Source: a virus (lineage: Duplodnaviria > Heunggongvirae > Uroviricota > Caudoviricetes). Taken from it: DNA of 64,000 bases. Location of the stretch: positions 259,388-323,387 of the IMG/VR virus record IMGVR_UViG_3300044557_000292. One strand, written 5' to 3'. Shown one piece after another: positions 1-64,000 of the stretch. Below the pieces are notes generated by a model. It made no database searches and had not been told where the DNA came from. It saw nothing but the letters and a program-made list of their open reading frames with translations. How positions within the stretch are numbered: the first letter of the stretch is position 1; each line of letters begins with the position of its first letter. Position numbers and translations under genes: made by a program.

Positions 1-964
1 TGTCACCGGCGGCCTTATTGTAACTGTACGGCACGCCGAACTTATCCCTCTGCTGAGGGGAGAACGTGTTGTCAGTGCAGTCCTTCTCTTCTTCTTCCCC
101 GGTGGCAGAGTCAACGCAGTTGCTCGCAATGATTCCATTCTGATTCTTACTGATGACATCATTGAAGTCGAATTGCTTGTACAGGTTGTCAAGCATGGTT
201 GGATTCGTGTATGAGTTCTGGCGTGGGCTGATGACCAGTTTGAGGCTATACTGTTGCTGAGCCATGGCAAGAATGGTAGAATTACGTGGGCTCATGCCCA
301 GCAGGAACATGGTCGTCGAGTTCTGGGTCTTCGACGTCGCTCCATTAGATGAATCTGAAGAGTTCGATGTGGTAGTTGCCGTAGGATTATCAAGAACCAT
401 CACGTTACGGAAAAGCCACTGGCCAACCTTGATGTTCGACAGGACGCCATTCTGATCTGATGTAGCCGTTCCCGACTGCGTGTCGCTCTTCTTCATGTTA
501 GTTACCATGATGTCGAAGTAATCACCCCTCTGCAGGTTCTCGACAACGGGGTCCGAGTCTCCAGGATCGAATGAAGTGACCACCCAGTTATCGGGTATGC
601 CCTCATTGATCGAGTCAAGCGCCCCAGCGTTAGATGTGGCAACCACATCACCGGCATTCAAGGGGTACTTCGAGTAAATGTTACCAGACTGCACGTCGGT
701 GATGGAAAGCGCGTTAGCTGGAGCGCTTCCCTTACTCGTGGTCACTGGGTACATGTAATCGGGCGTGATTTGAGTTCTAGACGGTATATTCGTGTTCAAG
801 ACGTAGTACGTGTCTTGTTTAGTGACCGAGTTCATGATGTAGAATACACCGAACCCTATTACCGTTGCGATGATGAGAATCAGAACCCACAGCATCTTAG
901 TGTCTTTGAATGATGAGGACGCGCCTAGGGTTTTCAGTCCCCTCTTTGGAGTTTTCCTTGCCAT
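1..964 (-). CDS. CpaB/RcpC-like Flp pilus assembly protein (SAF domain), partial, runs off left edge
   Basis: Own translation from ATG 964 (RBS AGGGAG): MARKTPKRG, TM helix, SAF-like YYVLNTNIPSRTQITPDY and YSKYPLNAGDVV, RcpC-like LQRGDYFDIMV and FRNVMVLD; no stop before position 1. Confidence 0.65.
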   Translation of the reverse strand, partial: MARKTPKRGLKTLGASSSFKDTKMLWVLILIIATVIGFGVFYIMNSVTKQDTYYVLNTNIPSRTQITPDYMYPVTTSKGSAPANALSITDVQSGNIYSKYPLNAGDVVATSNAGALDSINEGIPDNWVVTSFDPGDSDPVVENLQRGDYFDIMVTNMKKSDTQSGTATSDQNGVLSNIKVGQWLFRNVMVLDNPTATTTSNSSDSSNGATSKTQNSTTMFLLGMSPRNSTILAMAQQQYSLKLVISPRQNSYTNPTMLDNLYKQFDFNDVISKNQNGIIASNCVDSATGEEEEKDCTDNTFSPQQRDKFGVPYSYNKAAGD

Positions 965-1330
965 AATACTCCCTATATCATAGAAGCCAGTATTTTCTCA
1001 AAAATGAAGATATCAAGGGCGGTGAATATCTTCCAATGGTGAAAAGGGAACAGTAGATGATACAATAATACCGCATCCATTCATATGAATAAGACTGCAT
1101 CCATTCATATGACTCAGCGTTCTCTCGTTACCAATCTGCGTCATCATACCCATCATCACTACGAGGGGATGGTCAACGGTTCAATAGTTCATTATTGAGA
1201 ATGGAAGATGGATCCTTCACCATGGATTCCCATACGCGAACCCGTGGAGCGTTCATGGCGGTTGCGTCGAGCGGCTATCATAGAGCATACATGGCAGATT
1301 CTTCTACTTGATAGTGATTATGATCATAGA

Positions 1331-2233
1331 TTACTGGGAACAGGTCTTCAGCATGTCAGCAAGCTCGGTCTTATCCCTCTGCGTGACTGACACTTTATAC
1401 TTAAGAGCTGTGTCAACCCAATCGTTAGCATACGCGCACTTGTACTCAGCGCGCGGCGCCCAGGAGAATGGGCCCCGGTCACCCCTCTTATCATTAGAAT
1501 CCTTCGATGTCACCACGAGGTTAGATGAGTCATTAGCATAAGCTTGCTTCTGATCCTTAGACCACGCGGCCCCTCCATGCTGTTCCACATACCCGATGGG
1601 TATCTTGTACGAGATCACTGCGGAGTCTGGATCTGTTATCTTCTCACCGCTGTACGGATCACTGTATGATCCGCTTGTTGGCCTGCAGTTAGAGTCAGTC
1701 TTGAACCCAGCGTTCTTTAACGCTTGTTCACGGGCGTCACACGTGCCTGATACGATCACCCAGTGCGGCCATTCTGAGGCCTTGTACTTGTCGCTAGACG
1801 CATCAGCGACAGTGAGTTGATCTAGTTTGCTGCTGCCAGTGGTCGACGACTTGCCCTCATTGATCCCGTGCTCCTTAGCGTACAGATCTGAATCGGAGTC
1901 ATTGACCGTACCATCACCGTTAAGATCACCGATCTTAGCCTGAGCGTTCCCTCCGTAAAGACATGACGGGTCATCAACAAAATTGCAGATATGATTAAGA
2001 TCGTCATCAAGACCAGAATTGCGAACCTTGTCCGACGTCTGGTTAGACATGTTCTTGAAGTAGTCAATCCCGCCCTGGACGCTCGTGATGTGATTAATGC
2101 TCATGAAGGCAAGTAGTCCACCGATGGCTACAAGAGTGACTACTAACCCGAGCACTTTCCCGCCAAGAGCACTTGACTTAGCGCTCTTCTTCCTAGCCGG
2201 CTTCTTCCTTGCAGGTCTTCTAGCGGCTGCCAT
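1331..2233 (-). CDS. membrane-anchored DUF1524/HNH-fold protein, catalytic motif degenerate
   Basis: Basic N-terminus + TM; DPYSG..., AWS...AYAND..NL, N.K.GD, W.P...C.YA..WV match actinobacterial DUF1524; usual IDH is ISY. Confidence 0.7.
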   Translation of the reverse strand: MAAARRPARKKPARKKSAKSSALGGKVLGLVVTLVAIGGLLAFMSINHITSVQGGIDYFKNMSNQTSDKVRNSGLDDDLNHICNFVDDPSCLYGGNAQAKIGDLNGDGTVNDSDSDLYAKEHGINEGKSSTTGSSKLDQLTVADASSDKYKASEWPHWVIVSGTCDAREQALKNAGFKTDSNCRPTSGSYSDPYSGEKITDPDSAVISYKIPIGYVEQHGGAAWSKDQKQAYANDSSNLVVTSKDSNDKRGDRGPFSWAPRAEYKCAYANDWVDTALKYKVSVTQRDKTELADMLKTCSQ

Positions 2234-2339
2234 GCTTCACCTCACCCGATCGTGCACTCATGATCAATAAGCTTTTCACTAAGGGAAGATATCAATTTCA
2301 GATCACTGATCGACAACTATCCAACAATCAATCTATCGT

Positions 2340-2708
2340 CTATTGCTTCTTATTGGATCTTCTTAATGATCTCGTTATCCTATCGAACAGGTCTCTGAAA
2401 GCATAACCGGCGCCAAGTGTTCTTACGGTATTGAAGAATAAAACCATGCTTGTCCAATTCCACCCAATAAGGAATGAAAGGCCTATGAACAGTGCATACA
2501 GTATAGCCGGGATGGTTAACAATCCCAACATGATCCACGTGGTTATGATCGCGTACAAGTTATATGCAGTGAGAACAAGATTCAACCATTCCAGTGGGCC
2601 ACGGGCGCCATTGACCCTCCAGTCCGTGAACGGGAAGACGTGATGCTCCCACGCGACTGCAATCATTACCGTGATGACGGCCGTGATGACGAGATTAATG
2701 ATCAGCAT
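2340..2708 (-). CDS. membrane protein
   Basis: 122 aa, about 3 hydrophobic segments. Confidence 0.6.
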   Translation of the reverse strand: MLIINLVITAVITVMIAVAWEHHVFPFTDWRVNGARGPLEWLNLVLTAYNLYAIITTWIMLGLLTIPAILYALFIGLSFLIGWNWTSMVLFFNTVRTLGAGYAFRDLFDRITRSLRRSNKKQ

Positions 2709-2796
2709 GATAATCCTCTTGATAAGTCTTTCAAACCATAGTGAAAGATATTGTGAACGTGCCAGCGCAAATAGTAATTACTATAGGAGTCCCCTC

Positions 2797-4647
2797 TCAC
2801 TCATAACCATTCTTCCTCCTGAGGATGCGAGCACGATTCTTCTTCACGTACTGGTAGCATGTCTCCTCATCTCGAAACATTTCCTCCAGGGATACGTCCC
2901 TGCCAATACGGGCTTCTATTCTTGACCTCGCGGTCTGTGATGATGCTACGGACAACGCGACGTAAAGATCCTTCACCCTAGCCTCATTGTCCATAACGTC
3001 CTGTCTTGCAAGCAGTGCTCGCTTCTTCACAGCGTTATCAGCCTTCTTCGCCTCAGGGTCGATGAGGAACGCCTCATCTGGCATGTCATCACCCTCCATG
3101 ATCACATCGTCAATAGACTTGCATCGGCTGAGTGCAACGTAGCCCAATCCCTTCTGGAAGCATGTGGACAGGTTAATGACCGCACCGTCTAGGGTCTGTC
3201 CCTGCGACTTGTGAACGGTGATAGCCCATGCTAGTCGGAGTGGGACGTACCCGACCGTCGCGTCAACGATCTCGACCTCCTTGAGCGTAGGCTCACCATT
3301 GTCATCAACGTCTTTCCTCACCTCGATATGGGTCTTTTTAGCATGAGCATACCCGATGGTCACGGTTCGCATGTCCCTACTCATCTCTTCGGTTATAGTG
3401 CTCGTGTCAATGACCTGCATGTCTGAGGGAAGGCTGTTCATCCTGACCTTGATGATCGGAATCTTACGTCCTAGACCATCGGGCTCTTCACCAAGCTCAA
3501 CAATCTCTCCCATCGACCCGTTCACGTACCCGTTCACGACTCCATTCAACGTGAGCATGACCACAGCACCAGTCTTCAACTCAAGGGGCTTTAACTTCCC
3601 CGAGTTGATGATCTCCTTGCAGTCATCTGGATCCCCAGATCTCTTCAACGGGTAGAAGTGATGCATCCCCGGCAACGCATCTAACTTGGATTGATTGTAA
3701 TTGTCAACGCTCCGGTTGAACGTCCTTAGTCTCGTGTAGACCTTCCCCTTATCGGGGGTGATGTGGAGTCTTGGATAGATGAGCGACTTCAACTCGTCTA
3801 TATTCTTGCCGTCACGGATACCGTTCAGGAGATCATTCAGCCTGGAGTCAGATGATCTCCTCGTACGGTCAAGGTAGCAGAATCGGAATCCTCCAGATGA
3901 GAAGATCTTGTGTCCGTTCACGTCACGAGCATGGAAGCAGTATCCACCGTCAACGAGCTTGCCATCACTATCCAGCTGGTTCGTGTTCACTGGTGGAAGC
4001 TGTAGGAAATCTCCGACGAGCACGACCTGCAATCCACCGAACGGGACGTCACTCTTCCCCTTGGCCTTCCTGCACGCCCTGTCAAGATTTGATAGGAAGT
4101 ACGCTGGAAGCATACTGACCTCATCAACGATAAGCACGTCAGTGTCACGGATCCTCTTCTTAGCATTAAGCCATACCCGTTTCTCGCGATTATGAAGCTT
4201 GTCCTCATCGAACTCATCAACGCTGATCCCAAGACCAGACCACGAGTGGATAGTCCTCCCGAAGATGAGAGCCGCGGCTGCTCCAGTGGACGCTGTGACA
4301 GCAACCTCGAGATGCCTCCCCTCTGATTCCAGTCTCCCTTGGAACCCGTGGATGATCTCCTGGTACTTGTCAATCACCCATGACTTCCCAGCACCAGCGC
4401 TACCGCACAAGATCACATTGTCACCCCGTAGCAGCCAGTACAATGCTTCCATCTGGCTCGTGTACTTGCTCTTTGAGAGTTCGTCTTCAATGTTGAACTC
4501 TGGAACGTGATGATGGAGACCTTTAGGGTATGATGGGTCCTCAGGAATCTGTCCGTTCATGCTTGCGAAAATATCGTCTGCCGAGGAGTCCACTGTGCTC
4601 GTCTTATCGCTATCCGCATTCGTCTTCCCGGTTCTTTCGTTGCCCAT
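2797..4647 (-). CDS. Pif1/RecD-like SF1B helicase
   Basis: GSAGAGKS, ASTGAAA, DEVSM, GDFLQLPPV, ITVHKSQGQTLD, YVALSR; start moved to ATG 4647 (RBS AAGGGA). Confidence 0.92.
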   Translation of the reverse strand: MGNERTGKTNADSDKTSTVDSSADDIFASMNGQIPEDPSYPKGLHHHVPEFNIEDELSKSKYTSQMEALYWLLRGDNVILCGSAGAGKSWVIDKYQEIIHGFQGRLESEGRHLEVAVTASTGAAAALIFGRTIHSWSGLGISVDEFDEDKLHNREKRVWLNAKKRIRDTDVLIVDEVSMLPAYFLSNLDRACRKAKGKSDVPFGGLQVVLVGDFLQLPPVNTNQLDSDGKLVDGGYCFHARDVNGHKIFSSGGFRFCYLDRTRRSSDSRLNDLLNGIRDGKNIDELKSLIYPRLHITPDKGKVYTRLRTFNRSVDNYNQSKLDALPGMHHFYPLKRSGDPDDCKEIINSGKLKPLELKTGAVVMLTLNGVVNGYVNGSMGEIVELGEEPDGLGRKIPIIKVRMNSLPSDMQVIDTSTITEEMSRDMRTVTIGYAHAKKTHIEVRKDVDDNGEPTLKEVEIVDATVGYVPLRLAWAITVHKSQGQTLDGAVINLSTCFQKGLGYVALSRCKSIDDVIMEGDDMPDEAFLIDPEAKKADNAVKKRALLARQDVMDNEARVKDLYVALSVASSQTARSRIEARIGRDVSLEEMFRDEETCYQYVKKNRARILRRKNGYE

Positions 4648-4696
4648 GATTCCCTTCTTGTATGAAATCCATACAGATCTTATTATCCCCGAGAAC

Positions 4697-4784
4697 GGGG
4701 ATGAATCCCGCATAAGCGGGGAATACCAAAATTTTATAGTACCAACCATCTTCATGGGGATGGCCCCGCATAGGCGGTGTATAC
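4697..4784 (-). CRISPR. degenerate type I-E-like mini-array (2 repeats, 1 spacer)
   Basis: Minus-strand GTATACACCGCCTATGCGGGGCCATCCCC and GTATTCCCCGCTTATGCGGGATTCATCCCC, 24/30 identical, 29-nt spacer, resembling GTRTTCCCCGCNNNNGCGGGG repeats. Confidence 0.5.
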
Positions 4785-4935
4785 TGGGGGTCTCCCCGGG
4801 ATCCCAGTGCCCTGAGATTATCAATAGCACGAATCGAGCATGTTCTTCATAAACCGTTATATATTCATGATATGCATCTAGCAATCATTCATATTTAGTT
4901 CGGTAAAAACCTATGCTTAGTATAGCATGCGTAGG

Positions 4936-6171
4936 CTAAACCAAGCTAACGTCTAGTCTATCTAATAGGAACTCGGGGCTTATCATAGATGACGGCTTCA
5001 TCATTGCCCTACCGAATCCAAGTGACTGGACACCCACGCTGAACACGGTGATGACATCAGGCCTGGGATTCACTAGGGATCTTCCAATGTCAGATCCAGC
5101 CATCCACCTGTCCTCGGGTCTGATCGCCCCGGCGATCACTCTTGTCTGCAGATTGGGCAACAGGGCCATGAGATTGGAAGATCCCCCGTCTGCTACGAGA
5201 AGTACTCTTAACCCATGAGCGTTAGCTATGGCTAGAAGGTTCAGTAGGTGCGACATGAACCTTCTAGATTTGCCTTCTAGCGTTGAGAATGCGTCATAAT
5301 CTGAGTTGATGATGCTGACGGCCTTATCAATATCAGCAGGCCATCCCGATGGAGTCACGTTAAGACCAGTGCCCGGTCCTGCCTTAAGCCAGAATGGCGC
5401 TATGCTTCTAGCAATGTGATCGTATTTGATCCTTCCAGCGTAATCATTAAGATCTTCATCTGCGCCCTGTGATAAGAGCAATCCTACTGACCACGCTATG
5501 GAATCATTCAGATCATGTGATATAGATTCGAGGGTGATACTACTCGCACTGTTGGAAGATTGCCCGTGAATGATGACCAATGCTAACAGTAATGCGCTTT
5601 TGCTGGCATCGTCATTGACCCCCAGACCATCAATGTACGAGTTGACCTTACCATACTCTTCATCTGAAAGCGCTGGTCTTACAAGATTATTGGCCTTATC
5701 ATAAAGCCCATCATGTGATTCCCCATTAGACTCTGCACTTGTTAACGGATCACGGCTAGAGTCTTTACGGAGGACTGACTCCCAGTCCTCAATGACGAAT
5801 AGATCTTTGACGTAATCATCTGCTCCAGCATCATCAGGTTCAGACATGATTCCAGATGAAATTGAAGACAATATAGAATCGTGGAGCACCTTGATTCCAT
5901 CATCCAGATCGTATGACGATTGATCATCTGATGGGCTTTTTATGCCGTTATTGGATAGTACGCGAACCTTACCGTTAAGATCTTCTAGAGCCTTAACGAT
6001 CTTGTTGCCCACCTCAATTCTATCAGATCCAGTGATAAGAATATTACTCTCACCATCAAGACCAACCACCCATTTGAGATTGTTCTGCGTGAAGCCGAGC
6101 CCATGCTTGACGCCACTGCCCTTCCTATCCTTAGGGGGCTTGTTTTCCTTCTTCTTCCCGAATCCGAACAT
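4936..6171 (-). CDS. hypothetical protein, possible inactivated P-loop ATPase
   Basis: NILITGSDRIEV (Walker A-like without GKS), LFVIED, RVLLVAD. Confidence 0.55.
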   Translation of the reverse strand: MFGFGKKKENKPPKDRKGSGVKHGLGFTQNNLKWVVGLDGESNILITGSDRIEVGNKIVKALEDLNGKVRVLSNNGIKSPSDDQSSYDLDDGIKVLHDSILSSISSGIMSEPDDAGADDYVKDLFVIEDWESVLRKDSSRDPLTSAESNGESHDGLYDKANNLVRPALSDEEYGKVNSYIDGLGVNDDASKSALLLALVIIHGQSSNSASSITLESISHDLNDSIAWSVGLLLSQGADEDLNDYAGRIKYDHIARSIAPFWLKAGPGTGLNVTPSGWPADIDKAVSIINSDYDAFSTLEGKSRRFMSHLLNLLAIANAHGLRVLLVADGGSSNLMALLPNLQTRVIAGAIRPEDRWMAGSDIGRSLVNPRPDVITVFSVGVQSLGFGRAMMKPSSMISPEFLLDRLDVSLV

Positions 6172-6399
6172 ATATACATTATATCAACCGATCTTCAACC
6201 GCGTCTTCCCGCAAAATAGAAGAAGGCATGATTACGATGGATCCGACATGGATAAGATTTCATTATGATCTTATGCGTCTTTATGGAATCAAAGATGGAG
6301 TCCTATGAGAGGCATGAATTCTTCATTGATATCTTTAATGCAACCAATGGGAAACAGGTCGTTCAGCTGGTATCTGGACAATGAGTAGGAGGAATAGTA

Positions 6400-7002
6400 A
6401 TGGTTAAGTCCGTGAGGGGAGAAGATAAGGATAGCTTGAGGGCAAATGATGATACTGATCTTCACAGTGGTGAAGAATCTACCAATCTTGATAATGAGTC
6501 CGAAGATGTAGAAGATGATTCTAGCAAAGACGTATCGGAGGACGCTCTCGACAATGATGAGCATGATAATGCTGATGGCAATGAGGACAAGCCGGCCGTT
6601 GTCTCTATAGATCATAAGGGCAATGTCCCGTCCTTCGAGTCGCTGAGGAAAGAGCATGACATGATCATTGTAGCCAGGCTAGTCCTCACGGTCGTGGTCG
6701 CGGTGATCCTCCTCATACCAATACCAATATCCATGATTGGCGCGAAGTTCGTCATGTTCGCCCTCCTAGCCTACGCGTCGATCTATAATGAGGTGGACTT
6801 GAGGAAGGAGCATGAGCTTCGTAAGGATGAATTCTCACGTAAAGCGCACGTAGCGTCATACGTGGCGTTCACCGTTGTGCTTGTACTATTCCTCCTGCTC
6901 GCTGTCATAGCTGGCGCTAAGGTGAATTACATTGTTGATGTGACTAACCAGGTCATTAATGCGTATAACGCCGCGGGACTTGGCCCAATCATCGTGAAGT
7001 AG
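6400..7002 (+). CDS. membrane protein with acidic N-terminus
   Basis: RBS AGGAGG, D/E-rich N-terminus, 3 TM segments. Confidence 0.75.
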   Translation: MVKSVRGEDKDSLRANDDTDLHSGEESTNLDNESEDVEDDSSKDVSEDALDNDEHDNADGNEDKPAVVSIDHKGNVPSFESLRKEHDMIIVARLVLTVVVAVILLIPIPISMIGAKFVMFALLAYASIYNEVDLRKEHELRKDEFSRKAHVASYVAFTVVLVLFLLLAVIAGAKVNYIVDVTNQVINAYNAAGLGPIIVK

Positions 7003-7024
7003 GAATTATCTGTCTGTTCATGAA

Positions 7025-7072
7025 ATGGAATCAGCGCAGTGCTCCCAATTGAAAGCACTGCGCTGATTCCAT
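7025..7072. terminator. bidirectional terminator-like hairpin
   Basis: Perfect 19-bp inverted repeat ATGGAATCAGCGCAGTGCT between convergent genes. Confidence 0.75.
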
Positions 7073-7095
7073 ATGTTCTTATGGACTTCTATTAT

Positions 7096-7665
7096 CTACT
7101 CATCGTCATTCTTCTTAGACTTTCCACCACGACTCTTATTGCCGATATTCTCATCTGCACTAAAGTCTTTTGAGGTGGAAAGGATGCTCCAGCCCTTCTT
7201 GCCTTCATACACTGACCACTGGATGGTTGCATTATCAGGATTCTTGCATAGGAATAAGGCTTCTGGTCTGAACCCGTCATCCTTGTAATGGCACTTCAAC
7301 GGGGTCTTCCGCTTCTTGTTCTTGGGGAGATGCTCATTGTAAGCATCAGCCTCCCTCTTGAACTGCGCTCTCTTGACTACTGGAAGTGATTTGGTCATGA
7401 GACTCTCGAAGTCACTCAGATTGTTCATGACAACTGAATGCACGTCCCTATAATTAGAATTATCGGGCTTCTTATACCATACCGTGCTGGCGAGGCCCGG
7501 CCCAAGGGCTTTCACGTTACCATTCCTAGTCAATTCCTTAATGTTGTTAGATGAAGTCCACTTGACGACAAGATTCTTAAGCTCTTCCAGTGACTGATCA
7601 CCATCATATCGTATGAATACTATAGCATATGTCTTCAACGATGTTCCTATGAACGCTTTTACCAT
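7096..7665 (-). CDS. hypothetical protein
   Basis: 189 aa, RBS AAGGAGG. Confidence 0.75.
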   Translation of the reverse strand: MVKAFIGTSLKTYAIVFIRYDGDQSLEELKNLVVKWTSSNNIKELTRNGNVKALGPGLASTVWYKKPDNSNYRDVHSVVMNNLSDFESLMTKSLPVVKRAQFKREADAYNEHLPKNKKRKTPLKCHYKDDGFRPEALFLCKNPDNATIQWSVYEGKKGWSILSTSKDFSADENIGNKSRGGKSKKNDDE

Positions 7666-7799
7666 TATGCTCCTCCTTAAAAGTCAATAATTGACGCAAT
7701 GGAAGAACATGTTACCACTGAAGATGGAGAAGCATAACCGTACCGTGGGTCTGATAGGCAATATCAGATATGGTAATCATGATGGTATGATGGAAACGG

Positions 7800-8153
7800 T
7801 GGAGTCGGAGGGATTCGAACCCTCGTCTTGCTCCCTCTCCCTGATAGCGAATTACAAGCTTCACGCGCACTGCTCTCGGATGGAATCACTGGCGCGCGGT
7901 CATGCTCCCATCCACTTGGATCTTAAACCATAGCGACTAGACCCGTCATCGCTAATCGATGCCGTATGAGCGACGCGGACGAATGCTATCAGGCATTGAC
8001 TTCACATTGTCCACGGACTACGCTGCTAGAGCGAAGTCAGAAGTGTTGTAGGCAGCTTCTGTGTTTCACGAATAGTTAACCATGCTGTTCTATCGTGGTT
8101 CAGCAACTTGCGCTATTCGGTTATGAGGGCCAATCGATTCCTATATCGACCCC
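7800..8153 (-). ncRNA. ssrA: tmRNA
   Basis: 5' GGGGTCGATATAGGAATCGA, 3' GAGGGTTCGAATCCCTCCGACTCCA, G3-U70; tag frame GCC TAC AAC ACT TCT GAC TTC GCT CTA GCA GCG TAG = AYNTSDFALAA. Confidence 0.95.
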
Positions 8154-8512
8154 GTAATAGATAATATATCACAAGAACTGACAAGACGCGACCGTGGCTG
8201 AAGACAGTCCTTGGATCTTTAAAAATATGGACTATATGCTGGCAGATGAACGTTCTGATACCTTAAAGCAAGAGCTTATATTCGACTATGCTCAGAACGC
8301 AACGGTCTACTATGCTTCTGGTGATAGTCTGAACGGACAAGCGCGGAAAAGCTCATTTGCGTATAACGTAACTTCCTGAGTGCTAATCCGCTATAGAATC
8401 ACAAGATCTGTTATGCCCTTGCTACTGGATTCCAGAGAGATCTTGTTTTTGCTGAAACCATAAATAGATGGAACGTCCAAGATGACTACAGCTCGCTCAT
8501 CGTTAGGATCAT

Positions 8513-8543
8513 TAGGGCAGAAGCATGAGCTGCTTCTGCCCTA
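8513..8543. terminator. terminator-like hairpin
   Basis: 13-bp inverted repeat TAGGGCAGAAGCA downstream of 8609..8962. Confidence 0.55.
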
Positions 8544-8608
8544 GACTTTGGCTCAATTCACTAGAGCTGCTCTGATTCACCCTTGTTGAGAGTTTCAAGA
8601 TTCTGATT

Positions 8609-8962
8609 CTAGAAGGCCTCGTCTTGCTGGAGATCCCGGTCTCTCTCAGTTGGTTCGCTAGGACTATCATCAAGATCTCTCAGCGATACGACGCCGAATT
8701 CCGCCTCATACTTACCGTTGAGATACTTGATGACCTCGTCTAGCTTCTCCTGATAGAAGAATCTCATGGCCACATTAGAGCTGAACTCGATAACATACGG
8801 ACCAAGATCCGTGTCGATCTCCTCCCCCCTCATGGGTTGGAGGACGATCGCACGATCATCATCAATATCCCTATCCACGTTATCACGAACCCACCACGAG
8901 ATCACTGATGGCGTCTCTTGCTCACTGGTATCCGAATTGTCTTCTGTTTGGTCAGACATCAT
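8609..8962 (-). CDS. hypothetical protein
   Basis: 117 aa, RBS AGGAG. Confidence 0.7.
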   Translation of the reverse strand: MMSDQTEDNSDTSEQETPSVISWWVRDNVDRDIDDDRAIVLQPMRGEEIDTDLGPYVIEFSSNVAMRFFYQEKLDEVIKYLNGKYEAEFGVVSLRDLDDSPSEPTERDRDLQQDEAF

Positions 8963-9029
8963 TACTCCTAGGTTTTAAATCATAACATTTTTGTACAGGG
9001 TTAATAGTACCAGGAGAGGCTAGTACTAG

Positions 9030-10511
9030 TTAGTGTAGTTCCCTGGCCGCGACGCGATCACCATTGAGCGCTCTCTGATCGCTCATTTCCCTGAGGTGAA
9101 CCCTATGCGTTGGCTTGAGGTACTTGTATGCTGACATGTGATGCTTCTTAGAGAATTCCTTAAGCGCGTCAACCTTGATAGATCTTGATGTCTTACGCAT
9201 GGCCTTGGGATCTAGGTGGTTGTCCTTGACGAATGCGTCAACATTCTTCTCATGGAGTACAGCCCTATGGATGGCCTTGTACTTGAGGCCATTAGAGCCC
9301 TCTGGATGATCACCCTCCTTAGAGAGCTGCCTGAACAGGACGTTCTTGTCGCCCTGCGCGGCCTCACCAGTCTTCCTCATGTATTCCTCACGACGCTCGA
9401 TGTCATTCCTGATATGCTGGTGCTCGACGCCAAGCTCGCATAGGGCTGCCCGCTTTGCGCTACCGCTCATAGACGCTATCCTATCATCTGAGAACCTGCT
9501 TGAGATGACCGAATCAGCATACTGGGAGGAAACACTATTAAGCTTGTCCTTATCTGGAGAGAACGTGACCTCATCATCGGCAAGACCAGACGCGGCCCAT
9601 GCTGCTGCCCTGGCCGCGGGCGCGCCTTTCATTCCCTTGGGAATGTTCAGGGTAGCGTTGAATGCATTCCTTACCGCGGGAATAGAATACCCGTTGTCCT
9701 TTACCTCATAGAGATCATTCAGCTCGTCATCTGAAGCTTTTACTGACTTGAGATCATCCTCTAACGCATCTTTGTCTACAGATGCTACAGACTGTATCTG
9801 GAATCCACCATCAGCAGTGCTGTTGATGTAAAGTACGTTTGAGTATGATTCGCTGGCAACGGCCTTCTTGAGCCTGCCAATGTCATCCTCGATAGCATTC
9901 GCAGAAGCATACTGCTTGGCGAGGTCAACGTCACTCAACGTCCCCTTTACCTTCTCCTGCTTCTCCTCATACTCATCGCGTAGATCTTGGGTCATCTTCT
10001 TGGTAGATTTGGACTGCCTTACAGTCTTTACTGGGAGATTGTAAGATGACGTTGCAGTCTTGAACTCGACGAACCTTTTACCTGCAAAAGCGTTCTTTTC
10101 AATCTGTTGAAGAACTGGATCTTTATCAGACCAGTCAGCATACTCGGCGTCATATTTTAATGCTTCATTCAAGGACATGGACTTCCTTGCATATGCTGCA
10201 TGGTAAGCTTGATCTTCAGATGCATACACTCCAGTATGCTTATCCGGCTTACCAGCCTCATATGACAGCATGGGCTTCCCGTTCTTATCAAGAACGTATC
10301 TATTACCGCTATTCTTCTTGCTGAGGGAAAGACTCGGGGTATTAGATGAGTCCGCCTCAACCGGGGCCAGATGCTCGCCGTTCGGCCCCCTCCAGTACCC
10401 GGTGACGTGGACGCCCGCGCGATCGTAGTCTTCCACCCAGGTAGCGCCCTGTACCGGTGGCTCACCATGCCCTATAGATGAGGAAACCATTTCCGCTTCT
10501 GCTGTCATCAT
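9030..10511 (-). CDS. hypothetical protein
   Basis: 493 aa, RBS AGGAGG; no family recognised. Confidence 0.8.
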   Translation of the reverse strand: MMTAEAEMVSSSIGHGEPPVQGATWVEDYDRAGVHVTGYWRGPNGEHLAPVEADSSNTPSLSLSKKNSGNRYVLDKNGKPMLSYEAGKPDKHTGVYASEDQAYHAAYARKSMSLNEALKYDAEYADWSDKDPVLQQIEKNAFAGKRFVEFKTATSSYNLPVKTVRQSKSTKKMTQDLRDEYEEKQEKVKGTLSDVDLAKQYASANAIEDDIGRLKKAVASESYSNVLYINSTADGGFQIQSVASVDKDALEDDLKSVKASDDELNDLYEVKDNGYSIPAVRNAFNATLNIPKGMKGAPAARAAAWAASGLADDEVTFSPDKDKLNSVSSQYADSVISSRFSDDRIASMSGSAKRAALCELGVEHQHIRNDIERREEYMRKTGEAAQGDKNVLFRQLSKEGDHPEGSNGLKYKAIHRAVLHEKNVDAFVKDNHLDPKAMRKTSRSIKVDALKEFSKKHHMSAYKYLKPTHRVHLREMSDQRALNGDRVAARELH

Positions 10512-10607
10512 ATTCCTCCTTGTTAACCACGAAACAACTTGTCATTAATCTATCAAACTGGATAGGAGATCTTATGAACTCGTGGTCTTATCGATCAATC
10601 ACGATTC

Positions 10608-11510
10608 TTATCCGATCAGGCTGGTGAACTGCTCCACGAACGCTCCAGACGTGTCGAAAGTGATCTGCCTCCCGTCCACAAGAATAACCGGCGTGGAGAA
10701 TGATGTAGCGTCCTTCTTCCACAAGCTCTTATCATTGATCACGTACGTGGTCACGTTCTTCACGTAGGTAGCGTACTTCTTGTCAGTAATGTGAGCCGCG
10801 TCACTAGAATCAACACCAACCTTGACTGCAGCCCTCCGTAGATCTTCATCCGTGACTGGCTTATAATCGGAGCCCTCTCCAGGTTGGAATCCATTTGAGA
10901 ACAGGTACGTCAAGTAATCATAGATCTTGTCCGGGGCATAATCAAGGAGTCTGTACACGGAGTTAGCCGCTCTCGTAGAGTACTCATCCGTGCTCACGTT
11001 ATCAAGGAATGCGATCGGGTGAATGCGGAGAACGATCTTATCGTTATTAAGGTATCCCTGATAATACTGGTTAAGACTACGATCAACAGCACCGCATCCA
11101 GGGCAATTAAGGTCAACGTACGTGTCTACCCGCTTGAGCTTCTTCTCGGACGCCGTCAGTGATGAGTCGGGATTCTTGATTATCCCCCGCTTCGTGATGA
11201 CGATAGCTCCATCCTTCGACACGTACTCGGACGGCTTCACCGCATTAGACGCATTCATGGCCGTGTACGCGCTATCCTTAGACGTCGCCACGGTCTCAGA
11301 GTTCTGCTTGCTGGCAATGACCCTCCACGTGATAATGCCGGCGATTAACGCGACTATGATGATTACGACGATCACGCCTATGATGGTCTGCTTCCTGGCG
11401 TCTTCAGGGCTTATAGACGTGAAATCGTTAACCCTTATGCTTTCACCCGTAGCATCACGTCTACTCTTAGATCCAGAGCCCTTAGCTTTACCAGTGTTAT
11501 TCCTGCTCAT
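10608..11510 (-). CDS. membrane-anchored DsbA/MdbA-like thiol-disulfide oxidoreductase
   Basis: TM anchor, YVDLNCPGC (CxxC), STP cis-Pro loop. Confidence 0.85.
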   Translation of the reverse strand: MSRNNTGKAKGSGSKSRRDATGESIRVNDFTSISPEDARKQTIIGVIVVIIIVALIAGIITWRVIASKQNSETVATSKDSAYTAMNASNAVKPSEYVSKDGAIVITKRGIIKNPDSSLTASEKKLKRVDTYVDLNCPGCGAVDRSLNQYYQGYLNNDKIVLRIHPIAFLDNVSTDEYSTRAANSVYRLLDYAPDKIYDYLTYLFSNGFQPGEGSDYKPVTDEDLRRAAVKVGVDSSDAAHITDKKYATYVKNVTTYVINDKSLWKKDATSFSTPVILVDGRQITFDTSGAFVEQFTSLIG

Positions 11511-11564
11511 TTATCCCATCCTTCAAATCTATGCTTCATCTCGTGGTGAAGATATTGATCTTCC

Positions 11565-12791
11565 TCAGTACTCATCCACGTCCACATTCTCATGGACTTC
11601 ATCGTCTGGCTCTGGAGCAGAGTCTAGCTCATCTAGCTCTTCAACCTCATCATCAACGATTGGCTTAGCATTCGGATCTGGTAGAAGGCTCCTCGGAACG
11701 ACAGCCTTAGAACCCTCGGCAAAGCCTGGTATGGTTTTTCTCTGTTCCATAATGTACTCGCGCATGAGAGCATCATCAATGTTCTGCCAGTGGGCTTCCT
11801 TATCCTTATGAGTGGTCACGCCCTCCAGGTACGGTATGAATGTCCCATAAGGGTTCATAGATTCGGGCATAAGGTCATCAATACGCTCATAACCAGGCTT
11901 CCTTGCAAGACGCTGCCTGAACTTCGAGTAGTCAACGAGGTGATGGATTCTCCCGAATTTGAGGATCGCGAACGTGGTTTCAGGATATGACTTCACGAGA
12001 TACTTGACCTTACGCAGAGTCCCCTCCTGATGGAACGCTTCGGTCATTCCTCCCTTCTGTGATTGCGTGTCGGGGGTCTGATAGGCGAGTATCTTACTAG
12101 ACACGTTGACGAACCCCCTCTTCTCGTAGTCTAGGGAGATCGTCACGTCATCATTGAATCTCGATCTCCACGGAATCTTTGGTCCATCTGTACGGAATCG
12201 TATGCAAGTGTACGTCTTGCAGTTGACGGAGAACTGCGAGTTCTTCCTATGATTCTGCACGAGACCCTGCTTGTCGATCTCAGCGAGACCAATGTTGTCA
12301 AACTTGTCGAGGAATCGTTGGTACAAGCAGAAGATGTCATTGAGGCTCAGTCTCTTCTCCCTAACGCCCCCGTTCGCGATGTCCTTCGTCCAAATGTTCT
12401 TCTGGAAGAAGAATGCGTCCACGGTGAAGCTCTGAATGTCATCATCCATCATCCAGTAGTGCTTGAGACCCATATCGATGGCCAGTTGGTGGAGAGCGTT
12501 CCTGGCTGGCCCTGGACCAGTGGTGAGCCCCGGCTGCCATCCAAGATCATCACAATAGTCGAATCCATCGGGGTGATTAGCATCCCTAGGACTCTTGAAC
12601 CTCTCAAGATCAAATGCGTACACGTGAGACTCCGGCTCGTACACGCCATCATCGCGGAGTCTCCTCACGTAAGACCAGTAGTCATCAGGCTCAACAATAT
12701 AGACCCAGTTGTGGATGTCAAATGCTTCCAGGTTACGATGGGTGTTGCAGTTAGACCCCCTGCCCTTACTCGGTATGAAGGTCGTATCCAT
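11565..12791 (-). CDS. TAGT/GREB1-type GT-A glycosyltransferase (putative DNA base glycosylation)
   Basis: FIPSKGR, VYIVEPDD...Y, YWMMDDDI, RFNDDV, QSQKGGMT. Confidence 0.7.
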   Translation of the reverse strand: MDTTFIPSKGRGSNCNTHRNLEAFDIHNWVYIVEPDDYWSYVRRLRDDGVYEPESHVYAFDLERFKSPRDANHPDGFDYCDDLGWQPGLTTGPGPARNALHQLAIDMGLKHYWMMDDDIQSFTVDAFFFQKNIWTKDIANGGVREKRLSLNDIFCLYQRFLDKFDNIGLAEIDKQGLVQNHRKNSQFSVNCKTYTCIRFRTDGPKIPWRSRFNDDVTISLDYEKRGFVNVSSKILAYQTPDTQSQKGGMTEAFHQEGTLRKVKYLVKSYPETTFAILKFGRIHHLVDYSKFRQRLARKPGYERIDDLMPESMNPYGTFIPYLEGVTTHKDKEAHWQNIDDALMREYIMEQRKTIPGFAEGSKAVVPRSLLPDPNAKPIVDDEVEELDELDSAPEPDDEVHENVDVDEY

Positions 12792-14641
12792 TAATCCTCA
12801 TCTCCCTTGGCATTATTCTTGGAGCCATCGATCTTAGCATCAGGATCAGAGCTAACGTCACCATCATGCTTCGGCCCGCCCATAGTCCACATGTTGATTG
12901 GACCAACACGATACTTGGTTCTTATCTTGACGAGCATGTTATTGAACTCATCGGGGCTCGCACGATCATAGATCTTTCCAGACTCCGCATCGTAATCTTT
13001 ACGCATGGCAGCAATCGCCTCTAGTCTTCTACGATTCGCATCGTCGTTAACTATCTTAAGCGCATCTTCATCACTTAGTTCATCGTCATCACTTAATATA
13101 CTGTAGTCGGGAGTGATCTCAGGCAGATCATTTAACTTACCATCGCATACTGCGTCAAGCCACCTGATCTCAATCCACTCACCTTTAGCGCACTCCTTAT
13201 CAGTGGTCTGACGGGTGGTCTTAACATCCATTGGCGTTTTCTTCTCAAGCTTGATCGGGTGAAGCTTGCGATCAACCTCGAGGACGTCTTTAAAGCACTC
13301 GTTAGAATAGAATTTTAGCTTCTCAGGCCACTTCACCCAATCCTCAACGACCTCACGAGTAATGCCGCTATCACTACTAATATTCTTCATGATCAACGAC
13401 ACGGTTAGATTGAACTTCTTAACAGCGTCCTTAGACGATAGATCTAGAGCTTTTTCCGGGGGCGCGATCTCGTCCTTGCTTACCACGAATCCTGAATCTT
13501 TACGATATTGCTCTAATTCCCTCATAGATTCGATGATAGCCTCTTGATCCATGACTCTATATCTTGTCCTCAAGGTGTGGTCGATCCAGTAACCGTAACT
13601 CTTCAACGGGTCAAAATTCCTCCTGGAGGATCTAAGAATGGCGTTCTCAACGGTAACCGCCTCCATGAATGTATCAATGCCGGCTTTCTTGGCGGCCGCA
13701 CGAGCCTTATCATTGTTCACGGGGACACCAACAATCTTCGCGATGCTCTTCTTCGGCACGCCTATCGAGTGGAGGAATACGATCCTAGCGACCTTGATTC
13801 CATTCTCCATGTTATTGTCATCCCACTTGCTGACCTGATCTAGCTTCTCCTTAAGATTCCCAGAAGTATCAACGCCCTCCTCGACGGCCTTCCGACGATA
13901 CTGGTCAATCTGATTCCTAAGGGTCTCGATGTACAGTATCTGCTCATCGTTATACTGGTACCTGCGTCCAAGACTCTTGATCCTCATCTTGGCCAGTACT
14001 AGTAGATCAACAGCGCTTGCGCTGAGTTGCCTCGGTATCACGTCAATGAACAAGCCGAGCTTCTTGGCCAGATTTCTGTACTCTCCAACCTCGTCTGGAA
14101 CCACGATGAACGTCCCATCATCTCCCTGAACGATTCTGCTCTTCACTCCGCCGTCAACGGACCGGAGCACGTCGTCAACATTTGGAGCTAGCCATGTGGA
14201 CCAGTCATTCATCTTGTTCACGATGAGATTGTAGAATCTGGTCTCATTCCTAGGATGCTTCCAATTCTTGATGATGATTACTGGAATTGTAGCCTGCTGC
14301 AACGCTCCTGCTGCCAACAGTCTGTGGATACCGTGAATCACAGTTCCATCTGGAGCAGCGATGATCGGCTCAAGGAATCCGAACTTCCTCATGCTCTCGT
14401 CAAGAGCTTCATTAGCCTCACTGTCATACTTCCTGAGACCCTTCTCAGAATCATAGCCCTCACCATTGGAATCATACGGAATGATCAACTGGTCAATTGG
14501 GTATTCTGGCTTGAAATCGTACTCGACCTTGGGCAACGCTACTCCAGAGAACAACATGGTTGAACTGGACGGCCCACTACTTCTCTTCTTCGACAAATCA
14601 TACTCCTTACCGGGGCGACAGATCAGACGTTCAGGATGCAT
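12791..14641 (-). CDS. ParB/Srx N-terminal domain protein
   Basis: LDESMRKFGFLEPII...VIHGIHRLLAA; stop overlaps next start (TAATG). Confidence 0.75.
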   Translation of the reverse strand: MHPERLICRPGKEYDLSKKRSSGPSSSTMLFSGVALPKVEYDFKPEYPIDQLIIPYDSNGEGYDSEKGLRKYDSEANEALDESMRKFGFLEPIIAAPDGTVIHGIHRLLAAGALQQATIPVIIIKNWKHPRNETRFYNLIVNKMNDWSTWLAPNVDDVLRSVDGGVKSRIVQGDDGTFIVVPDEVGEYRNLAKKLGLFIDVIPRQLSASAVDLLVLAKMRIKSLGRRYQYNDEQILYIETLRNQIDQYRRKAVEEGVDTSGNLKEKLDQVSKWDDNNMENGIKVARIVFLHSIGVPKKSIAKIVGVPVNNDKARAAAKKAGIDTFMEAVTVENAILRSSRRNFDPLKSYGYWIDHTLRTRYRVMDQEAIIESMRELEQYRKDSGFVVSKDEIAPPEKALDLSSKDAVKKFNLTVSLIMKNISSDSGITREVVEDWVKWPEKLKFYSNECFKDVLEVDRKLHPIKLEKKTPMDVKTTRQTTDKECAKGEWIEIRWLDAVCDGKLNDLPEITPDYSILSDDDELSDEDALKIVNDDANRRRLEAIAAMRKDYDAESGKIYDRASPDEFNNMLVKIRTKYRVGPINMWTMGGPKHDGDVSSDPDAKIDGSKNNAKGDED

Positions 14642-14842
14642 ATCATCGATGAGAATGCAATTCTATCGTAATACGATCCATATATCTCAACCGGTCACCT
14701 ATATTATGACAAGGAATCATGGTACCAATATGATCGTTGAAAGAGGAGAGAATTTGATGAGTCTTCACGGACAGATTCTTCTCAAAACCTGTGATAGAAT
14801 TTGAGCGGGTGTTTTCACTTACGAGACATCTACCCATATACT

Positions 14843-15175
14843 CTACTTCTCGTCTTTGGTCTTATCGTGGTTCAGGTTAAGAATCTTTCCTGTTATCCAG
14901 ACTATGATGACAATGAGAACGACGAGGAACACAGTGTCAAATAGGATCGTAAGGGCAAATGTTAAGAACTGCAGGAGGATCTTGAATGTGTTCCAGAATG
15001 CTATTCCAACGAGGAAGAACATGATGAGACCCCAACCATACCTTGCCGGCCTCTTCCCCTCATCGGCCATAAGGAATAACGGTGTGACGACGGCCATGAG
15101 GAATAACGCTGCGATGACTATAAGAATCTCTCCAAACATGAGAACATACCTCCAGTATAGAAACCAATCCTTCAA
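14843..15175 (-). CDS. membrane protein
   Basis: 110 aa, 3 TM segments. Confidence 0.65.
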   Translation of the reverse strand: MKDWFLYWRYVLMFGEILIVIAALFLMAVVTPLFLMADEGKRPARYGWGLIMFFLVGIAFWNTFKILLQFLTFALTILFDTVFLVVLIVIIVWITGKILNLNHDKTKDEK

Positions 15176-15262
15176 ATCCTATAATTAAGATATCAATGGA
15201 ATCATAGGGGTGATGGCTAAGACGTCTTTTAGAGGCCTGTAGAGATCAATATGGGTTAATGG

Positions 15263-16219
15263 CTACTTATGAGAATCGTGATGGCGTTTACGATTCCTCC
15301 AGGCGGGAGCGTCATCATCAATCGTCTGGCTATCATGAGCTCTTCTTGCGCGCCACTCGGCTATGATCTGCTCATACCTCGTATCATACTCCCTATGCAG
15401 GGGAACAAGCTCTCCAGGATTCTCCAAGCTGATCGTTGTGATATCGTCATCATCGCAGATAAGAGCAGTCCAGTCACCGATCATACTACCATCTGGTAGT
15501 GTGCTCATGGTGTCCACAAAGACAATAGGCCACCTGCTCGTCCCCTCATCCTTATGGCGCATCCACTCTTCCACGGTTGGTACTGGCGTGTGACCAACGA
15601 TCTGACTAATCCCAGGAAGTGGATCGTCCAGTAATTCCTTCTTATCCGCCCATAACGGGCTTGGGGTAGATCTCCCGCCCCGCCCCACTCCGATCGTGTA
15701 GAGCTGATCCCAGTCAGACACCTCCAGCATCCTGTTAACATCATGACTGATCTTCTCAGGATCACGTTTCGTTCCATCAAGATGCAATTGGAACCACGTG
15801 CTAGTGACCCCAGCGTGACTCAAGAGCCAATCCTCATGATTCGAGTGAATGACAGTCGACGCTTGTATTGGTCTTGGTAGCCTCGTAAGAAGCTCGTGGA
15901 CGTCTCCCCTGAACTCGTAGTGATGACCGGGGGATTGATTCCAAACCTCGTCGGCACCATAACTATGATCGGATGCGTCTAGGAGATAGTAAGCATCATG
16001 ATTTCCAGCAAGAACGTCAACACGGATCGTCTGACTCGATATCCAATCGTGAAGATGCTTGATCTCCCTGAGCTCATCTACAGCACTGATGGACCAGTCG
16101 TTAAGGAGGTCGCCCATGAGCACGATCCTATTGACATCATATCTCCCCACGATCTTGTCTATAAGGGGAGTGATGGTCGTCCACTTATCATGGCCATCGC
16201 CAATAATCAACGTTCTCAT
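15263..16219 (-). CDS. calcineurin-like metallophosphoesterase
   Basis: GDGH, GDLLND, GNHD, SHAG, GHTP. Confidence 0.9.
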   Translation of the reverse strand: MRTLIIGDGHDKWTTITPLIDKIVGRYDVNRIVLMGDLLNDWSISAVDELREIKHLHDWISSQTIRVDVLAGNHDAYYLLDASDHSYGADEVWNQSPGHHYEFRGDVHELLTRLPRPIQASTVIHSNHEDWLLSHAGVTSTWFQLHLDGTKRDPEKISHDVNRMLEVSDWDQLYTIGVGRGGRSTPSPLWADKKELLDDPLPGISQIVGHTPVPTVEEWMRHKDEGTSRWPIVFVDTMSTLPDGSMIGDWTALICDDDDITTISLENPGELVPLHREYDTRYEQIIAEWRARRAHDSQTIDDDAPAWRNRKRHHDSHK

Positions 16220-16331
16220 AGTCTTTTCTCCCGTTGTCGTTATGATAAAGATATCATAGATTTAAGTTAAAGACAAACCGATGGCCCATGGATGGTGATG
16301 AAGATGACCCGTTCACGCATATCTACACGTC

Positions 16332-16913
16332 ATGTGGATATTTGGAAGCAGTAAGAAGAATCTTGCTCAAGATCATGGGCAGGCCAGTAATGATGATCAT
16401 GAATATGAACTTGATGCAAACGGAGTAATCGATCCCGACCATCATGATAGTCGTAGCGGCGGCGATGCAGAATCGATCAGGCCAGGCGCTAATGATGATT
16501 CTGATCTTACCAATATTATTGACGATGATTCCAATGACATCCCTCTGGAAGACTCAACGATTGATCCAATCGAACCATCGTCTCTCATATTAGACTTGAA
16601 TCGGTATGACGACTCTCCCGTACAAGACCTTACTCCAGGGGAGAGCGCGATGCTACTCTATACTGTTCTCCATGATTATGATCAATCCGTCAGCATACAT
16701 GATCAGATATCGTTGAAGCATGGCTTCGTGGACTCATGGATCACGTCTAGTAGATTCCTACTCGACGTTGAGAATAACGGTGAGATAGCGTCAGTATGGC
16801 TCAAGAAGACTGATGGCGAGCCGCTAGCATTCACGTACGATCCAGAATCAATACGATCTGAGAGGGCTCATGGCAGACTAGCTCTGAATGTCATCAAGCT
16901 GACATTAAAATAA
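16332..16913 (+). CDS. hypothetical protein
   Basis: 193 aa, acidic N-terminus. Confidence 0.7.
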   Translation: MWIFGSSKKNLAQDHGQASNDDHEYELDANGVIDPDHHDSRSGGDAESIRPGANDDSDLTNIIDDDSNDIPLEDSTIDPIEPSSLILDLNRYDDSPVQDLTPGESAMLLYTVLHDYDQSVSIHDQISLKHGFVDSWITSSRFLLDVENNGEIASVWLKKTDGEPLAFTYDPESIRSERAHGRLALNVIKLTLK

Positions 16914-17081
16914 ATAACCGTTTAGACGTGTTCTAACGCGCCATAGACGCTCTCATTTCGCATGAGTAAAAAAACACGTACCAGTAATGGTCTCTCGTTA
17001 GAACGCAATCTAATGCGTCTGGGTAACACTGGGGGACTATCATTAGAATAAACCCCGTTCTTGTTGGTTAATGACCACGAA

Positions 17082-17855
17082 TTAGAAAGTGCAGGCTATC
17101 AGAGCGGAATGATCTGATAGATCATCACGATCTATAGTCTTAAGACTCCTGAACCCGCCAATCTTTCCATACATCCATCCCTTGACGAGTATGTGGTCAA
17201 TGACCCTATGGGGGAGATTTTCAGGCGATACGATCTTGTTCTTTAACGCGACCTGCGCGCCCAATCCGGTGGTTAACGTCGTACTGAGCGGAGGATTCCT
17301 CATGGTCCTTGTGAACTCAGTCCAGAACACTGGCTCTTCCTCTAACCCGTGAATGATCCTCATGGTCTTCTCATTGTCCTCAGCATTGAAGTCACCAGCC
17401 CAGTACACGAGATCACCAGGCTCGACTATAGATGAGGAGTCCTCATTACGATCGGTTGTAGTCATGATGCTCCGTGTTTCCCTTAGCCTCGATCGAGTCC
17501 TATCAGCTCCCCATGCTCCGTGGTAAGAGTATACGACCAGGTTAGTGTTCATGACGCGATCATGAAGCCGTGCAGAGACAACGTCGATATTCTTGATGGT
17601 CCTGAACGCGATTGAATCATACGCATCGCTCTTCCACGCCACGTAGCTCTTATCAGATCGACTGCACTGTGACGACCCGCTAATCGTGTACCCGAACTTC
17701 CTCAACTCGACCTTTAGCGTGTTCCTTCCACCGTCAGGCACTTCTTGAAGACAAATGACATTCGGGCGCTCCTTAAGGATCACTTCAATGATACCAGGTA
17801 TCCTATCCCACCATGATTCCGCGTCGTTAAGAACATTCCAGGTCATTATCTTCAT
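17082..17855 (-). CDS. endonuclease/exonuclease/phosphatase (EEP) family protein
   Basis: TWNV, CLQEV, GDFNA, IDHI, SDH; ATG 6 nt after -10 (leaderless). Confidence 0.9.
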   Translation of the reverse strand: MKIMTWNVLNDAESWWDRIPGIIEVILKERPNVICLQEVPDGGRNTLKVELRKFGYTISGSSQCSRSDKSYVAWKSDAYDSIAFRTIKNIDVVSARLHDRVMNTNLVVYSYHGAWGADRTRSRLRETRSIMTTTDRNEDSSSIVEPGDLVYWAGDFNAEDNEKTMRIIHGLEEEPVFWTEFTRTMRNPPLSTTLTTGLGAQVALKNKIVSPENLPHRVIDHILVKGWMYGKIGGFRSLKTIDRDDLSDHSALIACTF

Positions 17856-17917
17856 ATGATGAAGATATCACGATGATTAATGGAAAATCATGATATTGAT
17901 TGAGCTTTAATAAAATA

Positions 17918-17957
17918 AGATGGGTGAGCATTCCTCTCATGGAATGCTCACCCATCT
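17918..17957. terminator. terminator-like hairpin after telA
   Basis: Perfect 17-bp inverted repeat AGATGGGTGAGCATTCC. Confidence 0.7.
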
Positions 17958-17995
17958 AAACGCTATGATTGATTAGTGAATGATCTTGGTCTTTA

Positions 17996-19186
17996 CTATC
18001 TCAGATTCTCACTGAGGGCGGTTTTGAGATCCGTCTCGATCGTGCGCATCTGCTGTTCGGCCTCAGCTCTCTTCTGTCGACCTTCCTCCTGGATCTGCTG
18101 GGTTTCCTTTAGGGTTGCGATCAGCTCCGTATTCACTTTCTGTAGGGTCTCAATGTCAACGACGGATCGTTGGTTCGCCTTCTCAGCATTCACCGCTCCA
18201 GTGTGAAGCATCTGAGCGTTCTCGGAGAGGAGACGATTCGTGGTCTCGTCAACAGCATTCTGGAGTTCTATGGCCTGCTTCTGACGTTCAAGACCAAGGG
18301 CGATCACCATCTGCGACTTCCATAGTGGAATTGTAGTCGTGATGGTCGTGTTCACCTTGTCAGCAACCTTACGGTCAGCATTCTGGAGGATCTTTATTTG
18401 AGGAGCGTTCTGCAGGGTGATCACGCTGATACGATCAAGATCATCGAGCCGCTTAGCGAACCGATCGAGCTTGTCCTTGAAGTCTTTCAGTACCTGCGCT
18501 TGCATTGGATCATTTGATCCCTGAACCTTAGCCTCTAGCTGCGGGAGCTGATTCTTCTCGAAGTCTGACAGGGTCTCCCTGCCGGCCGCGACATAGATCT
18601 TGAGGGCCTTGTACTGGGCGTAATTGCGATCATACATGGAATCGTACATAGCAATGTCAGCCTGCATCTGTGCTTGTGACTTGAGGAGTCTGTCCACAAT
18701 GTCATCGATCTGAGGAGTGACCTTCTGATAACGTCTACGAATCTCCTCGCCCTTCATGGTGATCTTACCGATGATGGGTATCTTCTTCACTCCCGTGAGA
18801 TTGGCCTCATCGATCGTTGACGCAAGATGCTGCATGAGGGCGCCAGCCTCGCCAGCATCCTTTGACCTCGTGTTATCAAGGATAGAGTCAGCGAACTCTC
18901 CCATTGTTCTCTGCGCGTCAGCGCCGTACGTGGACTCAATGTCCTTCTTCGTGAGGTCAATGCTCTTCGACAGGTCCTCTATCTTCTTCTTGTCCTCGGG
19001 TGTGAACGTGACTTCTGACGTGGTTAATTCGACCGGTCTGGTAGAAGGCTGTTCTTGGACCTGTGACGCTGCTCCTGCTGCTATCGACTCGATCGTGACT
19101 GCTGGAGAATCACTAGACCCAGCCTGATCTGATGCTTGAGATGCGGTTGATCCACCGCTTATAGTAATATTGCTTCCATCTGACAT
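17996..19186 (-). CDS. telA: toxic anion resistance protein TelA/KlaA
   Basis: TYGADAQ, YQKVTPQID, QNAPQIKILQ, TTIPLWKSQM, VVDIETLQK. Confidence 0.9.
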   Translation of the reverse strand: MSDGSNITISGGSTASQASDQAGSSDSPAVTIESIAAGAASQVQEQPSTRPVELTTSEVTFTPEDKKKIEDLSKSIDLTKKDIESTYGADAQRTMGEFADSILDNTRSKDAGEAGALMQHLASTIDEANLTGVKKIPIIGKITMKGEEIRRRYQKVTPQIDDIVDRLLKSQAQMQADIAMYDSMYDRNYAQYKALKIYVAAGRETLSDFEKNQLPQLEAKVQGSNDPMQAQVLKDFKDKLDRFAKRLDDLDRISVITLQNAPQIKILQNADRKVADKVNTTITTTIPLWKSQMVIALGLERQKQAIELQNAVDETTNRLLSENAQMLHTGAVNAEKANQRSVVDIETLQKVNTELIATLKETQQIQEEGRQKRAEAEQQMRTIETDLKTALSENLR

Positions 19187-19355
19187 GATGCTTCCTTATC
19201 TTGGATTGTTCTGCCTTGCTGTTGTTGACCCTATGGACATTGAAGACGTGAAGAATCTCAATGACGTGTTATGGAACCGATTCGCATGGTACCACAACGT
19301 GAAGATATTAACCAACGTCATTATTGGAGATTGGTCATCACCTGGGCGCTAGTCA

Positions 19356-20093
19356 TCATTGGAGGCTTGCCGTGATAGAGTTCAGAGCATTAGCTGCCTT
19401 CAATGCTTCACTCTGATGATCCTTGCCACCAACCGAGGCGTTAATTTGATCTGGCTTGTATCCCTGCATGGACACGAGTCTGTTGATGGCCTCAGAGCTG
19501 GCCTCAATAGACGTTCCCTGCTCACTGTTGATCTTTGACAACGCCCCCTTGGCCGCGCCCTCAAGCGAGTTCAGGGCAGACACCACATTCTTCTTAGCCG
19601 ACGCGACGTCCCCGCCGTATGTCTCTATGGTAACGTACCCAGTTAGAATCTGTTCCGTCTGCGCTCCATATGAAGCCAGGAACGATCCCATTGCCTGGTA
19701 CTCAGCCGGGTGGGCGATCACATAGGAATGGAGAATGGTCACAGCGTCAATGAGCTGTCCAATCTCACCATGGACCTCAGGGTCTTTCACAAATAACTGC
19801 CTATTAGAAAGCATGGATAGGAAACCCTCACCCGCGTCAAGCTTCGATGCGGCATTCTTTTTTCCAGCACTAAGAGCGTTGCCTACCGTTGAGACAGTGC
19901 TGTGGGCTTCACCCTTAGACCGCGCGGGCTCGTACATCTTCGTAAGCATGAACCCAATACCAAGCCCAACACCAAGAGCAAGCGCGGCACTCGGAGCAAG
20001 CGCTAATGGCTGAGCTAGTAGAATGACCGCTCCAACCAGCGTTCCAACTATCCCACCAATGATCTTATTCATCTTGTCAGTAAACCTTCCCAT
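19356..20093 (-). CDS. XpaC-like membrane protein
   Basis: Two TM helices then helical domain (FLASY...ILTGY), directly upstream of telA as in xpaC-yaaN operons. Confidence 0.6.
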   Translation of the reverse strand: MGRFTDKMNKIIGGIVGTLVGAVILLAQPLALAPSAALALGVGLGIGFMLTKMYEPARSKGEAHSTVSTVGNALSAGKKNAASKLDAGEGFLSMLSNRQLFVKDPEVHGEIGQLIDAVTILHSYVIAHPAEYQAMGSFLASYGAQTEQILTGYVTIETYGGDVASAKKNVVSALNSLEGAAKGALSKINSEQGTSIEASSEAINRLVSMQGYKPDQINASVGGKDHQSEALKAANALNSITASLQ

Positions 20094-20138
20094 AAGCTAG
20101 TAAAAGCAATATTTTATCAATAGGTAAGATATTACCTG

Positions 20139-20729
20139 CTACTTGTTCTGTAACGCGGTGATGAACTCGTCGGTAAACCCGTATCTTGACAGATCAGATG
20201 GGTTGACCTCATTGCCATAACGATTCCACCCCATAATGGCTGTTATAGCACGGAATGATTCTGCCGTCTCATCGTACTGGTAATCTCTGATAAGATTCAA
20301 CTTGTCTTTCCTGGTGAACGCCTGAGCATTCCTATTCAAGATGCGCGCTAGTATGATCTTATCAAACCTACCGTTAATCATCATTCGATGGCATGAGAGG
20401 ATTGATAGGGTGATAATGTCATCATTGTCTTCAATGAGAACCTCGTCATTGGGATTATGATTCTCATAAGCTGATCTTTTAATATGAGAGAGGAGTGGCT
20501 TCCATACGTCCTCAACGTCCATTTCCATTCCGGCATGCCTGTTCTCGACTCGATCCTCAATCATACCGGCGACGACCTCTGCCGTACCAGGCATTATCGC
20601 GTCAGAATGATTCCTTATGAGGTCACTAGCAACAATAGTGATATAGGTTGATCTTCCACACGAGTAGTCAATCATACCAATCATGACGTGATTCAGCTCG
20701 TCTATAGTCATGGTGAACTTCTGATCCAT
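20139..20729 (-). CDS. hypothetical protein
   Basis: 196 aa, RBS AGGGAG. Confidence 0.7.
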   Translation of the reverse strand: MDQKFTMTIDELNHVMIGMIDYSCGRSTYITIVASDLIRNHSDAIMPGTAEVVAGMIEDRVENRHAGMEMDVEDVWKPLLSHIKRSAYENHNPNDEVLIEDNDDIITLSILSCHRMMINGRFDKIILARILNRNAQAFTRKDKLNLIRDYQYDETAESFRAITAIMGWNRYGNEVNPSDLSRYGFTDEFITALQNK

Positions 20730-20871
20730 CGAACTCCCTCCTTAATACGACTCATTGCTCTTTCAATTCCATGATAACATGAGATGGCGACAAGTGAACG
20801 TAATCCCGTCCATTTAAAGATCATAATAAAAGGGGCGCGGAGCCCCCTTGTCATGTCACCCCTGATAGGAA

Positions 20872-21126
20872 TCAGGCCAATACAGCAGCCCCGTTATCAA
20901 TTGCCACCGTTGACGAGGAGGTGAGCTCGTCAAGGAGATCAGGGCGATAGCCTGACCAGCTCTTACCCTCAGTCATGACCACTGGCGCAGCTCTGAATCC
21001 CATTGACTTCAACTTGTCAAGATTCTGTAGGGCATTCTCCTCAACATACTCCACGCCAGCATTGTTGAGCCTCCTCTTCGTGGCAGCGCACTGCGGGCAA
21101 TGTTCTTTCGTGTATACCGTAACCAT
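20872..21126 (-). CDS. nrdH: glutaredoxin-like protein NrdH
   Basis: VTVYTKEHCPQC, GFRAAPVV, WSGYRPD; start moved to ATG 21126. Confidence 0.92.
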   Translation of the reverse strand: MVTVYTKEHCPQCAATKRRLNNAGVEYVEENALQNLDKLKSMGFRAAPVVMTEGKSWSGYRPDLLDELTSSSTVAIDNGAAVLA

Positions 21127-21483
21127 TCCTAATTCACTCCTTATCTTAATCTTCCATCTCGTAGATGGCATATTCTACATGCTTCTCGCACTCAGTTCCT
21201 TGAGAACGGGGATGATGAAGATATCATCTACATCCTTATTCCATTTTTGAGGGTAAGTGATATCTAACGTCCCCTCTAATAAAAATCTTCATGTTCTAAT
21301 CGTTGAGATCCCAACAAGACTCTGCGTCTTTCGCAGAATCTCAAGCTTGGCTTGCCACAGGAAACTGTTAACTATCATGATATCAAGATGATGATTCTTC
21401 TTGTGAATAAGATCACAGACCCTCATCCATTCATAACACTTGATGACTATTGCTCGTCTTTCCATGCTCATTAATGGGAAGAT

Positions 21484-23730
21484 TCAGAATTCGCCCCTCT
21501 TAATAGCGTCCATGAACTCGGATGGAGATATGATCTTCACACCAAGCTTCTTCGCCTTCATGATCTTACCGCTCGTGCTATTAGTATCGCCAATCATGTA
21601 GTCAGTATCCTTATTAGGGGAACCCTGTGCTTCCCCTCCCATAGCGTCAACAAAAGACTGCCATTCCTGACGATTCGCATAGCCCTCAGGTACGGTCCCG
21701 CTGATACTGAACTTCTTCCCCCTGATCGCCTTGACCTCAGGCCTGTTCTCATCTATTTTTGATGAGGAGGATGAGGACTCCTCGAATTGTAGCCCGGCCT
21801 TCCTCAGACGGTCTATCGTAGGCCACTGCTCGCCGATACCCGTCTTGATCTTCACGGCAGTCTCATGGCCGATCCCGGGGATACTACTCAGATCATCAAT
21901 GGACGCATTCCTGATCTCATCAATGGACGGGTACTTCTTGATGAGAGCCTTGGCGGTCTGCGGTCCGAGATCATTGATAGACAGCGATGAAAGCACCCTA
22001 TGAAATGGCAGCTCCTTGCTTGCTTCCACGTACTCCATGATGTGCTTTGCCCGCACGTGTCCGAAGAGTCGCGGTGAGCCATCGTCATTCCTCCCCACGG
22101 GGGTGTTCGCAAGATCGTTCTCACTGAGATCATAGAAGTCGGCAATCGTGCTTACCCTGCCGGAATCTTGCAGTGCTTCGATAAGACTACCGCCCATGCC
22201 GTCAAAGTTCAGTGCTCCCTTGCCGGCGGCGGCCTTGAGCACATATGAACCCCTGGACGGACACTTCGGGTTAGGGCAATAATAGAGACGAGATCCACGC
22301 TTGATCTCGAACCCGCAGTACGGGCATACTTTTGGAGGCCTGATCACACTAGCGTTCTTCGGCGTGAAGATGGGCTTCTGCCTGACGGCGGCGGGGATAA
22401 CGTCATGCCTCTTCTCAACCTCTATAACAGAACCTGGAGTGATGTCCATCTCCTCAAGAATGACAGCATTGTGTAGGGTCGCCCGAGAATTGATAGATCC
22501 CCCGAATCTGGTGGGCTCGTAAAGAACAGTGGGCGTAAGCTTCCCAGACTTACCTACAGTCCATTCCACTCCAGTGACCTTGACCTGCGCCTTCTCACCA
22601 GCATACTTCCACGCGAGCTGTGAGAGCGGGTGATGGGAATTCGATCCCATCTTCGCGTCCATGTCCTGCTCGTTCACGGGCTTGATCACGATTCCATCAG
22701 TGGGAATGTCAAGATCATCACGGACGGGGCCGAACATGTTGATCACGTTCATCGTGTCGGCTGTAACCTCGTCCTTACTTCTACCCCTCATCATGACTGA
22801 CAATGATGATGGCATCTGGTGACCGGTCTTACGCCATTCCTCTTCCGTTACGCGGGAGACCTCCGCCACGCCAGCATCGGCAAGATCGTCGGGAGACGTC
22901 TGGCCTATGATCTTGTACATGACGAACTGGAGGGTCGCCTTCTCCCCATTCATCCCCCTGGCGGCCTTCTTCACGATGCCAGCATTCGTATTCCTAGGAT
23001 TCTTGTACTGATCCTCACCGCGCTTGGCCTTCTCAGAGTTCATCTTGTCAAACTCTGATGGACGCAGGAATAACTCCCCCCTGATCTCAACGGTAGCGTC
23101 CGTCAGCCTTCCACCGAGCTGTTTAGGTAGACCCTTCACCTTCACGTCGGGATTGTCAATAAGATACGACATGTCCTCACCATCAGAACCGTTACCACGC
23201 GTGGACATCTTCACGAGCCCACCGTTCTCATATTCCGCAGAACAGGCGATCCCGTCAAGCTTGGCCTGTAACTTGAATCCAGTTGCCCCCTCTGACTCCA
23301 TGTCGCCCAGATACCCTCTCACCTGATCTTCACTGTCAGCCTTACGGAGCGAGAGCATGGGCACGTCATGATGAACCTTGTTCGCATTCTTGTCCTCAGG
23401 GCTCGTACCGCCGGCAACCTTGCCGTCAAGGAGCGCGGTGACCTCGGGGTCATTCAGCTTATAGTCCGCGTCCAATTGTCGAAGATACTTGACTCCCGCA
23501 TCATACTCTTCATCGGTCATGTCAGAATCAGTATCAAGCCCCTGATAGTAATCCTGGGCGGCCCTCGTGAGTCTTGTCATGAGATCATTGGCTATGTTAA
23601 GATCGTCCTCATAACGCTTGGAGAGATCATCCATGGATCCGTGCAGACGATCGCCATACTTGCACGAACTCCTATCCTTGGCCACGCATTTCCTTGGACC
23701 ATTAGGCGTCATATGCCAAACCTCAGTCAT
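21484..23730 (-). CDS. ligA: NAD-dependent DNA ligase
   Basis: PMLSL, KLDG, EIRGE, NPRN, DGIVIK, WTVGKSGKLTP, C4 Zn finger, HhH, BRCT. Confidence 0.95.
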   Translation of the reverse strand: MTEVWHMTPNGPRKCVAKDRSSCKYGDRLHGSMDDLSKRYEDDLNIANDLMTRLTRAAQDYYQGLDTDSDMTDEEYDAGVKYLRQLDADYKLNDPEVTALLDGKVAGGTSPEDKNANKVHHDVPMLSLRKADSEDQVRGYLGDMESEGATGFKLQAKLDGIACSAEYENGGLVKMSTRGNGSDGEDMSYLIDNPDVKVKGLPKQLGGRLTDATVEIRGELFLRPSEFDKMNSEKAKRGEDQYKNPRNTNAGIVKKAARGMNGEKATLQFVMYKIIGQTSPDDLADAGVAEVSRVTEEEWRKTGHQMPSSLSVMMRGRSKDEVTADTMNVINMFGPVRDDLDIPTDGIVIKPVNEQDMDAKMGSNSHHPLSQLAWKYAGEKAQVKVTGVEWTVGKSGKLTPTVLYEPTRFGGSINSRATLHNAVILEEMDITPGSVIEVEKRHDVIPAAVRQKPIFTPKNASVIRPPKVCPYCGFEIKRGSRLYYCPNPKCPSRGSYVLKAAAGKGALNFDGMGGSLIEALQDSGRVSTIADFYDLSENDLANTPVGRNDDGSPRLFGHVRAKHIMEYVEASKELPFHRVLSSLSINDLGPQTAKALIKKYPSIDEIRNASIDDLSSIPGIGHETAVKIKTGIGEQWPTIDRLRKAGLQFEESSSSSSKIDENRPEVKAIRGKKFSISGTVPEGYANRQEWQSFVDAMGGEAQGSPNKDTDYMIGDTNSTSGKIMKAKKLGVKIISPSEFMDAIKRGEF

Positions 23731-23813
23731 GAAGCATCTCCCTCATCTTATATAAGACTATCCCATCCAAGAATCTATCTTACCTATAAGGACCCCTTGG
23801 ATTACGTGAACCG

Positions 23814-24848
23814 CTATAGATCAGATGGAGCGTATCCGGCCTTAGACAACCCGTCCCTCAACGTCTTCAACGCTGCTGACAACTCCCTGTCAGCTGTCTG
23901 CTTGTCAATGTCCAGCTTCCTTCTCACCGAGGCCTTCGTCCTCCTGATCTCACCGTTCTTACCGAGGGGCTTATCCTCAATGTAATTCATGGACACTAAT
24001 TGCCTCTGAATGACGGGGAGGGTCATCATGATCTTGCTGAGTGCTGAGATGACATCATTCCTATCTGCGGTATCCTCTGGCGATGGTGCTGGACGGCTCA
24101 TGACGCTACTCGTGATGCTATCATACCTCATGACATCAGACGCTTGAACCGTGTCATCACCGAACATTGGAGCTTCCATACTGTACGGCTCAGCGTCGAA
24201 TGATCTGATCTTATTATACTCAGCCTCATCAATACCGTGTCGTACGAGGATCTCATGCATGATGTCCGGGGTTATCTTGAGGCCATCCTTCTTGATCTCC
24301 AGGGTCTCCTTCCTGATGTCTCTCATGATTCCAATCTTGCTGCCGGGAAGATTGGCCACCCTGTCCGTCTTATAACCAAGACGCTGGATGTAATGACGAA
24401 CCCACCAGATAGCATACGTTGAGAATTTGAAGCCCTTCTGATCGTCGTAATCATTCAAAGCGCGGGCGAGACCAACCTGACCAGCGTTAATGACATCGTC
24501 CTTATCACCTCGGGAATAGGCTCTATAGAACTTGTTGGCCATCTTGAACACGAGTCTCTTATTAGCCTCAGCAAGACACTGCTTAGCCCGTTCAGACCTA
24601 CGCGCGTTGCGTTTAGAGGGATCCTCCTTGGCTAGTCTGATCATCTTTCCAAGGAACAGCTCTTCATCAAGATCGAAGAACTTGCCATCAGATGACTTCC
24701 TTGAAAGATAAGACAGCTTAACGTCCTCTTCCCCGAACGGCTCTCTATGGAGTCCTTTAGAACTGATTCTATCATGATCTTTATGATCACTAGAAACTAC
24801 AGGGGCACTAGAATTTATCTTCTCTGAAGCGCTGATTGAACTGTTAAT
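23814..24848 (-). CDS. RNA polymerase sigma-70 family factor, probable ATT/ATA start
   Basis: Region 2 NKRLV...AGQVGL...YDDQKGFKFSTYAIWWVR, region 4 HTH; frame open 68 codons upstream of ATG 24644 to ATT behind AAGGAG, including region 1.2-like FFDLDEELFLG. Confidence 0.85.
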   Translation of the reverse strand: MNSSISASEKINSSAPVVSSDHKDHDRISSKGLHREPFGEEDVKLSYLSRKSSDGKFFDLDEELFLGKMIRLAKEDPSKRNARRSERAKQCLAEANKRLVFKMANKFYRAYSRGDKDDVINAGQVGLARALNDYDDQKGFKFSTYAIWWVRHYIQRLGYKTDRVANLPGSKIGIMRDIRKETLEIKKDGLKITPDIMHEILVRHGIDEAEYNKIRSFDAEPYSMEAPMFGDDTVQASDVMRYDSITSSVMSRPAPSPEDTADRNDVISALSKIMMTLPVIQRQLVSMNYIEDKPLGKNGEIRRTKASVRRKLDIDKQTADRELSAALKTLRDGLSKAGYAPSDL

Positions 24849-25160
24849 TATTCCCTCTCCTTATGTAGATGCCTTACAGCATATGTCTTCCCATCAAGCC
24901 CACTCTCACAGTGAACACTGGGATAAGATATCTCCGCGTTGCTTTCCATCAACGCGGGTAATAATCATATAACGCTTTTACAGGCTTGTTAACCGTACTT
25001 CTTTATAGGGGCGTCTAATCGTTGGAATAGCAACGTTCTTATGATAATAAGGATGAATAAGAAATGGACCGGGTCTATCGCCCCGGTCCATTAAAAGCAA
25101 TGAAGAACAATGCTGATTCTATGGTGAAGAATCGTCACGCGATTGCTGTAAGGATTGCCG

Positions 25161-25868
25161 TCAGATCGTTCTTCCATGCAGGCTAGCATACCCCGCTGTA
25201 GCGAAATCCTTCTTCCTCTTTTCCGATAGAAGATTGTCATCCTCACTATCATTTGACCAATTAGATCGCACGTTGGATATGGCCGCATTCTCATCTTTCC
25301 CATCAGCGACCATAATGGTCACCGGTGCGTCTCCATCAAGGAATCTTGAGGTGATTCCATTTGCCGTCATCCATACGTCAGAGTCAAGATCAGAGTCCTT
25401 ATCCGGGTTCATGCCCGTGAACCTGTCACCCTCAACCCTTATCTTCACTCCATCATGGACGAGGTCTCCCACATCTTCCCTCACGCTCTTGGCGGCTTCG
25501 ATCTTCGGAATCACTCCACTCTCCTGGGCGTCACCTAAGATCTTTTTGGCAAGCTTGCGGTCACCGTGGAACCATGAGTCAATCACGCTCACATTCTCAT
25601 CATCTGGCGCGTACTCGATCTTGATGCCACGATCCTCAAGATAATCCCTAATCGCCCCGTTGATTGATTTCACGTCACGATCATAATTCACAATCTTAGT
25701 GAGATCTGGTTGCATCTGGTGAAGAGTGATATACCTCTGGGCTGTTTCAGCGTCCCTCACGTGGGCGAAGTGATGGCATCTACCGGTTCCCGGCTTCTTA
25801 GCGCGGCAGATGCTCGTGTGCATCATGCCATCAGCACCAATCGTCAAGCCCCATCTTCTCGTAGTCAT
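25161..25868 (-). CDS. hypothetical protein with N-terminal C-x-A-K..C..H module
   Basis: Start at ATG 25868 (RBS GGAGG). Confidence 0.75.
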   Translation of the reverse strand: MTTRRWGLTIGADGMMHTSICRAKKPGTGRCHHFAHVRDAETAQRYITLHQMQPDLTKIVNYDRDVKSINGAIRDYLEDRGIKIEYAPDDENVSVIDSWFHGDRKLAKKILGDAQESGVIPKIEAAKSVREDVGDLVHDGVKIRVEGDRFTGMNPDKDSDLDSDVWMTANGITSRFLDGDAPVTIMVADGKDENAAISNVRSNWSNDSEDDNLLSEKRKKDFATAGYASLHGRTI

Positions 25869-25989
25869 AATGTTAATCCTCCATCCCCCCACATTGGAAG
25901 GATATGTAGTTACGCATATAGCGTATTCTTATTATCATCTAACGCATTATGTGAACAGTTGTTGACATTCTTGCAATCACATTTCGTCT

Positions 25990-26853
25990 TCACATGACCA
26001 CAACCCATATTGAGATCAAAATGACGATGATGAAGAATGGTATGAACACGAAATTCTCAATGACTCCTCCGGCCTTGATTGGGAGCAGCCTCACGTGCCA
26101 CCACAGATGCCCCTTGATTGGTATGGGGAAGAGCACCGGCACCCCCTGGGTCGTGAACATGTCGCCTATAATGTGGATCATCCATCCTACACCGAACGCT
26201 AATCCTATCTTAGAGTAATCCGTCGACGTTGGGAGCTGGAAGATAAGCATGCCAATCACTACTGCTGACAATACGGTGGGGATAATGAAGCCGAGAATCC
26301 CGGCATTACTCTTCAATGGCTTTAATATGGGTTTCCCCAATGTGGACAATGCGATGTGAACGCCGATGAACGCTAAGATTATAGCGAACAACAGACCGTT
26401 AACGTGAAAACTACCGGTTATTGGAATGTCGATAGTATTAGAGCAGAGGAACATCCCGAGCAGCCCGAAGAGCACGGCTGATAACGCGGTATGATAAAAC
26501 CCTCTGTGAGCATTCTCAGTGTCTTTATCATACCTTGTGTGCAGCAGCCCTTGGATAATTGGAGCCGTTGTCCGCATGAACCAGCTTATTCCACTACCAA
26601 TAAATCCCAGGGCAGACTTGGCTGACGAGTTAGTATTATCAAGATCTGGCATGAGGGCTCCACCAACAACAACGAGGAAGAGTAGGATGAGATACGGGGT
26701 AGACGCATTGCCAGCAACGCTTGTGATCCACTGCTCTTTGAACGCTAATACGACAGAAAGCAATGCTATCGCGCTGAGAGCATGGGTCATTCCCATGAAT
26801 CCATCTTCACTGCGGAGGGTCTTATCGATCTCGCTTATGATTCTTTCACGCAT
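25990..26853 (-). CDS. YdjM-like membrane metal-dependent hydrolase
   Basis: THAL, LMPDLD, HRGFYH, HIIGDMFTTQGVP, multiple TM. Confidence 0.85.
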   Translation of the reverse strand: MRERIISEIDKTLRSEDGFMGMTHALSAIALLSVVLAFKEQWITSVAGNASTPYLILLFLVVVGGALMPDLDNTNSSAKSALGFIGSGISWFMRTTAPIIQGLLHTRYDKDTENAHRGFYHTALSAVLFGLLGMFLCSNTIDIPITGSFHVNGLLFAIILAFIGVHIALSTLGKPILKPLKSNAGILGFIIPTVLSAVVIGMLIFQLPTSTDYSKIGLAFGVGWMIHIIGDMFTTQGVPVLFPIPIKGHLWWHVRLLPIKAGGVIENFVFIPFFIIVILISIWVVVM

Positions 26854-26908
26854 GAGAATAGGATATCATTAGACGAATGAGATCTAGCTTGTCTTACGAT
26901 TACCTTGG

Positions 26909-29305
26909 CTACATGGACAATCGTGTGAACTTCCTCATTGGCGCGGGTCTCTTCATTCTTGGAGTTGGACTGGGTAGATTCTCCATCTTCCCCTTGTTCA
27001 CGAGGAATGCGTCAACCCCTATCTGCGTGATAGAGTCAGTTGGAAGCATTGGGTGAACTGGAAGGCCAGCGCCTCCCTTACCGTGGACCGTGACCTCCTC
27101 GAGTGGAGTGACCTTGACCGTGACTGTTGAGGTGGTCACGAGGTTCTCCGCGTCAGGCCGAGCGATAATAGCCATCACGACCTCGTCACCCTTCGTGTTC
27201 ATGCCTGCAACAGTTTGCGCGCCAGCCCCGCATGGTCTTAGGGAGTCTAACGGGAATCTTAATACCCGTCCACGCCTGGTGGCCATGATGACGGTAGATC
27301 CCTTCACGGCCTTGGTAGAGTCTAGGACAGATACGATAGAGTCCCCATCATCAAGGTTAACGACCGGCTTCACGTCCCATTTCCCATCAACTGGTAGCTT
27401 CACGTTACGCACGCGACCATTCCGTGTGACCACCAGGACGGTTCTGTCTCCATCCCCGACAACACCCCTATACGCTACCTTATCGGGCAGGATTCCAATC
27501 TTTGATGGGTCAATCTTCTTGTCATCTTCAAGAGACATGGCTGTTGTTGCGTAAGCATTCCCATCAGATCCTATCAACGCTATGGACGCATTGCCGGTAA
27601 TCTTCGCCTCACTGACGATTGGGTCAATCTTACCCTTCACCTCTGATGAAGCTGGAATCCTAGTCAGGGTCTTCACAAGCTTCCCTTCAGCATTCTGGTA
27701 CAGCCAAGTCTTCGCCCCGTTGCCGGCCGCTCGAATCTTCTTAGCCTCGGCCTTCTGCTGATTCTTGAACTGCTCCTCGGTGATACCGTTAATCTCAGTG
27801 TGCCGGTCATCACCAATTACCTTCAGGGTCTCCCTGAACTCGCTGATGAGGGCGTTATTAAGCTTCCCCTCGTCATTGAGGATTGACTCCGTATTACTGA
27901 CAGACTCCTTAAGCTCTTTGTCCTCATTCTTGAGGGCAACGGAGTCCATTCTTGTGAGCCTACGGAGCTGTAGGGAGAGCACGTAGTCAGCCTGATCCTT
28001 GTCAATCTTGAACTTCTTCTCAAGCTTGGTTCGGGCTGAATCAGCATCATTAGAACCGCGAATGATCTTAATGGCCGCGTCAATGTCAAGGAGGACTTTG
28101 AGGAGACCGTCAATGAGGTGCAGGCGATCCCTCATCTTCTTGAGATCAAACGTCATAGAGTTCTTTAGGCACTGCTTCCTGAACTCGATGAAGTCAAGGA
28201 GGATATCCCTCATTGATGATTGGACCGGCCTGTTCTTCACGATGGTGGTCATGTTAACGGAGAATCTTGTTTGGAGTGGGGTGAGCTGGAAGAGATCCTC
28301 TATGACCTTCTTCTTCTGCGCGCCCGACTTCAAGATGACCACAACTCTTACGGGGTGGTTAAGATCTGAAAGATCCTTATAATCTGACACGTCATTAAGA
28401 TTGCCCTTCTCCATCTGCTTCTGAATAGCCTCAAGGATCTTCTCCGGGTACGTCCCGAATGGTATCTCGTAGAAATCTAGTCTTGTCATTCCACGGGACA
28501 TTGGCTCTTCATCGTATTGCGCTCTTAGCGTGAAGGTTCCAGATCCAGTCTCTAGGTATTCCTTCACGCCGTCAATACTAGTCACCAGGCCACCCATGTT
28601 GAAGTCTGGGCCCTGAATGATGGTTGAAAGCTTCTCGTGGGGAGCGTTAGGATGCTTCACGAGGTAGATGCAAGCATTCATGATCTCGGTGGGATTATGC
28701 GAGGGAATGTTAGACGCATAGGCTACCGCCATGCCAGATCCACCATTAATCACGCCAACAGGCCATTTCACTGGTATTCTAGTGGGCTCTACGGTCGTGT
28801 CATCATAATTCGGAATCATCTTGACGGCATTCTTGTTGAGATCTTCGACATTAATCCACGCGGCCTTGGTCAAGCGGGCTTCAATGTAACGCCCTGCAGC
28901 TCCAGGCTTGCCGGGGGCGCCGAAGTCTCCCTTGCCATCAATGAGCGGAACTCTGAACACGTGATCTCTCGCCATGTTCTTTAACGCTTCCGAGACAGAG
29001 GAGTCACCGTGAGGGTGGAATTGGAGTACGGCACCAGCCAGGGTGGCGACCTTCATCCTGTTGCCAGATGGGCCAAGATTCCTCTTGAACATGGTGTAAA
29101 GGATTCTACGCTGGACGGGCTTGAGTCCAGACACGTCTACCAGTGCACGATCCAGGTTATACGACCAAGCGTAAGGTATGAAGTTCGTCTTCAGCCATTC
29201 AGAGACGCTCATCTCGTTAATGCTTGCAGCAACCTTGACGAACCTCTTCCTTGACTCCTCAGTAAGTTCAGAATTGCTCTTAGAGTTCTTTCTCCTGCGT
29301 ACCAT
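26909..29305 (-). CDS. type IIA topoisomerase subunit A (GyrA/ParC-like)
   Basis: GLKPVQRRILY, HPHGD, AAGRY catalytic Tyr, short pinwheel CTD. Confidence 0.93.
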   Translation of the reverse strand: MVRRRKNSKSNSELTEESRKRFVKVAASINEMSVSEWLKTNFIPYAWSYNLDRALVDVSGLKPVQRRILYTMFKRNLGPSGNRMKVATLAGAVLQFHPHGDSSVSEALKNMARDHVFRVPLIDGKGDFGAPGKPGAAGRYIEARLTKAAWINVEDLNKNAVKMIPNYDDTTVEPTRIPVKWPVGVINGGSGMAVAYASNIPSHNPTEIMNACIYLVKHPNAPHEKLSTIIQGPDFNMGGLVTSIDGVKEYLETGSGTFTLRAQYDEEPMSRGMTRLDFYEIPFGTYPEKILEAIQKQMEKGNLNDVSDYKDLSDLNHPVRVVVILKSGAQKKKVIEDLFQLTPLQTRFSVNMTTIVKNRPVQSSMRDILLDFIEFRKQCLKNSMTFDLKKMRDRLHLIDGLLKVLLDIDAAIKIIRGSNDADSARTKLEKKFKIDKDQADYVLSLQLRRLTRMDSVALKNEDKELKESVSNTESILNDEGKLNNALISEFRETLKVIGDDRHTEINGITEEQFKNQQKAEAKKIRAAGNGAKTWLYQNAEGKLVKTLTRIPASSEVKGKIDPIVSEAKITGNASIALIGSDGNAYATTAMSLEDDKKIDPSKIGILPDKVAYRGVVGDGDRTVLVVTRNGRVRNVKLPVDGKWDVKPVVNLDDGDSIVSVLDSTKAVKGSTVIMATRRGRVLRFPLDSLRPCGAGAQTVAGMNTKGDEVVMAIIARPDAENLVTTSTVTVKVTPLEEVTVHGKGGAGLPVHPMLPTDSITQIGVDAFLVNKGKMENLPSPTPRMKRPAPMRKFTRLSM

Positions 29306-29325
29306 AATGTTTATTATACTCCTTA

Positions 29326-31467
29326 TCAGTCCGAGAAACCCTCAATAAGGCCAGTAGCGATGGCCGCATTGAAGTTATCACTCATGAAGTCTTTCTTCTC
29401 CTGTGACGAGTCGTTCATGGTCAGGTCGAGAGCTTCCTCGGCTTCCTTCACGTCGTCTAACTTGATCTTCTTGAGTCTTCTATTCATTGGGTCAAGAACA
29501 GTATTATAAAAATCGCGTGGGTCCATTTCACCAAGCCCCTTATCGCGATCAATCTTGTATGACTTGTGTTCTGAATCAAGTCTACTCGCAATCTTATCCC
29601 TGGCCTCTCCATCAATAGCGTAGAGGGTTTCCTGATTCTTACCAGCCCCCACCCTGATCTCGTAAAGTGGAGGAACAGCCTGGTAGACCCTTCCCTCTGT
29701 GATGAGGCCATGAAACAGCCTATTGAAGACCGTGTAGAGGAGATTATTGATCTGGAGACCATCAACGTCAGCGTCAGCAGCAAAGATGACCCTACCGTAC
29801 CTGCACCTCTCAGGGTCGAAGTTCTCGCCCATGCCAGCACCAAGGGCCTTCGCGATGTCATTAACCTCGCCATTCTTCAAGATCGCCTTCATGTCTGCCT
29901 TGAGACAATTCAAGATCTTACCACGGATGGGCATGACGGCCTGGTACGTGGCGTCACGGGCCTTCACGATGGTACCAGCCGCGGAATCACCCTCACAGAT
30001 AAGGAGTTCTGATTCAGGGGTGTCAGTCATAGCACAGTCTGAAAGTTTAGGAGGAAGTGACGCGGACGTGACGCGGTGTGACTGCCTCTTCAATAGCTTA
30101 GCGTCCTGCGCGGCCTTACGATCGTTCGCAGCCGTCTTGATCTTATTGAAGATGACCTTGATGGCATTCTGCCTGCCGGGCGATTGGATGAACTTCTCAA
30201 GCCCATCCGAGAGAGCTTTAATTAGAGCCTTCTTCACCTCTGGACCCGACAGGCTATGCTTCTCCTGGCCCTTGAACTGTGGCTCTGGAACGTTGACGGA
30301 TATGATGATGGTAGAGCCCGCGGTCACGTCTTCAACTATCGGGGTCTCGTCGCCCTTCATCAGCATTCCACGCATTGAGGACATACGATCTGTGAACACC
30401 TTCGTCAACGATGCCTCAAGCGCGTCCACATGCACGCCACCATCCTGAGTGTGAATCGTGTTAACGTACGATCGCAGTGTCCTATCATACCCGACACCCC
30501 ACCTCATGGCAAGATCAGCCGTCACCGTTCTATGGGCCAGGACGTTCTTGCCATCTAGTCCTACAGCACGCTCATCATAATGTCCCTCCACGTGCATGGA
30601 GTAAATGCCCTTCTTCTCGAATGGGTCACCAGACTTGGTCTCCGATCCCGATAGTAGATCATCAGGAGAGATGTTCTCAACGAAAGCGGGTATACCGTCC
30701 TCGGAATAGAAGGACCACTCGTAGGGTGACCCGTCCTCATTTCGTCTCAGCCTGTCCTCAATGTCAATGTGAAGACCCGGGATGATGTAACTGACGCCCC
30801 TAAGACGCTCGATAAGATCATCGCGATTCACGCGCTCGTTATCTGGGAATCTTTCCTGATTATACCAGATCTGTATGCGAGTACCATTCCTCCAGATCTT
30901 CCGTTCAGCTGCCGGCCTGGGATCCTTCTCCGTAACGATGTCCGTCCCCTCAGTGAAACCAGCGTCAGGGCCCTCACCATCGAAATGCCCGGGGAACCCG
31001 TTCTGGAATGACAGTGAGTACTGCTTGTCGTTACGGTACACGAGTACGTCAAACCTCTTGGCTAGAGCGTTCGTCACGGACGCTCCAACACCGTTAAGAC
31101 CAGCTCCAGCCTCACCGGCCTTCACGTTGCTATCAAAGTTAGCACCAGCGTGCAGTGTTGCCATGGTGAGAATGATTCCATTCTTACCAGTCTTCCTGTT
31201 CACGTCAACAGGTAGGCCTCGTCCATTATCCTGAACGATGACAGAGTTATCCTCATTGAAGATTACCCGCACCCTGTCCGCGAACTTCCTCAGACCCTCC
31301 TGGGTGGCGTTATCGGTGAGCTCGCGGATGCCAACGCTCTGCTGTTCACCCCTGTCCCCCAGGTACATGGAAGGTCTCTTCCATACGGCGAACGGGTACT
31401 TGAACTCATTGATAGCATCAGCATTATATGCTTCAATCGAACTCTCAATGTCCTTCTTACTAGGCAA
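29326..31467 (-). CDS. type IIA topoisomerase subunit B (GyrB/ParE-like)
   Basis: KRPSMY, ELTDNA, DNGRG, GLNGVG, EGDSA, PIRGKILN, DADVDG. Confidence 0.95.
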   Translation of the reverse strand: MPSKKDIESSIEAYNADAINEFKYPFAVWKRPSMYLGDRGEQQSVGIRELTDNATQEGLRKFADRVRVIFNEDNSVIVQDNGRGLPVDVNRKTGKNGIILTMATLHAGANFDSNVKAGEAGAGLNGVGASVTNALAKRFDVLVYRNDKQYSLSFQNGFPGHFDGEGPDAGFTEGTDIVTEKDPRPAAERKIWRNGTRIQIWYNQERFPDNERVNRDDLIERLRGVSYIIPGLHIDIEDRLRRNEDGSPYEWSFYSEDGIPAFVENISPDDLLSGSETKSGDPFEKKGIYSMHVEGHYDERAVGLDGKNVLAHRTVTADLAMRWGVGYDRTLRSYVNTIHTQDGGVHVDALEASLTKVFTDRMSSMRGMLMKGDETPIVEDVTAGSTIIISVNVPEPQFKGQEKHSLSGPEVKKALIKALSDGLEKFIQSPGRQNAIKVIFNKIKTAANDRKAAQDAKLLKRQSHRVTSASLPPKLSDCAMTDTPESELLICEGDSAAGTIVKARDATYQAVMPIRGKILNCLKADMKAILKNGEVNDIAKALGAGMGENFDPERCRYGRVIFAADADVDGLQINNLLYTVFNRLFHGLITEGRVYQAVPPLYEIRVGAGKNQETLYAIDGEARDKIASRLDSEHKSYKIDRDKGLGEMDPRDFYNTVLDPMNRRLKKIKLDDVKEAEEALDLTMNDSSQEKKDFMSDNFNAAIATGLIEGFSD

Positions 31468-31514
31468 TCTTGACCTCTTCTTACTAGACCAAACGTTTCC
31501 AATGATGAATATGG

Positions 31515-31556
31515 TACCAATCTGTTACCATATATTACCAATCTGTTACCATATAT
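31515..31556. repeat. 21-bp perfect tandem repeat x2
   Basis: TACCAATCTGTTACCATATAT at 31515 and 31536. Confidence 0.85.
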
Positions 31557-31598
31557 CGTCTCATGCTCCTCATACGATGGGGGCTCATGAGTCAAATA

Positions 31599-32270
31599 TC
31601 AATTCTTACCGAGCCCAAGACTCCCGTCGGTAAGATTGCCCAGAGCGTCTTTACCCTTAGTGGTAAGCTGGCCAACCACTCCGCTAGCATCACTGCTATC
31701 ATGCTTCAAGTTGACTGTTACCTTATCATCATTCCTCTTAACCGATGTGACCGTCCAGTTACTGTCGACAACGGGATCTTTGCCATCATCAGTGAGGACG
31801 GTGATACGGGCGTCATTCACGTCCCCGCCCCTAGACGTAATGATCTTCTTCGCATTAGACCACTTCTGTCCGACTAGCCCGTCAAGACTGATCGTAGCGA
31901 TAGACGGCGTTGTCTTAGTGGCGTCAGTGGCGCCCACGTACTTGTCTGTTGCCTGCTCGGACATAGCCGACTGTCCTCCATTATCGTTGGACCTACTCGT
32001 CGTTGCTATCGACGTGAACATAAACGCGATGATGAACGCTATGACAGAGATTAACATGAACCTGACCATGTTCTTGCGAAGATGATCACCTTCTTCATGG
32101 TCTTCATGGTGAAGGCTATTATGGTCTTCCGTGCTTACGGTTGGTATCACTCGCGTCTCATCAACGTCCCCTTGAGGTCCAATCACCATCGTGTCATTGC
32201 CAGTACTCATAATCACATGCCTCCGGATTGCATTTTCCTCATTCCTCATAACGATGCAATTATAACACAA
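31599..32270 (-). CDS. membrane-anchored protein, PASTA-like C-terminal segment
   Basis: One TM, S/T linker, LDGLVGQKWSNAKKII; start uncertain. Confidence 0.6.
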   Translation of the reverse strand: MCYNCIVMRNEENAIRRHVIMSTGNDTMVIGPQGDVDETRVIPTVSTEDHNSLHHEDHEEGDHLRKNMVRFMLISVIAFIIAFMFTSIATTSRSNDNGGQSAMSEQATDKYVGATDATKTTPSIATISLDGLVGQKWSNAKKIITSRGGDVNDARITVLTDDGKDPVVDSNWTVTSVKRNDDKVTVNLKHDSSDASGVVGQLTTKGKDALGNLTDGSLGLGKN

Positions 32271-32327
32271 GATATCAACAAGAACAACGAGGACGGGTGG
32301 AGATCACGCTATCCATAACGTCTTTGA

Positions 32328-33110
32328 TCAGCTTGACGGTGATTCCATCGGATCAGATATGTCAGAATCACTGTTCACGATGTAGTCAGTGGTGGCCCTG
32401 GCGGACAAGACCTGACCGTCAGTGATCTCATGCACGTCATTGTCTATTGACCTAACGAGCGCATTAGACGCATCATGAATCATCGTGTCAACAGCGCCCC
32501 GATCTATCCCGTAAACGCTGGGATTCTCCTTCACGTCAGACTGGAATGAGATCAGCTGTGCGAGACCATTGAACCTGGGAGCGTACTCCTCCCTCATGAC
32601 CTCAAGAGTGATATTATTCCTCTTAGCCAGGTCTTCCAGTTGAGAGTACGCTCTCACGATTGGTATCATTCTGGGGTCACCTGAATCTATAGACTTCCGT
32701 AGAACAGATGAGGGGTTAGCAGAATCATAGCCCGTTGACTCCGACCCGTGATTGATTCGATCCACCCGGATCTTCTCCTGTTCTTCACGAATAGTTCTTA
32801 TAGAGTCACGATACTTCTTCTTCCTCATGAAGGCGTATGCTGGTATGTATGATCCTATTCCGATAGCAAGTACGATCAATAAACCGATGAGGAATGTGAA
32901 GAACCATTGAATATTGACGATTAGGAGTGTCCCGCCTGTAAGACCAGTGATGACGGCAAGAATATCAAGTATTCTCATTGGCAACCTAGCTCGTCTACCC
33001 CCGCTCATTCCACCCTCCTCTCCTTGGCGCATTCGACCATGGAATCGACGCATCCGGCCGTGGCTATCATTTCTGCACGTCTTCGGGGATGATGATCGTA
33101 CGGATGCCAT
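32328..33110 (-). CDS. membrane protein
   Basis: Two TM helices then helical domain; start uncertain. Confidence 0.65.
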   Translation of the reverse strand: MASVRSSSPKTCRNDSHGRMRRFHGRMRQGEEGGMSGGRRARLPMRILDILAVITGLTGGTLLIVNIQWFFTFLIGLLIVLAIGIGSYIPAYAFMRKKKYRDSIRTIREEQEKIRVDRINHGSESTGYDSANPSSVLRKSIDSGDPRMIPIVRAYSQLEDLAKRNNITLEVMREEYAPRFNGLAQLISFQSDVKENPSVYGIDRGAVDTMIHDASNALVRSIDNDVHEITDGQVLSARATTDYIVNSDSDISDPMESPSS

Positions 33111-33453
33111 GTGCGGCAGCCCTACGGATCATATCCCACGTGCCTGGCGAACCAGACGCGGAGGGGAATGCGAGGCACAGGTCAGCGCCTAGCGTAGCCA
33201 TGCGCTCGTTGCGTTTCGGGCCGGCAGCGCGCCCGTACTTCTTCCATTCGGCAGTGAAGGTTTCAGAAGACCATCCCCGTGCTTCCGCGTATTCCACGGC
33301 AGCCGCGTCTACTCCCGTTGGGCATCCACCTTGCACAATGACAACCCGCTCGGCTGCAGGTACCTCATTGGATCTTATCGCCTCAACGACTTCTCGATCG
33401 ACTTCTTTCAAAAGAACATTTCGATTCCTACCACCCGTAATGATGATCCTCAT
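33067..33453 (-). CDS. SLOG superfamily protein (DUF2493/YspA-like)
   Basis: IIITGGR, GGCPTGVD, AEWKKYGRAAGPKRN, LAFP, GTWDM. Confidence 0.85.
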   Translation of the reverse strand: MRIIITGGRNRNVLLKEVDREVVEAIRSNEVPAAERVVIVQGGCPTGVDAAAVEYAEARGWSSETFTAEWKKYGRAAGPKRNERMATLGADLCLAFPSASGSPGTWDMIRRAAAHGIRTIIIPEDVQK

Positions 33454-33649
33454 CAACTCTATCCTCCTGCCTATCGTCACCCGATTCGATCAACCCGGTC
33501 AATACGCTGTTCGATCCAACGCATTTCCTCAACGTAGATTATCAAGCATCGTGTTGATCTTGGCTAACTCTATTACCAAAGACAATAGTATCAAGGATTC
33601 ATCGATCATTCAACAGTAGACGAAAATGCCGGGATAAGTAAAAGGCAGC

Positions 33650-34519
33650 TCACCATCCACCATCGTCATCATTCTGCCAGTCGCCTGTTCTTATGTCTTG
33701 TATAGCATTATCAATGATCATCTCATCTGGTATGCCGTCATGACTAGAATCATTGGACTCAAGTTGATCTAATATGTATTGGACTACTGAATCTGACAAG
33801 TACTCTTCCATGAAGGTGAGGGTGAGATCAGAGGACTGTAATAATCCTCCTGAAAGTTCCTCGGTTAAATAATTGTTCAGCGCGCTAATGACCTTGACAG
33901 ATCGCGGAAGATTATCATATGAATACATGCTGGCCAGGGTTCTTGCGCTAACCGCCCTCCATCTGAGCTGGGCGTCTTCATCCCACAGTTGATCCTTCAT
34001 GAACTCTATGGCCAATTTCTTATCGGCCGTGTTCATACCGGGCCTCTCCTTGATCGTCCTTATGACTATCTTCGAGAGTGATTCAACGACAGCGGCCACA
34101 AGCGTCAGCACATCAATTCCACCGGGATCTATACCCATATTCCTTGCAATGTCTATGATGTTGTCAGTGTTGATCGTGTTAAGATTGTAACCCCTCGTGT
34201 CAGTGGTCTTGTAAAGATCGGGTCTCCTAGACATCATTCTGATCTTCTGCTCGATGATGGTCTTTATGAGATCAGAGAAAGACTTGTGGACCATGACCCT
34301 ATAATTCTCCTGGAGGAGGGACCCATCAAACGCGGGTGAATTGTAACGAATCGAGAAGATGAACTCTAGCGTGTCCTCATCGACCCATATTGGCATCCCG
34401 GCAGCCGCGTCATAGTCATAATAGTCATTCTCCCGACTTATGAAATCATCATCCTCCGGGTCGCCATCTGATGAAGAGTCGTCAATATCATCAATCCAAT
34501 CGTCATTAATAGATCCCAT
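33650..34519 (-). CDS. hypothetical protein
   Basis: Long ORF, acidic termini; start uncertain. Confidence 0.7.
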   Translation of the reverse strand: MGSINDDWIDDIDDSSSDGDPEDDDFISRENDYYDYDAAAGMPIWVDEDTLEFIFSIRYNSPAFDGSLLQENYRVMVHKSFSDLIKTIIEQKIRMMSRRPDLYKTTDTRGYNLNTINTDNIIDIARNMGIDPGGIDVLTLVAAVVESLSKIVIRTIKERPGMNTADKKLAIEFMKDQLWDEDAQLRWRAVSARTLASMYSYDNLPRSVKVISALNNYLTEELSGGLLQSSDLTLTFMEEYLSDSVVQYILDQLESNDSSHDGIPDEMIIDNAIQDIRTGDWQNDDDGGW

Positions 34520-34547
34520 TGGTCTTCGATTCTCCATTCCTGTGAAA

Positions 34548-35348
34548 CTATAAGATGATAGCAAAAACAAGCAGAACAGCTACAACTACAGTCACCCCAA
34601 TAGCGACTTCTAGTCTCCCCTGTTGGACTTTATTCTTCAAGTACTTGTACTTGTCCTCATCTGGCACGCTGTAAAACTCGGCGGCTGCCTCTGCATCCCT
34701 GGCAGCCTCGCGCACCTCGGCCTTACTAGCGTTCCTGTATCCTCCACCTTTGATGGCAGCCACGTCAACTGGAGTAGACTCGTGATTCCACCACGTCTTC
34801 ACGTCATCGTAATAAGACGGCTCACCAGAACCACAAATCTTCTCCTTAACATAATCCCATGAGGAGTCCTCATTCTCCTCCTGAATGACCTCGTTAACGG
34901 TCACTCTGGCGGATGGAGTGGAATGAGTATCATTGCTATTGGGAGACGAAGATGCGTTATCTTCTCCATGAAGAGTGTCGTCATTCACTGAGGCGTGCTC
35001 AGGAAGTGTTCTAACGTGCCTTAGAGCGTCCTTATCATCAGATGCATGTGAAAACTCGTCTTTAACGCTACCGTCGTCTAAGGCGCGTTTATTCGCGTCT
35101 AAAGCGATATTACTAGAATTGCTAGATTCCGCGTTAGAACCGCGCTCATCCTTCTTCGCATGATCAATCTTAAGACGCTCGGGCTCATTGGCCTCAATCC
35201 AATTAAGATCCCTAGTGACGGTTGAGCTAGAGATGCCAACAGACTTGGCTATCTGTCCGTTGGTTGATCCCTTCTTCTTCAGCGCGGCCACTCTTCTCCT
35301 GCGCTTCAGTACTTCCTTCTGATGTTCAGTCATCTTCCTACTAGTCAC
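34548..35348 (-). CDS. HTH protein with C-terminal membrane anchor
   Basis: STNGQIAKSVGISSSTVTRDL; hydrophobic C-tail. Confidence 0.7.
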   Translation of the reverse strand: MTSRKMTEHQKEVLKRRRRVAALKKKGSTNGQIAKSVGISSSTVTRDLNWIEANEPERLKIDHAKKDERGSNAESSNSSNIALDANKRALDDGSVKDEFSHASDDKDALRHVRTLPEHASVNDDTLHGEDNASSSPNSNDTHSTPSARVTVNEVIQEENEDSSWDYVKEKICGSGEPSYYDDVKTWWNHESTPVDVAAIKGGGYRNASKAEVREAARDAEAAAEFYSVPDEDKYKYLKNKVQQGRLEVAIGVTVVVAVLLVFAIIL

Positions 35349-35439
35349 AATTAGACTCCCTTCAAGCCAAAGATCATATGATGAAGACCATGGTCATCTA
35401 TATGAATCCCATTATCATTGATTCGATTGCAGTACAGAA

Positions 35440-36033
35440 TCATCCTAAAAGCTCGGTCACGGAGTCTAGCGAGCTTCTGAACAATGATGACTCCTTCTGA
35501 AGGCGTCTAAGAAGACTGACCTCTGCGTACAGATCGTTAGGAGGCAGTTTTCCTGACCCATCAGTGATAGAGCTGGCGAGATCAGGGTCGATCTTCGACT
35601 CGAGGTCCCATAGATCTTTACGATTAGAATGATCTAGCCTTGCGACTTCGACAGCAAACCTTAGATCATCAAGATTCGCAAGGTCAAGAGCGCTACTGAT
35701 CTTCTTCCTAGCATCTGAAACCGATGATGCGTCCATGAGTGCTGAGATCAGCTTGGATTCATCAGGATTCCTCACGTTGAGGAGGTCGCTAGCGAGATCA
35801 ATCGTCTTCTGGTCAGCGCTTCTCACCCTATCAGCCCATTGTAGAACGGCGTTCACCACAGCCGGGGTGACGTCCGCCGTCTTCTTGATGATCTTACGGC
35901 TTGGACGCGCCTTGGGCTTTGATTCCTCACGCCCATCCTCGTGGTCTTCCGCATTTGGCTGATCATCTTGCAAGGGGGTCTCGAAGGGCGTCCCCTCATT
36001 ATCTTCCACGTTGACTGTATCAAAATCTGGCAT
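35440..36033 (-). CDS. hypothetical protein
   Basis: Start moved to ATG 36033 (RBS AGGA). Confidence 0.7.
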   Translation of the reverse strand: MPDFDTVNVEDNEGTPFETPLQDDQPNAEDHEDGREESKPKARPSRKIIKKTADVTPAVVNAVLQWADRVRSADQKTIDLASDLLNVRNPDESKLISALMDASSVSDARKKISSALDLANLDDLRFAVEVARLDHSNRKDLWDLESKIDPDLASSITDGSGKLPPNDLYAEVSLLRRLQKESSLFRSSLDSVTELLG

Positions 36034-36221
36034 AATGTATCCTATCCTTGATTGCTTTTGCATTGCAAGGATAAGATATCAATGATCCTCTTTTATCAAG
36101 ACACAATGTCTAACAGGTCTAACGGTTCAGATGAAGACAAATATGATATCAAGACGAGTTAATCCGTATCATCAGTCAGCATCATTTATAGAAGAAATAT
36201 GAAAATTAAGATAAATGGAAG

Positions 36222-36248
36222 AGGCGTTGATCCATACGATCAACGCCT
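36222..36248. terminator. terminator-like hairpin
   Basis: 11-bp inverted repeat AGGCGTTGATC. Confidence 0.6.
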
Positions 36249-36326
36249 GTGAGAAACGGCAAAAACAGTGACAGAATAATGGTAGGTAAGACTTACTATA
36301 TGCTTACTATATGATTCCTATTCGCC

Positions 36327-37718
36327 TTATTTGACCTGCGCTGACGCCTTGAGCTTTGAGAATGAGGACACGGTATCAGCATCAGTATGGAGATCCCTTG
36401 CCGCCTTGGTTGCTGATCTCTCGAAGGCCTCGGCCAGTTTCACCTTCTCGTCCATGAGCTTTGACTTCTCAGACTGCTTAGACGTGCTCATGTCAATGGT
36501 CTTACTCGCGGCCGTGTCAAGATCTTCCTTAGTGAACGATGACAAGAACTTCTTCTTCTCATCATCTGTCATCTTATCGTGGTCATTTAGATACATCGTG
36601 AACCTCAATGACTGCGCCTTGATAGCGTTGTCGATAATGACCCTGGCAGTTCTTCCGTTAGCGAATGCTTCCGTAGTCCTCAATTCCTCAAAGGCTTCGG
36701 TGAGAGACTTCTTATTATCATCGGTCAGCATCACGCCCTTCGCCAGCGCCTTCCTCTCAGCTATGGTCACAAGCTCGTCATTCTTATAATTCGGGAATTC
36801 GATCTTCTCAACGAACCTTGAACGGAGGCCTGGATTAGAATCAAGGAAGTGCTCAGTCACGTCAGTATAACCGGCAATGATGACCACGAGACGATCACGA
36901 TCGTCCTCCATTCTCTTCATGAGTGTGGCTACAGCCTCCTGTCCGAACACGTCTTGCTCTCCCGTGTTCAGGTTATAGGCCTCATCAATGAAGAGAACCC
37001 CATCGAGGGCTGAGTCAATGACCTTATTCGTCTTGGGAGCCGTCTGACCCTGATACTCAGCAACCAGTCCAGACCGATCGGTCTCAACCAGATGGCCCTT
37101 CTTGAGAAGACCAATACCACGGAGCAAACGAGCGTAAATCCTGGCTACCGTTGTCTTACCAGTTCCGGGTGCTCCCAGAAGAGCGACGTGAACGGACACG
37201 TCATCAGACTCAGGATCTTTAGGATCAAGCATACCGAGCTTCTTCCTCACCTGATTGGCTGCTATAGTGGCCTGTAACTCTGATACCTGCTTCTTCACGG
37301 CTTCAAGTCCAGTAAGCTTCTGAAGATCATCCTCGGCATCCTTAAGGGTCTTAGCCCGCTCCTTGGCTTCTTCCTCGGAGGTCTTAACCTCCTCTTCCTC
37401 TGATATAGCGTCAGGCGTCTTGTTGACGATCACACCCCTCTTGCCACCAGCTATCTCCTCAGCCATAGACACTGACGGCTTGAGAACAGCCGCCTGCGAA
37501 TCACCACCGGTATCCGGGATGATAGCATTGAGCTGTCCCTGAAGATACTCCCTCTGCTTGCGAACCGCCTCTTCGATACTATCCGCGATATCGTTCGCAT
37601 TATTCAGATTAGACGCGGATCCTGATTCTGCAACCAGTCTGTTAAGTTCATCCGTACTCATCTTCGTGAGGAATTCCGGCGACAGATCCTTACCATTGAT
37701 ATCATTGTCCTTAGCCAA
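36327..37718 (-). CDS. AAA+ ATPase, CbbX/SpoVK/EccA family
   Basis: LTGLEAVK, GAPGTGKT, YQGQTA, LFIDEAY, NPGLRSRF. Confidence 0.92.
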   Translation of the reverse strand: MAKDNDINGKDLSPEFLTKMSTDELNRLVAESGSASNLNNANDIADSIEEAVRKQREYLQGQLNAIIPDTGGDSQAAVLKPSVSMAEEIAGGKRGVIVNKTPDAISEEEEVKTSEEEAKERAKTLKDAEDDLQKLTGLEAVKKQVSELQATIAANQVRKKLGMLDPKDPESDDVSVHVALLGAPGTGKTTVARIYARLLRGIGLLKKGHLVETDRSGLVAEYQGQTAPKTNKVIDSALDGVLFIDEAYNLNTGEQDVFGQEAVATLMKRMEDDRDRLVVIIAGYTDVTEHFLDSNPGLRSRFVEKIEFPNYKNDELVTIAERKALAKGVMLTDDNKKSLTEAFEELRTTEAFANGRTARVIIDNAIKAQSLRFTMYLNDHDKMTDDEKKKFLSSFTKEDLDTAASKTIDMSTSKQSEKSKLMDEKVKLAEAFERSATKAARDLHTDADTVSSFSKLKASAQVK

Positions 37719-37770
37719 GGGCTGCTTCCTTCCGATAGTATTTCATCTTCCATCCGTATGAAACGTACGA

Positions 37771-38502
37771 TTAATGATCCTCATGATCTCGTACGGTTAT
37801 AGTGACGCCGTACTGTCTACGGGCGGCTATCTCATTCACGTTATTCAGATAGCCTCCGTTAACGAATCCCTGAGCTGCCTTGTATGATGGGAAGATGAGC
37901 TCAACCTTATCAGATGACATCTTACTCGGCTTGGGGTACTTCTTCAACCTGCTCTGCTTCTGATCGTCACTAAGATCGCTCCTGAGGTCAATGGCCTCCC
38001 TCTTCACGTCATCCCACTCGAGGATGAGGGCGTCCGCGTTCTTGAGACCAACGTCAGCCGCACTTGTCTTCAACAACGGGAATGGGAGATCGTCAGGCTT
38101 CCCGTCAAGATCGACGTCCGATTCGCTAGCTTGATTACTAGTGGAAGCCGCAGGCTGATCACTCTTTGATTCGGCATGGGTGTGATCTCCACTAGGAGTC
38201 TTAACAGTATCACCATCATGAGATCCAGATGCCTTGGCGACCGCTCGCTCGGCCTTTAGGATGGTCTTGGTCTCATTGAAAACATCAATGGCCTTCACGT
38301 GAGTGATCTTACACAACTGTAGGAACACGTCATATGGTACAGTGCTCGTGAACCATCCCTTGACAGTGTCCTCATCAGTATCGAACAATCCTGCTAGATC
38401 TGAGGGATGCAGACCAGCATCCTTGACCGCATTCTTCATGATGCCAACACTAATCTTGTTAGCGTGAGCAACGCTTCCATCAATCTTCATTATTCCATCC
38501 AA
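37771..38502 (-). CDS. hypothetical protein, possible N-terminal HTH
   Basis: LHPSDLAGLFDTDEDTVKGW. Confidence 0.65.
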   Translation of the reverse strand: MDGIMKIDGSVAHANKISVGIMKNAVKDAGLHPSDLAGLFDTDEDTVKGWFTSTVPYDVFLQLCKITHVKAIDVFNETKTILKAERAVAKASGSHDGDTVKTPSGDHTHAESKSDQPAASTSNQASESDVDLDGKPDDLPFPLLKTSAADVGLKNADALILEWDDVKREAIDLRSDLSDDQKQSRLKKYPKPSKMSSDKVELIFPSYKAAQGFVNGGYLNNVNEIAARRQYGVTITVRDHEDH

Positions 38503-38541
38503 TCAACTGCCAGTATAAAACTCCGAGGGTATAGGCAAGGA

Positions 38542-39219
38542 TCACAAGAACCTGAGGCTCTTGGCAAGATACTTGTACTTAGACTTGTCCTTGGGATCCC
38601 ATGGCCATCCACTCTCATATGAATTGTATGGTACCTTTGGAATATGGGCCGCGGTGTCTTTATCAACCTTATCACCCTCAATAAGATCAAGGACTGTTAA
38701 GACGTCACCATGTCTGAACCCGGATTCCGTGTACGTTGATACGATCGCATTCGTCTTACCATCAATAATAGTAGTTGACACGACTTTTAGAGTAGGATCA
38801 TTAGGCCGCTTCTTGGCCATGAACTTCTCAGCATTAATCCGGAATCTCTCCGTGGCTACTATCATGGCGTCCCTTGAGCGTTGATCTTTGACCACAATCC
38901 ATCTTACCTGGCTGTTATCGGGGAATGATATGATCACAAACCTATCTTTATCGGGGCTCCCGTAGTCTCCATCAGAATCATTGGTCGCATCGGTAGACTT
39001 ATCGTCTTCATTAGGAATAGATGGGTAAGATTCCTCCAAAGTCCAATTGGAATCATACGTGTCCATCACGTCATTCCCATTACTGCTTACAATCCCATTA
39101 TCCTGATACTCATCTCCATCAAAGGCAGAGCTGGCAATAGTGTCAACAACGTTAGAAGCAGAATCGACCGTCTTCCTAAGGAATGCGCCAATTTTATAGG
39201 CTGCATCATTTCCGTCCAT
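38542..39219 (-). CDS. hypothetical protein
   Basis: 225 aa, RBS GGAGG. Confidence 0.7.
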   Translation of the reverse strand: MDGNDAAYKIGAFLRKTVDSASNVVDTIASSAFDGDEYQDNGIVSSNGNDVMDTYDSNWTLEESYPSIPNEDDKSTDATNDSDGDYGSPDKDRFVIISFPDNSQVRWIVVKDQRSRDAMIVATERFRINAEKFMAKKRPNDPTLKVVSTTIIDGKTNAIVSTYTESGFRHGDVLTVLDLIEGDKVDKDTAAHIPKVPYNSYESGWPWDPKDKSKYKYLAKSLRFL

Positions 39220-39331
39220 CCATGACCTCCATCTTACATTGACTATTAATAAGTGATTTTAATGCAATCGTGAGGAAAAGACAAACAATGCATCATTATA
39301 ACCAATGGATTCATGTAATCACGCAGCGTAA

Positions 39332-42070
39332 TCATCGCGCATCATCAAAATCATCAAAACTGAACCCGTGACCCATGTGGGGACGATCATCATGAGCCCT
39401 CCTGACTGGGTCCTTAGGCGTCATTGGTGATTGACTGCTCCTGCGTGATCTGAATTCGGTCGGCCGTCGATTGACGGTAGAAGATTCATTCTGAGGTTGA
39501 TTATCTGACTCATCTGGTTCGTCGAACGGTAATGGCAGAGAGTTACCATCTTGATTAGATCGTGTTGACGTGGATTCGTTACGGCTCGAATCTTGAAGAC
39601 TCCTCCGTCTAGAACTTCTAGTTATCGGATGTTCATTCACGCCCGTGCTCATGCCGTTGAGCGTTGGTCTCATTGGCCTTGATTCCATTGATCTGTTTGA
39701 TACAGACTTTTTAGAATCATTACCGGGAGACTCTCGAGGATTCCTAATATCCCTATTGGTTACGAAGGTCTCATGATCTCCACGCGTGGAATCGTCGATC
39801 CGTGACGGTTGGCCGTTACCTGGAACCTGTCCGGGGGCGGTGTTCACCGTACTCCCAGAAGTCTTGCTAATGGCCATAAGGTCACGAGCTAGTCCTCGAC
39901 TCAACCGGATGGACAGTGGTTCATCTATGTTAATTGGATCTGACTTAGGATCAAAGTATTCGGTGAGAACACATTCTGGCGGAATCATTCTCGTCTTATG
40001 GGCTACGGCACCAACCGTTCCCTTATCAATTGGATCAGAAGACGCCTTCTTAATGATGATTGCCTCAGACTTATACTTGTTCTGAGCGTTAGGCATGGAT
40101 AGTTTCGCAAACTCAGACGGGTTCACGATCCAATCATCGTCTTGACTTGTGTTCACTTGAAGATCACGATTATTATTCCAGTTGAATGCTCCAAGGCTAG
40201 TCTCATTCCTACGATTCACAATGTACTTGTTCACGATATGAGTTCCAATAATCTTAGAAGCGAGTAGACCAGTATCGTAATTTGATCCAGCGTGGAATAT
40301 GAAGTTAGAGCAGGTATCAAGCAGTGACTTCACGTACGCATCCGATCCCGTTTCTGACGACACTTGATCTAGCGACTGGAAAGCTAGGGTGAGTCCCACG
40401 TCCGCTGATCTCGCCTTCTGGAGCATAGACTTCACGCACTCTGGAGGTAGTGACTGGAACTCATCAATATACACTCCGATAGGATTGTCCTGACCAAGAT
40501 TCTTCCTCGTCTCAGTCATGTTCGCAAGATCACCGCAGATCATAGATCCTATGAGAGAGCCAAGATCATTCTTCTGGGCAGCATCAAGCGAGAATAGGAC
40601 AACATTCCCCGATTCTGATGACAAGTCTGAAATATTGATGATCTTACCAGACCCAGCACCCTCACCACCCTTCATCCATTTGCCATACGAGCTAACCATA
40701 AGACCAGTCATTTTGGACAGGTACTCTCCCTGCGAGTGCTGGGCAGCCTGAACGTCAGGGGACCTCCTACTGGACGACAGGAGGTCATTAAGCTCTGACG
40801 CTTGCTGGCGGATATACGCGGCCTCTGGTATCTGGTTCATAGCCACAACCACAGCGTTGAATATGCTCTTATCAAGCATCTGAGTGAACGTCCACATCTT
40901 CCCCTGACTGCTGTCAAGAGCTGGAACCTTGTCGAGAACTCCATATTCCTTTGCTGCGTCCATTACTGCGAACACTTTTGATAGGAATGACTGCGCCTGG
41001 TCACGGTACACTGATGCAGCAGTATCCCACTCCCGAGTGTTCAGCATCATGTCCACATCCTTTGACGTGGATCCAGATGATAACGGGTCATATGATGACG
41101 GTCCCTCAGGGTTGCCCTGTATCCTGTATGGAAGGTCGGCTGAGAAGTGATAGAAGTTGCACCCGGACTCACGAGATCTCCTTGACAAGAACTCGGCCAC
41201 CTCGGGATCCTTCTTACAGTCAATCACGAAGATGGTCTTATGATTATCAATATCCCTCGTCATCATTGATTTCAGAGTTACCGTCTTACCGGATCCAGCA
41301 GCACCGGTCACCATCGTATGCTTAGGAGCTTCGTCCTCAGCCCTGCAGACAAGAACCTCATTCTTAATCTTCATCGGATCCTCAGGCGGGTTCAACGGTT
41401 CTTCCTCGACACCAAGGGGGATGAGATCTTTACGATGATACGGGTGGAGCTTGTCCTGCCTTATCTTACTGATCATGATCCTCTTCATAATGATCTCAAC
41501 CGGACTCATCCTGAATCTGAAGTGATACATCCACTTCGGGGATAGACCCTCATTCAAGACTAGATGAGGGCTATTCCTCATGCGAGCGCACTGCATGATC
41601 ACAAATATAAAAGCAAGCCATGGGCCAATGATCAAGCATAATGGCGTGAGTGATGACATAATCCCCGATGGCAGGGTTGATAGGCTTGCCATGATAGCAT
41701 TCTTATCCGTGAACTTAAGACCACGGATAAGATCTATGGCTGGTTTGAATCCTCCCTTATCATTGAACCACGCTATTCCAATGATGGATAGGATAGCGTT
41801 CAGGGTCGCTATGAACGTCGGCCTGAACCTCATGAGTCTGAAGAAGACCATGTACACGACCAGCGCGACGATCAGGGCTGGAAGAGCAATGAATGCTAGA
41901 ACTATTATTATAATGAAGCCAATGGTCTTCACTATGGCATCATCGGTCTGGGCGGACCCGGTTCCGTCAGACCAACCATGGTTATGTGCCCCCCAGTCAC
42001 CCGAGTTGTACTGTCCGTCGAACCCCGAGCCCTTATTATAACGGTTTATGTAATCCTCATCGCCTAGCAT
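39332..42070 (-). CDS. VirD4/TraG-like type IV coupling protein
   Basis: N-terminal TMs, VTGAAGSGKT, IDCKKD, YIDEFQ, ARSADVGLTLAFQSLDQ; leaderless ATG. Confidence 0.88.
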   Translation of the reverse strand: MLGDEDYINRYNKGSGFDGQYNSGDWGAHNHGWSDGTGSAQTDDAIVKTIGFIIIIVLAFIALPALIVALVVYMVFFRLMRFRPTFIATLNAILSIIGIAWFNDKGGFKPAIDLIRGLKFTDKNAIMASLSTLPSGIMSSLTPLCLIIGPWLAFIFVIMQCARMRNSPHLVLNEGLSPKWMYHFRFRMSPVEIIMKRIMISKIRQDKLHPYHRKDLIPLGVEEEPLNPPEDPMKIKNEVLVCRAEDEAPKHTMVTGAAGSGKTVTLKSMMTRDIDNHKTIFVIDCKKDPEVAEFLSRRSRESGCNFYHFSADLPYRIQGNPEGPSSYDPLSSGSTSKDVDMMLNTREWDTAASVYRDQAQSFLSKVFAVMDAAKEYGVLDKVPALDSSQGKMWTFTQMLDKSIFNAVVVAMNQIPEAAYIRQQASELNDLLSSSRRSPDVQAAQHSQGEYLSKMTGLMVSSYGKWMKGGEGAGSGKIINISDLSSESGNVVLFSLDAAQKNDLGSLIGSMICGDLANMTETRKNLGQDNPIGVYIDEFQSLPPECVKSMLQKARSADVGLTLAFQSLDQVSSETGSDAYVKSLLDTCSNFIFHAGSNYDTGLLASKIIGTHIVNKYIVNRRNETSLGAFNWNNNRDLQVNTSQDDDWIVNPSEFAKLSMPNAQNKYKSEAIIIKKASSDPIDKGTVGAVAHKTRMIPPECVLTEYFDPKSDPINIDEPLSIRLSRGLARDLMAISKTSGSTVNTAPGQVPGNGQPSRIDDSTRGDHETFVTNRDIRNPRESPGNDSKKSVSNRSMESRPMRPTLNGMSTGVNEHPITRSSRRRSLQDSSRNESTSTRSNQDGNSLPLPFDEPDESDNQPQNESSTVNRRPTEFRSRRSSQSPMTPKDPVRRAHDDRPHMGHGFSFDDFDDAR

Positions 42071-42152
42071 ACGGTGAAGATATCAATGGGATTCATAGTC
42101 GGGTTGATGGGTGGCCTGCTGATTGAACGTGGTCTTCAATCAGCGTCCGCCA

Positions 42153-43334
42153 TCAGATGCGGCGAATGTTCCTACGCCTTATAGCGTCCTCGGCCTGGTG
42201 CTTCGCGTACTCAGTGACAAAGTTCCTCAAGTGATCATCAGCAGGCCATCCAACGCGCTTCCAATTATCTGCCTCAGGTACGTACTGATAGATTGGCTGC
42301 GTCTTGATCTTCGCGGCCTCAGTATCTCCAACAATCTTCGTGACCTCTTCAATGGCAAGCACGCGATACTTGTTCTTCGGCCTACCGAGCTGTATGATAT
42401 AGTCAACAGCGTTCGCGATGTCCTGGTTGATAGACGCTGATGGCGTGGTTCCATTGCCAGGAGCTCTCTTCGCAAAGTTGAACATCTTGTCAAGAGCCAT
42501 CCTCGGGGTGTTCGCGTGGAGTGTCGTCATGGATCCATCAAACCCAGAGTTGGCCGCGGTGAGGAAGTCTGCGAATTCCGGTCCCCTCGTCTCTCCAATT
42601 ATGATCCTGTCGCAACGCATACGAGCCGTCTGGGCGACGACCCATGAGAGGCTAGCCTGATCATCAGCGCTCTTACCGGGCTGCTTGGGGTAAGCCATCA
42701 GGTACGAGGTGTTAGGAATAGTCTTGAATTGCAACTCAGGAGCGTCCTCGCACACGCAGATTCGTTCACGGGAGTCTATGAGCTTGGCTACAGCGTTGAG
42801 GAATGTGGTCTTACCAGCTCCGGTCCCCCCTGAGAATACGATGGTCTGACGCGCGGCCATGAGGGCGGATACGAACTCGGCCATCTCCTTGGAAAGACTC
42901 CCCGACTTGACGATGGAGTCAAGGGTGGCAAGTTCTATACTCTGCTTGGCAATCGTCACCTGTGGGAACTCGCAGACTGGTGGCTTCACGCAATGGAACC
43001 TGGCGCGAATCGTGGGAGACCCGTCAAGCGTCTTGATCCTAAGACCGCCCTCATAGATGCAGAACGCATCCCTATACTTAGCCCCATACCTGACCATATG
43101 GCTCTCAATGTCTTCCATACTCCTCTCGAAGTCTGACGCATCAACCCAGGCAATACGACCTGCAATGTCGGGACCAACCTGCATCCTCTTACCGTTGAAC
43201 TTAGCCCACACGTTGTCAGCATCATTGACCTCAATCTCCGAGCATCCGGGGAATGCGAGCAGACTGAATATCGTTGACCACTGCTTAGACCTCATCCCGC
43301 TGAGATCTATCTTAACTGGATCATCATGACTCAT
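42153..43334 (-). CDS. CpaF/TadA/VirB11 family secretion ATPase
   Basis: SGGTGAGKT, CEDAPEL, DRIIIGETRG, TTLHAN. Confidence 0.92.
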   Translation of the reverse strand: MSHDDPVKIDLSGMRSKQWSTIFSLLAFPGCSEIEVNDADNVWAKFNGKRMQVGPDIAGRIAWVDASDFERSMEDIESHMVRYGAKYRDAFCIYEGGLRIKTLDGSPTIRARFHCVKPPVCEFPQVTIAKQSIELATLDSIVKSGSLSKEMAEFVSALMAARQTIVFSGGTGAGKTTFLNAVAKLIDSRERICVCEDAPELQFKTIPNTSYLMAYPKQPGKSADDQASLSWVVAQTARMRCDRIIIGETRGPEFADFLTAANSGFDGSMTTLHANTPRMALDKMFNFAKRAPGNGTTPSASINQDIANAVDYIIQLGRPKNKYRVLAIEEVTKIVGDTEAAKIKTQPIYQYVPEADNWKRVGWPADDHLRNFVTEYAKHQAEDAIRRRNIRRI

Positions 43335-43431
43335 AATCTATTCACTCCTATTTGTTTCCTTGTCAAGATATGCGATATGTAATGCGTGAACCGTTTGGGA
43401 TTACCTGCTCGATTACGCTTCGTGAGAGGCG

Positions 43432-43764
43432 CTACTCATCTTTATCAGCATCCCGATGATCGTCCACGCTCACTGGAAGATCAACCACGTTCTTTATCCT
43501 AGGAGCGGCCTCGACCTTCACGACAGTCCTCTCTGGAACATGGACCTTATGCCCGTCATAGGGTGAGTACACGTCTTGTTCCTTCCTCACCCTAAGCTTG
43601 AGGGTGGCCAGCCCCCTGATCTTAACGTCTGATCCATTATTGAGGGAGTCAATAACCTCATTAGACAGTTCTGTCAGTATCTTGTCCACAAGATAAACGC
43701 TCACGCCGAGCTTCATCGCTACCTTCTTAACGAGAACTCTGCTGGCTATGAAATTCTTGCTCAT
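43432..43764 (-). CDS. HU family DNA-binding protein
   Basis: VKIRGLATL, RKEQDVYSPYDG, PER.VVK. Confidence 0.85.
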   Translation of the reverse strand: MSKNFIASRVLVKKVAMKLGVSVYLVDKILTELSNEVIDSLNNGSDVKIRGLATLKLRVRKEQDVYSPYDGHKVHVPERTVVKVEAAPRIKNVVDLPVSVDDHRDADKDE

Positions 43765-43830
43765 ATGATTATCACTCCTGAACTCATAGTTGGAATCATC
43801 GCTGTCATTTCCCCGCCATCACGTCCGTGA

Positions 43831-44370
43831 TTATAACGAGAACGGGTTAGGGGCGTCTTCATCGCTCTCCATCATATTGTCAATAGAACTTATTGGGTCA
43901 TCTTGCGAAGTACTGCCGACATCATGATCGTCATCAGAGGGGATTGGAAGGGAATTACCATAGCCTCCATATGATTGAGGCTGATCACCAGCATATTCGA
44001 ACTCGTTCAGATCTGGCACCGGCATGCTCTCAGAATCGCCCTCCCGGGCAACTGGATTCAGATCTTCACGATCGTTCACATCTGGCATTCTATCAGGAAT
44101 CGGTAGTTCATCTGGAACTGGTAGTGGAGCTGGAAGTGGTTCACCCTGATCATCATCCGTCTTGACAACATCGTCCATGCTCAAGGACTCCAGGGTGTTA
44201 GCCTTTGTAGGATCAGCCCCATCCTCGTTGATTGACGGTAGGGATAGATCAAAGTACTCCTTATTTTGCTTCCTCCCAGAGAGTATAGCGTACAGGGAGA
44301 ATGCGATCACGCCTCCCACCAACAGGAAGAAAACCCATCCCGCAATATAGACAATTGTATCTTGACTCAT
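43831..44370 (-). CDS. membrane-anchored acidic protein
   Basis: N-terminal TM, D/P-rich tail; ATGA overlap with sigma gene. Confidence 0.7.
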   Translation of the reverse strand: MSQDTIVYIAGWVFFLLVGGVIAFSLYAILSGRKQNKEYFDLSLPSINEDGADPTKANTLESLSMDDVVKTDDDQGEPLPAPLPVPDELPIPDRMPDVNDREDLNPVAREGDSESMPVPDLNEFEYAGDQPQSYGGYGNSLPIPSDDDHDVGSTSQDDPISSIDNMMESDEDAPNPFSL

Positions 44371-45452
44371 GATTCCTCCATCTTACTCATGACGATAACC
44401 TTGAATATGGGATTCCCGTTCTCATCTATGGAGTCAGGACTAACATCATTATTCAAATCAACATCTTTGAACACGTCCCATCTTCCAGATCCATGCTCAT
44501 CCGACCACTTCCTGGCGAACTCGTTGATCTTTCCATACTTGCTGGCAACGAGTAGATAGAATTCCTTCAACATTCTAGACGACTTCTTGGCCTTATAGCC
44601 GGGTGGGAGATCATAGACTCCAGTGATGAACGCTATATGATCCCATTGATCCTTCCTGACTCCAATGCTAGCGAACCACGCACTCCAGAACGCCTTCGTC
44701 GGTGTCTCAAGAATGTCATCATAATGATCATCAATGAGATCAATGCGACTAGTCTCCGAGTCAATGATCACGGGGTCAGTGATCGCGTACTTCATCGGGG
44801 TGCCCTGATCTAATGACGCCTGTTCTTTGATAAGGTCAAGGGTTATCTTCCTGTTAGCACCATTCTTTGACGAACCGTCAGCTCGACCGTACATGGTTTT
44901 AATCGTAGCGGCTCCAGATTGGATGTAATCATAGACCTCCTGATCTGAAGCCTTGCGACCAATCTTCTTCTCCACCCTCGCCCTGATGGCAGCTATCTTC
45001 CTTATCGTGGATATCTTACTAGAGCTCATACCGAACTCAGATTCTTCCTTTAGTGCTGCCCTGCGGACATTCGTGTTAATCCACTGCATCAGATAATTGA
45101 CGGCAGACCCACGCATCTTACTGAGGTCGGCATTCTTCATCATCTTCCATACAGCCTCGAATCCTACCTGCTTCAAATCTTCCTCATCTAGGATCACATG
45201 AAAGGATCTTGGCCTGCGAAGCTCCTCACGAACGACACGATTCACCATCCACGCGCAGGACGTGCAGACATCATTGTAAGCACGTTCACCGGCGGTAACG
45301 GACGATCTTAGACGGGCCTTCTCCGTCCTGTCCATATCGTTAGAGGATTCTAAAAGCTCTTTCGCCTTAAGACCCTCCCTGAATGGGGGAATCGTTCTCT
45401 CGAATAAGCTAATATCCACGTAGCTCGAAGAATCGTTCGCATTATCCTGCAT
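44367..45452 (-). CDS. divergent sigma-70 family factor
   Basis: EDLKQVGFEAVW...YLMQWINTNVRRA (region 2), KIGRKASDQEV (region 3); leaderless ATG. Confidence 0.7.
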   Translation of the reverse strand: MQDNANDSSSYVDISLFERTIPPFREGLKAKELLESSNDMDRTEKARLRSSVTAGERAYNDVCTSCAWMVNRVVREELRRPRSFHVILDEEDLKQVGFEAVWKMMKNADLSKMRGSAVNYLMQWINTNVRRAALKEESEFGMSSSKISTIRKIAAIRARVEKKIGRKASDQEVYDYIQSGAATIKTMYGRADGSSKNGANRKITLDLIKEQASLDQGTPMKYAITDPVIIDSETSRIDLIDDHYDDILETPTKAFWSAWFASIGVRKDQWDHIAFITGVYDLPPGYKAKKSSRMLKEFYLLVASKYGKINEFARKWSDEHGSGRWDVFKDVDLNNDVSPDSIDENGNPIFKVIVMSKMEES

Positions 45453-45508
45453 GAGGAAAAGATATCATGGCGTGTTGTTCTTACGAATCTTACGGTATTG
45501 GAAAACAG

Positions 45509-45540
45509 GAAAAGCGCGCCATTCGTATGGCGCGCTTTTC
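45509..45540. terminator. bidirectional terminator-like hairpin
   Basis: GAAAAGCGCGCCAT-tcgt-ATGGCGCGCTTTTC. Confidence 0.75.
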
Positions 45541-45606
45541 TACTCGTGATCTATGTTCTAGTATAGAGCCCTTATAGTGATCATGTGCGAGGACTGGTTG
45601 ATCTAA

Positions 45607-46077
45607 TTAATTCACTCCGGTAGAACCGAACCCGTTAGAGCCCCTGTCAGTCTCATCAAGGGAATCAACCCGCACGTAGTCAACTGGTAGGTATCTTTGC
45701 ACGACGATCTGCGCGATGCGGTCACCCCTCGCGATCTTGAACTCATGCTCCTGGTCAGTATTCATGAGACACACCTTCACCTCGCCACGATACCCCGAGT
45801 CGATGAGGCCAGGCGCATTCACGATCGTGATCCCATGCTTGGCCGCTAATCCAGAGCGCGGTGTGACCCACGCGAGCTGGTCGTCTTTGAGAGCAATGTG
45901 GACACCAGTACTAACGAGCACGCGCTCACCGGGCTGTATGGTTACATCCTCAGACGCCCTCAGATCCGCACCAGCGTCCCCAGGATGAGATCTTGATGGC
46001 AGTGACCCACCGTCATCAAGAGTCACTTTGATTACAGGTGCATCCAATCCGTCTAACGTTGGTTGACTCCATGCCAT
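45607..46077 (-). CDS. dut: dUTPase
   Basis: AGADL, PRSGLA, GLIDSGYRGE, RIAQ, RGSNGFGSTG. Confidence 0.95.
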   Translation of the reverse strand: MAWSQPTLDGLDAPVIKVTLDDGGSLPSRSHPGDAGADLRASEDVTIQPGERVLVSTGVHIALKDDQLAWVTPRSGLAAKHGITIVNAPGLIDSGYRGEVKVCLMNTDQEHEFKIARGDRIAQIVVQRYLPVDYVRVDSLDETDRGSNGFGSTGVN

Positions 46078-46262
46078 TATGTATTCCTTATTTATCGTAG
46101 TTTGAGTGTGCAATAAGGATTGTACCTTTCAAATGAGGAGACCCAATCAGAATTGCAGGATAAGAATTCAATGTGCTGTTCTCAGCAACCGAGCGCTTGT
46201 ACCCGTCAGATGGACGTGACGTGGTGGATGTCAACGCGGCCCTTCCACCAAGATTAACTATA

Positions 46263-46976
46263 TCATAGAATCCCTCTTAAAGGCTTCTCTATGACGTTCA
46301 TAATGCTCTTTATCTTTCCGGGAGAGTCAATGGAAAGGCCAACTTCTGCTGGCGTCTTGTAATCATTGAGGAGGAGTCCCCACTCTGACTCCCTATTCTT
46401 CCAATCGTCCTCACTAATCTCATCAGGTCTGTCAGCATTATCCCAATAATTGCGCTCATTGAAAGATTCAGACGATATGAGCGTATCATAGTAATCCCCC
46501 TCCTCAGAGAAGACAAGACCGAGAACACTGCCACCATTATCATTCTCGATGAGGGTGACATGCCAGAAAACGTTAAGACTAGGGTCAATGGACGTTGAGT
46601 TCTTATCAAGATTACTCATGATCGTCCACAGTTGCCTGAAGATAGCGCGTCGTCGAGTATTCTCGTCTTCATTCCATGCAATGGGGTCATCACCGTAACC
46701 CTCATACAATGGAACCGATACACCATGATCATTAAGATCATCTAATCTGGATCCCTCGGGCAAGCTCATGCATACGTCAACAATCTTGCGGAATTTCTCA
46801 TAGTAGACAGCATCAAGTATCCTGCGAACATCGTATCCAACCTGGAACGGGTTATCACTGCTGGCAATGAACCCGTTGAAAATCTTAGCGTTCATATCCA
46901 AGAACTCCAATCTATTGACCTGTTGATTCAATCGTATTAATCGTAGAATTTCCAATCCGTGTTCTAGAAGATTCAA
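46263..46976 (-). CDS. hypothetical protein
   Basis: 237 aa ORF. Confidence 0.7.
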   Translation of the reverse strand: MNLLEHGLEILRLIRLNQQVNRLEFLDMNAKIFNGFIASSDNPFQVGYDVRRILDAVYYEKFRKIVDVCMSLPEGSRLDDLNDHGVSVPLYEGYGDDPIAWNEDENTRRRAIFRQLWTIMSNLDKNSTSIDPSLNVFWHVTLIENDNGGSVLGLVFSEEGDYYDTLISSESFNERNYWDNADRPDEISEDDWKNRESEWGLLLNDYKTPAEVGLSIDSPGKIKSIMNVIEKPLRGIL

Positions 46977-47097
46977 CGGCCTGCAGGATACTTCTCATGC
47001 AGCATGTCTAGAATGATCCATCAGATTGATGGCTGCTAACCTTCAGCATACTTCTCTATGTTCCCTATTCATCCAATATACGATTACAAGTTTACGG

Positions 47098-47169
47098 TTG
47101 CCTGAGAAGGACTCGAACCTCCAGTATCCCCGTCCAGGGCGGGGCGCGTTGCCATTGCGCTATCAGGCA
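47098..47169 (-). tRNA. tRNA-Gln(CTG), C33
   Basis: Cloverleaf; CCCCG-CCCTGGA-CGGGG. Confidence 0.8.
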
Positions 47170-47347
47170 ATAAAATGGGCGGCTGGTTCCATGCAGCCGG
47201 CCTTACGCCGGCCCATGGGGGTACTCAATGGATATGATCCATTCGTTGACCACCAGCACCCCACGATCATGGTTATCTTCAATCGCCATGATCGTGTTTC
47301 GCAGAATCCTGCATCATGTTGAAGACCACGATGCTATCAACTGTTAG

Positions 47348-47431
47348 CGGATGATGCGGGAGTCGAACCCGCCACGGTGTTACCCGAACCTCATTAGCAG
47401 TGAGGCGCTTTAACCGCTCAGCCTACCATCC
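47348..47431 (-). tRNA. tRNA-Ser(GCT)
   Basis: Long V-arm, G73, loop CTGCTAA. Confidence 0.92.
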
Positions 47432-47684
47432 ATACGCACTTCATATCAATTGCCGGAGTAAACCAGCAGTATCATTATAACTCTTGCAGCCCGATCGTGT
47501 CAACCCCATCAGAATCATGCGAGAAACCTGCCATGACCTCAGCCTCATGAGCATCGGTCTTACCGGCAGACCCTCCCCTGCTGATGGTGAAGCAGATGGA
47601 ATCATGGCGGTCGGAATTTCCTCACCAATTCCTCCTGAGTTTTATGATTACCCAACCCAGTGATGTGGACTCATCGTTACTCTC

Positions 47685-47855
47685 CTACTTCCTGCCGGGA
47701 TGAATAGGATGATCAGTGCTCCCAATAATCGCCGTGAGACGTGGAGCAGGTGTGAAGCCATCCATGAACGCATTCAGGCGCACCCTGGAGTCCTCAAGCT
47801 CTTTCCTCGTGAGGGGACCACGGTCAATCACGTAACTCTTGTCTATGCTACTCAT
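47685..47855 (-). CDS. small hypothetical protein (56 aa)
   Basis: RBS GGAGG, MSSIDKSYVIDRGP. Confidence 0.5.
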   Translation of the reverse strand: MSSIDKSYVIDRGPLTRKELEDSRVRLNAFMDGFTPAPRLTAIIGSTDHPIHPGRK

Positions 47856-47895
47856 TTTCCCGTCCTCCATCGTTTCAATGAATAATTGCATGGAG

Positions 47896-47968
47896 TGGAA
47901 GCGACGGGGATCGAACCCGCTTCCTCCTGCGTGCAAGGCAGGTGTCCTACCATTAGGACCTCGCCCCC
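47896..47968 (-). tRNA. tRNA-Ala(TGC)
   Basis: G3-U70, loop CTTGCAC. Confidence 0.92.
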
Positions 47969-48011
47969 ATTTGTGGAATACATGGACACAGTGCTATATC
48001 CATGCATCTAG

Positions 48012-48096
48012 CGGATGATGGGGGATTCGAACCCCCGGTGGTGTTACCCACTCCTGTTTTCTAGACAGGTGCACTAAACCGCTATGCGAATCATCC
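48012..48096 (-). tRNA. tRNA-Ser(AGA)
   Basis: Long V-arm, G73, loop CTAGAAA. Confidence 0.9.
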
Positions 48097-48097
48097 G

Positions 48098-48170
48098 AGC
48101 CAGCAATCGGTTTCGAACCGATGACCTTCTCATTACAAGTGAGATGCTCTACCATCTGAGCTATGCTGGC
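48098..48170 (-). tRNA. tRNA-Thr(TGT)
   Basis: Loop CTTGTAA. Confidence 0.93.
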
Positions 48171-48190
48171 AATTTTATGAAGTGATCCTT

Positions 48191-48548
48191 GAAGGCGGCC
48201 TGTAGCCACGGTTCTGTCCACATGATGACGAATAGGATCATCATGTTGTACCATCATCCATCTACTCCCGCTACCTGTCCTTATAACGATCGAATAAATC
48301 TAGACGTTCTGCGGTTTCACCGGGACTGGCTTGCCAAGGTTCCCCTCACGAGGATTAACCCACGATTTCTTACATCGTGCTTTTCACCCTTACCTGTGAT
48401 TCCTTATGGAATCCATCGGCGGTATGGTCTCTGCGGCGCTATCACTACTCTCACGGGCGGTGGGATTACCCCACGTCCCTATTCTATGGTGCCGTGAACT
48501 TCCTCTGAAAGAACGTCGTGTTCTACCAGCGATGATCCAGCTGCCTTC
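48191..48548 (-). ncRNA. rnpB: RNase P RNA (type A-like, P18 apparently absent)
   Basis: P1 GAAGGC/GCCTTC; GAGGAAGTTCACGG pairing with ACAGAACCGTGGCTA (P4); GATAGCGCCGCAGAGA..ACCGCC; GGTAAGGGTGAAA; AGATGGATGAT (P2). Confidence 0.88.
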
Positions 48549-48598
48549 AAAATGTTACGAGCTAACCCAATAAAAATTCGAGCAATCACGTATCATCG

Positions 48599-48668
48599 TG
48601 CTCATAATCGGAATCGAACCGATAACAATATACCCATATGGGAATAAAACCACCAGGTGAGCTAATAT
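48599..48668 (-). pseudogene. tRNA remnant
   Basis: Intact T-arm ATCGG-TTCGATT-CCGAT, partial acceptor, no usable D or anticodon arm. Confidence 0.45.
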
Positions 48669-48670
48669 TT

Positions 48671-49132
48671 TTAGACTAATAATGATGACAATTCCGTTAC
48701 CATTAACTCTAGTGTATGACGCCTTTCATTCATAAGAAACGAATTATTGACCTCATTACCATGATTATCAAATGATACCGATTGGTCCCACATGACCCAA
48801 TCATCCTTGTACTTGTTAATATCATTGATAAGTTCATTAGCAAGATATCTACAAGTTCTTAAACCCTCATAATCCATAAGATCATGGGTCAACAGGCCAT
48901 CATCAATGCTCGTTGATACGGAGTAAAGAATGCCATCAAAATCAAGGAATCCTACCGAATATCCCTCCGCGTCAAGACTTACATTCAAATGAACGTCATC
49001 CTGATTAGCGGTAAGAACATCGATAAAATATTGAAGCAAGATTATAGGTACGTCATCAGTATAACTCACACTGCCTACACGCTTGTTATTAATAACAAGA
49101 TCAGCGTACCCAGAACTTGGCTTTGATAACAA
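48671..49132 (-). CDS. hypothetical protein (AT-rich insert)
   Basis: 153 aa, RBS AAGGAG, TTG start. Confidence 0.75.
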   Translation of the reverse strand: MLSKPSSGYADLVINNKRVGSVSYTDDVPIILLQYFIDVLTANQDDVHLNVSLDAEGYSVGFLDFDGILYSVSTSIDDGLLTHDLMDYEGLRTCRYLANELINDINKYKDDWVMWDQSVSFDNHGNEVNNSFLMNERRHTLELMVTELSSLLV

Positions 49133-49169
49133 AACGTTCTCCTTAACTATATCTCCCTATATCGTGAGG

Positions 49170-49240
49170 AGCGGTCGACGGGAATCGAACCCGCATCATC
49201 TCACAGGCAATGAGACGCCTTACCATTGGGCTACGACCGC
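49170..49240 (-). tRNA. tRNA-Gly(GCC)
   Basis: U73, loop TTGCCTG. Confidence 0.9.
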
Positions 49241-49496
49241 GTGAAAACCTAGCCAGTCCCCGGAGTGATCATGCATAATCAGACCAGGGGGACGGCTAGG
49301 AACTAAAATGTCGGCCATCATGGATGGGAAGATCCTCGCCTAATTGGAAATACCATAGCGATTGATGTCTTCATGACTGCTAACCGGGCGATCCCCATGA
49401 CGCAACAGAATCCTCAGGGCTAGGCGCATCCACGCCTAGTCCTACTCCCCCATTCGGGAACTGCACGAGCATCACGCCTGCAAGAAGTGACCGACG

Positions 49497-49571
49497 TGCT
49501 TCCAACAGGATTCGAACCTGTGATCTCCTCCGTGTAAAGGAGGCGCCTTAGGCCAACTAGGCTACAGAAGC
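49497..49571 (-). tRNA. tRNA-Val(TAC)
   Basis: Loop TTTACAC. Confidence 0.92.
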
Positions 49572-49576
49572 AAGAT

Positions 49577-49620
49577 GTGTACAAGCGTGTACAAATAAGA
49601 TCGTGTACAAGCGTGCATAA
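49577..49620. repeat. GTGTACAA direct repeats (3 exact + 1 variant)
   Basis: At 49577, 49587, 49603, 49613. Confidence 0.7.
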
Positions 49621-49645
49621 TCCTATCCGCGTACTGGACGCGTGA

Positions 49646-49810
49646 TCAATCAACCCTAGAATCTTTATCAGGGTCTTTATCCTTCAGGGTCTTCATGAAG
49701 GCGATAGAGGAGTCAACCAGTGAGTTCATCTTACGCTCAGTAGAATTCCTAGGGTGAGCGACCCTGGTATAACCGGGAATAAGCTTCCTATCCGTTGGGT
49801 TCTTACCCAT
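49646..49810 (-). CDS. small hypothetical protein (54 aa)
   Basis: RBS GGAGG, MGKNPTDRKLIPG. Confidence 0.55.
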   Translation of the reverse strand: MGKNPTDRKLIPGYTRVAHPRNSTERKMNSLVDSSIAFMKTLKDKDPDKDSRVD

Positions 49811-49857
49811 ATCAGCCTCCAAATCCTGTGATTGTGATCCTATGTATGCTTGTTGCG

Positions 49858-49933
49858 TAGCGGGGGCGCGATTCGAACGCGCGATCTCTTGATTATGGGT
49901 CAAGCGAGGACAGCCGAGCTCCTCTACCCCGCA
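49858..49933 (-). tRNA. tRNA-Met(CAT), initiator-like acceptor, C33
   Basis: U1:U72 mismatch, CTTGA-CCCATAA-TCAAG. Confidence 0.85.
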
Positions 49934-49935
49934 AG

Positions 49936-50008
49936 TGCTTTCAACAGGACTCGAACCTGTGACCTATTCCGTGTGATGGAAGCGCGCTGCCATCTGCGCC
50001 ATGAAAGC
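49936..50008 (-). tRNA. tRNA-Val(CAC)
   Basis: Loop ATCACAC. Confidence 0.88.
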
Positions 50009-50220
50009 ATAAGTGGACGAGACTGCCTCTCCTTATGTCTTATCCATAATGCACCGTGCGTGATCATAAAACCCCCACGGGAGAGACGTGCTGACTGCTG
50101 TGGAGCATCAATGATCACAGCCTGTTATCACTGATCATCACCCCAATGGAGAACAACTCCCGTTATCTCAGGGACTGTTGCCCTCCACCAGTTACGACAA
50201 TGATCAATGGATGCTCTGCG

Positions 50221-50291
50221 AGCGGATGACGGGAATCGAACCCGCGTATCTTCCATGGGAGGGAAGCGCCTTACCATTGGGCTACATCCGC
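50221..50291 (-). tRNA. tRNA-Gly(CCC)
   Basis: U73, loop CTCCCAT. Confidence 0.92.
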
Positions 50292-50484
50292 AGCGCCAGG
50301 ATCTTACGTGTCCTGGCAGGAACACTCCAGACTCCATACTCCACCTCGAGGTCAGTATTTCCACCAGCCCCTACAGGAGTGCTGTCACGACTGCCCTCAC
50401 CGTCAACCACGTATCGGTTACAGGCTGGGGGGGGGAGTGCAGCTGCCCTAAACGTCTAGCTATAATAGAACAAACCAGACATCG

Positions 50485-50555
50485 AGGGGATGACGGGAGC
50501 CGAACCCGCGTAACCTGCTTGGAGGGCAGGCGCACTACCGTTATGCTACATCCCC
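50485..50555 (-). tRNA. tRNA-Gly(TCC), C33
   Basis: U73, loop CCTCCAA. Confidence 0.88.
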
Positions 50556-50683
50556 ATGTATCCTGAAACCATCACCGTGGCATGCTCAAGATGGACGAAG
50601 GGTGTTCAGGACTGCACACCCTCTGTTTCCTTATCCCCCTATTGCGAGGTGAAATCACGATGATGACAAAAGATTTATGTCAA

Positions 50684-51261
50684 TTATCTGTGAGGGTTAG
50701 ATCTTTCAGATTGTAATTTACGAAGGCATTCTTTGCTACAAGATTTTCTAACCTTCCTTGATGTATAAGAAAACTCACGCCCACACGCTTCACAAACGCT
50801 AACTCTACTACGTTTTTTGAGCGTATTCAATCTTCTGCATTCAAAGTAATTAACAGAAGTACGACTCACAAAACCAGTACCGTTCAATGGAACATTGCTG
50901 GATGAAGTTTACGCATCGATTCTGAAGTTTTCTGTCTAGTTTTACTACTTTGAGACCAAGTTCTCGTAAGACTATTAGGAATTTGCCCGTAGAATAATGG
51001 CTTAAGAGTTACAAACCATTTCATCTCTAGAAAATCCTTAATCCTATTGGAATTCTCGCATTGTTCAAGAATTTGAAATCTAAGAGCGTGAGGATCTCCA
51101 CCGTGTCTATTAAACCACTTTATAAATTCCTTACGATTATGATTACCAGACTTCAAACCCTTTAAGTGAGCTTTCCATCGTTCTTGAATATCCTTAGATT
51201 GACCAACGTAAAGACACGCTCCGTTGTAAGAATCAAAAATTGCGTAAATCCCACAAGCCAT
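50684..51261 (-). CDS. GIY-YIG homing endonuclease split in two frames (51261..50884 and 50887..50684)
   Basis: CGIYAI..LYVGQS..R, NUMOD3-like SSKTRQKTSES; CxxC..CS..C Zn finger in -1 frame. Confidence 0.75.
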
Positions 51262-51344
51262 TGCTTATTACCACCTTAATGTTTTAAGAAACAAACGTTA
51301 AGATATCATTAGTAATGAAAATCAATCCTCTCAAGAGGATATCG

Positions 51345-51415
51345 TACCCCATGATTGAGTTGAACAATCTTAAGATGTTTATAAGACATCCTTGCGCTAC
51401 CGGCGACAATGGGGT
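51345..51415 (-). tRNA. tRNA-Ile(TAT), weak D-arm
   Basis: ACCCCAT/ATGGGGT, GATGT-CTTATAA-ACATC, GATTG-TTCAACT-CAATC. Confidence 0.7.
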
Positions 51416-51427
51416 GAATGTCCACAA

Positions 51428-51527
51428 TATGGGTTCACCGTGATTAATCACGCCGTGAGCATGAGGACTAGGGTAAGGATAACCTAACCCTCACCTTGAC
51501 GGCAATTGGAATCACGGTGAACCCATA
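51428..51527 (-). ncRNA. candidate 100-nt rod-like RNA
   Basis: Perfect 18-bp terminal stem plus nested GCCGT/ACGGC, GTGAGG/CCTCAT, TAGG/CCTA. Confidence 0.45.
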
Positions 51528-51656
51528 ATTAATAGATATAGGAGGTTTCTCATGACTGATCAGATTCAATGCTGCCACAATGATTCCCATGCAATGGAAT
51601 CATTCCACTGATCCATCATGACCGATCCGGGGAAATGATCAAAACCCGGATCAGCG

Positions 51657-51731
51657 TAGCCATATCGGGGCTCGAACCCGAATTCTCTTCATTGAAGGTG
51701 AAGTGAGATAAACCAGTTACTCTATATGGCC
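51657..51731 (-). tRNA. tRNA-Glu(TTC), C33
   Basis: Loop CCTTCAA; 5' end overlaps stop of upstream endonuclease. Confidence 0.9.
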
Positions 51732-52861
51732 CTTCTAGTTCTCCCTAGCTTCCTAATAGGAACACCAAGAAAATTTAATCTATTCTCTACAGTAGTATGA
51801 GAAATTCCTAATTGTTCAGCAATTGCGTCCATACTCATTTCCTTTATAGAATAACATTTCTGAATTTCATCATCTAGGTTATTTGCTATTCCATATCTAC
51901 CAAGTTGAGCACAAATTCGTGAACAATATGTTTTATCTTTAACTTTTCTTCTAAAGATTGTAAAATGTTTTCCGCAATAATCACAAACATAATGGTATCC
52001 ATCTTTAGGCGTTTTGTGTATTTCTTGAAGAAGCAATCCGTGTTCTTTTAAACATCTTCTCACATGATTCCTACTGATGTGAAGTTTCTTGGCTGTGTCA
52101 TATGTACTGATTCCAGATTTATAGGTATCAATGATAATATCCTCAATACTATCAACTTCTTCATGATAACATTCATCTGCCTTTCTTGTTTTTGGATTTA
52201 TTCTATTGTCGCAAGAAACATTATTGCGTTTCAAGAATTTATCTAAAGATCCTCGACTGATATGAAGTTTTAATGATATATCGCGTATGGCAAAACCAGA
52301 CCGATAAAGTTCGTTAATAGTATTTTCAATACCATCAATTTCGTCATGATAATGCTTTTCAGCTCGTTTCTTAATTTCTTCAGCTCCAAGACTGATTTCG
52401 GGGTCCAATCTATTAGGCCAAGGAGCACAGATAGCATGATTCATAAGACATTCACCAATATTACGGCCATATTTTATCAGTAATGTTTCCATCACGTCAA
52501 GATCTGTTTTAAACCACGCATAAGCAATGAATGTTTTAATAACATCACCCTCACTATTGGAATTAATGTGCTCCTTAACATCCCTACCACTACTCTTATA
52601 ACGACGCCAACCAGGATTGCCGCTATTGTGCTTATCTTTACTATAATAATCACAAGCTAACTTGCGCTGACCTATGTATGTCTTGCCATCAGACTTGGTT
52701 GTTATCAGATAAATATAACCGTATGGAGTATCATGCGGATCATGCTCAGTCTTAATCTCGTCAGACTTCAACCTGAACATGGTTCGTAGTCGCTCTACGC
52801 GTTCATGCAATGGTAATGATTCCATACGATATATGGCACCAATTAGTATCAAGAATCGCAC
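51722..52861 (-). CDS. GIY-YIG (Seg-like) endonuclease with HTH repeats and Zn finger
   Basis: YGYIYLIT..KTYIGQR, three HTH-like repeats, CDYC..CSRIC; start uncertain. Confidence 0.85.
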   Translation of the reverse strand: MRFLILIGAIYRMESLPLHERVERLRTMFRLKSDEIKTEHDPHDTPYGYIYLITTKSDGKTYIGQRKLACDYYSKDKHNSGNPGWRRYKSSGRDVKEHINSNSEGDVIKTFIAYAWFKTDLDVMETLLIKYGRNIGECLMNHAICAPWPNRLDPEISLGAEEIKKRAEKHYHDEIDGIENTINELYRSGFAIRDISLKLHISRGSLDKFLKRNNVSCDNRINPKTRKADECYHEEVDSIEDIIIDTYKSGISTYDTAKKLHISRNHVRRCLKEHGLLLQEIHKTPKDGYHYVCDYCGKHFTIFRRKVKDKTYCSRICAQLGRYGIANNLDDEIQKCYSIKEMSMDAIAEQLGISHTTVENRLNFLGVPIRKLGRTRRAI

Positions 52862-52887
52862 AAATTATGACCCTTTAGGGTCATAAG

Positions 52888-52961
52888 CGCCCCGAACAGG
52901 ATTCGAACCTGCAACCTACTGGGTAGAAACCAGCCGCTCTGATCCATTGGGCTACCGAGGC
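52888..52961 (-). tRNA. tRNA-Arg(TCT), acceptor stem imperfect
   Basis: Loop TTTCTAC; 3' acceptor strand one base short. Confidence 0.8.
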
Positions 52962-53058
52962 ATTAGGATTGGCGTGGTCGCGGATAAGACGATTATTCCA
53001 CATTTTCATTTTTCAGATTCAGCCGATCCTCTATATAATCAACCGGCTACCAATCCAG

Positions 53059-53132
53059 TGCCCGCAGTCGGATTCGAACCGGCAACCTTCTCCTTAGGGG
53101 GGAGACGCTCTATCCAGTTGGGCTATGCGGGC
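53059..53132 (-). tRNA. tRNA-Arg(CCT), C33
   Basis: Loop CCCCTAA. Confidence 0.88.
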
Positions 53133-53309
53133 ATGATGCAGACGTGATGAACGCGATCAGGAAGAATCTTTTCCATCAGACCACCGACATGCATAAGAGT
53201 CGGGCGGGATTCGAACCCGCATCTCTTCCATTACGCGCTCACCGCGTCTGTGCTCGGGGATTCCGGAATCCCCGCTTGAAACCGCACGGTTGCAATCCAT
53301 GCGGCCAAG

Positions 53310-53392
53310 TGCCCCGAGCGGGAGTCGAACCCGCACTTCCGAGGAAAGTTCTTTTTAAGAGAACCGCGTATACCAATTCCAGCCATCGGGGC
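53310..53392 (-). tRNA. tRNA-Leu(TAA)
   Basis: V-arm present, loop CTTAAAA. Confidence 0.92.
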
Positions 53393-53492
53393 GTTGGATG
53401 AGTTTACCGACATCATTAGGTCTAAGTATAAACGCTATTCCATTATCAAGCATTTGTTCACATTCACACGGTCAACGTGGCGAACAGTATTC

Positions 53493-53521
53493 ATTATATC
53501 ACGGTGCTGCGTGCTTGACAA
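53493..53521 (-). promoter_or_regulatory. sigmaA-type promoter inside tRNA array
   Basis: TTGTCA-17 nt-TATAAT with TG extension. Confidence 0.65.
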
Positions 53522-53566
53522 CGGCGTGTCGCAATCCCCCGCTATAAGTTTTGAATAATGGTCAGA

Positions 53567-53637
53567 CGTGGAGACGGGATTCGAACCCGCGTATAATTGA
53601 ATTGCGGTCAATTGCCTAACCATTTGGCTACTCCACG
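53567..53637 (-). tRNA. tRNA-Cys(GCA), C33
   Basis: U73, loop CCGCAAT. Confidence 0.88.
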
Positions 53638-53638
53638 G

Positions 53639-53710
53639 TACGGGCAGATCGAGTTGAACGATCCTTGCTTCTGTATCAGAGAAGTGTACTCACCGATGTA
53701 CGATGCCCGC
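53639..53710 (-). tRNA. tRNA-Ile(GAT)
   Basis: CTTCT-CTGATAC-AGAAG, T-loop TTCAACT. Confidence 0.8.
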
Positions 53711-53762
53711 GTATTCTACTCATTCTGCTGTTCGCGTGTGAGCACGAGGAGCGTGCTCATCG

Positions 53763-53836
53763 TCACAACGGGAGGACTCGAACCTCCGACATCCTGATTA
53801 TGATTCAGGCGCTCTCACCAGCTGAGCTACGTTGCG
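53763..53836 (-). tRNA. tRNA-Met(CAT) elongator (or Ile2)
   Basis: C1-G72 paired, loop ATCATAA. Confidence 0.88.
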
Positions 53837-53947
53837 TTACGAGATATAGACGGTCACGGCTGAGTCTACGATCAGTAAACATCCCCGCGGGCTGTGCGGC
53901 CACATGCCAGCGCTTCCTCCTATTGAAAGTCGCGCAAGCACCCACCG

Positions 53948-54019
53948 TGGATCCAACGAGAGTCGAACTCGCCACATCCTCCGTGCGGGGGAGGATCGCC
54001 ACCATCGGCATTTGGACCC
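53948..54019 (-). tRNA. tRNA-Ala(CGC), C33
   Basis: G3-U70, loop CCCGCAC. Confidence 0.85.
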
Positions 54020-54114
54020 ATAATAATGAATGTTATAATTGTGCTCGATTCGACATGCTGGTACGATGTACTAGAACCTCGATAGGGACCATAATGCTTC
54101 CATCATGATCCTCG

Positions 54115-54188
54115 TGCGAATGGATCGGCTTGAACGATTGACATCATCCTTATCAGGAATGCGCTCTAACCATCTGAGCTACATCCGC
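54115..54188 (-). tRNA. tRNA-Ile(GAT)
   Basis: Loop CTGATAA. Confidence 0.85.
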
Positions 54189-54219
54189 GAGCCTTATAAA
54201 TAGTTGAATAAGGAGTCAA

Positions 54220-54636
54220 TCAATTTGACAAACTTTTAATCGCGTTAATCACTTCTGTGCACTCCTTAACTTGTAATGATTCCACGCCATAACGATCAGC
54301 CACATTTTCAAGACGTGCTTCAAAGCTTACAAGATCCCCGCGTGAATCAACAGACATATCAGCCTTATTAAGGAGTATTCCTAACGTAGTATTCAGACCT
54401 TCCATCGTACCATGCGCTGCTACTTCTTTCCAGTGAACATAACCTTGGGATCTTAGCAAATCACCACCAATCTTAGCGTGAGTACGATTGTCCCCAATCA
54501 TGTACCCAAGATCATGCACCCATCCTAATAATGCTGCTTCTTGAGGATCAAGCCCATATTCTGATGCATGATTAAACATGTATTCTGCTACTCCTCGTGA
54601 GTGTGAAGCCCTAGTAGAATCAATAAAACTAATCAA
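54220..54636 (-). CDS. HD-domain phosphohydrolase (AT-rich insert)
   Basis: SHS, WVHDLG, HAKIG, AAHG, KAD. Confidence 0.85.
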   Translation of the reverse strand: MISFIDSTRASHSRGVAEYMFNHASEYGLDPQEAALLGWVHDLGYMIGDNRTHAKIGGDLLRSQGYVHWKEVAAHGTMEGLNTTLGILLNKADMSVDSRGDLVSFEARLENVADRYGVESLQVKECTEVINAIKSLSN

Positions 54637-54691
54637 TAATTCTCCTTATTAATAAATTGACACTCGAACGTACAAACCCATAACTAGGGTA

Positions 54692-54730
54692 CGTGCGGGG
54701 GAGGATCGCCACCAGCGGCATTTGGACCCA
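54692..54730 (-). pseudogene. 5' half of tRNA-Ala(CGC), duplicate of 53982..54020
   Basis: 38/39 identity, ends at the anticodon loop. Confidence 0.8.
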
Positions 54731-54760
54731 GGTAATGCTAACCGTATGGCTAGCATATCG

Positions 54761-54835
54761 TGCGGATGATGTGACTTGAACACATGACCTCATTCTTATC
54801 AGGAATGCGCTGCTAACCATCTGAGCTACATCCGC
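54761..54835 (-). tRNA. tRNA-Ile(GAT)
   Basis: Loop CTGATAA; paralogue of 54115..54188. Confidence 0.88.
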
Positions 54836-54883
54836 ATGTCTCATATAATGAATGACGGGCAGCAAGCCACGCCGATGATGGTC

Positions 54884-54975
54884 AGGTTCAACCCCTCTAC
54901 GCTGGGAATACCCGCGTTGTCAGACGCTTGCCCACTGAGCGCGGAGAGGTTCAACCCCTCTACGCTGGGAATACC
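54884..54975 (-). CRISPR. repeat-spacer-repeat mini-array, type I-E-like
   Basis: Two identical 29-nt repeats (minus GGTATTCCCAGCGTAGAGGGGTTGAACCT) and a 34-nt spacer. Confidence 0.5.
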
Positions 54976-55017
54976 TCCTAGGTCATCCGGGTACAATCAT
55001 CTACTCCCCTCACCACG

Positions 55018-55090
55018 AGCCAGCACCCGGAATCGGACCGGGGACCTTCTCATTACGAGTGAGACGCTCTACCATCTGAGCTATGCGGGC
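55018..55090 (-). tRNA. tRNA-Thr(CGT)
   Basis: Loop CTCGTAA, T-loop TCCGATT. Confidence 0.85.
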
Positions 55091-55267
55091 ATACACGATT
55101 TTATCCAGATCGTGAACTGGTTGGCGCGCCCTTAGTTAGATGCCGGTCAATCACTTCCACCAATTGTTAGCATCGTTCCCGCGAACAGCACGCGGACGCC
55201 ATCCCGCGTGACACTCACCCGAGTACGGTTCGGAGGTTGGGGCTGTGGACACTCCGATGGAGAGACG

Positions 55268-55341
55268 TGTTCGCAGCTGGATTTGGACCAGCGACCGCCT
55301 CCGTGTCAGGGAGGAACGCTACCGGACTGCGCCATGCGAAC
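55268..55341 (-). tRNA. tRNA-Val(GAC)
   Basis: Loop CTGACAC, T-loop TCCAAAT. Confidence 0.85.
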
Positions 55342-55403
55342 ATATGAGACCAAGACGCCTGATCCACAGGCAATCAACGATTGCCATGGACGTGGACGCG
55401 GAG

Positions 55404-55476
55404 AGCCAACAGATGGAATCGAACCATCGACCTTCTCATTACTGGTGAGACGCTCTACCAACTGAGCTATGCAGGC
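55404..55476 (-). tRNA. tRNA-Thr(AGT), C33
   Basis: Loop CCAGTAA. Confidence 0.85.
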
Positions 55477-55583
55477 AAGATGGACGGCTTGGGTGATCCC
55501 ATTTGCCGTCACGACTCGAAGCATGAACCCGCCAGTTCATGTTTCTCATCGTGACGGCCGCACTACTAGGAATACCGTCAATG

Positions 55584-55657
55584 TGCCTCCAGCCGGGTTC
55601 GAACCGGCGGCATCTTGTTTCGAAGACAAGCGCTCTGATCCGCTGAGCTATGGAGGC
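55584..55657 (-). tRNA. tRNA-Arg(TCG)
   Basis: Loop CTTCGAA. Confidence 0.9.
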
Positions 55658-55789
55658 AAGTAGTGATTGGCGAGGCGTGCAACCATGCTGCATCTGCGGA
55701 ATCGGACCGGTGCAGGAATACGGACTCGAGCCGTTACCCTTCGCCACGGGGCAACCAGCCCCAATCCTACCACACCGGGTAGGACGCAG

Positions 55790-55862
55790 TTCTCCCAATC
55801 GGTCTCGAACCGATGACACCCTGCTTAAGAGGCAGGTGCTCTACCATCTGAGCTATAGGAGC
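55790..55862 (-). tRNA. tRNA-Lys(CTT), G1:A72 mismatch
   Basis: Loop CTCTTAA. Confidence 0.87.
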
Positions 55863-55900
55863 ATTATCTCCCAAATCATCAATCACAATGACTGGAATTG

Positions 55901-55974
55901 GGTGACTGGAGGAACTCGAATCCTCGACCTGCTGAACCACAATCAGCCGCTCTAACCATCTGAGCTACAGCCAC
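55901..55974 (-). tRNA. tRNA-His(GTG)
   Basis: C73, loop TTGTGGT; base -1 is T. Confidence 0.9.
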
Positions 55975-55976
55975 AG

Positions 55977-56049
55977 CTCCCCGTGAAGGATTCGAACCTC
56001 CAACCTCTGCATTCAGAGTGCAGCGCACGGCCAAACATGCTGACGGGGA
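55977..56049 (-). tRNA. tRNA-Gln(CTG)
   Basis: U1-A72, G73, loop CTCTGAA. Confidence 0.9.
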
Positions 56050-56090
56050 ATATTAGGACTCATTGAGATTACTATTCTCAATGCTTCCAG

Positions 56091-56161
56091 CTGCCCACCA
56101 TGGATTCGAACCATGCTTGGAGGTACCAAAAGCCTCAGTCCTGCCAATAGACGAGTGGGCA
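56091..56161 (-). tRNA. tRNA-Gln(TTG)
   Basis: U1-A72, G73, loop TTTTGGT. Confidence 0.88.
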
Positions 56162-56422
56162 ATATGAAAATCCAGCTCTTAACGGAAGCTGGAATGAAGC
56201 TCTTAATATGCGAATCCGCACTAGACTATCGTTCTCAATGATTCCTAGTTTCTAGTATCATTGCGTCCATGAGCTACCGACGTCCAAGTGAATGGCGGTC
56301 AAGCACATGCGAGTACAGTGATCTCTATGATCACAAATGATGCTCACATTGGATTAACGCTTAACCAGATCCGCTGCAGTCCAGTTCGAGAGGCGGGCGT
56401 GGTGCGCACGCAAGCCGCCAAG

Positions 56423-56495
56423 TGCTCTCAGTGGGATTCGAACCCGCAGCCTCCTGTTCCGTAGACAGACGCTCTATCCGTTGAGCTATGAGAGC
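56423..56495 (-). tRNA. tRNA-Arg(ACG)
   Basis: Loop CTACGGA. Confidence 0.92.
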
Positions 56496-56528
56496 AAAAT
56501 AACAAAAACGACTCTAAAAGCCATTTCG

Positions 56529-56600
56529 TGCCCCATGGGAATTCTGCCATCCCGACCCGATGCTTAAAAGGCACCTGTTCTCCTTCTGAACTAATGAGGC
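56529..56600 (-). tRNA. tRNA-Lys(TTT), non-canonical T-arm
   Basis: Loop CTTTTAA; T-arm GGGATGGCAGAATTCCC. Confidence 0.75.
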
Positions 56601-56827
56601 AAATATAAGATTTGATGGAAGCATAGCCTGGTCATGGCTCCAATCCATGTTACCATCCCGTCACCATGATTACGATTGCTAGCATTACCGTCATCATGAT
56701 GGCTGCGAGTCACGTTCTATACGCTCATGGTCCGGAGTCTAACCGGATCCCATTGGAGACCTGCACTCCACTCTCGCACAGCTACGAGCCGCCCATCCTA
56801 TCCTCATAAGAGGTAAGGATCGCATCG

Positions 56828-56899
56828 TACGCCCGCCGGAACTTGAATCCGGTCCAGCGGTTTTGGAGACCATTATGCTTCCAATCACACTACAGACGA
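56828..56899 (-). tRNA. tRNA-Trp(CCA), degenerate stems
   Basis: Loop CTCCAAA. Confidence 0.75.
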
Positions 56900-56901
56900 C
56901 G

Positions 56902-56975
56902 TGCCCTCCACGGGATTCGAACCCGCACTGAACAGCTCCTAAGGCTGTTGCCTCTGCCAGTTGGGCTAAGAGGGC
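56902..56975 (-). tRNA. tRNA-Leu(TAG), short variable loop
   Basis: Loop CTTAGGA, 74 nt. Confidence 0.9.
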
Positions 56976-57174
56976 TTGAATGCGCAATAAATGGTGGGTT
57001 TATTGTCATCACCGGGACATTGACGCCACGCGTTCATCCAGAGCATTCGCTGGGGACAACCGGTCAGGCTTGGTGTTACGATTCTATCGTAACACACAAC
57101 TGCGAATCGTGATGATTGGCGTGTCTTAAGTGTGAGCAGGTGAGCCCCATCTGAGGGGATGATGCTCAAGCGCG

Positions 57175-57247
57175 TGGAACCGGGGGGAGTCGAACCCTCT
57201 ACCTCTTCCGTGCTGGGGAAGCGCTCTACCAGTTGAGCTACGGTCCC
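57175..57247 (-). tRNA. tRNA-Ala(AGC), C33
   Basis: G3-U70, loop CCAGCAC. Confidence 0.88.
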
Positions 57248-57248
57248 G

Positions 57249-57320
57249 CACGTCGGCAAGGAATCGAACCCTGATCGGGAGGTTTGGAAGCTCCTGTCCT
57301 TCCAGTTGGACGACCGACGC
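57249..57320 (-). tRNA. tRNA-Trp(CCA)
   Basis: G73, loop TTCCAAA. Confidence 0.87.
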
Positions 57321-57329
57321 ATGATGCGG

Positions 57330-57400
57330 ACAATGAGTAGGACTGTCGCGCCCGCCTGGCATGAAGCCAGGCAGCGGGTTAAACCCCGCTGTACTCATTG
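57330..57400 (-). ncRNA. non-canonical cloverleaf RNA with TCA anticodon
   Basis: 9-bp acceptor CAATGAGTA/TACTCATTG, 7-bp D stem, CCTGG-CTTCATG-CCAGG, 4-bp T stem, no V-arm. Confidence 0.55.
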
Positions 57401-57458
57401 CCCTGATATGATGATGTAGACGAGGTCACAGCCACCCTATCATTCGTCTACACCAGCG

Positions 57459-57538
57459 TGGTGCGTGAGGGACTCGAACCCCCGTACCCGAGAGAGCTGA
57501 TTTACAGTCAGCCGCATTTGCCGCTCTGCCAACGCACC
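57459..57538 (-). tRNA. tRNA-Tyr(GTA)
   Basis: V-arm, loop CTGTAAA. Confidence 0.92.
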
Positions 57539-57630
57539 ATGTGATCACCGCTGGGCTGCTGTGCTTCCACCCTGACCCTGTGACGATGACGGCGACCCGT
57601 GAGTACATTATATGCTCACACCGTCGCCAG

Positions 57631-57704
57631 TGCCGACAGTCCGGGTCGAACGGACAACCTCCGAGGCTTCAACTCGGCGCTCTTGCCAATTGAGCTATGA
57701 CGGC
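57631..57704 (-). tRNA. tRNA-Phe(GAA)
   Basis: Loop TTGAAGC. Confidence 0.9.
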
Positions 57705-57705
57705 G

Positions 57706-57788
57706 TGCATCCAGTCTGATTTGAACAGACATGCCTTATCGGCAATGGCTTCTGAAGCCATCGTGTATACCAGTTTCACCATGAATGC
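57706..57788 (-). tRNA. tRNA-Leu(CAG), long V-arm
   Basis: Loop TTCAGAA. Confidence 0.88.
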
Positions 57789-57930
57789 AAATGGCGGCTT
57801 CCCCGCCAGCACTGGTGTTCTCATCGAACGAGCAATGGCGTTGAACGGGCGCATCACAGACTGAACCTCATCCAACCGATGGGATTTTTACCAGACTGAA
57901 CCCTGGAGTGCCTTTGCCGTGGCTCCGCCG

Positions 57931-57995
57931 TAGTCTCAACAGGACTCGAACCTGATTCGTCTGACATGGGAGGCAGACGTACTACCAATGAGACA
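57931..57995 (-). pseudogene. D-armless tRNA-like RNA (CCC loop)
   Basis: GTCTCA/TGAGAC acceptor, 10-nt linker in place of D-arm, GTCTG/CAGAC stem, CAGG-TTCGAGT-CCTG. Confidence 0.55.
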
Positions 57996-58135
57996 TTTCT
58001 AAATTATGTAGACAATAGCATGAATGTGGGCGTTGCACCCACAGGGTCGCTATAGCATTCGGCTCGTTAGTGGTCACGACTAACCATGATAATCTTTACG
58101 ATTATGCTGCTAACTCAAAGCCTACTGATACTGCG

Positions 58136-58224
58136 CGGTTGATGAGGGATTCGAACCCCCGGTGGACGTTAATCCACGCTTGTTTAGTAGACAAGTGCCA
58201 TAAGCCAGACTCGGCCAATCAACC
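58136..58224 (-). tRNA. tRNA-Ser(ACT)
   Basis: Long V-arm, G73, loop CTACTAA. Confidence 0.9.
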
Positions 58225-58422
58225 ATATGATTGCTTGACGGACAATCATGAGGACAAAGCTCCGCGGAGCGCTCCGCCCACCGGCTAGGCCATCAACCCA
58301 GCGTAATGTGCGTCCCTGCTTGCAGATGCTGTCAGGATTCCTCATCTGCATGTCCATCCTCACAATAAGTCCTGTCATTATTGGATGGGCTGGCTAGATA
58401 CGTTGCCATATCCAGGGGCGCG

Positions 58423-58509
58423 CGGATGATGGGGGATTTGAACCCTCGGTGGTGTGACCCACTCCGTCTTTCGAGGACGGTGCACTAAACCAGACTATGC
58501 GAATCATCC
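58423..58509 (-). tRNA. tRNA-Ser(CGA)
   Basis: Long V-arm, loop CTCGAAA. Confidence 0.92.
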
Positions 58510-58545
58510 ATATGCTGATCATGTGGCCATTGGCAGCAAGATCCG

Positions 58546-58619
58546 TCCCTCGTATCGGCGACGATCCGATCACTCCCTGATTAAGAGTCAGGTGCTCTAC
58601 CAACATGAGCTAACGAGGG
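58546..58619 (-). tRNA. tRNA-Lys(CTT), atypical T-loop
   Basis: Loop CTCTTAA, T-loop ATCGTCG. Confidence 0.82.
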
Positions 58620-58620
58620 G

Positions 58621-58694
58621 TTGCGGAGAATGGATTCGAACCATTGACTTCGTGGGTATGAGCCACGCGAGCTACCGAACTGCTCTACTCCGCG
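58621..58694 (-). tRNA. initiator tRNA-fMet(CAT)
   Basis: C1:A72 mismatch, CGTGG-CTCATAC-CCACG. Confidence 0.9.
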
Positions 58695-58768
58695 TGTCCC
58701 CTATGGGATTCGAACCCATACTAGACGGCTCCTTAGGCCGACGCCTCTACCAATTGGGCTAAAGGGAC
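58695..58768 (-). tRNA. tRNA-Leu(AAG), short variable loop
   Basis: Loop CTAAGGA, 74 nt. Confidence 0.87.
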
Positions 58769-58855
58769 ATGATACGTGGATGCGATCATGATCGTCACCA
58801 GTCACGCATCCACGATAGGGCCAACTGGTGACAACCGTCGCTGTCATCGTGTGCC

Positions 58856-58946
58856 CGGTTCTCAGGGGGATTCGAACCCACGCTCGCTGGGAATGACCCC
58901 TCGCACCACTTTATCGGCGGCTGCTACCATTGCATCATTGAGAACC
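58856..58946 (-). ncRNA. class II tRNA-like RNA with 8-bp acceptor, G73, loop CGATAAA
   Basis: GGTTCTCA/TGAGAACC, T-loop TTCGAAT, long V-arm. Confidence 0.55.
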
Positions 58947-58949
58947 ACG

Positions 58950-59035
58950 TGCCCTCACCCGGATTCGAACCGAGAGCCCCATCACGGGAAGACGGGTTTG
59001 AGCCGTCCGCGTCTACCAATTCCAGCCATGAGGGC
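58950..59035 (-). tRNA. tRNA-Leu(CAA)
   Basis: Long V-arm, loop CTCAAAC. Confidence 0.92.
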
Positions 59036-59191
59036 AATTTGCTTAATGCTCTGTAAGGAGAATCACTTATGATCATCAGGACTGCAAGCGCAAGCCGTAT
59101 GCGCTCACCGGGTGACTATCCCCCGCCAAGGGAAGAATTGCCGCCAACAATTCTTGTCATCATCCCCACGGTTGTCCATTCCCGTGGTAAG

Positions 59192-59265
59192 TACTCTCCA
59201 TGGGATTCGAACCCATGCTAGACGGTCCCTGAAACCGCCTCCTCTGCCAATCGGGCTAGGAGAGC
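59192..59265 (-). tRNA. tRNA-Leu(CAG), short variable loop
   Basis: Loop TTCAGGG, 74 nt. Confidence 0.87.
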
Positions 59266-59322
59266 ATAACGTGCCGTCAATCCCACCGTGGTTTGGGGAG
59301 TTGAACCATTGACGGCACATAG

Positions 59323-59396
59323 TAGCCTCATCGGGACTCGAACCCGAAGTCTCATCCTTGAGAGGGATGCGAGGTGACCAGTTACTCTATGAGGCC
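59323..59396 (-). tRNA. tRNA-Glu(CTC)
   Basis: Loop CTCTCAA. Confidence 0.92.
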
Positions 59397-59397
59397 G

Positions 59398-59482
59398 CGG
59401 ATGATGAGGGATTCGAACCCCCGGTGGTGTTACCCACTCTTGTTTTCAAGACAAGTGCACTCGACCGCTATGCGAATCATCC
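59398..59482 (-). tRNA. tRNA-Ser(TGA)
   Basis: Long V-arm, loop CTTGAAA. Confidence 0.92.
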
Positions 59483-59581
59483 AAATATTGTATGCAGTAA
59501 GAGCTAGGAGCCCCCGCCGCGCCGGGCCACAGCCTTACCGGCTTGTCCAGCCCTCGAGTAAGCATCCTTATCGAGCCCGCG

Positions 59582-59653
59582 CGACCACGACGGGAATCGG
59601 ACCCGCTCTAGCTTGCTCGACAGGCAAGTGTCCAACCGGAGGACCTCGTGGCC
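59582..59653 (-). tRNA. tRNA-Asp(GTC)
   Basis: G73, loop CTGTCGA, T-loop TCCGATT. Confidence 0.85.
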
Positions 59654-59728
59654 ATAATGATGCAGACAGCATTACGTGATGAAAACAATGTCAGAACTTT
59701 CATCGGAATCTGTCCACATTCACCTACG

Positions 59729-59803
59729 CTCCCTGTACTAGAGTCGAACTAGTTGCCTCTCGATTAACAGTCGAGCGCAGCCGCCGAAGGCTGCTCACAG
59801 GGA
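59729..59803 (-). tRNA. tRNA-Asn(GTT)
   Basis: U1-A72, G73, loop CTGTTAA. Confidence 0.9.
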
Positions 59804-59809
59804 ATAATA

Positions 59810-60250
59810 GATGGGCGTTTAACGTGCGCCCATCATGCACGGCATGTTTTTCTATCCGACTGCTCGGACTGCTTAGACCAGCTCACCACTTGGACATGAC
59901 TGACAGCATGCGCTGTCAACCGTCACCGCGGATTGCCTATAGGGAACATCTGAAGAAGTATGTTTATTGTCTACCGGCGCTCGACCTTCACAACGAGCTT
60001 GGTACCCGGCTCACGGATTATACGTACTGGGACACAATGTGACCCCGGGTAGCATCTTGAGGACAAGACGCGACCACACCTCGCTTTCTCCGTGCGAGAT
60101 CCAGAATACTGGCGCTCCATCATGCAGACGAGTTGACTAGACCCGTATGGTCTCCTGACCAAGCGCGATAATTCTTTAACATTCCGGTACCGTGGCCGTC
60201 GCATTGCTTCCTCATCTGGAGTTGCACCAGACCTCATTATTAGATTATCA
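59810..60250 (-). ncRNA. candidate large structured ncRNA
   Basis: About 440 nt without tRNA or credible CDS, at least 9 hairpins. Confidence 0.45.
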
Positions 60251-60315
60251 GACCATCCTCACCATGATTCCATGCGGTCAAGCATGTCCACAGGGTGACC
60301 AGATGACGGTCATCG

Positions 60316-60389
60316 TCGGGATGACAGGATTTGAACCTGCGGCATCTTGCTCCCAAAGCAAGCGCGCTACCAAGCTGCGCTACATCCCG
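60316..60389 (-). tRNA. tRNA-Pro(TGG)
   Basis: C1-G72, loop TTTGGGA. Confidence 0.93.
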
Positions 60390-60484
60390 AAATATTAAGT
60401 TATGTCACTACGCTGGACGGTTTCCCGTTGAGCGCGGCACATCCAATGATAACACACCCGTTAGGGTACGCGGTCAGCGGCGTG

Positions 60485-60557
60485 TCGGGATGGCGGGGAT
60501 CGAACCCGCTGTCTCCTGCTCCCGAAGCAGGCGGATTACCTTTCCTCCCTCATCCCG
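60485..60557 (-). tRNA. tRNA-Pro(CGG)
   Basis: C1-G72, loop TTCGGGA. Confidence 0.9.
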
Positions 60558-60845
60558 GTATTCAATTGTCAAATGTTGCCCTTTAACATGAAGAAGGCCC
60601 GATCCTCAATGATGAAGACCGGGCCTAGATTCACATTGAATCTTTACTGCTTAAACCACGATCTTACATCCTGTTGAATTATCATGCTTATAACCGTTAA
60701 ATGACCTAATGGCCATCGGCTGCCAGCATGATTGAAGGCTACGCTCACGCGTGGATGACGATTTGGACAAACCTGCGAGCAATGTCATCACAACCTCCAT
60801 TCTGCAATCCGTGGAACGCGGTAAGCATCCCGTTCAACAACCAAC

Positions 60846-60885
60846 AATAGATAATATATCACGGTGCTACGTCAATAGCAACCCT
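60846..60885 (-). promoter_or_regulatory. probable promoter upstream of tRNA array
   Basis: TTGCTA-17 nt-TATATT; 17-mer identical to the one upstream of ssrA. Confidence 0.55.
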
Positions 60886-61058
60886 AATCCGTAATTATTT
60901 TTCGTCAATGACGCGGGAACGTTGAGACGGCAACGAAAAATAATCAAAAATATTTTCTGGAATCAACAATCTCATCGGCGTGTCTTACTCAGGAAGGCTC
61001 CATTTCCCTGACTATAATATTATATCAGTATAGATTAACTGATGCAATCATTCTATTA

Positions 61059-61781
61059 TCACTCGATGATATTTGAATAGGAGTATTTATACTCATCTTT
61101 GGACCCAATATCAGACGGGTGATGATCAGACTCGATCCATTCATGGGTATTAGACGGCGTTGGATCACCCAATATGGTCCTCATCCTAACAATGAACCCA
61201 TTGTGTCTATTAACGATTCCCAATCCTGTTAATCCGAGTAGAACGTGACCTTCAGCTATGCCATTCTTACATTCTGCTCTTATCGTTAGGTCATACCCAA
61301 CTGAGTCAAGGATCGTATCTCTGTCAATCGTCACCGTGATTCTTCCATTATCGTCTGTTGTATAATAGGTTTGGTCAATCAACTTGCCGCCCATAATCCT
61401 GCCAACAAGATCATCGTAATTCGTAACGCCAGCTGACCTAGATCTGACGACCACGCCATCGGTAAATCCTACTCCTATTCTAGGAGTATCGTTGCTTATC
61501 ACTACCGGATTCCTCGGAGTATAAGTCCCATGCTTACCATCAACATAATCGTTAAGATGTGTTCCGAGATAACAGTTCTTTAGACTCACCCCGTTATCAT
61601 TAACAAGCTGGTACGTTGCCGTGAACGGTTCCGATCCTGATTTCAGCCTGTAATTACCGGCAGATATGGCAATTATCGGCATAATGAGAACCATTACAAT
61701 TAGGATGATTAAAGAATGCTTGATTCCTGTTATCTTATGCATGATCAGAAATGACTTGTTGGATTGTTGAGAAGGTATCAT
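61059..61781 (-). CDS. secreted/membrane hypothetical protein (AT-rich)
   Basis: Hydrophobic N-terminal segment. Confidence 0.65.
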   Translation of the reverse strand: MIPSQQSNKSFLIMHKITGIKHSLIILIVMVLIMPIIAISAGNYRLKSGSEPFTATYQLVNDNGVSLKNCYLGTHLNDYVDGKHGTYTPRNPVVISNDTPRIGVGFTDGVVVRSRSAGVTNYDDLVGRIMGGKLIDQTYYTTDDNGRITVTIDRDTILDSVGYDLTIRAECKNGIAEGHVLLGLTGLGIVNRHNGFIVRMRTILGDPTPSNTHEWIESDHHPSDIGSKDEYKYSYSNIIE

Positions 61782-62841
61782 CAGTTATTCTTTCTCCAAT
61801 ATTATACGCATCATTTTCATAATATGGTATAGAATCACACGGGCTTTTATTATCAGAGCAATACTCTCCTCTTTCTATTCCTATAGCCATTAAGGATAAA
61901 GAATTAGGATCATCAGTTGCGAATGCTGATCCGCTATCTCCCTCTGCATTGTCTAAAGATGTAGTAAACATATATGATGGACCAACTGATCTTATTAAGT
62001 TGCCATATTCTGTCCACATGGTCCACTCGAGCTTATCACTAGGATACCCAGTCATCCTTATATCAGGATAATTACCATTATAGACATATTCTGGAGTTAC
62101 ACCATAACCGTACCATCCTACTTGATTTCCAATAGGATCATTAAGAATAATCAATCCCCAATCGTTTCTTTGTGATGCGGGAGTATTATCATCCCAATTA
62201 CCCGATATTGCCTCACCGGAAGCCGTTGTTGAATACTCTGATTCTGGGAAATGTACAGAAGACCCTTCTTCTATAGGATTATCTTCATCCGCTGAAACGG
62301 CTCCTGCTGATACAGCATAATTATCAAACCATTCTTCATTTGACTGTAAACAATGTGCGGCTGTGAGAACGACATTAGGTCCTATAAGAACTCCGCTGCA
62401 TTTTTGATAATTATTGCTTTCTGTACTATATGCTGTTATACTGGCAATAGGAGCATAAATGGGGTTACTTTCCGTAGCGGTTACCTGTGTGCGATCATCA
62501 TCGCCAATAACCATGTACGGGGTAATTGAAGAAGAAGTATCCGATCCAGCATCAATATCTTTGAACGGAGTCCATCCGTGATGAACATACGATTCAGGAT
62601 CTGAACTTTTTGATAATTCTGTTGACAATGAGTTCTTTACCGTTCTCAATTCTGTTTTACCAGTATTCTCATCACGCCATGTGTACGAAAGATTTTTCTC
62701 GTCAAATGATAAAGAACTGGTCTCATTAGCATAAGCATTACCCGACAGAATTGAAATCATCAGAGTTAACGCACATATGGAAGATTCTACCATCATTAAT
62801 CTTTTCCTGTCTTTACTTGTGATCATTTGTCTACCCCTCAT
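61735..62841 (-). CDS. secreted trypsin-like (V8/glutamyl endopeptidase-type) serine protease
   Basis: Signal peptide, CSGVLIGPNVVLTAAHC, NDWGLI, GDSGS. Confidence 0.9.
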   Translation of the reverse strand: MRGRQMITSKDRKRLMMVESSICALTLMISILSGNAYANETSSLSFDEKNLSYTWRDENTGKTELRTVKNSLSTELSKSSDPESYVHHGWTPFKDIDAGSDTSSSITPYMVIGDDDRTQVTATESNPIYAPIASITAYSTESNNYQKCSGVLIGPNVVLTAAHCLQSNEEWFDNYAVSAGAVSADEDNPIEEGSSVHFPESEYSTTASGEAISGNWDDNTPASQRNDWGLIILNDPIGNQVGWYGYGVTPEYVYNGNYPDIRMTGYPSDKLEWTMWTEYGNLIRSVGPSYMFTTSLDNAEGDSGSAFATDDPNSLSLMAIGIERGEYCSDNKSPCDSIPYYENDAYNIGERITDDTFSTIQQVISDHA

Positions 62842-62933
62842 TAAGATTGACCATGATTCATTACGAGGATATCAACGATTTTTCGTAGGTAATAACTAAG
62901 CTAGGCATCAGATGAGATTAAGATTAAATGGGA

Positions 62934-64000
62934 TCAGACCTCAATGCTGCCATCTGCCACTCCAGCCCAGAATCCGAGGGCCCATTGCCTCACCCTGTCA
63001 GTATTCCCGCGCTCATCACTGCTGGCATGACGCCCATTCATAAGATTACACATGCCAGATGGATGGAATAGCATAGATGATGCTTCTGACATGAACTCAC
63101 CCGGGCCCGTGCTACCATAATCCATGGCATCACTGCCGAATCCACGATGAACTATTCCGATGCTTGAATGCTTGTCCGTGTTAACTCCCTCATCGAACCT
63201 CGCGTACGCCTCCTCGGCTGCCTTCCTGAATTTTGGAAATGATTCTGACAATCCATGCACATACTCATGCATGAGCACCTGTTTGAATCCCTCATCTTCC
63301 TTACCGCTGGGCTTCCTCACGATGATGGCAGATCCGAATGCTTCCCGTCTTTCCTTAACCTCATACACGGGAGCCTTAACATGCTCTTCCCCTTCTGAAT
63401 AACCCTGCACTATCACATCGGCCTCATTAGCGATCTTTTTTAGGGACGACCCCTTCCCCATACTGAACTTACGCCCTAGGACGACCTTACGAACAGTATT
63501 GCTATCGATCTTCATGAGAGCAGTTGCACCCTTGCTTCCATTCTCGAATCCCTCCTTTCCATCATAGGAAGACCATTCAATGATCACACTCCCAATCTTA
63601 GCCTTCTCCATGAACTCCATCTTCTTATCTTCATATTGATCTTTACGAAGAGAGCTAATCCTAGTATCAATTGTAGCTGGTGGTAGCGATACCGCTCCCG
63701 AATAAAAGTACCCAGCCGTGTCACGATTCATAGCATGTGAGATCTTACTGCCCTGAGTCGAGTCGATAAGAAGAAACGATCCAGGATTATCATGATTCTT
63801 CACGTTATTTGGGAGAACAGCTATAGACTCGTTAAGCTCTTTAGCATACCTTCCAACGGCATTCCTGACAAGCTCACCGTTACCGCTCTTCGCGTGGGTG
63901 GACATCCAATCCCCCAGCTTTAAGGCAAGACGATCTGCCTGAACGTCGGGGTATTCTGATGGATCAATGCCGAACTCTGATTCCAGTTGCTTGCCCTTAT
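62934..64000 (-). CDS. HEXXH metallopeptidase-like protein, partial (frame open to right edge)
   Basis: LMHEYVHGL and downstream GEFMSEA; no in-frame stop 63906..64000. Confidence 0.6.
   Translation of the reverse strand, partial: KGKQLESEFGIDPSEYPDVQADRLALKLGDWMSTHAKSGNGELVRNAVGRYAKELNESIAVLPNNVKNHDNPGSFLLIDSTQGSKISHAMNRDTAGYFYSGAVSLPPATIDTRISSLRKDQYEDKKMEFMEKAKIGSVIIEWSSYDGKEGFENGSKGATALMKIDSNTVRKVVLGRKFSMGKGSSLKKIANEADVIVQGYSEGEEHVKAPVYEVKERREAFGSAIIVRKPSGKEDEGFKQVLMHEYVHGLSESFPKFRKAAEEAYARFDEGVNTDKHSSIGIVHRGFGSDAMDYGSTGPGEFMSEASSMLFHPSGMCNLMNGRHASSDERGNTDRVRQWALGFWAGVADGSIEV

What the first reader, a model, noticed from the sequence alone, without database searches (positions are those of the whole stretch)
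47098..60557. Mobile-element tRNA array for all 20 amino acids with its own RNase P RNA and tmRNA
Seen: about 52 readable tRNAs on one strand covering all 20 amino acids, none with a complete encoded CCA, an rnpB inside the array, and an ssrA at 7800-8153. Established: tRNA arrays and tmRNAs occur on actinobacterial phages and plasmids. Inference: adding RNase P RNA gives an unusually complete RNA supply, maturation and rescue kit on a transfer-gene-bearing element, possibly resistant to host RNA-cleaving defences.
Basis: partly seen in the sequence, partly recalled or inferred. Interest (0 to 1): 0.8.

Follow-up and report, generated by a model that had tools for sequence, protein, structure and literature searches.

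The report
Mobile-element tRNA array with own RNase P
A 420-kb extrachromosomal element, probably of an actinobacterium, carries 51 tRNA genes for all 20 amino acids plus its own RNase P ribozyme gene, a tmRNA and a CCA-adding enzyme. I found no published report of an RNase P RNA gene on a phage or plasmid.

Summary
On the minus strand of 47096-60557 lie 50 ARAGORN tRNAs plus one Rfam-only tRNA-Lys(UUU), covering all 20 amino acids. None encodes CCA: C74 is encoded in 49 of 50, C75 in 3 of 50. A full-length class-A RNase P RNA sits inside the array at 48187-48548 (148 bits, cut-off 100). A tmRNA lies at 7797-8153.

The replicon is a closed 419,707-bp IMG/VR record with no rRNA motifs, no rnpA and no smpB. 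IF3 and a CCA-adding enzyme are encoded just upstream of the array.

A diverged relative, a 350-kb JGI contig with about 45-70% protein identity, keeps the same order: clamp loader, IF3, CCA enzyme, tRNA array. It also keeps a homologous P18-less RNase P RNA, with three double compensatory changes in catalytic helix P4. The ribozyme gene is therefore under selection.

Best reading: the element's ribozyme, together with host RnpA, cuts the polycistronic CCA-less precursors, and the CCA enzyme finishes the 3' ends.

Whether the element is a phage or a conjugative megaplasmid is unresolved. I found no virion genes, but I did find T4SS-like genes.

This scan has noted phage-encoded rnpB before on other DNA (62 notes in at least 53 genomes). 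I found no paper on it.

The parts
47096..60557 (-). tRNA array: 51 tRNA genes for all 20 amino acids. All lack encoded CCA (N73-C74 only). 11 of 51 junctions have spacers of 2 nt or less.
48187..48548 (-). Class-A RNase P RNA gene (rnpB-like), 362 nt. P4 is altered but base-paired, P18 is absent, and a P19-like hairpin is inserted. The L15 GGU and the S-domain motifs are intact. Its 3' end lies 16 nt before tRNA-Thr(UGU).
7797..8153 (-). tmRNA (ssrA) with tag AAYNTSDFALAA; its 3' end encodes ACC, not ACCA
56529..56600 (-). tRNA-Lys(UUU), found by Rfam only
50884..51261 (-). GIY-YIG homing-endonuclease-like ORF inside the array
51722..52861 (-). SegE-like GIY-YIG plus HTH homing-endonuclease-like ORF inside the array
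54220..54636 (-). 138-aa HD-domain ORF inside the array; role unknown
48671..49132 (-). 153-aa acidic ORF (pI 4.2) just upstream of the RNase P RNA. It matches no family and is not RnpA-like.
47474..47503 (-). Perfect sigma-70-like promoter match (12 of 12) inside the array, upstream of tRNA-Ser(GCU)
53493..53521 (-). Sigma-70-like promoter match (11 of 12, extended -10) upstream of tRNA-Leu(UAA)
39332..42070 (-).

Best explanation
This is a translation-supply module on a giant extrachromosomal element, probably of an actinobacterium. The module comprises IF3, a CCA-adding enzyme, 51 tRNA genes with a class-A RNase P ribozyme gene embedded among them, and, 39 kb away, a tmRNA. The array is transcribed from several internal promoters as polycistronic precursors. 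The element's RNase P RNA is co-transcribed with the tRNAs and probably binds the host's RnpA protein. It cuts at each tRNA 5' end, where U(-1) is strongly preferred. Where two tRNAs abut, that single cut also leaves the upstream tRNA ending in N73-C74. The element's CCA-adding enzyme then adds C75-A76. The same ribozyme would mature the tmRNA 5' end. Shown: the genes, their arrangement, the CCA-less C74-only design, the U(-1) bias, and conservation of the ribozyme with compensatory changes. Inferred: expression, the partnership with host RnpA and SmpB, catalytic activity, and the benefit to the element (extra or private processing capacity for a sudden load of about 50 foreign pre-tRNAs).
For: RF00010 matches full length at 148.4 bits against a cut-off of 100. 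Nucleotides invariant across 12 element-borne RNase P RNAs are kept: GAGGAA, GGTAAGGGTGAAA, GTAAGA, GGCAAGCC, the J5/15 As, the L15 GGT and ACAGAA.

The relative L421 (JGI contig, 349.7 kb) shares the order 837-aa ORF, clamp loader (69% identity), IF3 (55%), CCA enzyme (61%), tRNA array starting Pro-Pro-Asn. It holds a homologous P18-less RNase P RNA at 166.5 bits. P4 differs between the two by three double compensatory changes, and RNAalifold counts 17 compensatory pairs.

U(-1) occurs in 35 of 51 tRNAs here and in 28 of 37 in L421. C74 is encoded in 49 of 50 and 37 of 37, C75 in 3 of 50 and 3 of 37. 11 of 51 junctions have spacers of 2 nt or less, and the ribozyme ends 16 nt before tRNA-Thr. 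In L421 the ribozyme follows tRNA-Cys directly.

A CCA-adding enzyme (PolyA_pol, RNA-binding and HD domains) is encoded 5 kb upstream of the array. RNase P RNA inside tRNA arrays recurs in at least 15 other IMG/VR contigs.
Against: The element encodes no rnpA and no smpB, so it depends on host proteins. Two near-universal P4 positions are changed: consensus AAAGUC reads AAGUUC here. The Rfam score is about 120 bits below that of other element-borne copies, so activity could be reduced or altered. Only one close relative was found, so covariation rests on two sequences. Five Micrococcales megaplasmids with similar tRNA arrays and CCA-type enzymes have no RNase P RNA, so the ribozyme is not required for such arrays.
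Confidence: 0.6

Rival explanations
1. The RNase P RNA is a captured host gene that is decaying or neutral: a passenger picked up with tRNA genes, with no role for the element.
For: Its score is low relative to other copies (148 against 261-288 bits). Near-universal P4 nucleotides are changed and P18 is lost. Comparable megaplasmid arrays lack it.
Against: It is full length, and all other invariant core and S-domain nucleotides are intact. A relative with only about 45-70% protein identity retains it in the array. The P4, P12, P13, P14 and P16/17 changes between the two are compensatory. The same arrangement recurs in at least 15 other IMG/VR arrays.
Confidence: 0.12
2. The RNA is functional but not as a general pre-tRNA processor. 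It might act as a decoy that titrates host RnpA to shut down host tRNA maturation, or as a specialised enzyme for another substrate such as the tmRNA or a structured RNA of the element.
For: The catalytic helix P4 is altered. There is no rnpA on the element, so it must compete for the host protein.
Against: The element's own 51 tRNAs need 5' processing. They show the U(-1) preference, and the C74 that pairs with the retained L15 GGU, as expected of RNase P substrates. The S-domain that reads the tRNA elbow is kept.
Confidence: 0.13
3. The rnpB and ssrA are host chromosomal genes brought in by misassembly, or the contig is a fragment of a small cellular genome.
For: The record carries many cell-like genes: gyrase, NAD ligase, a PBP, IF3 and RNR.
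Against: The record closes on itself with an 89-bp terminal repeat at 419,707 bp and has no rRNA motifs. The ribozyme lies between tRNAs on the same strand, with GC 0.51 against 0.495 for the element. An independent assembly from another sample has the same arrangement.
Confidence: 0.03

Closest known systems
Bacterial class-A RNase P RNA (Rfam RF00010; E. coli M1 RNA, rnpB)
   Same: Full-length match covering P1-P17, including the S-domain J11/12 and GUAAGA motifs, the L15 GGU that binds the tRNA 3' end, and the ACAGAA/GAGGAA flanks of P4.
   Different: It is encoded on a mobile element inside a tRNA array. P18 is absent and a P19-like hairpin is inserted. P4 reads AAGUUCACGG/CCGUGGCU instead of AAAGUCCGGG/CCCGGCUU. 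No rnpA lies on the same replicon.
Actinobacterial megaplasmids with tRNA arrays and tmRNA: Bifidobacterium breve pMP7017 (PMC10832533), Curtobacterium pCPAA3, and Arthrobacter-group plasmids of 400-607 kb
   Same: They are giant extrachromosomal elements of Actinomycetota with large tRNA arrays. pMP7017 and pCPAA3 carry a tmRNA, and pMP7017 a CRISPR array. The five Micrococcales plasmids carry CCA-type nucleotidyltransferases and mostly CCA-less, C74-only tRNA genes. Our element shares T4SS-like genes with plasmids.
   Different: None of the five megaplasmids tested has an RF00010 match. The pMP7017 paper does not mention RNase P. Their CCA enzymes are only 26-33% identical to ours.
tRNA arrays, tmRNAs and CCA-adding enzymes of huge phages (Al-Shayeb et al. 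2020, PMC7162821; Iyer et al. 2021, PMC7824862)
   Same: Large tRNA complements, tmRNA, CCA-adding enzyme, initiation factors and CRISPR arrays on elements over 200 kb.
   Different: Neither paper mentions RNase P. No GenBank phage record matched either RNase P RNA query, apart from two contigs labelled Acinetobacter phage MD-2021a that I did not examine further. No virion genes were recognised on our element.
Phage T4 tRNA gene cluster
   Same: From my own knowledge: T4 has co-transcribed, abutting tRNAs, some lacking encoded CCA, matured by RNase P and the CCA-adding enzyme. Its tRNA region also holds Seg-type GIY-YIG homing endonucleases; compare the SegE-like ORFs here.
   Different: T4 relies wholly on host RNase P and the host CCA-adding enzyme. 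This element brings its own ribozyme RNA and its own CCA enzyme.

Membership tests
Bacterial class-A RNase P RNA (RF00010) | Covariance-model score at or above the curated gathering score, over the full model | tested here: met
   148.4 bits against 100, model positions 1-367 of 367
Bacterial class-A RNase P RNA (RF00010) | Helix P4 (long-range pairing of the CR-I and CR-V strands, with a bulged U) can form | tested here: met
   AAGUUCACGG pairs with CCGUGGCU. There are three double compensatory differences from the relative L421.
Bacterial class-A RNase P RNA (RF00010) | Near-universal core nucleotides of P4 (consensus AAAGUC) | tested here: inconclusive
   The sequence reads AAGUUC, so two consensus positions are changed, each compensated on the 3' strand. 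All other core blocks are invariant.
Bacterial class-A RNase P RNA (RF00010) | Specificity domain (P7-P14, J11/12 GGUAAGGGUGAAA) and the L15 GGU for the tRNA 3' end | tested here: met
   Both are present and aligned
Bacterial class-A RNase P RNA (RF00010) | Endonucleolytic 5' maturation of pre-tRNA | not testable with these tools
   Needs an in-vitro cleavage assay or 5'-end mapping
tmRNA (RF00023) | tRNA-like domain plus an internal tag reading frame ending ...ALAA with a stop | tested here: met
   70.5 bits against 47; ARAGORN tag AAYNTSDFALAA*
tmRNA (RF00023) | SmpB partner encoded on the same replicon | tested here: not met
   No PF01668 match in the 420 kb. Host SmpB would be needed. This is not a defining feature of the RNA itself.
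Huge phage (tailed, Caudoviricetes) | Large terminase, major capsid, portal and tail genes | tested here: not met
   No match to PF03237, PF17289, PF05065, PF04860 or PF04984. No clear structural PHROG hit in about 165 ORFs; the only structural-category hits were partial C-terminal or lysin-domain matches to minor tail, virion structural and tape-measure families, and the one 'terminase' hit is an AAA_10 ATPase. Divergent virion genes cannot be excluded. A rIIB-like PHROG hit (9e-30) and the IMG/VR listing favour a phage.
Conjugative megaplasmid of Gram-positive type | Coupling protein, VirB4-class ATPase, cell-wall hydrolase, VirB6/TrbL-like membrane protein, partition genes | tested here: inconclusive
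   Found: a TraG/TrwB-like 912-aa protein; an AAA_10 ATPase with homologues on 325 plasmids against 3 'phage' records; Phage_lysozyme2 and CHAP domains, T2SSE/T2SSF, and ParA/ParB-like genes. There is only a TrbL-like lead for the 2370-aa protein. A relaxase was not searched for.
Mobile-element tRNA array | Dense same-strand cluster of 20 or more tRNA genes on a non-chromosomal replicon | tested here: met
   51 tRNAs in 13.5 kb; closed 420-kb record without rRNA motifs

The most novel reading that the evidence does not exclude
A lineage of giant actinobacterial extrachromosomal elements maintains a private RNase P ribozyme whose near-universal P4 core nucleotides have been rewritten by compensatory change. 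Together with an element-encoded CCA-adding enzyme, it matures a complete, CCA-less tRNA set largely independently of the host's rnpB. This would be one case of a wider, unpublished phenomenon: RNase P RNA genes embedded in tRNA arrays of phages and other mobile elements.
Probability: 0.5. Interest if true: 0.8.

Novelty: new variant of a known kind. Interest (0 to 1): 0.7.

Why it matters
RNase P RNA is treated as a core cellular ribozyme. A maintained copy on a mobile element means that such elements can import tRNA maturation capacity as well as tRNAs. Natural variants with compensated changes at near-universal P4 positions are ready-made test cases for how the catalytic helix tolerates change. 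The C74-only gene design paired with an element-encoded CCA enzyme suggests a two-enzyme maturation route for abutting tRNAs that can be tested in vitro. It also warns that rnpB and ssrA cannot be taken as proof that a contig is chromosomal.

Tried and rejected
1. Close relatives through single-protein scans of IMG/VR, using the CCA enzyme and the T4CP-like protein: none confirmed.

2. Pattern GAGGAAGTTCNNGGCNCC in viral, genome and metagenome collections: too unspecific. 

3. Lineage-specific patterns, the P18-less junction and a J-region 20-mer, in IMG/VR: no hits.

4. blastn of our ribozyme against GenBank phages and PLSDB: no match. The tmRNA gave only a 32-nt match to pCPAA3.

5. PLSDB 'plasmid' hits to a canonical RNase P RNA are Mb-scale chromids or mislabelled chromosome pieces. 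Tsukamurella 'plasmid 18' carries infA, panB and NAD synthase.

6. Hunt for virion genes with Pfam and PHROG families, Walker-motif candidates, PDB sequence search and Atlas look-alikes: no capsid, terminase or portal was found. The 742-aa candidate is NrdE. The 407-aa 'terminase' PHROG hit is an AAA_10 plasmid-type ATPase.

7. phrog_34613 and phrog_32699 also match cellular control genomes, so they say nothing about phage identity.

8. The 153-aa ORF beside the ribozyme as a protein cofactor: rejected. It is acidic (pI 4.2), matches no family, and is not at that position in L421.

10. The genome search could not reach the records behind L421 and L424.
Full report
**Observation.** ARAGORN finds 50 tRNA genes, all on the minus strand, between 47096 and 60557, and a tmRNA at 7798-8153 with the tag AAYNTSDFALAA. 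Infernal against Rfam finds a full-length class-A RNase P RNA at 48187-48548(-), at 148.4 bits against a gathering score of 100, covering model positions 1-367. It finds the tmRNA at 70.5 bits against 47, and one more tRNA at 56529-56600. The anticodon loop of that extra tRNA reads UUU, so it is tRNA-Lys. All 20 amino acids are covered. One gene (58856-58946) has an undetermined anticodon.

**The replicon.** The window is bases 259388-323387 of a 419,707-bp IMG/VR record with a terminal repeat, rated 100% complete. I find an exact 89-bp end repeat, GC of 0.495, and no tRNA, tmRNA or RF00010 match elsewhere in the record. No conserved 16S, 23S or 5S motif is present, even with three mismatches allowed.

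**What accompanies the array.**
- The record has no rnpA (PF00825) and no smpB (PF01668).
- It does encode a 536-aa CCA-adding enzyme at record positions 325027-326637(-). That is about 1.6 kb beyond the window end and about 5 kb upstream of the first tRNA. Precomputed Pfam domains on its near-identical database copy are PolyA_pol, its RNA-binding domain and HD.
- An IF3 gene lies immediately upstream of the CCA gene.
- Inside the array are two GIY-YIG homing-endonuclease-like ORFs (one SegE-like), a small HD-domain ORF, and an acidic 153-aa ORF with no family match.
- Elsewhere the element has RNA ligase and polynucleotide kinase PHROG matches.

**Design of the tRNA genes.** I located N73 by acceptor-stem pairing. 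C74 is encoded in 49 of 50 genes, C75 in 3 of 50, and CCA in none. The base before each tRNA is T in 35 of 51 cases, and AT or TT in 31. From my own knowledge of the enzyme, U(-1) is the base that bacterial RNase P prefers.

Eleven of 51 junctions have spacers of 2 nt or less. There, one cut at the 5' end of the downstream tRNA leaves the upstream tRNA ending in N73-C74. The ribozyme gene ends 16 nt before tRNA-Thr(UGU). Several sigma-70-like promoter matches lie inside the array, including a 12-of-12 match at 47503-47474. This suggests several transcription units, though these are consensus matches only.

**The ribozyme.** The alignment to RF00010 shows the following:
- P1-P3, the S-domain with GGUAAGGGUGAAA and GUAAGA, GGCAAGCC, the J5/15 adenosines and the L15 GGU are all intact.
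- A 25-position deletion removes P18.
- A 29-nt insertion that can form a 9-bp hairpin lies between P2 and the 3' strand of P4.
- The P4 strands read GAGGAAGUUCACGGC and ACAGAACCGUGGCUAC, against the consensus GAGGAAAGUCCGGGC and ACAGAACCCGGCUUA.

The P4 helix still forms, as A-U, G-C, U·G, a bulged U, then C-G, A-U, C-G, G-C, G-C. Two near-universal positions have changed, each compensated on the other strand.

**A relative shows selection.** The CCA enzyme has a 61%-identical homologue on a 349.7-kb JGI contig, locus L421. That contig has the same gene order as ours:
- an 837-aa ORF (50% identity);
- a clamp loader (69%);
- IF3 (55%);
- the CCA enzyme (61%);
- a 270-aa ORF (44%).

A tRNA array follows that opens Pro(CGG), Pro(UGG), Asn, as ours does. 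Thirty-eight tRNAs lie in the 8 kb held. Directly after tRNA-Cys in that array lies a 320-nt RNase P RNA at 166.5 bits. It aligns with ours over most of its length and also lacks P18.

Its P4 is AAAUUCGGGG/CUCCGGUU. Relative to ours there are three double compensatory changes (A-U to G-C, G-C to A-U, G-C to C-G) and one single change (G·U to G-C). RNAalifold on the pair counts 17 pairs kept through changes on both sides, including in P12, P13, P14 and P16/17. With only two sequences this is not a statistic. It is, however, the pattern of a maintained structured RNA and not of a decaying one.

L421 has the same gene design: C74 in 37 of 37, C75 in 3 of 37, and U(-1) in 28 of 37.

**How general the feature is.**
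- A conserved S-domain pattern hits 64 IMG/VR contigs.
- Eleven large ones (94-481 kb) carry full RF00010 matches of 261-288 bits, most of them among tRNAs.
- In 15 of the 64 contigs, at least 5 tRNAs lie within 3 kb of the ribozyme.
- P4 covaries among these copies. The AAAG above the bulged U is kept in all except the L021/L035 pair, L421 and ours.
- Our copy is the most divergent. blastn does not link it to any phage or plasmid record.
- No GenBank phage record matched either RNase P RNA query, apart from two contigs labelled Acinetobacter phage MD-2021a, which I did not examine further.
- PLSDB hits are chromids or mislabelled chromosome pieces.
- This scan has noted phage-encoded rnpB before: 62 notes in at least 53 genomes, each reporting no paper.
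- My own literature searches found no report either. Al-Shayeb 2020, Iyer 2021, a 2026 jumbo-phage review and the pMP7017 study do not mention RNase P. The library is open-access only, so this is absence of evidence.

**Host.** The best named relatives of the CCA enzyme (51-54% identity) come from Bifidobacterium, Cellulomonas, Isoptericola and other Actinomycetota. The C74-only design is also typical of tRNA arrays on five Micrococcales megaplasmids: C74 in 147 of 150, CCA in 21 of 150. All five encode a CCA-type enzyme, at 26-33% identity to ours. None has an RF00010 match. An actinobacterial host is therefore likely. The ribozyme is what sets this lineage apart from the known megaplasmid kits, such as pMP7017 with 20 tRNAs, a tmRNA and a CRISPR array.

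**Phage or plasmid.** IMG/VR lists the record as a virus.

Phage-like genes on it:
- a rIIB PHROG match at 9e-30;
- UvsX-like, PhoH, NrdD and ThyX genes;
- Seg-like endonucleases.

Against a phage:
- I found no large terminase, capsid, portal or sheath with five Pfam families, and no clear structural PHROG hit in about 165 ORFs.
- The only structural-category PHROG hits were partial matches of a C-terminal or lysin domain to minor tail, virion structural and tape-measure families.
- The single 'terminase' PHROG hit is an AAA_10 ATPase, with homologues on 325 Gram-positive plasmids against 3 'phage' records.

Plasmid-like genes:
- a TraG/TrwB-like coupling protein, which matched no phage record;
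- T2SSE and T2SSF;
- a protein with Phage_lysozyme2 and CHAP domains;
- ParA-like and ParB-like genes;
- a 2370-aa protein whose nearest named Atlas clusters include TrbL/VirB6-like proteins; this is a lead only.

I put this at roughly even odds, leaning slightly toward a conjugative megaplasmid-like element. 'Mobile element' is the safe term, and the reading of the RNA kit does not depend on the answer.

**Mechanism.** The best-supported reading is that the element's ribozyme is co-transcribed with the tRNAs and assembled with host RnpA. It then cuts the polycistronic, CCA-less precursors at each 5' end. At abutting pairs the same cut creates the N73-C74 3' end. The element's CCA enzyme adds CA. 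The tmRNA encodes ACC but not the final A, and it would be matured the same way and work with host SmpB.

The benefit is probably processing capacity for a sudden load of about 50 foreign tRNA genes, or independence from host rnpB transcription. Protection from host RNA-cleaving defences remains an untested idea. The full tRNA set and the RNA-repair genes fit that theme, but nothing ties the ribozyme to it.

Noticed in passing
window 48011-58768; L421 15279-19604: The array uses A34 anticodons where bacteria normally use G34: Ser-AGA, Thr-AGU, Ala-AGC, Leu-AAG and Ser-ACU, beside the usual Arg-ACG. No GGA, GGU, GGC or GAG isoacceptors are present. The relative L421 shares Ala-AGC, Leu-AAG and Thr-AGU, so the set is conserved. 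This implies a wobble-inosine system with a broader range than bacterial TadA.
   Followed up: partly
L427-L431 (plasmids CP018784.1, NZ_CP126274.1, NZ_CP104273.1, NZ_CP061722.1, NZ_CP053545.1): Five Micrococcales megaplasmids of 400-607 kb hold very dense tRNA arrays, 150 tRNAs in five 12-kb stretches. C74 is encoded in 147 of 150 but CCA in only 21. Each plasmid encodes a CCA-type nucleotidyltransferase. None has an RNase P RNA.
   Followed up: partly
L011-L074 (IMG/VR contigs): 15 of the 64 IMG/VR contigs that match a class-A S-domain motif have the RNase P RNA embedded among at least 5 tRNAs. Examples are L011 (36 tRNAs) and L040 (35 tRNAs). P4 covaries among these copies.
   Followed up: partly
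whole record G000 (e.g. 163949-171061, 223038-224261; window 39332-42070): The IMG/VR 'virus' record shows a Gram-positive-type conjugation or pilus gene set: a T4CP-like protein, an AAA_10 ATPase, T2SSE/F, a CHAP-lysozyme protein and a TrbL-like lead. No virion genes were recognised, so its classification as a phage is doubtful.
   Followed up: partly
window 58856-58946; L421 14544-14621: ARAGORN reports a tRNA-like gene with a 2-base anticodon in our array, and one with a 4-base anticodon (ACUG) at a similar early position in the relative's array. These could be odd anticodon loops or mis-folds.
   Followed up: no
record 326665-327147 and 327294-328478 (beyond the window end): IF3 and a clamp-loader gene sit directly upstream of the CCA-enzyme gene. 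They are syntenic with L421 and also with a 489-kb ENA contig (L424), which has no tRNAs in the 10 kb after its CCA gene.
   Followed up: partly
L426 (NZ_LR134460.1): Tsukamurella tyrosinosolvens 'plasmid 18' (360 kb) carries rnpB next to infA, panB and NAD synthase. It looks like a chromosome piece filed as a plasmid.
   Followed up: partly
window 48220-48260: A 29-nt insertion in the ribozyme, between P2 and the 3' strand of P4, can form a 9-bp hairpin (P19-like). It is absent from the relative L421.
   Followed up: no

Follow-up and report, generated by a model that had tools for sequence, protein, structure and literature searches.

An A34 anticodon in place of G34 in five codon families of a bacteriophage tRNA array

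How does a bacteriophage read its U-ending codons when its own tRNA set offers, in several codon families, an anticodon beginning with A where one beginning with G is usual? The question is raised by a 419,707-bp virus record whose approximately 51 tRNA genes all lie in one array, at 47096..60557 of the 64,000-nucleotide stretch analysed here (the window) and, like every feature given with coordinates below, on the minus strand. Fifty of the tRNAs were predicted by ARAGORN and one, Lys(UUU), by Rfam alone, and neither ARAGORN nor the Rfam tRNA search found any tRNA outside the array across the whole record. Six genes carry A34: Ser(AGA) at 48011..48096 (loop CUAGAAA; 56.5 bits), Thr(AGU) at 55403..55476 (CCAGUAA; 62.2 bits), Arg(ACG) at 56422..56495 (CUACGGA; 63.6 bits), Ala(AGC) at 57174..57247 (CCAGCAC; 56.4 bits), Ser(ACU) of the split Ser/Arg box at 58135..58224 (CUACUAA; 50.4 bits) and Leu(AAG) at 58694..58768 (CUAAGGA; 56.6 bits). 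The loops, positions 32-38, were read directly from the sequence, and the scores are those of RF00005, whose gathering score is 29 bits; all six exceed it and fall within the range of the remaining array tRNAs (38-72 bits), scoring no lower than their neighbours. This confirmed them as genuine tRNA genes at these coordinates. The array also contains duplicate Gln, Lys, Trp and Leu(CAG) genes, three Ile and four CAU genes, a class II Tyr tRNA of bacterial type, an aberrant T loop in Lys(UUU), one tRNA-like gene with an 8-nt loop, and interspersed homing endonuclease genes.

The initial annotation had reported these six A34 tRNAs and the absence from the window of the usual Ser(GGA), Thr(GGU), Ala(GGC) and Leu(GAG), and ARAGORN and Rfam agree on both points. 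It had also raised the possibility that such G34 isoacceptors lie elsewhere on the element; none was found in the 419,707-bp record by ARAGORN or a whole-record Rfam tRNA search. The Ala, Ser, Thr, Leu and Arg boxes are served by A34, U34 and C34 tRNAs without G34. In five codon families of the phage, an anticodon almost never used by bacteria stands where G34 is usual. Val and Ile have G34 tRNAs, Pro has neither A34 nor G34, and Gly is served by GCC. The sole codon pair for which A34 and G34 coexist in the array is that of Ser(ACU) and Ser(GCU), the latter at 47347..47431. The description of the set as eukaryote-like is therefore apt for Ala, Ser, Thr, Leu and Arg and fails for Val, Ile, Pro and Ser(ACU).

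Five of the 51 genes carry an A34 anticodon other than ACG, far more than expected from the rate in bacteria (695/246,393; Raval et al. 2026 preprint; P ~4e-7) and also more than the 2.0% obtained for other viral loci, all of them chosen for holding an A34 tRNA (P = 0.003). According to a 2021 review, anticodons that are missing from bacteria are missing from phage tRNA sets too (PMC8007984); this phage breaks the prohibition five times and is an unusually rich case. It does not stand alone, as our scans of viral contigs found Ser(ACU) and Thr(AGU) genes to be common in IMG/VR. Among other viral loci with at least eight tRNAs, Thr(AGU) occurred beside Thr(GGU) in 0 of 21 and Ser(ACU) beside Ser(GCU) in 2 of 23, a near-exclusion which indicates that replacing G34 by A34 is a recurring phage design.

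Are these genes of use to the phage? The identity elements, chosen from the E. coli identity sets and read from the sequence, are in place: G3:U70 in Ala(AGC), a long variable arm (class II) and G73 in both Ser tRNAs, G1:C72, C2:G71, G35 and U36 in Thr(AGU), C35 and G36 in Arg(ACG), and A73 with a Leu-type D arm in the 75-nt Leu(AAG), yet its variable loop is just 5 nt long. Ser(AGA) begins directly after Thr(UGU) and Ala(AGC) directly after Trp(CCA), with gaps of 0, and Leu(AAG) shares one base with the next gene, Met(CAU) (gap of -1 nt). With A34 genes abutting standard tRNA genes in this way, silence of the A34 copies alone, which had been considered as a possible objection, is unlikely. 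A phage-encoded type A RNase P RNA inside the array (48187..48548; 148.4 bits) belongs to the machinery that matures the phage tRNAs; no tRNA gene encodes CCA, and a CCA-adding enzyme gene lies approximately 1.6 kb beyond the end of the window.

One could argue that the A34 genes are instead neutral by-products, in which position-34 mutations were tolerated in spare copies that are now of little use and decaying. The richness of the array in paralogues and odd members (the duplicates, the aberrant Lys(UUU), the 8-nt-loop gene) would fit, as would a U4-U69 mismatch in Thr(AGU) and the observation that in E. coli the A34 tRNAs of four-codon boxes are close to neutral (Raval et al. 2026 preprint). 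A mismatch at 4-69 is, however, shared with Thr(CGU), and the Rfam scores of the A34 tRNAs are no lower than those of their neighbours. Moreover, no box with an A34 gene has a second tRNA directed at NNY codons, and the boxes without G34 are precisely these. A one-for-one replacement repeated five times would not be expected from random loss; the same replacement also recurs in unrelated viral contigs. We consider a neutral origin of this kind very unlikely and lean towards the six genes being functional phage tRNAs that are presumably expressed and charged.

Comparison with the other tRNAs of the array suggests where the A34 genes came from. Ser(AGA) is 93% identical to Ser(UGA) (59397..59482), Thr(AGU) 86% to Thr(UGU) (48097..48170) and Leu(AAG) 79% to Leu(UAG) (56901..56975; also 75 nt), each the closest paralogue, whereas the best tRNA with the same anticodon in 159 other viral loci reaches 77%, 81% and 71%, respectively. 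As their own U34 paralogues are closer than the A34 tRNAs of other phages, these three probably arose in this phage lineage, and we propose that, at least for them, a tRNA gene was duplicated and then changed at position 34. Such a change is easy where the synthetase ignores position 34, as it does for Ser, Ala and Leu, or heeds it little, as for Thr. Ser(ACU), whose closest paralogue is likewise Ser(UGA), is 78% identical to UCN-type Ser tRNAs and 66% to Ser(GCU). The paralogy points to convergence within the phage and not to a eukaryotic origin.

The resemblance to eukaryotes nevertheless makes it natural to ask whether the phage decodes by inosine. Most or all of the six would then be converted to I34 by an unrecognised phage enzyme or by a host TadA whose specificity is much broader than that of any characterised one. 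Each tRNA would read NNU, NNC and NNA, making the phage set self-sufficient. The A34, U34 and C34 pattern without G34 in the Ala, Ser, Thr, Leu and Arg boxes is the eukaryotic one, and the coverage of all 20 amino acids by the array, with RNase P RNA and a CCA-adding enzyme alongside, points to a phage that does without host tRNAs. The initial annotation had offered two options, a deaminase of broadened specificity encoded elsewhere on the element and wobble by unmodified A34. We searched the whole record in six frames with PF00383, PF14437 and PF02137 and scanned every frame for the deaminase motif. PF00383 and PF14437 match a single ORF, the HAE...PCxxC motif occurs once in the six frames, and PF02137 (ADAR-type) has no match. 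The sole zinc deaminase proved to be of the dCMP type (PHROG 174, E = 6e-38; 2w4l, the human dCMP deaminase, E = 9e-34); it was rejected as a TadA, scoring 17.7 bits on the TadA model against a cut-off of 150. The six-frame searches thus revealed no tRNA deaminase gene of TadA, ADAT or ADAR type on the record, which speaks against the first option, and the loop sequences favour the second.

The core recognised by TadA is U33-A34-C/A35-G36, within YUACGAA in E. coli and YUAMGRA in S. pyogenes (PMC11472039), and in E. coli only the ACG, AAG and AUG anticodons were edited among 15 tested (PMC11066159). Arg(ACG), an ordinary bacterial TadA substrate type, has the UACG core and presumably becomes I34 through the host TadA. 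The Leu(AAG) loop matches exactly the YUAMGRA edited by S. pyogenes TadA, the relaxed enzyme only, and may also become I34 if the host TadA is of this streptococcal type. The loops of Ser(AGA), Thr(AGU), Ala(AGC) and Ser(ACU) fail the core at positions 35/36 and those of Thr(AGU) and Ala(AGC) also at 33, so that these four most likely keep an unmodified A34. The two C33-bearing A34 tRNAs had been expected to be poor TadA substrates, and this fits the UACG/UAMG consensus (PMC11472039). Of the four A34 tRNAs of Oenococcus oeni, just two undergo editing according to the summary in PMC11066159, and I34 in Ser(ACU) would decode AGA (Arg) as Ser, so that this tRNA at least should stay unmodified. 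Inosine decoding across the set hence appears unlikely.

The C33 loops raise a further possibility, namely that loops with A34 rather than G34, and with C33 rather than U33, let the phage tRNAs escape anticodon nucleases or toxins of the host or of rival elements that target G34/U33 loops, with decoding of NNU codons kept as a minimum. This would be compatible with unmodified A34 reading. C33 is in clear excess here (8 of 50 tRNAs against 18 of 1,053, or 1.7%, in other viral loci; P ~2e-6), indicating that loop changes are unusually frequent in this set. Yet C33 is not specific to A34 tRNAs: it occurs in two of the six and in six of the 44 others, no significant link (Fisher P = 0.24). Besides, the Thr(AGU) and Ala(AGC) tRNAs of other viral contigs carry U33 in 69 of 69 cases, and A34 hence does not need C33. 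For the GNN tRNAs of Ser, Ala and Leu we know of no dedicated nuclease or toxin, which also counts against this explanation. Loop mutations of phage tRNAs that block anticodon nucleases have been described together with anticodon avoidance (PMC10264068), as has a toxin aimed at tRNA-Thr(GGU) loops (PMC13617354). Taken together, evasion of host defence is a doubtful driver of the A34 set.

The explanation that we find best, and judge somewhat more probable than its negation, is that the phage decodes U-ending codons with unmodified A34 and without inosine. Ser(AGA), Thr(AGU), Ala(AGC) and Ser(ACU) would be dedicated Watson-Crick readers of UCU, ACU, GCU and AGU, the A34 tRNAs with their U34 and C34 partners would directly read NNU, NNA and NNG, and NNC would be left to the G34 tRNAs of the host. 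In the E. coli study (PMC11066159), unmodified anticodons AGA, AGU and ACU favoured the codon ending in U over that ending in C by 8- to 14-fold or more, whereas unmodified AGC read both equally; Ala(AGC) would then probably also read GCC. On this reading the phage's own set is without a good reader for three of the codons GCC, UCC, ACC and CUC, which is odd for an array otherwise covering all 20 amino acids and is a difficulty that I34 would solve.

Codon usage was counted over 361 long phage ORFs; the genome has 49.5% G+C, and weak pointers indicate a host among the Actinomycetota. The initial annotation had proposed a comparison with NNU usage, and the demand is indeed considerable: GCU, UCU, AGU, ACU and CUU together make up 8.7% of codons, GCU being the commonest Ala codon (33%), with ACU at 23% of Thr, CUU at 25% of Leu, and UCU and AGU at 21% and 15% of Ser codons. 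The A34 boxes are, however, not the most U-biased, the strongest U preference falling outside them, and NNC is not avoided. GCC, UCC, ACC and CUC amount to 6.8%, and NNC relative to NNU is no rarer than in the G34-bearing Val and Gly boxes, which would suit inosine decoding.

That about 9% of the phage's codons are read through unmodified A34 tRNAs, some with C33, or else that all five become I34 by an unprecedented deaminase, is a claim we regard as rather improbable. If the unmodified reading is true, it would be a natural, large-scale use of an anticodon class thought to be avoided by cells; if the I34 reading is true, eukaryote-type inosine decoding would take place within a bacterial virus infection, by a deaminase that does not need U33, C35 or G36 and matches no known bacterial enzyme. 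The near-absence of unmodified A34 tRNAs from cells, on which the phage set bears, has been termed a paradox, as they do hardly any harm in E. coli (Raval et al. 2026 preprint). Phage arrays provide natural, intact A34 tRNAs on native backbones, with U34/C34 paralogues and U33/C33 versions as controls, for testing decoding range, TadA specificity and fitness cost. On a practical level, such sets are relevant to phage tRNA annotation and to predicting which host tRNAs a phage still requires.

Among known systems, the A34 sets of Lactobacillales (Leu-AAG, Thr-AGU and others beside Arg-ACG in Leuconostoc/Oenococcus oeni, Leu-AAG in Streptococcus; PMC8007984, Raval et al. 2026 preprint) similarly use A34 for G34 in four-codon boxes and retain U34 and C34 partners, and their TadA edits only ANG anticodons, the others staying A34 (PMC11066159, PMC11472039). 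The phage differs from them in that its set is viral, extends to five anticodons outside Arg, among them Ala-AGC and Ser-ACU of the split box, has two members with C33, and belongs to a genome that lies outside their 30-40% G+C.

With the eukaryotic ADAT2/ADAT3 I34 set (Thr, Ala, Pro, Ser, Leu, Ile, Val, Arg) the phage shares the identical ANN, UNN and CNN anticodons without GNN for Ala, Ser, Thr, Leu and Arg, as well as Gly decoding by GCC. In contrast to that set, the element has no ADAT/TadA among the genes found, uses G34 for Val and Ile and neither A34 nor G34 for Pro, and shows A34 without G34 in five of the eight TAPSLIVR families and not in all of them; its A34 tRNAs are paralogues of its own bacterial-type tRNAs. 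Ser-ACU has, to our knowledge, never been seen in eukaryotes.

The tRNA-Thr(AGU) of Mycoplasma capricolum is a natural A34 tRNA that works without inosine (cited in PMC11066159), as Thr(AGU) of the phage most likely does. In Mycoplasma it reads several ACN codons in a minimal set, whereas the phage has Thr(UGU) and Thr(CGU), and so its Thr(AGU) need read ACU alone. Finally, the tRNA clusters of T4-type phages and cluster C1 mycobacteriophages (PMC10264068) resemble this locus in being large arrays on large phages of lytic type, with homing endonuclease genes between the tRNAs and deviations in the anticodon loops; what sets the present array apart is that anticodons prohibited under the rule reviewed in PMC8007984 are present in it five times.

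The initial annotation described a eukaryote-like set of six tRNAs with A at position 34, the first anticodon base, and all six (Ser(AGA), Thr(AGU), Arg(ACG), Ala(AGC), Ser(ACU) and Leu(AAG), on the minus strand) were recovered in the same places by the Rfam tRNA model, with 50.4-63.6 bits, inside the range of 38-72 spanned by the remaining tRNAs. ARAGORN predicted 50 tRNAs and one tmRNA in the window and an identical set when the whole genome was scanned, while matches to the Rfam model across the whole record were confined to genome positions 306,485-319,943, i.e. to the array itself. Neither tool found a gene for Ser(GGA), Thr(GGU), Ala(GGC) or Leu(GAG) anywhere on the record, so the GNN partners missing from the window do not lie elsewhere on the element. 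The identity elements are in place: G3:U70 in Ala(AGC), a long variable arm and G73 in Ser(AGA) and Ser(ACU), G1:C72, C2:G71, G35 and U36 in Thr(AGU), and C35 and G36 in Arg(ACG). Leu(AAG) has A73 and a Leu-type D arm (a 3-bp stem and a AAUUGGUAGA-like loop) but a variable loop of just 5 nt. The A34 genes are tightly packed against standard tRNAs, with Ser(AGA) directly after Thr(UGU), Ala(AGC) directly after Trp(CCA) and one-base overlaps at each of Leu(AAG), Met(CAU) and Lys(CUU), which makes a selective silence of the A34 copies hard to imagine. The A34 set is real and beyond chance.

Comparison with the phage's own paralogues and with same-anticodon tRNAs from 159 other viral loci suggests that three of the five A34 genes other than Arg(ACG) are home-made. 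Ser(AGA) is 93% identical to Ser(UGA) of the same array and 77% to the best foreign tRNA, Thr(AGU) 86% to Thr(UGU) and 81% to the best foreign tRNA, and Leu(AAG) 79% to Leu(UAG) and 71% to the best foreign tRNA, the foreign samples for Ser(AGA), Leu(AAG) and Ala(AGC) being small (4, 2 and 3 tRNAs). Ala(AGC) is equally close to Ala(UGC) and to its best foreign counterpart (73% each), and Ser(ACU) matches the phage's UCN-type Ser tRNAs at 78%, its best foreign counterpart at 80% and the phage's own Ser(GCU) at only 66%. For Arg(ACG), the closest paralogue is Arg(UCG), with 80% identity. The home-made genes would have come from duplicated tRNAs that then mutated at position 34, which SerRS, AlaRS and LeuRS ignore under the E. 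coli identity rules. Judging from these identities, the likeness to a eukaryotic tRNA set is probably a matter of convergence and not of import.

It had been proposed that such a set would be read either through unmodified A34 or with the help of a broadened deaminase encoded on the element. We can discard the latter in its recognisable forms. PF00383 and PF14437, the Pfam families covering TadA, were run against all six frames of the whole record and matched a single ORF (genome 182,060-182,522, minus strand), which is a dCMP deaminase (PHROG 174, E = 6e-38; human dCMP deaminase 2w4l, E = 9e-34) and reaches 17.7 bits against the TadA model, for which the cut-off is 150. PF02137, the ADAR/ADAT1-type domain, had no match on the record, and a relaxed zinc-motif scan of all open frames of at least 60 residues returned only the same ORF. 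Thus, there is no recognisable tRNA deaminase on the record; one of unknown fold may still exist.

Whether a host TadA would make inosine at position 34 can be judged from the anticodon loops. The enzymes of E. coli and Klebsiella edit within UACG (extended YUACGAA), the relaxed enzyme of S. pyogenes edits within UAMG (YUAMGRA), and a streptococcal Leu(AAG) was not edited in vitro by E. coli TadA (PMC11472039). When 15 ANN anticodons were placed in an Arg2-type loop in an E. coli system, inosine was seen in ACG, AAG and AUG only, and the same study summarises that two of four A34 tRNAs are edited in Oenococcus oeni (PMC11066159). Applied to loop positions 32-38 of the phage tRNAs, the TadA rule is satisfied by Arg(ACG) (CUACGGA), and Leu(AAG) (CUAAGGA) fits the relaxed rule exactly. 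Ser(AGA) (CUAGAAA), Thr(AGU) (CCAGUAA), Ala(AGC) (CCAGCAC) and Ser(ACU) (CUACUAA) fail it at position 35, position 36 or both, with a further mismatch at position 33 in Thr(AGU) and Ala(AGC). Furthermore, if Ser(ACU) carried inosine it would pair with the arginine codon AGA, an argument that A34 has to be retained in this tRNA at least.

An unmodified A34 in four of the six tRNAs, reading U-ending codons, is the best-supported mechanism, and we regard it as fairly probable. In an E. coli assay, the AGA anticodon read its U-ending codon at 19.7% and its C-ending codon at 1.4%, AGU at 10.7% and 1.4%, ACU at 9.4% and below detection, and AGC at 1.3% and 1.2% (PMC11066159). Codon usage was counted in an ORF proxy and not in gene-caller output: 361 long ORFs that do not overlap and together span 84% of the phage. 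In these, the five U-ending codons assigned to the A34 tRNAs other than Arg(ACG) make up 8.7% of all codons (as shares of each amino acid: Ala, GCU 33%; Ser, UCU 21% and AGU 15%; Thr, ACU 23%; Leu, CUU 25%). The best argument for inosine decoding comes from the same counts: GCC, UCC, ACC and CUC together amount to 6.8% of codons and show no depletion relative to their U-ending partners when compared with the Val and Gly boxes, which are served by phage G34 tRNAs. We still regard inosine decoding of the A34 tRNAs as improbable. Under unmodified decoding, UCC, ACC and CUC would need G34 tRNAs from the host. The idea that the A34 boxes are the most U-biased ones was rejected by the counts. Across the same ORFs, codon usage is lopsided in a strand-symmetric manner (AAA 16% of Lys, UUU 16% of Phe; GAU, CAU and AAU preferred). 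This pattern agrees with the presence of two Lys(CUU) genes and points to avoidance of A/T runs, not to translational selection.

The two A34 tRNAs with C at position 33, the base just 5' of the anticodon, had been singled out as poor TadA substrates; both are indeed present, but six tRNAs without A34 carry C33 as well. In total, C33 replaces the near-universal U33 in 8 of 50 tRNAs (47096-57247), namely Gln-CUG, Met-CAU, Gly-UCC, Glu-UUC, Arg-CCU, Cys-GCA, Thr-AGU and Ala-AGC, starting at 47096, 49857, 50484, 51656, 53058, 53565, 55403 and 57174, and the phage has no copy other than the C33 gene for Gly-UCC, Glu-UUC, Arg-CCU and Cys. The background is 1.7% (18 of 1,053 tRNAs from 159 other IMG/VR loci), giving P ~2e-6 for this phage. 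The association between C33 and A34 is not significant (2/6 vs 6/44, P = 0.24), and U33 was found in all 69 Thr(AGU) and Ala(AGC) tRNAs of other loci among the matches listed, using a search pattern that permitted C. C33 is therefore a property of the phage's whole set, and we rejected it as a device tied to A34, given the six tRNAs without A34. An exact-context search of IMG/VR for Thr and Ala tRNAs combining C33 and A34 gave nothing beyond five chance matches inside a coding gene. It has been proposed that loop mutations let phage tRNAs escape anticodon nucleases (PMC10264068). Such defence evasion through loop changes would be the most natural reading of C33, and it may coexist with unmodified A34 decoding.

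The array also has features of its own. None of its tRNA genes (47096-60557) encodes CCA, and in nearly all a C follows the discriminator; a gene for a CCA-adding enzyme (PF01743, E = 6e-32) is found at genome 325,027-326,637, ~1.6 kb beyond the window end, and at 48187-48548 Rfam identified an RNase P RNA of type A. Interspersed with the tRNAs are two GIY-YIG homing-endonuclease-like genes and one small HD-domain gene (50884-51261, 51722-52861 and 54220-54636), the HD-domain protein having only a self-match among 5.8 billion proteins. A Lys(UUU) at 56529-56600 (minus strand) was found by Rfam only (41.5 bits) and missed by ARAGORN, and its T loop is aberrant, with GGCAGAA in place of the TTCRANY type. 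A 91-nt tRNA-like gene lying between Leu(AAG) and Leu(CAA) (58856-58946, minus strand), to which ARAGORN assigns a two-base anticodon, has an anticodon loop that can be read as 8 nt (GAUAAAGU). Three 75-nt Leu CUN tRNAs, UAG (56901-56975), AAG (58694-58768) and CAG (59191-59265), combine a Leu-type D arm and A73 with the lack of a long variable arm; in the other viral loci 32 of the 118 Leu tRNAs are also short, so this form is common in phages. For CGN codons, Arg(UCG) (55583-55657) is present and Arg(CCG) absent, the opposite of the usual bacterial pair, and Ala(CGC) and Pro(GGG/AGG) are likewise absent from the array.

The virus record, of which the window makes up bases 259,388-323,387, is a single contig of 419,707 bp with 49.5% G+C, classed by IMG/VR as having direct terminal repeats and by CheckV as 100% complete. 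One CRISPR array spans both contig ends (genome 1-1120 and 419309-419707), with the same repeat variant at both, and because the contig begins and ends inside this array, the 'direct terminal repeat' may consist of CRISPR repeats; ends of this kind would also be expected from an assembly closed into a circle. Type I-E cas genes are present on the record, and the window encodes gyrase, an NAD-dependent ligase, a PIF1-type helicase and a dUTPase; terminase Pfam models had no matches. We found no close cultured relative of the phage. A GyrA search returned one relative only (27% identity), and the flanking ORFs (46263-46976 and 61059-61781) led to no related loci in viral contigs. For a 361-aa protein (44367-45452, minus strand) that matches no Pfam family, a library of 1.8 billion proteins contains 110 relatives, the nearest at 56% and 44% identity, and the protein's conserved block looks sigma-factor-like. 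A 12-sequence alignment of this protein had no match in viral contigs and reached three distant metagenome contigs (29-33%), without tRNAs in the stretches examined.

As to the host, the CRISPR repeat had no match, Cas1 had no relative among 185,579 species genomes and no WhiB gene was found. Over 62 nt, a tRNA-Ser shares 90% identity with counterparts in Streptomyces phages, the nearest clusters in a protein atlas belong to Actinomycetota, and Cas7e is best matched by Streptomyces plasmid copies (41-44%). Edwardsiella at 39% comes so close to the latter that Cas7e does not discriminate, and together these pointers lean weakly towards Actinomycetota. The Streptomyces phage BillNye, whose tRNA-Ser shows this 90% match over 62 nt, was rejected as a model for the set, its only A34 tRNA being Arg(ACG). 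If the host were a high-G+C actinobacterium, the absent anticodons GGC, CGC, GGA, GGU, GAG, CCG and GGG would largely be readers of codons favoured by the host, which would fit a reading in which the array supplements the host's tRNAs.

In bacteria, ANN genes other than ACG account for 695 of 246,393 predicted tRNAs, the majority being Leu(AAG) and Thr(AGU) from Firmicutes and Mollicutes (preprint 10.64898/2026.05.15.725136), and a review states that anticodons missing in bacteria are also missing from phage tRNA sets (PMC8007984). Full-text literature searches found no treatment of A34 tRNAs in phages. In viral contigs, A34 tRNAs are not rare. A Ser(ACU) pattern occurs in at least 120 viral stretches, with Ser(ACU) called by ARAGORN in 74 of the 80 loci examined, and among the matches listed for a Thr(AGU)/Ala(AGC) pattern, 79 loci (a few of them in giant-virus bins) contained 66 Thr(AGU) and 3 Ala(AGC). 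Among the listed loci with at least eight tRNAs, Thr(AGU) and Thr(GGU) never occur together (0/21) and Ser(ACU) and Ser(GCU) rarely do (2/23), so replacement of G34 by A34 is a recurring phage design. The sampled loci have at most two A34 genes other than ACG each, among the matches listed, and this phage has five. The value of the set is that it offers natural material for testing the A34 question. The closest known kinds are the codon-supplementing tRNAs of phages and the Oenococcus-type A34 sets of bacteria.

What the first reader, a model, noticed from the sequence alone, without database searches (positions are those of the whole stretch)
48191..48548. Element-encoded RNase P RNA with covaried P4 and no P18
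Seen: catalytic-core motifs are present but altered. P4 is GTTCACGG/CCGTGGC instead of the usual GTCCGGG/CCCGGC. GAG is followed directly by TAGATG, leaving no room for P18. No rnpA was recognised in the window. Established: P18-less bacterial RNase P RNAs exist (Chlorobi). Inference: a divergent, still-selected ribozyme that borrows host RnpA and may be tuned to the non-canonical tRNAs nearby.
Basis: partly seen in the sequence, partly recalled or inferred. Interest (0 to 1): 0.8.

Follow-up and report, generated by a model that had tools for sequence, protein, structure and literature searches.

The report
Huge-phage RNase P ribozyme gene
A complete 420-kb bacteriophage carries, inside its block of 50 tRNA genes, its own divergent copy of the RNA enzyme RNase P that trims new tRNAs. 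Its catalytic helix is rewritten but still base-paired, and I found no published report of a virus encoding this ribozyme.

Summary
Window 48187-48548 (minus strand) is a full-length bacterial type-A RNase P RNA (Rfam RF00010, 148 bits, E 9e-46).

- **Where it sits:** a complete 419,707-bp phage genome with terminal repeats, inside a same-strand array of 50 tRNA genes and 16 nt upstream of tRNA-Thr.
- **P18:** this helix is absent (25 model positions replaced by 1 nt). A 9-bp P19 hairpin is present.
- **P4:** the usual geometry is kept (3 pairs, bulged U, 5 pairs), but four of eight pairs are changed on both sides.
- **P4 outer variant (G67-C359, U68·G358):** it is not unique. It marks at least 31 other RNase P-like RNAs on metagenomic or viral contigs; 21 of the 31 fetched stretches also hold tRNA or tmRNA genes. 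Their inner pairs covary. In about 185,000 species genomes it occurred once, on a 3.6-kb tRNA-array contig.
- **Protein partners:** the phage has no RnpA, HARP or SmpB. It does encode a CCA-adding enzyme, and none of its tRNA genes encodes CCA.

Most likely this is a working ribozyme that uses host RnpA to mature the phage tRNA array. Activity, the RnpA partner and any tuning to odd tRNAs are untested.

This scan has noted phage RNase P RNAs many times on other DNA. I found no paper describing one.

The parts
48187..48548 (-). RNase P RNA gene, bacterial type A, 362 nt
   Evidence: RF00010, 148.4 bits, E 9e-46, full model 1-367. Only copy in the genome. Minimum-free-energy z-score -2.91 against shuffles.
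48492..48500 (-). P4 5' strand AGUUCACGG, including the bulged U
   Evidence: Coordinates. Pairing table.
48204..48211 (-). P4 3' strand CCGUGGCU, preceded by J2/4 ACAGAA at 48212-48217
48255..48277 (-). L15 3' side with GGU, the P15 3' strand, then directly J18/2 (UAGAUGGAUG). This is where P18 is missing.
   Evidence: cmscan alignment: 25 model positions replaced by 1 nt. Coordinates.
48220..48246 (-). P19-like hairpin between P2 and P4: 9-bp perfect stem with a 9-nt loop
   Evidence: Read directly from the sequence. Recovered in the minimum-free-energy fold.
48460..48474 (-). P8 with loop L8 (GUAAU instead of the usual UAACG). L8 is the partner of P4 in the L8-P4 interdomain contact.
   Evidence: The role of the L8-P4 contact is from PMC8457005.
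48097..48170 (-). tRNA-Thr(UGU), starting 16 nt after the RNase P RNA 3' end and directly abutting tRNA-Ser(AGA) at 48011-48096
   Evidence: ARAGORN and Rfam. Spacing.
47096..60557 (-). Array of 50 tRNA genes on the same strand as the RNase P RNA gene; the presumed substrates
   Evidence: None encodes CCA, and 11 junctions have spacers of -1 to 2 nt. Leaders have U at -1 in 31 of 39 and A at -2 in 28 of 39.
7798..8153 (-). Phage tmRNA gene: a second host-type RNA carried without its protein partner
   Evidence: No SmpB (PF01668) in the genome.

Best explanation
This is a phage-encoded bacterial type-A RNase P RNA that is probably an active ribozyme.

Proposed mechanism (inferred, not shown):
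- The gene is transcribed with the surrounding tRNA array of a 420-kb phage.
- The RNA is freed at its 3' side by RNase P cleavage at the 5' end of the tRNA-Thr that starts 16 nt downstream.
- It folds into a P18-less, P19-bearing type-A structure. The L8-P4 contact would then be the only major strut between the two domains.
- It assembles with the host's RnpA protein, because the phage encodes none.
- It cuts the 5' leaders of about 50 phage pre-tRNAs. At 11 head-to-tail junctions the same cut would also leave the upstream tRNA ending in discriminator plus C, ready for the phage's own CCA-adding enzyme.

Shown here: the identity of the RNA, its structure and its setting, and the fact that its P4 variant is shared by a wider lineage. 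Inferred: catalysis, the RnpA partner, co-transcription and the end-processing.
For: Identity and structure:
- Full-length RF00010 hit at 148 bits, E 9e-46.
- By my count of the mismatch marks in that alignment, about 84 of 94 aligned model pairs are standard pairs, although the nearest relatives are only 50-55% identical.
- The core motifs are kept: GAGGAA, the bulged U, ACAGAA, AGAUGGAUG, GGUAAGGGUGAAA, GUAAGA and the L15 GGU.
- P4 pairs fully in the usual 3 pairs, bulge, 5 pairs geometry.

The P4 variant is a lineage trait:
- The same outer P4 variant occurs in 31 other RNAs. Their inner pairs covary (GG/CC, GC/GC, AG/CU; here AC/GU).
- ARAGORN finds tRNA or tmRNA genes on 21 of those 31 fetched stretches.
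- Seven are on IMG/VR viral contigs, including a complete 168-kb phage whose copy scores 191 bits.

Setting:
- Complete phage genome with terminal repeats.
- Same strand as 50 tRNA genes, 16 nt upstream of tRNA-Thr.
- Leaders carry U at -1 in 31 of 39 and A at -2 in 28 of 39. From my own knowledge, U at -1 is the bacterial RNase P preference.
- No tRNA gene encodes CCA, and the phage has a CCA-adding enzyme.

Protein partners:
- No RnpA, HARP or SmpB in this phage.
- No RnpA in 18 other phage records that carry RNase P RNA.

Published context: P18 is dispensable in nature (Aquificales, Chlorobium), and one of the two contacts L8-P4 or L18-P8 can hold the domain orientation (PMC8457005).
Against: - There is no expression or activity data.
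- The score is about 100-160 bits below 18 other phage RNase P RNAs, which score 254-307 bits.
- The P16/P17 region fits the model poorly, with 4 non-standard pairs.
- G68, next to the catalytic metal site, is U here (a U.G wobble), and L8 is GUAAU rather than UAACG.
- The only other copies found are 100% identical, so selection on this particular gene cannot be measured.
- No convincing promoter lies directly upstream.
- The host and its RnpA are unknown.
Confidence: 0.62

Rival explanations
1. It is a captured rnpB copy that no longer works and rides along in the tRNA array as a decaying passenger.
For: - It has the lowest score among the full-size phage copies I scored: 148 bits against 191-307.
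- P18 is lost, P16/P17 is degenerate, and conserved P4 and L8 letters are altered.
- It sits on a long branch of 0.64 in the tree.
Against: - Decay should break pairs. Here P4 has four double-sided compensations and no mismatch, and about 89% of all aligned model pairs stay standard, by my count.
- All single-stranded core motifs are intact.
- The P4 variant is shared by a wide lineage with further covariation.
Confidence: 0.12
2. It folds and binds host RnpA or pre-tRNA but mainly acts as a competitor or regulator. It would draw the limiting host protein away from host M1 RNA as part of host takeover, rather than adding catalytic capacity.
For: - The phage carries the RNA without the protein, as it does for tmRNA without SmpB.
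- The letters changed in P4 lie next to the catalytic metal site (the position of that site is from my own knowledge of the Thermotoga maritima holoenzyme structure).
Against: - The bulged U, C70-G357, A66-U360 and the J3/4, J2/4 and J18/2 motifs, which matter for catalysis rather than for protein binding alone, are all kept.
- The strongly conserved U(-1)/A(-2) leaders of the phage tRNAs point to real RNase P cleavage.
Confidence: 0.1
3. It is an active ribozyme that does not use host RnpA. It works either alone or with an unrecognised phage protein that replaces RnpA.
For: - Many ORFs in the window have no family.
I did not check that note.
Against: - There is no PF00825 hit in this genome or in 18 other phage records.
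- The J18/2 and J2/4 regions are conserved as in RnpA-dependent bacterial RNAs.
- From established knowledge, RNA-alone activity needs ionic conditions not found in cells.
Confidence: 0.12
4. It is bacterial DNA: contamination, a chimeric assembly, or a host rnpB next to a prophage.
For: Some IMG/VR hits to RNase P motifs lie at contig ends or on records classed as provirus.
Against: - The record has direct terminal repeats and is rated 100% complete.
- The gene sits about 48 kb inside the window, amid phage genes and a 50-tRNA array.
- Two further samples gave identical sequence.
- The P4 variant was found in only 1 of about 185,000 species genomes, on a tRNA-array contig.
Confidence: 0.02

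Closest known systems
Bacterial type-A RNase P RNA (E. coli M1 RNA / rnpB; Rfam RF00010)
   Same: - Full-length match above the curated threshold.
- It has P1-P5, P7-P17, the P4 pseudoknot with a bulged U, the J3/4, J2/4 and J18/2 motifs, the specificity-domain GGUAAGGGUGAAA module and the L15 GGU.
   Different: - It is encoded by a virus, inside a tRNA array, with no rnpA in the genome.
- P18 is absent and P19 is present.
- Four of eight P4 pairs are changed on both sides, including G68-C358 to U.G.
- L8 is GUAAU.
Naturally P18-less type-A RNase P RNAs of Chlorobium and Aquificales (Haas et al. 1994 and Marszalkowski et al. 2006, as cited in PMC8457005)
   Same: P18, and so the L18-P8 contact, is missing while the rest of the type-A structure is kept.
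   Different: - No specific kinship was shown. Its place in the tree is unresolved.
- The loss looks independent. The other full-size P4-variant RNAs I read through (L156/L162/L171, L160, L172) keep a P18 with a GNRA loop. One unrelated phage RNA (L081) also lost P18.
Other phage-encoded RNase P RNAs in tRNA arrays
   Same: They are type-A RNase P RNAs on phage contigs of 50-480 kb, most of them among tRNA genes, and without RnpA.
   Different: - Those 18 score 254-307 bits and mostly carry the usual AAGUC P4 with UAACG in L8.
- This one scores 148 bits, belongs to the GUUC P4 variant group and lacks P18.
Translation-related gene sets of huge phages (Al-Shayeb et al. 2020, PMC7162821)
   Same: Many tRNAs, a tmRNA and a CCA-adding enzyme on a phage of more than 200 kb.
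   Different: That paper lists tRNAs, tRNA synthetases, CCA-adding enzyme, tmRNA and SmpB. It does not mention RNase P at all (0 occurrences).
Theta (HDV-like) ribozymes next to phage tRNA genes (PMC10879173)
   Same: A ribozyme encoded beside viral tRNA genes and linked to their function (abstracts).
   Different: Theta ribozymes are small self-cleaving RNAs. This is a large, RNase P-type RNA that, if active, cuts other RNAs.

Membership tests
Bacterial RNase P RNA class A (RF00010) | Covariance-model score at or above the curated gathering score, over the full model | tested here: met
   148.4 bits against 100, E 9e-46, model positions 1-367 of 367.
Bacterial RNase P RNA class A (RF00010) | P4 long-range helix with a bulged U (3 pairs, bulge, 5 pairs), flanked by GAGGAA and ACAGAA | tested here: met
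   A-U, G-C, U.G, bulged U, C-G, A-U, C-G, G-C, G-C. Both flanking motifs are present.
Bacterial RNase P RNA class A (RF00010) | Specificity domain with P7-P14 and the conserved GGUAAGGGUGAAA and GUAAGA modules | tested here: met
   Aligned with high posterior probability. Motifs lie at window 48380-48394 and 48366-48373.
Bacterial RNase P RNA class A (RF00010) | P15 internal loop with GGU, which binds the tRNA 3' CCA | tested here: met
   The sequence AGGUAG aligns to the consensus GGGUAG. Whether it is used is unknown, because the array tRNA genes encode no CCA.
Bacterial RNase P RNA class A (RF00010) | P18 hairpin with a GNRA loop (L18-P8 contact); typical but not universal | tested here: not met
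   25 model positions replaced by 1 nt. Natural P18-less type-A RNAs exist (PMC8457005), so this does not exclude membership.
Bacterial RNase P RNA class A (RF00010) | P6 pseudoknot between the P17 loop and the P5/P7 linker | tested here: inconclusive
   A 4-bp pairing can be drawn (GAAU at RNA 65-68 with AUUC at RNA 254-257). However, P16/P17 fits the model poorly, and there are no close relatives to test covariation.
Bacterial RNase P RNA class A (RF00010) | Catalyses 5' leader removal from pre-tRNA, with RnpA in vivo | not testable with these tools
No RnpA in the phage.
Phage tRNA-array RNase P RNAs with the GUUC P4 variant (an unpublished lineage seen here) | G67-C359 and U68.G358 in outer P4, with the bulged U and C70-G357 kept | tested here: met
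   Shared with L145-L175 and L177-L183.
Phage tRNA-array RNase P RNAs with the GUUC P4 variant (an unpublished lineage seen here) | One common descent with the other GUUC-variant RNAs | tested here: inconclusive
   In a tree built with P4 masked, this RNA sits in an unresolved group with 18 RNAs that carry the usual P4 and 6 variant RNAs. A single origin is neither forced nor excluded.
Phage tRNA-array RNase P RNAs with the GUUC P4 variant (an unpublished lineage seen here) | Lies on a viral genome among tRNA genes on the same strand | tested here: met
   Complete phage with terminal repeats and 50 tRNA genes on the same strand.

The most novel reading that the evidence does not exclude
The GUUC-variant RNase P RNAs are a virus-specific ribozyme lineage. 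Their rewritten catalytic helix, and in this phage also the loss of P18, would change metal use, cleavage-site choice or protein dependence. The phage enzyme would then favour CCA-less, head-to-tail phage pre-tRNAs, or would escape host or rival-phage control of RNase P. That would amount to a viral takeover of tRNA 5' maturation.
Probability: 0.15. Interest if true: 0.85.

Novelty: new variant of a known kind. Interest (0 to 1): 0.65.

Why it matters
RNase P RNA is one of the few ribozymes shared by nearly all cellular life, and P4 is its most conserved helix.

- A complete virus genome carrying its own copy, apparently without the protein subunit, extends the known translation-related gene set of huge phages (tRNAs, tmRNA, CCA-adding enzyme) to the core tRNA-processing ribozyme.
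- The variant that changes G67/U68 while keeping the pairing was seen in only one of about 185,000 species genomes searched. It is a natural experiment on which P4 letters the ribozyme can change. It could be tested directly by in vitro cleavage and by rnpB complementation.
- For annotation: most members of this lineage that I scored fall below Rfam's threshold (19-63 bits), so standard pipelines miss them.

Tried and rejected
- The exact 15-mer of the P4 5' strand gave 78 hits in IMG/VR. All were chance matches without the 3' partner.
- blastn of the RNA against 50,697 isolated phage records gave no match.
- The GyrA-like protein as bait for sister phages gave one relative at 27% identity. 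Its 198-kb record has no RF00010 hit.
- The 153-aa ORF upstream of the gene as bait gave only the same phage in two other samples, 100% identical over about 2 kb. There was therefore no variation to analyse.
- A too-strict specificity-domain pattern gave 0 hits. A loosened one gave 64 loci.
- Promoter scan: nothing convincing lies directly upstream of the gene. The nearest candidate (48691 to 48664, 9 of 12 matches) would start transcription inside the tRNA-like element.
- The antisense ORF 48189-48497 (102 aa) has no Pfam family. I rejected it as a gene.
- A tree with P4 masked left the position of this RNA unresolved.
- Literature: seven searches plus targeted reads found no report of a phage-encoded RNase P RNA. 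The library lacks most subscription-journal papers.

Full report
**What is there.** A scan of the whole window against Rfam gives one RNase P hit. It is RF00010 (bacterial class A) at 48187-48548 on the minus strand, 148.4 bits against a gathering score of 100, E 9e-46, aligned over all 367 model positions. The same scan and ARAGORN find 50 tRNA genes on the same strand between 47096 and 60557, and a tmRNA at 7798-8153.

The window is part of a 419,707-bp IMG/VR virus record with direct terminal repeats, rated 100% complete. That record holds this one RNase P RNA gene. The neighbouring genes fit a large phage:
- gyrase A and B, NAD-dependent ligase, a PIF1-type helicase and dUTPase;
- GIY-YIG homing endonucleases inside the tRNA array;
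- a weak match to a phage tail terminator.

So the 'element' is a huge phage.

**Anatomy.** By my count of the mismatch marks in the cmscan alignment, about 84 of 94 aligned model pairs are standard pairs. P3, P5, P7, P8, P12, P13 and P15 are clean. P1/P2 has two mismatches, P3 one, P9 one and P14 two. P16/P17 is the worst-fitting part, with four.

The single-stranded core motifs are all present:
- GAGGAA before P4;
- ACAGAA after P2;
- UAGAUGGAUG in J18/2;
- GGUAAGGGUGAAA and GUAAGA in the specificity domain;
- GGU on the 3' side of the P15 loop.

Between P2 and P4 there is a perfect 9-bp hairpin in the P19 position (48220-48246). The minimum-free-energy fold recovers P1, P3, P8, P12-P14 and P19, with a z-score of -2.91 against shuffles.

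**P4.** I paired the nine nucleotides after GAGGA with the eight after ACAGAA. This gives A66-U360, G67-C359, U68.G358, bulged U69, C70-G357, A71-U356, C72-G355, G73-C354 and G74-C353 (E. coli numbering).
- The usual geometry of three pairs, a bulged U and five pairs is kept.
- Four pairs differ from the consensus on both sides.
- No pair is broken.

**Is the P4 variant private?** No.
- A pattern that fixes only the outer variant and leaves the two middle pairs free was run on one genome from each of about 185,000 bacterial and archaeal species. It hit once. The hit is a 3.6-kb contig in a Pseudomonadota metagenome-assembled genome. On that contig the RNA scores 62.7 bits for RF00010 and abuts a tRNA-Asp within a run of tRNAs.
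- The same pattern, with its gap shifted 12 nt shorter, hit 30 metagenome contigs and 7 IMG/VR viral contigs. One of these is a complete 168-kb phage with terminal repeats whose copy scores 191 bits.
- ARAGORN finds tRNA or tmRNA genes on 21 of the 31 fetched stretches. Several of the tmRNAs are of the permuted kind.
- Three of ten large ORFs I scanned on these contigs match phage protein families. The rest match nothing.
- The two free pairs are complementary in 29 of the 31 RNAs and take four forms: GG/CC, GC/GC, AG/CU and, here, AC/GU.

Across these 32 RNAs and 18 other phage RNase P RNAs there are 15 distinct P4 versions. A66-U360, the bulged U and C70-G357 never change. Pairs 67-359, 68-358, 71-356, 72-355, 73-354 and 74-353 covary.

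The altered outer P4 is thus a recurring, selected state of RNase P RNAs on phage or phage-like contigs. It is close to absent from cellular genomes at the usual spacing.

**How this RNA relates to the rest.** A conserved specificity-domain motif retrieved 64 IMG/VR loci. Of the 19 I scanned, 18 hold full-length RF00010 hits of 254-307 bits. Most lie among tRNA genes, on contigs of 52-481 kb. Phage RNase P RNAs are therefore common, and this one is the most divergent full-size copy I scored.
- It is 45-53% identical to those 18 and 40-55% identical to the P4-variant RNAs.
- Its P8/L8 (GUGGG-GUAAU-CCCAC) most resembles L172 (GUGGG-GAAAU-CCCAC). Nearly all the RNAs with the usual P4 have UAACG in L8.
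- In a maximum-likelihood tree with P4 masked, 25 variant RNAs with a reduced specificity domain form one group. This RNA falls in an unresolved group with the 18 usual-P4 RNAs and 6 full-size variant RNAs. A single origin of the variant is neither required nor excluded.
- The other full-size variant RNAs I read through (L156/L162/L171, L160, L172) keep a P18 with a GNRA loop (read from the alignment). The P18 loss is therefore specific to this phage's RNA. One unrelated phage RNA with the usual P4 (L081, on a 77-kb contig) has also lost P18.
- The only other copies of this exact gene are 100% identical, on contigs from two further samples. That rules out an assembly artefact but gives no variation to analyse.

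**Setting and likely mechanism.**
- The gene ends 16 nt before tRNA-Thr(UGU), which directly abuts tRNA-Ser(AGA).
- None of the 50 tRNA genes encodes CCA. Nearly all of them have the discriminator followed by a single C.
- Eleven junctions have spacers of -1 to 2 nt. One RNase P cut there would create both the 5' end of the downstream tRNA and a 3' end on the upstream tRNA that a CCA-adding enzyme could extend.
- The phage encodes such an enzyme (PF01743, 109 bits, 541-aa frame) about 2.6 kb beyond the window.
- The 39 leaders that are not abutted have U at -1 in 31 cases, A at -2 in 28, and a pyrimidine at -3 in 31. From my own knowledge, U at -1 is the known preference of bacterial RNase P.
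- The phage has no RnpA, no HARP-type protein-only RNase P and no SmpB for its tmRNA.
- None of 18 other phage records that carry RNase P RNA has RnpA. Six of those records are at least 90% complete.

The most economical reading is that the phage supplies the catalytic RNA and relies on the host for the small protein, as it seems to do for tmRNA and SmpB.

Published work shows that P18 has been lost naturally in Aquificales and Chlorobium. It also shows that either the L8-P4 or the L18-P8 contact can hold the two domains in place, while loss of both is severe (PMC8457005). In this RNA the L8-P4 contact would be the only major strut left, and both of its partners (L8 and P4) are changed. Whether those two changes are linked is open.

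**What is not shown.**
- No convincing promoter lies directly upstream.
- The host is unknown.
- Nothing supports or contradicts the idea that the RNA is tuned to unusual tRNAs.

**Comparison with what is known.** It meets the defining features of bacterial type-A RNase P RNA except P18, which is not universal. What differs is the carrier (a virus), the missing protein gene, the P4 and L8 letters and the absence of P18.

The huge-phage survey by Al-Shayeb et al. lists tRNAs, tRNA synthetases, CCA-adding enzyme, tmRNA and SmpB, and never mentions RNase P. Seven full-text searches found no paper on a phage-encoded RNase P RNA. That library lacks most subscription journals.

This scan's own earlier notes report phage RNase P RNAs on many other genomes. 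One describes a peat and soil lineage 'with an unusual catalytic helix', and another a 'fully compensated P4'. My results agree with these notes but do not rest on them.

**Verdict.** It is best read as a functional phage RNase P RNA that depends on host RnpA (confidence about 0.6). It belongs to an apparently unpublished group of phage-encoded RNase P RNAs and to a subgroup with a rewritten P4.

Noticed in passing
window 47096-60557 (minus strand); L176 = G000:C1:324499-327882: None of the 50 tRNA genes encodes CCA, and nearly all have the discriminator followed by a single C. Eleven junctions are head-to-tail with spacers of -1 to 2 nt. The phage encodes a CCA-adding enzyme (PF01743, 541-aa frame) about 2.6 kb past the window end.
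   Followed up: partly
window, 12 nt upstream of 39 tRNA genes that do not abut another tRNA: The 5' leaders are conserved: U at -1 (31 of 39), A at -2 (28 of 39), a pyrimidine at -3 (31 of 39) and A or U at -4 (32 of 39). The RNase P RNA gene itself is preceded by ACAUUUU.
   Followed up: partly
window 48011-48096, 55403-55476, 57174-57247, 58135-58224, 58694-58768, 56422-56495: Six tRNAs have A at anticodon position 34: Ser-AGA, Thr-AGU, Ala-AGC, Ser-ACU, Leu-AAG and Arg-ACG. From my own knowledge, bacteria normally have this only in Arg-ACG. It hints at broad A-to-I editing or unusual decoding.
   Followed up: no
window 48598-48662 (minus strand): A tRNA-like remnant lies about 50 nt upstream of the RNase P RNA. 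It has a 5-bp acceptor-like stem, a good T arm (GGUUCGAUUCC) and an ending of discriminator A plus C, but no D arm. Neither ARAGORN nor the Rfam tRNA model calls it.
   Followed up: partly
window 7798-8153 (minus strand): A standard one-piece tmRNA (tag AAYNTSDFALAA) is present, with no SmpB anywhere in the phage genome.
   Followed up: partly
L147, L148, L149, L153, L154, L159, L161, L167, L174: Metagenome contigs that carry the P4-variant RNase P-like RNA also carry permuted tmRNAs with long, related tags (for example ...VALDLSALADSDMMLLAA), within 1-3 kb of the RNase P-like RNA.
   Followed up: no
L161 5698-5773; L174 348-422: Suppressor-type tRNAs (anticodon CUA, called tRNA-Pyl, and anticodon UUA, called tRNA-Stop) lie on two of the contigs that carry P4-variant RNase P-like RNAs. 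This may indicate stop-codon recoding in those phages.
   Followed up: no
L145 (JAYVGZ010000557.1, 3650 bp): This contig is binned in a Pseudomonadota metagenome-assembled genome. It carries a tRNA run plus a 62.7-bit RNase P-like RNA with the phage-type P4, so it is probably phage DNA that was mis-binned.
   Followed up: partly
window 50884-51261 and 51722-52861 (minus strand): Two GIY-YIG homing-endonuclease genes sit inside the tRNA array. One is SegE-like with several helix-turn-helix repeats.
   Followed up: no
window 39332-42070, 42153-43334, 17996-19186 (minus strand): The phage encodes a TraG/TrwB-type coupling-protein ATPase, a type II/IV secretion ATPase and a full-length TelA.
   Followed up: no

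What the first reader, a model, noticed from the sequence alone, without database searches (positions are those of the whole stretch)
57328..57403. UCA-anticodon cloverleaf with a 9/4 fold and no variable arm
Seen: a four-way junction with a 9-bp acceptor (extendable to 12 bp), 7-bp D stem, a 5-6 bp anticodon stem with loop CU-UCA-UG, a 4-bp T stem, then U-CC. G-U pairs favour the minus strand. It sits between Tyr and Trp tRNAs. Established: 13-bp acceptor+T stacks and long D stems typify tRNA-Sec, but Sec and allo-tRNAs need a long V-arm, which is absent. No selA/selB was seen. Inference: a new opal suppressor (U73 suggests Cys or Gly) or a tRNA-mimic decoy.
Basis: partly seen in the sequence, partly recalled or inferred. 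Interest (0 to 1): 0.78.

Follow-up and report, generated by a model that had tools for sequence, protein, structure and literature searches.

The report
tRNA-shaped relic, not a UGA reader
A giant phage-like element carries, between two ordinary tRNA genes, a very stable 76-base cloverleaf RNA that lacks the loop signatures a working tRNA needs, so its stop-codon-reading 'anticodon' is most likely accidental and the RNA a decayed, partly inverted tRNA look-alike rather than a new suppressor tRNA.

Summary
The fold is real: 57403-57328 (minus strand) is a four-way junction of 29 pairs (z -7.25), the most stable of 2,395 spacer windows in three related arrays. The tRNA reading is not supported. 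The middle loop is 5 nt with U at 37 (purine in 130 of 132 array tRNAs); there is no UUCRA T loop, no D-loop GG, no U8 and no variable arm. TGA is this genome's commonest stop; selA, selB and CysRS were not found. No homologue was found beyond near-identical strains, so covariation could not be tested. The best remaining tRNA signal lies on the opposite strand: the 5'-most hairpin is the reverse complement of a T arm lacking one base, and UCA is then the mirror of UGA. Most likely a non-decoding relic of one of the array's many tRNA-shaped RNAs, inverted and perfected by template switching; a decoy or Y-RNA-like mimic is the main rival. The scan noted UCA-bearing non-decoding tRNA mimics on other phage DNA, but not this RNA.

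The parts
57328..57403 (-). 76-nt four-way junction, 29 base pairs, the finding
57392..57403 (-). 5' arm of the 12-bp closing helix (a near-perfect terminal inverted repeat with 57328-57339)
57328..57339 (-).
57354..57372 (-). hairpin 2, 7 bp, loop UUCAU; the 'UCA anticodon' is 57364-57362, U37 is 57361
57410..57455 (-). neighbouring spacer hairpin with a 12-bp stem between tRNA-Tyr and the element; variable between strains
57458..57538 (-). tRNA-Tyr(GTA), upstream neighbour
57248..57320 (-). tRNA-Trp(CCA), downstream neighbour, begins 7 nt after the element

Best explanation
A non-decoding relic of a tRNA-shaped gene. The array holds many irregular tRNA-like RNAs; one of them decayed, and polymerase template switching between its inverted repeats perfected and lengthened the stems and inverted either the 52-nt interior between the 12-bp arms or just the T loop. 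The array transcript therefore carries a mirror-like cloverleaf with ideal helices but without working T, D or anticodon loops. It is probably co-transcribed with its neighbours and cut off when tRNA-Tyr and tRNA-Trp are matured, and acts at most as a stable spacer module. Shown: the fold, the missing signatures, the strand bias of the residual T-arm signal, the lack of homologues in what could be searched. Inferred: the origin, the inversion, transcription and the lack of function.
For: Signatures absent against 132 tRNAs of this and two related arrays: purine 37 in 130, UUCRA in 120, U8 in 112, GG in the D region in all. Other irregular tRNA-like RNAs of these arrays keep a canonical T loop on the sense strand and score 10-20 bits on a tRNA profile, whereas the element scores 0.5 (minus) and 2.3 (plus; reached by 3% of structure-keeping randomisations). 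The best full-length match of a model of the element in other arrays is the antisense of a tRNA-Gly. Spacers of these arrays are full of near-perfect hairpins; template switching homogenises inverted-repeat arms and inverts their spacers (PMC8604942). No homologue in the full array of a 491-kb relative or 7 kb of a 349-kb relative. The array is fluid: a close strain lacks 5 kb of it.
Against: The whole-gene similarity to tRNA is weak on both strands, so the ancestry is not established. Both G-U pairs fit the minus strand and become A-C mismatches on the plus strand. Three close strains or samples carry the covered part unchanged, one of them while the adjacent hairpin has 4 substitutions in about 48 nt, a faint hint of selection. 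The spacer inversions documented in the cited paper are 2-5 bp, shorter than 52 nt. Relatives are few and one array is incomplete, so 'no homologue' is weak. No expression data were available.
Confidence: 0.55

Rival explanations
1. A functional non-decoding tRNA mimic or decoy. The 12-bp closing helix equals the length of an acceptor plus T stack and is followed by G73-C74 like the real tRNAs; the element's own RNase P and CCA-adding enzyme could mature it into a stable RNA that soaks up host anticodon nucleases or tRNA-binding defence proteins.
For: Most stable spacer fold of three arrays; N73 followed by C as in 129 of 132 tRNAs; a CCA-type nucleotidyltransferase lies 2.6 kb beyond the window and a relative has an Rfam RNase P hit in its array; unchanged in close strains; many other tRNA-shaped non-standard RNAs in these arrays.
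Against: Position -1 is A (U in 96 of 112 leaders); no T loop for RNase P or CCA enzyme to measure from; all other mimics keep UUCRA; not found in relatives; one contig in run X11 skips 57297-57457 (a weak hint).
Confidence: 0.2
2. A degenerate Y-RNA-like (YrlA-type) permuted tRNA mimic: closing stem, T arm, 7-bp acceptor hairpin, 4-bp D arm. UCA is then part of the array's leader motif UCAU before G1, not an anticodon.
For: Helix order and lengths fit YrlA (PMC4201824); hairpin 1 has the array's commonest T stem GCGGG/CCCGC and TCAT ends 12 of 112 leaders against 1.2% background; a clearer YrlA-like RNA lies at 53135-53251 and the 491-kb relative has a Ro60 (TROVE) gene at the end of its array; both G-U pairs fit; a 6-nt loop inversion would explain the T-loop.
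Against: No RF02553 match at this place; no score on a permuted tRNA profile where the YrlA control gives 16 bits; Ro-binding motif GNCGAAN0-1G absent (GGCAAUG is one base short); no TROVE gene found in this genome; no D-loop GG.
Confidence: 0.13
3. A composite spacer built around a worn CRISPR repeat, tRNA-like by coincidence.
For: Hairpin 1 matches 12 of 13 bases of the 3' half of the genome's type I-E repeat and is the only such match outside repeats and their derivatives; repeat remnants lie in the array near 54900-54970.
Against: The repeat's own hairpin and 5' half are missing; a reversed T arm explains the same bases plus four more; it does not explain the other three helices.
Confidence: 0.07
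4. A working opal (UGA) suppressor with a selenocysteine-like 9/4 fold and no variable arm.
For: C32-U33-UCA in register on a CCUGG/CCAGG stem; this arm scores in the top 2% of spacer hairpins on an anticodon-arm profile and hairpin 3 in the top 2-5% on a T-arm profile; helix lengths 9, 7, 6, 4 recall eukaryotic and archaeal tRNA-Sec (own knowledge).
Against: Fold 12 kcal/mol above the ground state with U73-C-C and C32-G38 paired; U37; no T-loop, D-loop or U8 signatures; G at -1 in only 2 of 112 leaders; TGA ends 149 of 291 long ORFs with no excess of open frame behind it, and the two stops inside genes aligned to relatives are TAA and TAG; no selA, selB, CysRS or release factor; no homologue.
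Confidence: 0.05

Closest known systems
tRNA-Sec (selC; Rfam RF01852), 9/4 archaeal-eukaryotic and 8/5 bacterial forms
   Same: UCA letters in the middle hairpin, long second and third stems, a possible 9+4 stack if three pairs are ignored.
   Different: No long variable arm, U37, no UUCRA T loop, no D-loop GG, closing helix of 12 bp; no Rfam match; two actinobacterial tRNA-Sec genes fetched for comparison keep loop CUUCAAA, a long V arm and UUCGAUU.
allo-tRNAs and SelC* tRNA-Cys (Mukai et al., PMC5389517)
   Same: Irregular cloverleaf in a mobile-element tRNA cluster; SelC* has U73 with UCA or GCA.
   Different: Those have a 12-bp acceptor branch split 8/4 or 9/3, a long V arm and a D tetraloop; none applies here.
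Bacterial Y RNAs YrlA (RF02553) and D. radiodurans Yrn1 (Chen et al., PMC4201824)
   Same: Long closing stem around three hairpins; minus-strand order fits YrlA (T, acceptor, D), plus-strand order fits Yrn1 (D, AC, T, no V arm); Ro60 gene in a relative.
   Different: No Ro-binding motif, no canonical T loop on the transcribed strand, no Ro60 gene found in this genome, 76 nt only.
Degenerate tRNA-like genes (pseudo-tRNAs) and hairpin spacers of phage and plasmid tRNA arrays
   Same: Position between tRNA genes, perfect stems, loss of loop consensus, strain-level turnover.
   Different: A complete four-way junction with the residual T-arm signal on the opposite strand; no second case in the arrays examined.
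Opal suppressor tRNAs of TGA-recoded (code 4) phages
   Same: UCA triplet in a phage tRNA array.
   Different: Those are canonical cloverleafs in genomes that read TGA as Trp (own knowledge); this genome uses TGA as its main stop.

Membership tests
tRNA-Sec (selC) | UCA anticodon in a 7-nt loop with purine 37 | tested here: not met
   loop is 5 nt, C32-G38 paired, U37
tRNA-Sec (selC) | 13-bp acceptor plus T stack with free N73-CCA (G73) | tested here: not met
   closing helix 12 bp plus 4 bp; U73-C-C paired
tRNA-Sec (selC) | long variable arm | tested here: not met
   0-1 nt between hairpins 2 and 3
tRNA-Sec (selC) | SelA and SelB available | tested here: inconclusive
   none in the element; host unknown
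allo-tRNA / SelC* tRNA-Cys | 12-bp branch split 8/4 or 9/3, long V arm, D tetraloop | tested here: not met
canonical or suppressor tRNA | T loop UUCRA, D-loop GG, U8 | tested here: not met
   no RF00005 hit
canonical or suppressor tRNA | mature, CCA-tailed, aminoacylated RNA | not testable with these tools
   only assembled contigs were available
opal suppressor of a TGA-recoded phage | in-frame TGA inside genes | tested here: not met
YrlA-type Y RNA | order closing stem, T arm, acceptor hairpin, D arm | tested here: inconclusive
   helix lengths fit, sequence profile gives no score
YrlA-type Y RNA | GNCGAAN0-1G motif on the 5' strand | tested here: not met
   GGCAAUG, one base short
YrlA-type Y RNA | linked Ro60/Rsr gene | tested here: not met
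   none found in G000 by family or by tblastn with the relative's protein; present in relative L002/L006
conserved structured RNA gene of any kind | homologues with compensatory base changes | tested here: inconclusive
   only identical copies found; none in other arrays or genomes searched

The most novel reading that the evidence does not exclude
The RNA is a real, processed gene product of a new design: a tRNA mimic whose 12-bp closing helix stands in for the acceptor-T stack and which is matured by the element's own RNase P and CCA enzyme to act as a decoy. The stronger claim inside this case, that it reads UGA without a T loop or variable arm, has about 0.05.
Probability: 0.2. Interest if true: 0.7.

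Novelty: new variant of a known kind. Interest (0 to 1): 0.25.

Why it matters
If the best reading holds, this is a curiosity and a warning: cloverleaf shape plus a UCA triplet in a phage tRNA array does not make a suppressor, and mirror-image cloverleafs can turn a UGA into an apparent UCA anticodon. If the RNA is matured and works as a decoy, it would add a T-loop-free design to the tRNA mimics that giant elements use against host defences and would test what RNase P and CCA-adding enzyme need. If it reads UGA, it would overturn basic rules for bacterial tRNA (purine 37, T loop), but the evidence points away from that.

Tried and rejected
Homologue searches that gave nothing: blastn against GenBank phages and PLSDB plasmids; exact and degenerate patterns in IMG/VR (the one hit and the six are unrelated, apparently coding sequence); a pattern scan of GTDB (80 of 92 hits fetched, GC-rich partial matches to the pattern only); a single-sequence covariance model on the own genome, on the related arrays, on five actinobacterial plasmid and phage records and on 151 genomes of one phylum (the one hit lies inside long ORFs with broken pairs). 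The model rests on one sequence, so it is insensitive. Protein-led searches for more relatives mostly failed. The X11 joint was found at 80% likeness with a 32-nt side and may come from another element with adjacent Tyr and Trp genes; L029 ending at 57448 is likewise only a hint. ARAGORN's 'Pyl(CTA)' in relative L006 is a mis-registered tRNA-Arg(CCT), and its 'Stop(TTA)' has an irregular loop, so I do not count them as suppressors. No plus-strand promoter-like site was found that would serve the element. Literature searches found no description of such an RNA.

Full report
Setting. The window lies in a 419,707-base virus record with direct terminal repeats from bioreactor sludge. It holds 50 ARAGORN tRNA calls on the minus strand at 47096-60557 and a tmRNA, next to conjugation-type ATPase genes. 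The tmRNA tag and the lack of encoded CCA suggest an actinobacterial host (inference). The finding sits between tRNA-Tyr and tRNA-Trp, behind a separate 12-bp hairpin.

The fold is real. The minus strand of 57328-57403 folds into a four-way junction with 29 pairs, two of them G-U, at -49.0 kcal/mol (z -7.25; plus strand -38.0). Because spacers of this array are rich in hairpins, I compared it with 2,395 non-tRNA windows from this and two related arrays: it is the most stable, and the only strong four-way junction; 28 of 5,000 shuffles give a comparable junction.

The 9/4 tRNA is not the fold. The closing helix is 12 bp; the arms are 6 bp (loop GUUUAA), 7 bp (loop UUCAU) and 4 bp (loop GCGACA). 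Against 132 tRNAs of the three arrays: position 37 is a purine in 130 (here U), the T loop begins UUCRA in 120 (here GCGACA), U8 is present in 112 (absent here), every D region holds GG (absent in this loop), and the base before the gene is U in 96 of 112 and G in 2 (the 9-bp reading needs G). ARAGORN and Rfam find nothing here. Allo-tRNAs and SelC* need a long variable arm (PMC5389517).

The genome gives no job to a UGA reader. TGA ends 149 of 291 long ORFs, with no more open frame behind it than behind TAA or TAG. The two stops inside genes aligned to relatives are TAA and TAG. selB, selA, CysRS and release factors were not found; a CCA-type nucleotidyltransferase was.

Relatives. The sigma-like gene beside the array led to two large relatives: a 491-kb contig whose whole array was fetched (L006) and a 349-kb contig with 7 kb of array (L019). 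Both share several non-coding modules with this window, but local alignment, a structure descriptor and a covariance model found no homologue of the element. Wider searches were also blank (see Tried and rejected). Identical copies occur in a dust and a wastewater run and in a strain 99.4% identical overall, where the covered 51 nt are unchanged while the neighbouring hairpin has four substitutions. One dust contig skips 57297-57457 and another strain's contig ends at 57448; these are weak hints of a variable cassette. A close strain lacks 5 kb of the array. Covariation could not be tested.

What it resembles. These arrays hold many irregular tRNA-shaped RNAs, all with a canonical T loop on the sense strand; three used as controls score 10-20 bits on a tRNA profile, the element 0.5 on the minus and 2.3 on the plus strand. 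The best full-length match of the element's model in other arrays is the antisense of a tRNA-Gly. Arm by arm, hairpin 1 read on the plus strand is GCGGG-UUAAAC-CCCGC, one base short of a T arm (15.2 bits, above all 987 control hairpins), and it is then the 3'-most arm, where a T arm belongs; on the minus strand it scores 9.2, as reversed real T arms do (8.8). The middle arm scores 8.5 on the plus strand (loop CA-UGA-AG, with A37) and 7.1 on the minus. UCA is thus readily explained as the mirror of UGA, or as part of the array's leader motif UCAU. The signal is modest: six arm-strand tests were made, control windows overlap, and whole-gene similarity is only at p about 0.03.

How it most likely arose and works. 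A tRNA-shaped gene decayed; template switching between inverted repeats, which homogenises arms and inverts spacers (PMC8604942), would give perfect, over-long stems and a reversed interior or T loop. Because the arms of hairpin 1 are a perfect inverted repeat, inversion of the whole interior cannot be told from inversion of the 6-nt loop in a YrlA-ordered RNA; the second keeps both G-U pairs and links to the YrlA-like RNA at 53135-53251 and the Ro60 gene of the relative, though the Ro motif and a Ro60 gene are missing here. Either way the transcribed strand lacks the loops needed for decoding. It is probably released from the polycistronic precursor when its neighbours are matured. That it is transcribed, and whether it does anything, is inferred and untested. 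A 12-of-13 match of hairpin 1 to the genome's CRISPR repeat is a minor alternative origin.

Verdict. Structure confirmed, tRNA reading not supported. Relic or structural spacer 0.55, functional decoy 0.2, Y-RNA-like mimic 0.13, CRISPR-derived composite 0.07, UGA suppressor 0.05. New variant of a known kind; interest 0.25.

Noticed in passing
window 53135-53251 (-): YrlA-like permuted tRNA mimic with canonical T arm, acceptor hairpin and D arm (Rfam 22.8 bits, below gathering; z -5.3), although no Ro60 gene was found in this genome; the 491-kb relative has one at L006 14257-15879.
   Followed up: partly
window 57545-57629 (-): SRP-RNA-like hairpin (helix 8 motif) just upstream of tRNA-Tyr; the homologue in L004 563-652 scores 38.6 bits on Bacteria_small_SRP (gathering 40). 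With RNase P RNA and tmRNA, the element may carry its own set of housekeeping RNAs.
   Followed up: partly
window 58855-58946 (-) and L019 523-610 (+): Class II-like tRNA-shaped RNA with G73, canonical T loop and an irregular anticodon loop; the variable-arm motif GGGUCAUUCCC is shared with the relative while the anticodon letters are not.
   Followed up: partly
window 53948-54020 (-) and L006 9673-9748 (+): Atypical tRNA-Ala(CGC) missed by ARAGORN: G3-U70, 7-bp anticodon stem, almost no variable loop; a similar design occurs in mycobacteriophage ScoobyDoobyDoo tRNA-Ala(TGC) (L134 6374-6446).
   Followed up: partly
window 57930-57997 (-) and L006 about 6695-6765 (+): tRNA-like RNA with reduced D arm and widened anticodon loop, conserved in the relative, missed by ARAGORN and Rfam.
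   Followed up: no
window 58050-58134 (-) and L006 3047-3130 (+): Highly conserved structured non-tRNA module, near-identical over about 85 nt in elements whose sigma-like proteins are only 57% identical; no Rfam match.
   Followed up: no
window 56990-57050 (-), L006 about 11895-11970, L019 28-90: Conserved module with CAGCGWATGCTC and GTCCC..GAYGACRATAAAC in all three arrays; no Rfam match.
   Followed up: no
L006 4349-4410, 11545-11585, 13395-13445; L019 2130-2175: Several miniature tRNA-like RNAs with acceptor stem and canonical T arm but missing or shrunken D or anticodon arms in the relatives' arrays.
   Followed up: partly
G000 325999-326382 (-), 2.6 kb beyond the window: CCA-adding-type nucleotidyltransferase (PF01743, 541-aa frame), fitting tRNA genes that encode only N73-C74.
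   Followed up: no
L021 2341-2350: A close strain joins window 52903 to 47920, lacking about 5 kb of the array including the RNase P RNA, both GIY-YIG genes and several tRNAs.
   Followed up: no
L006 9129-9204 and 12712-12786: ARAGORN calls tRNA-Stop(TTA) and tRNA-Pyl(CTA); the second is a mis-registered Arg(CCT), the first has an irregular 9-nt loop that may be an Asn(ATT) derivative.
   Followed up: partly
G000 343314-345740 (-): Topoisomerase I is split by a TAA at about residue 468 of the aligned relative, as in relative L010 where it is two genes.
   Followed up: no
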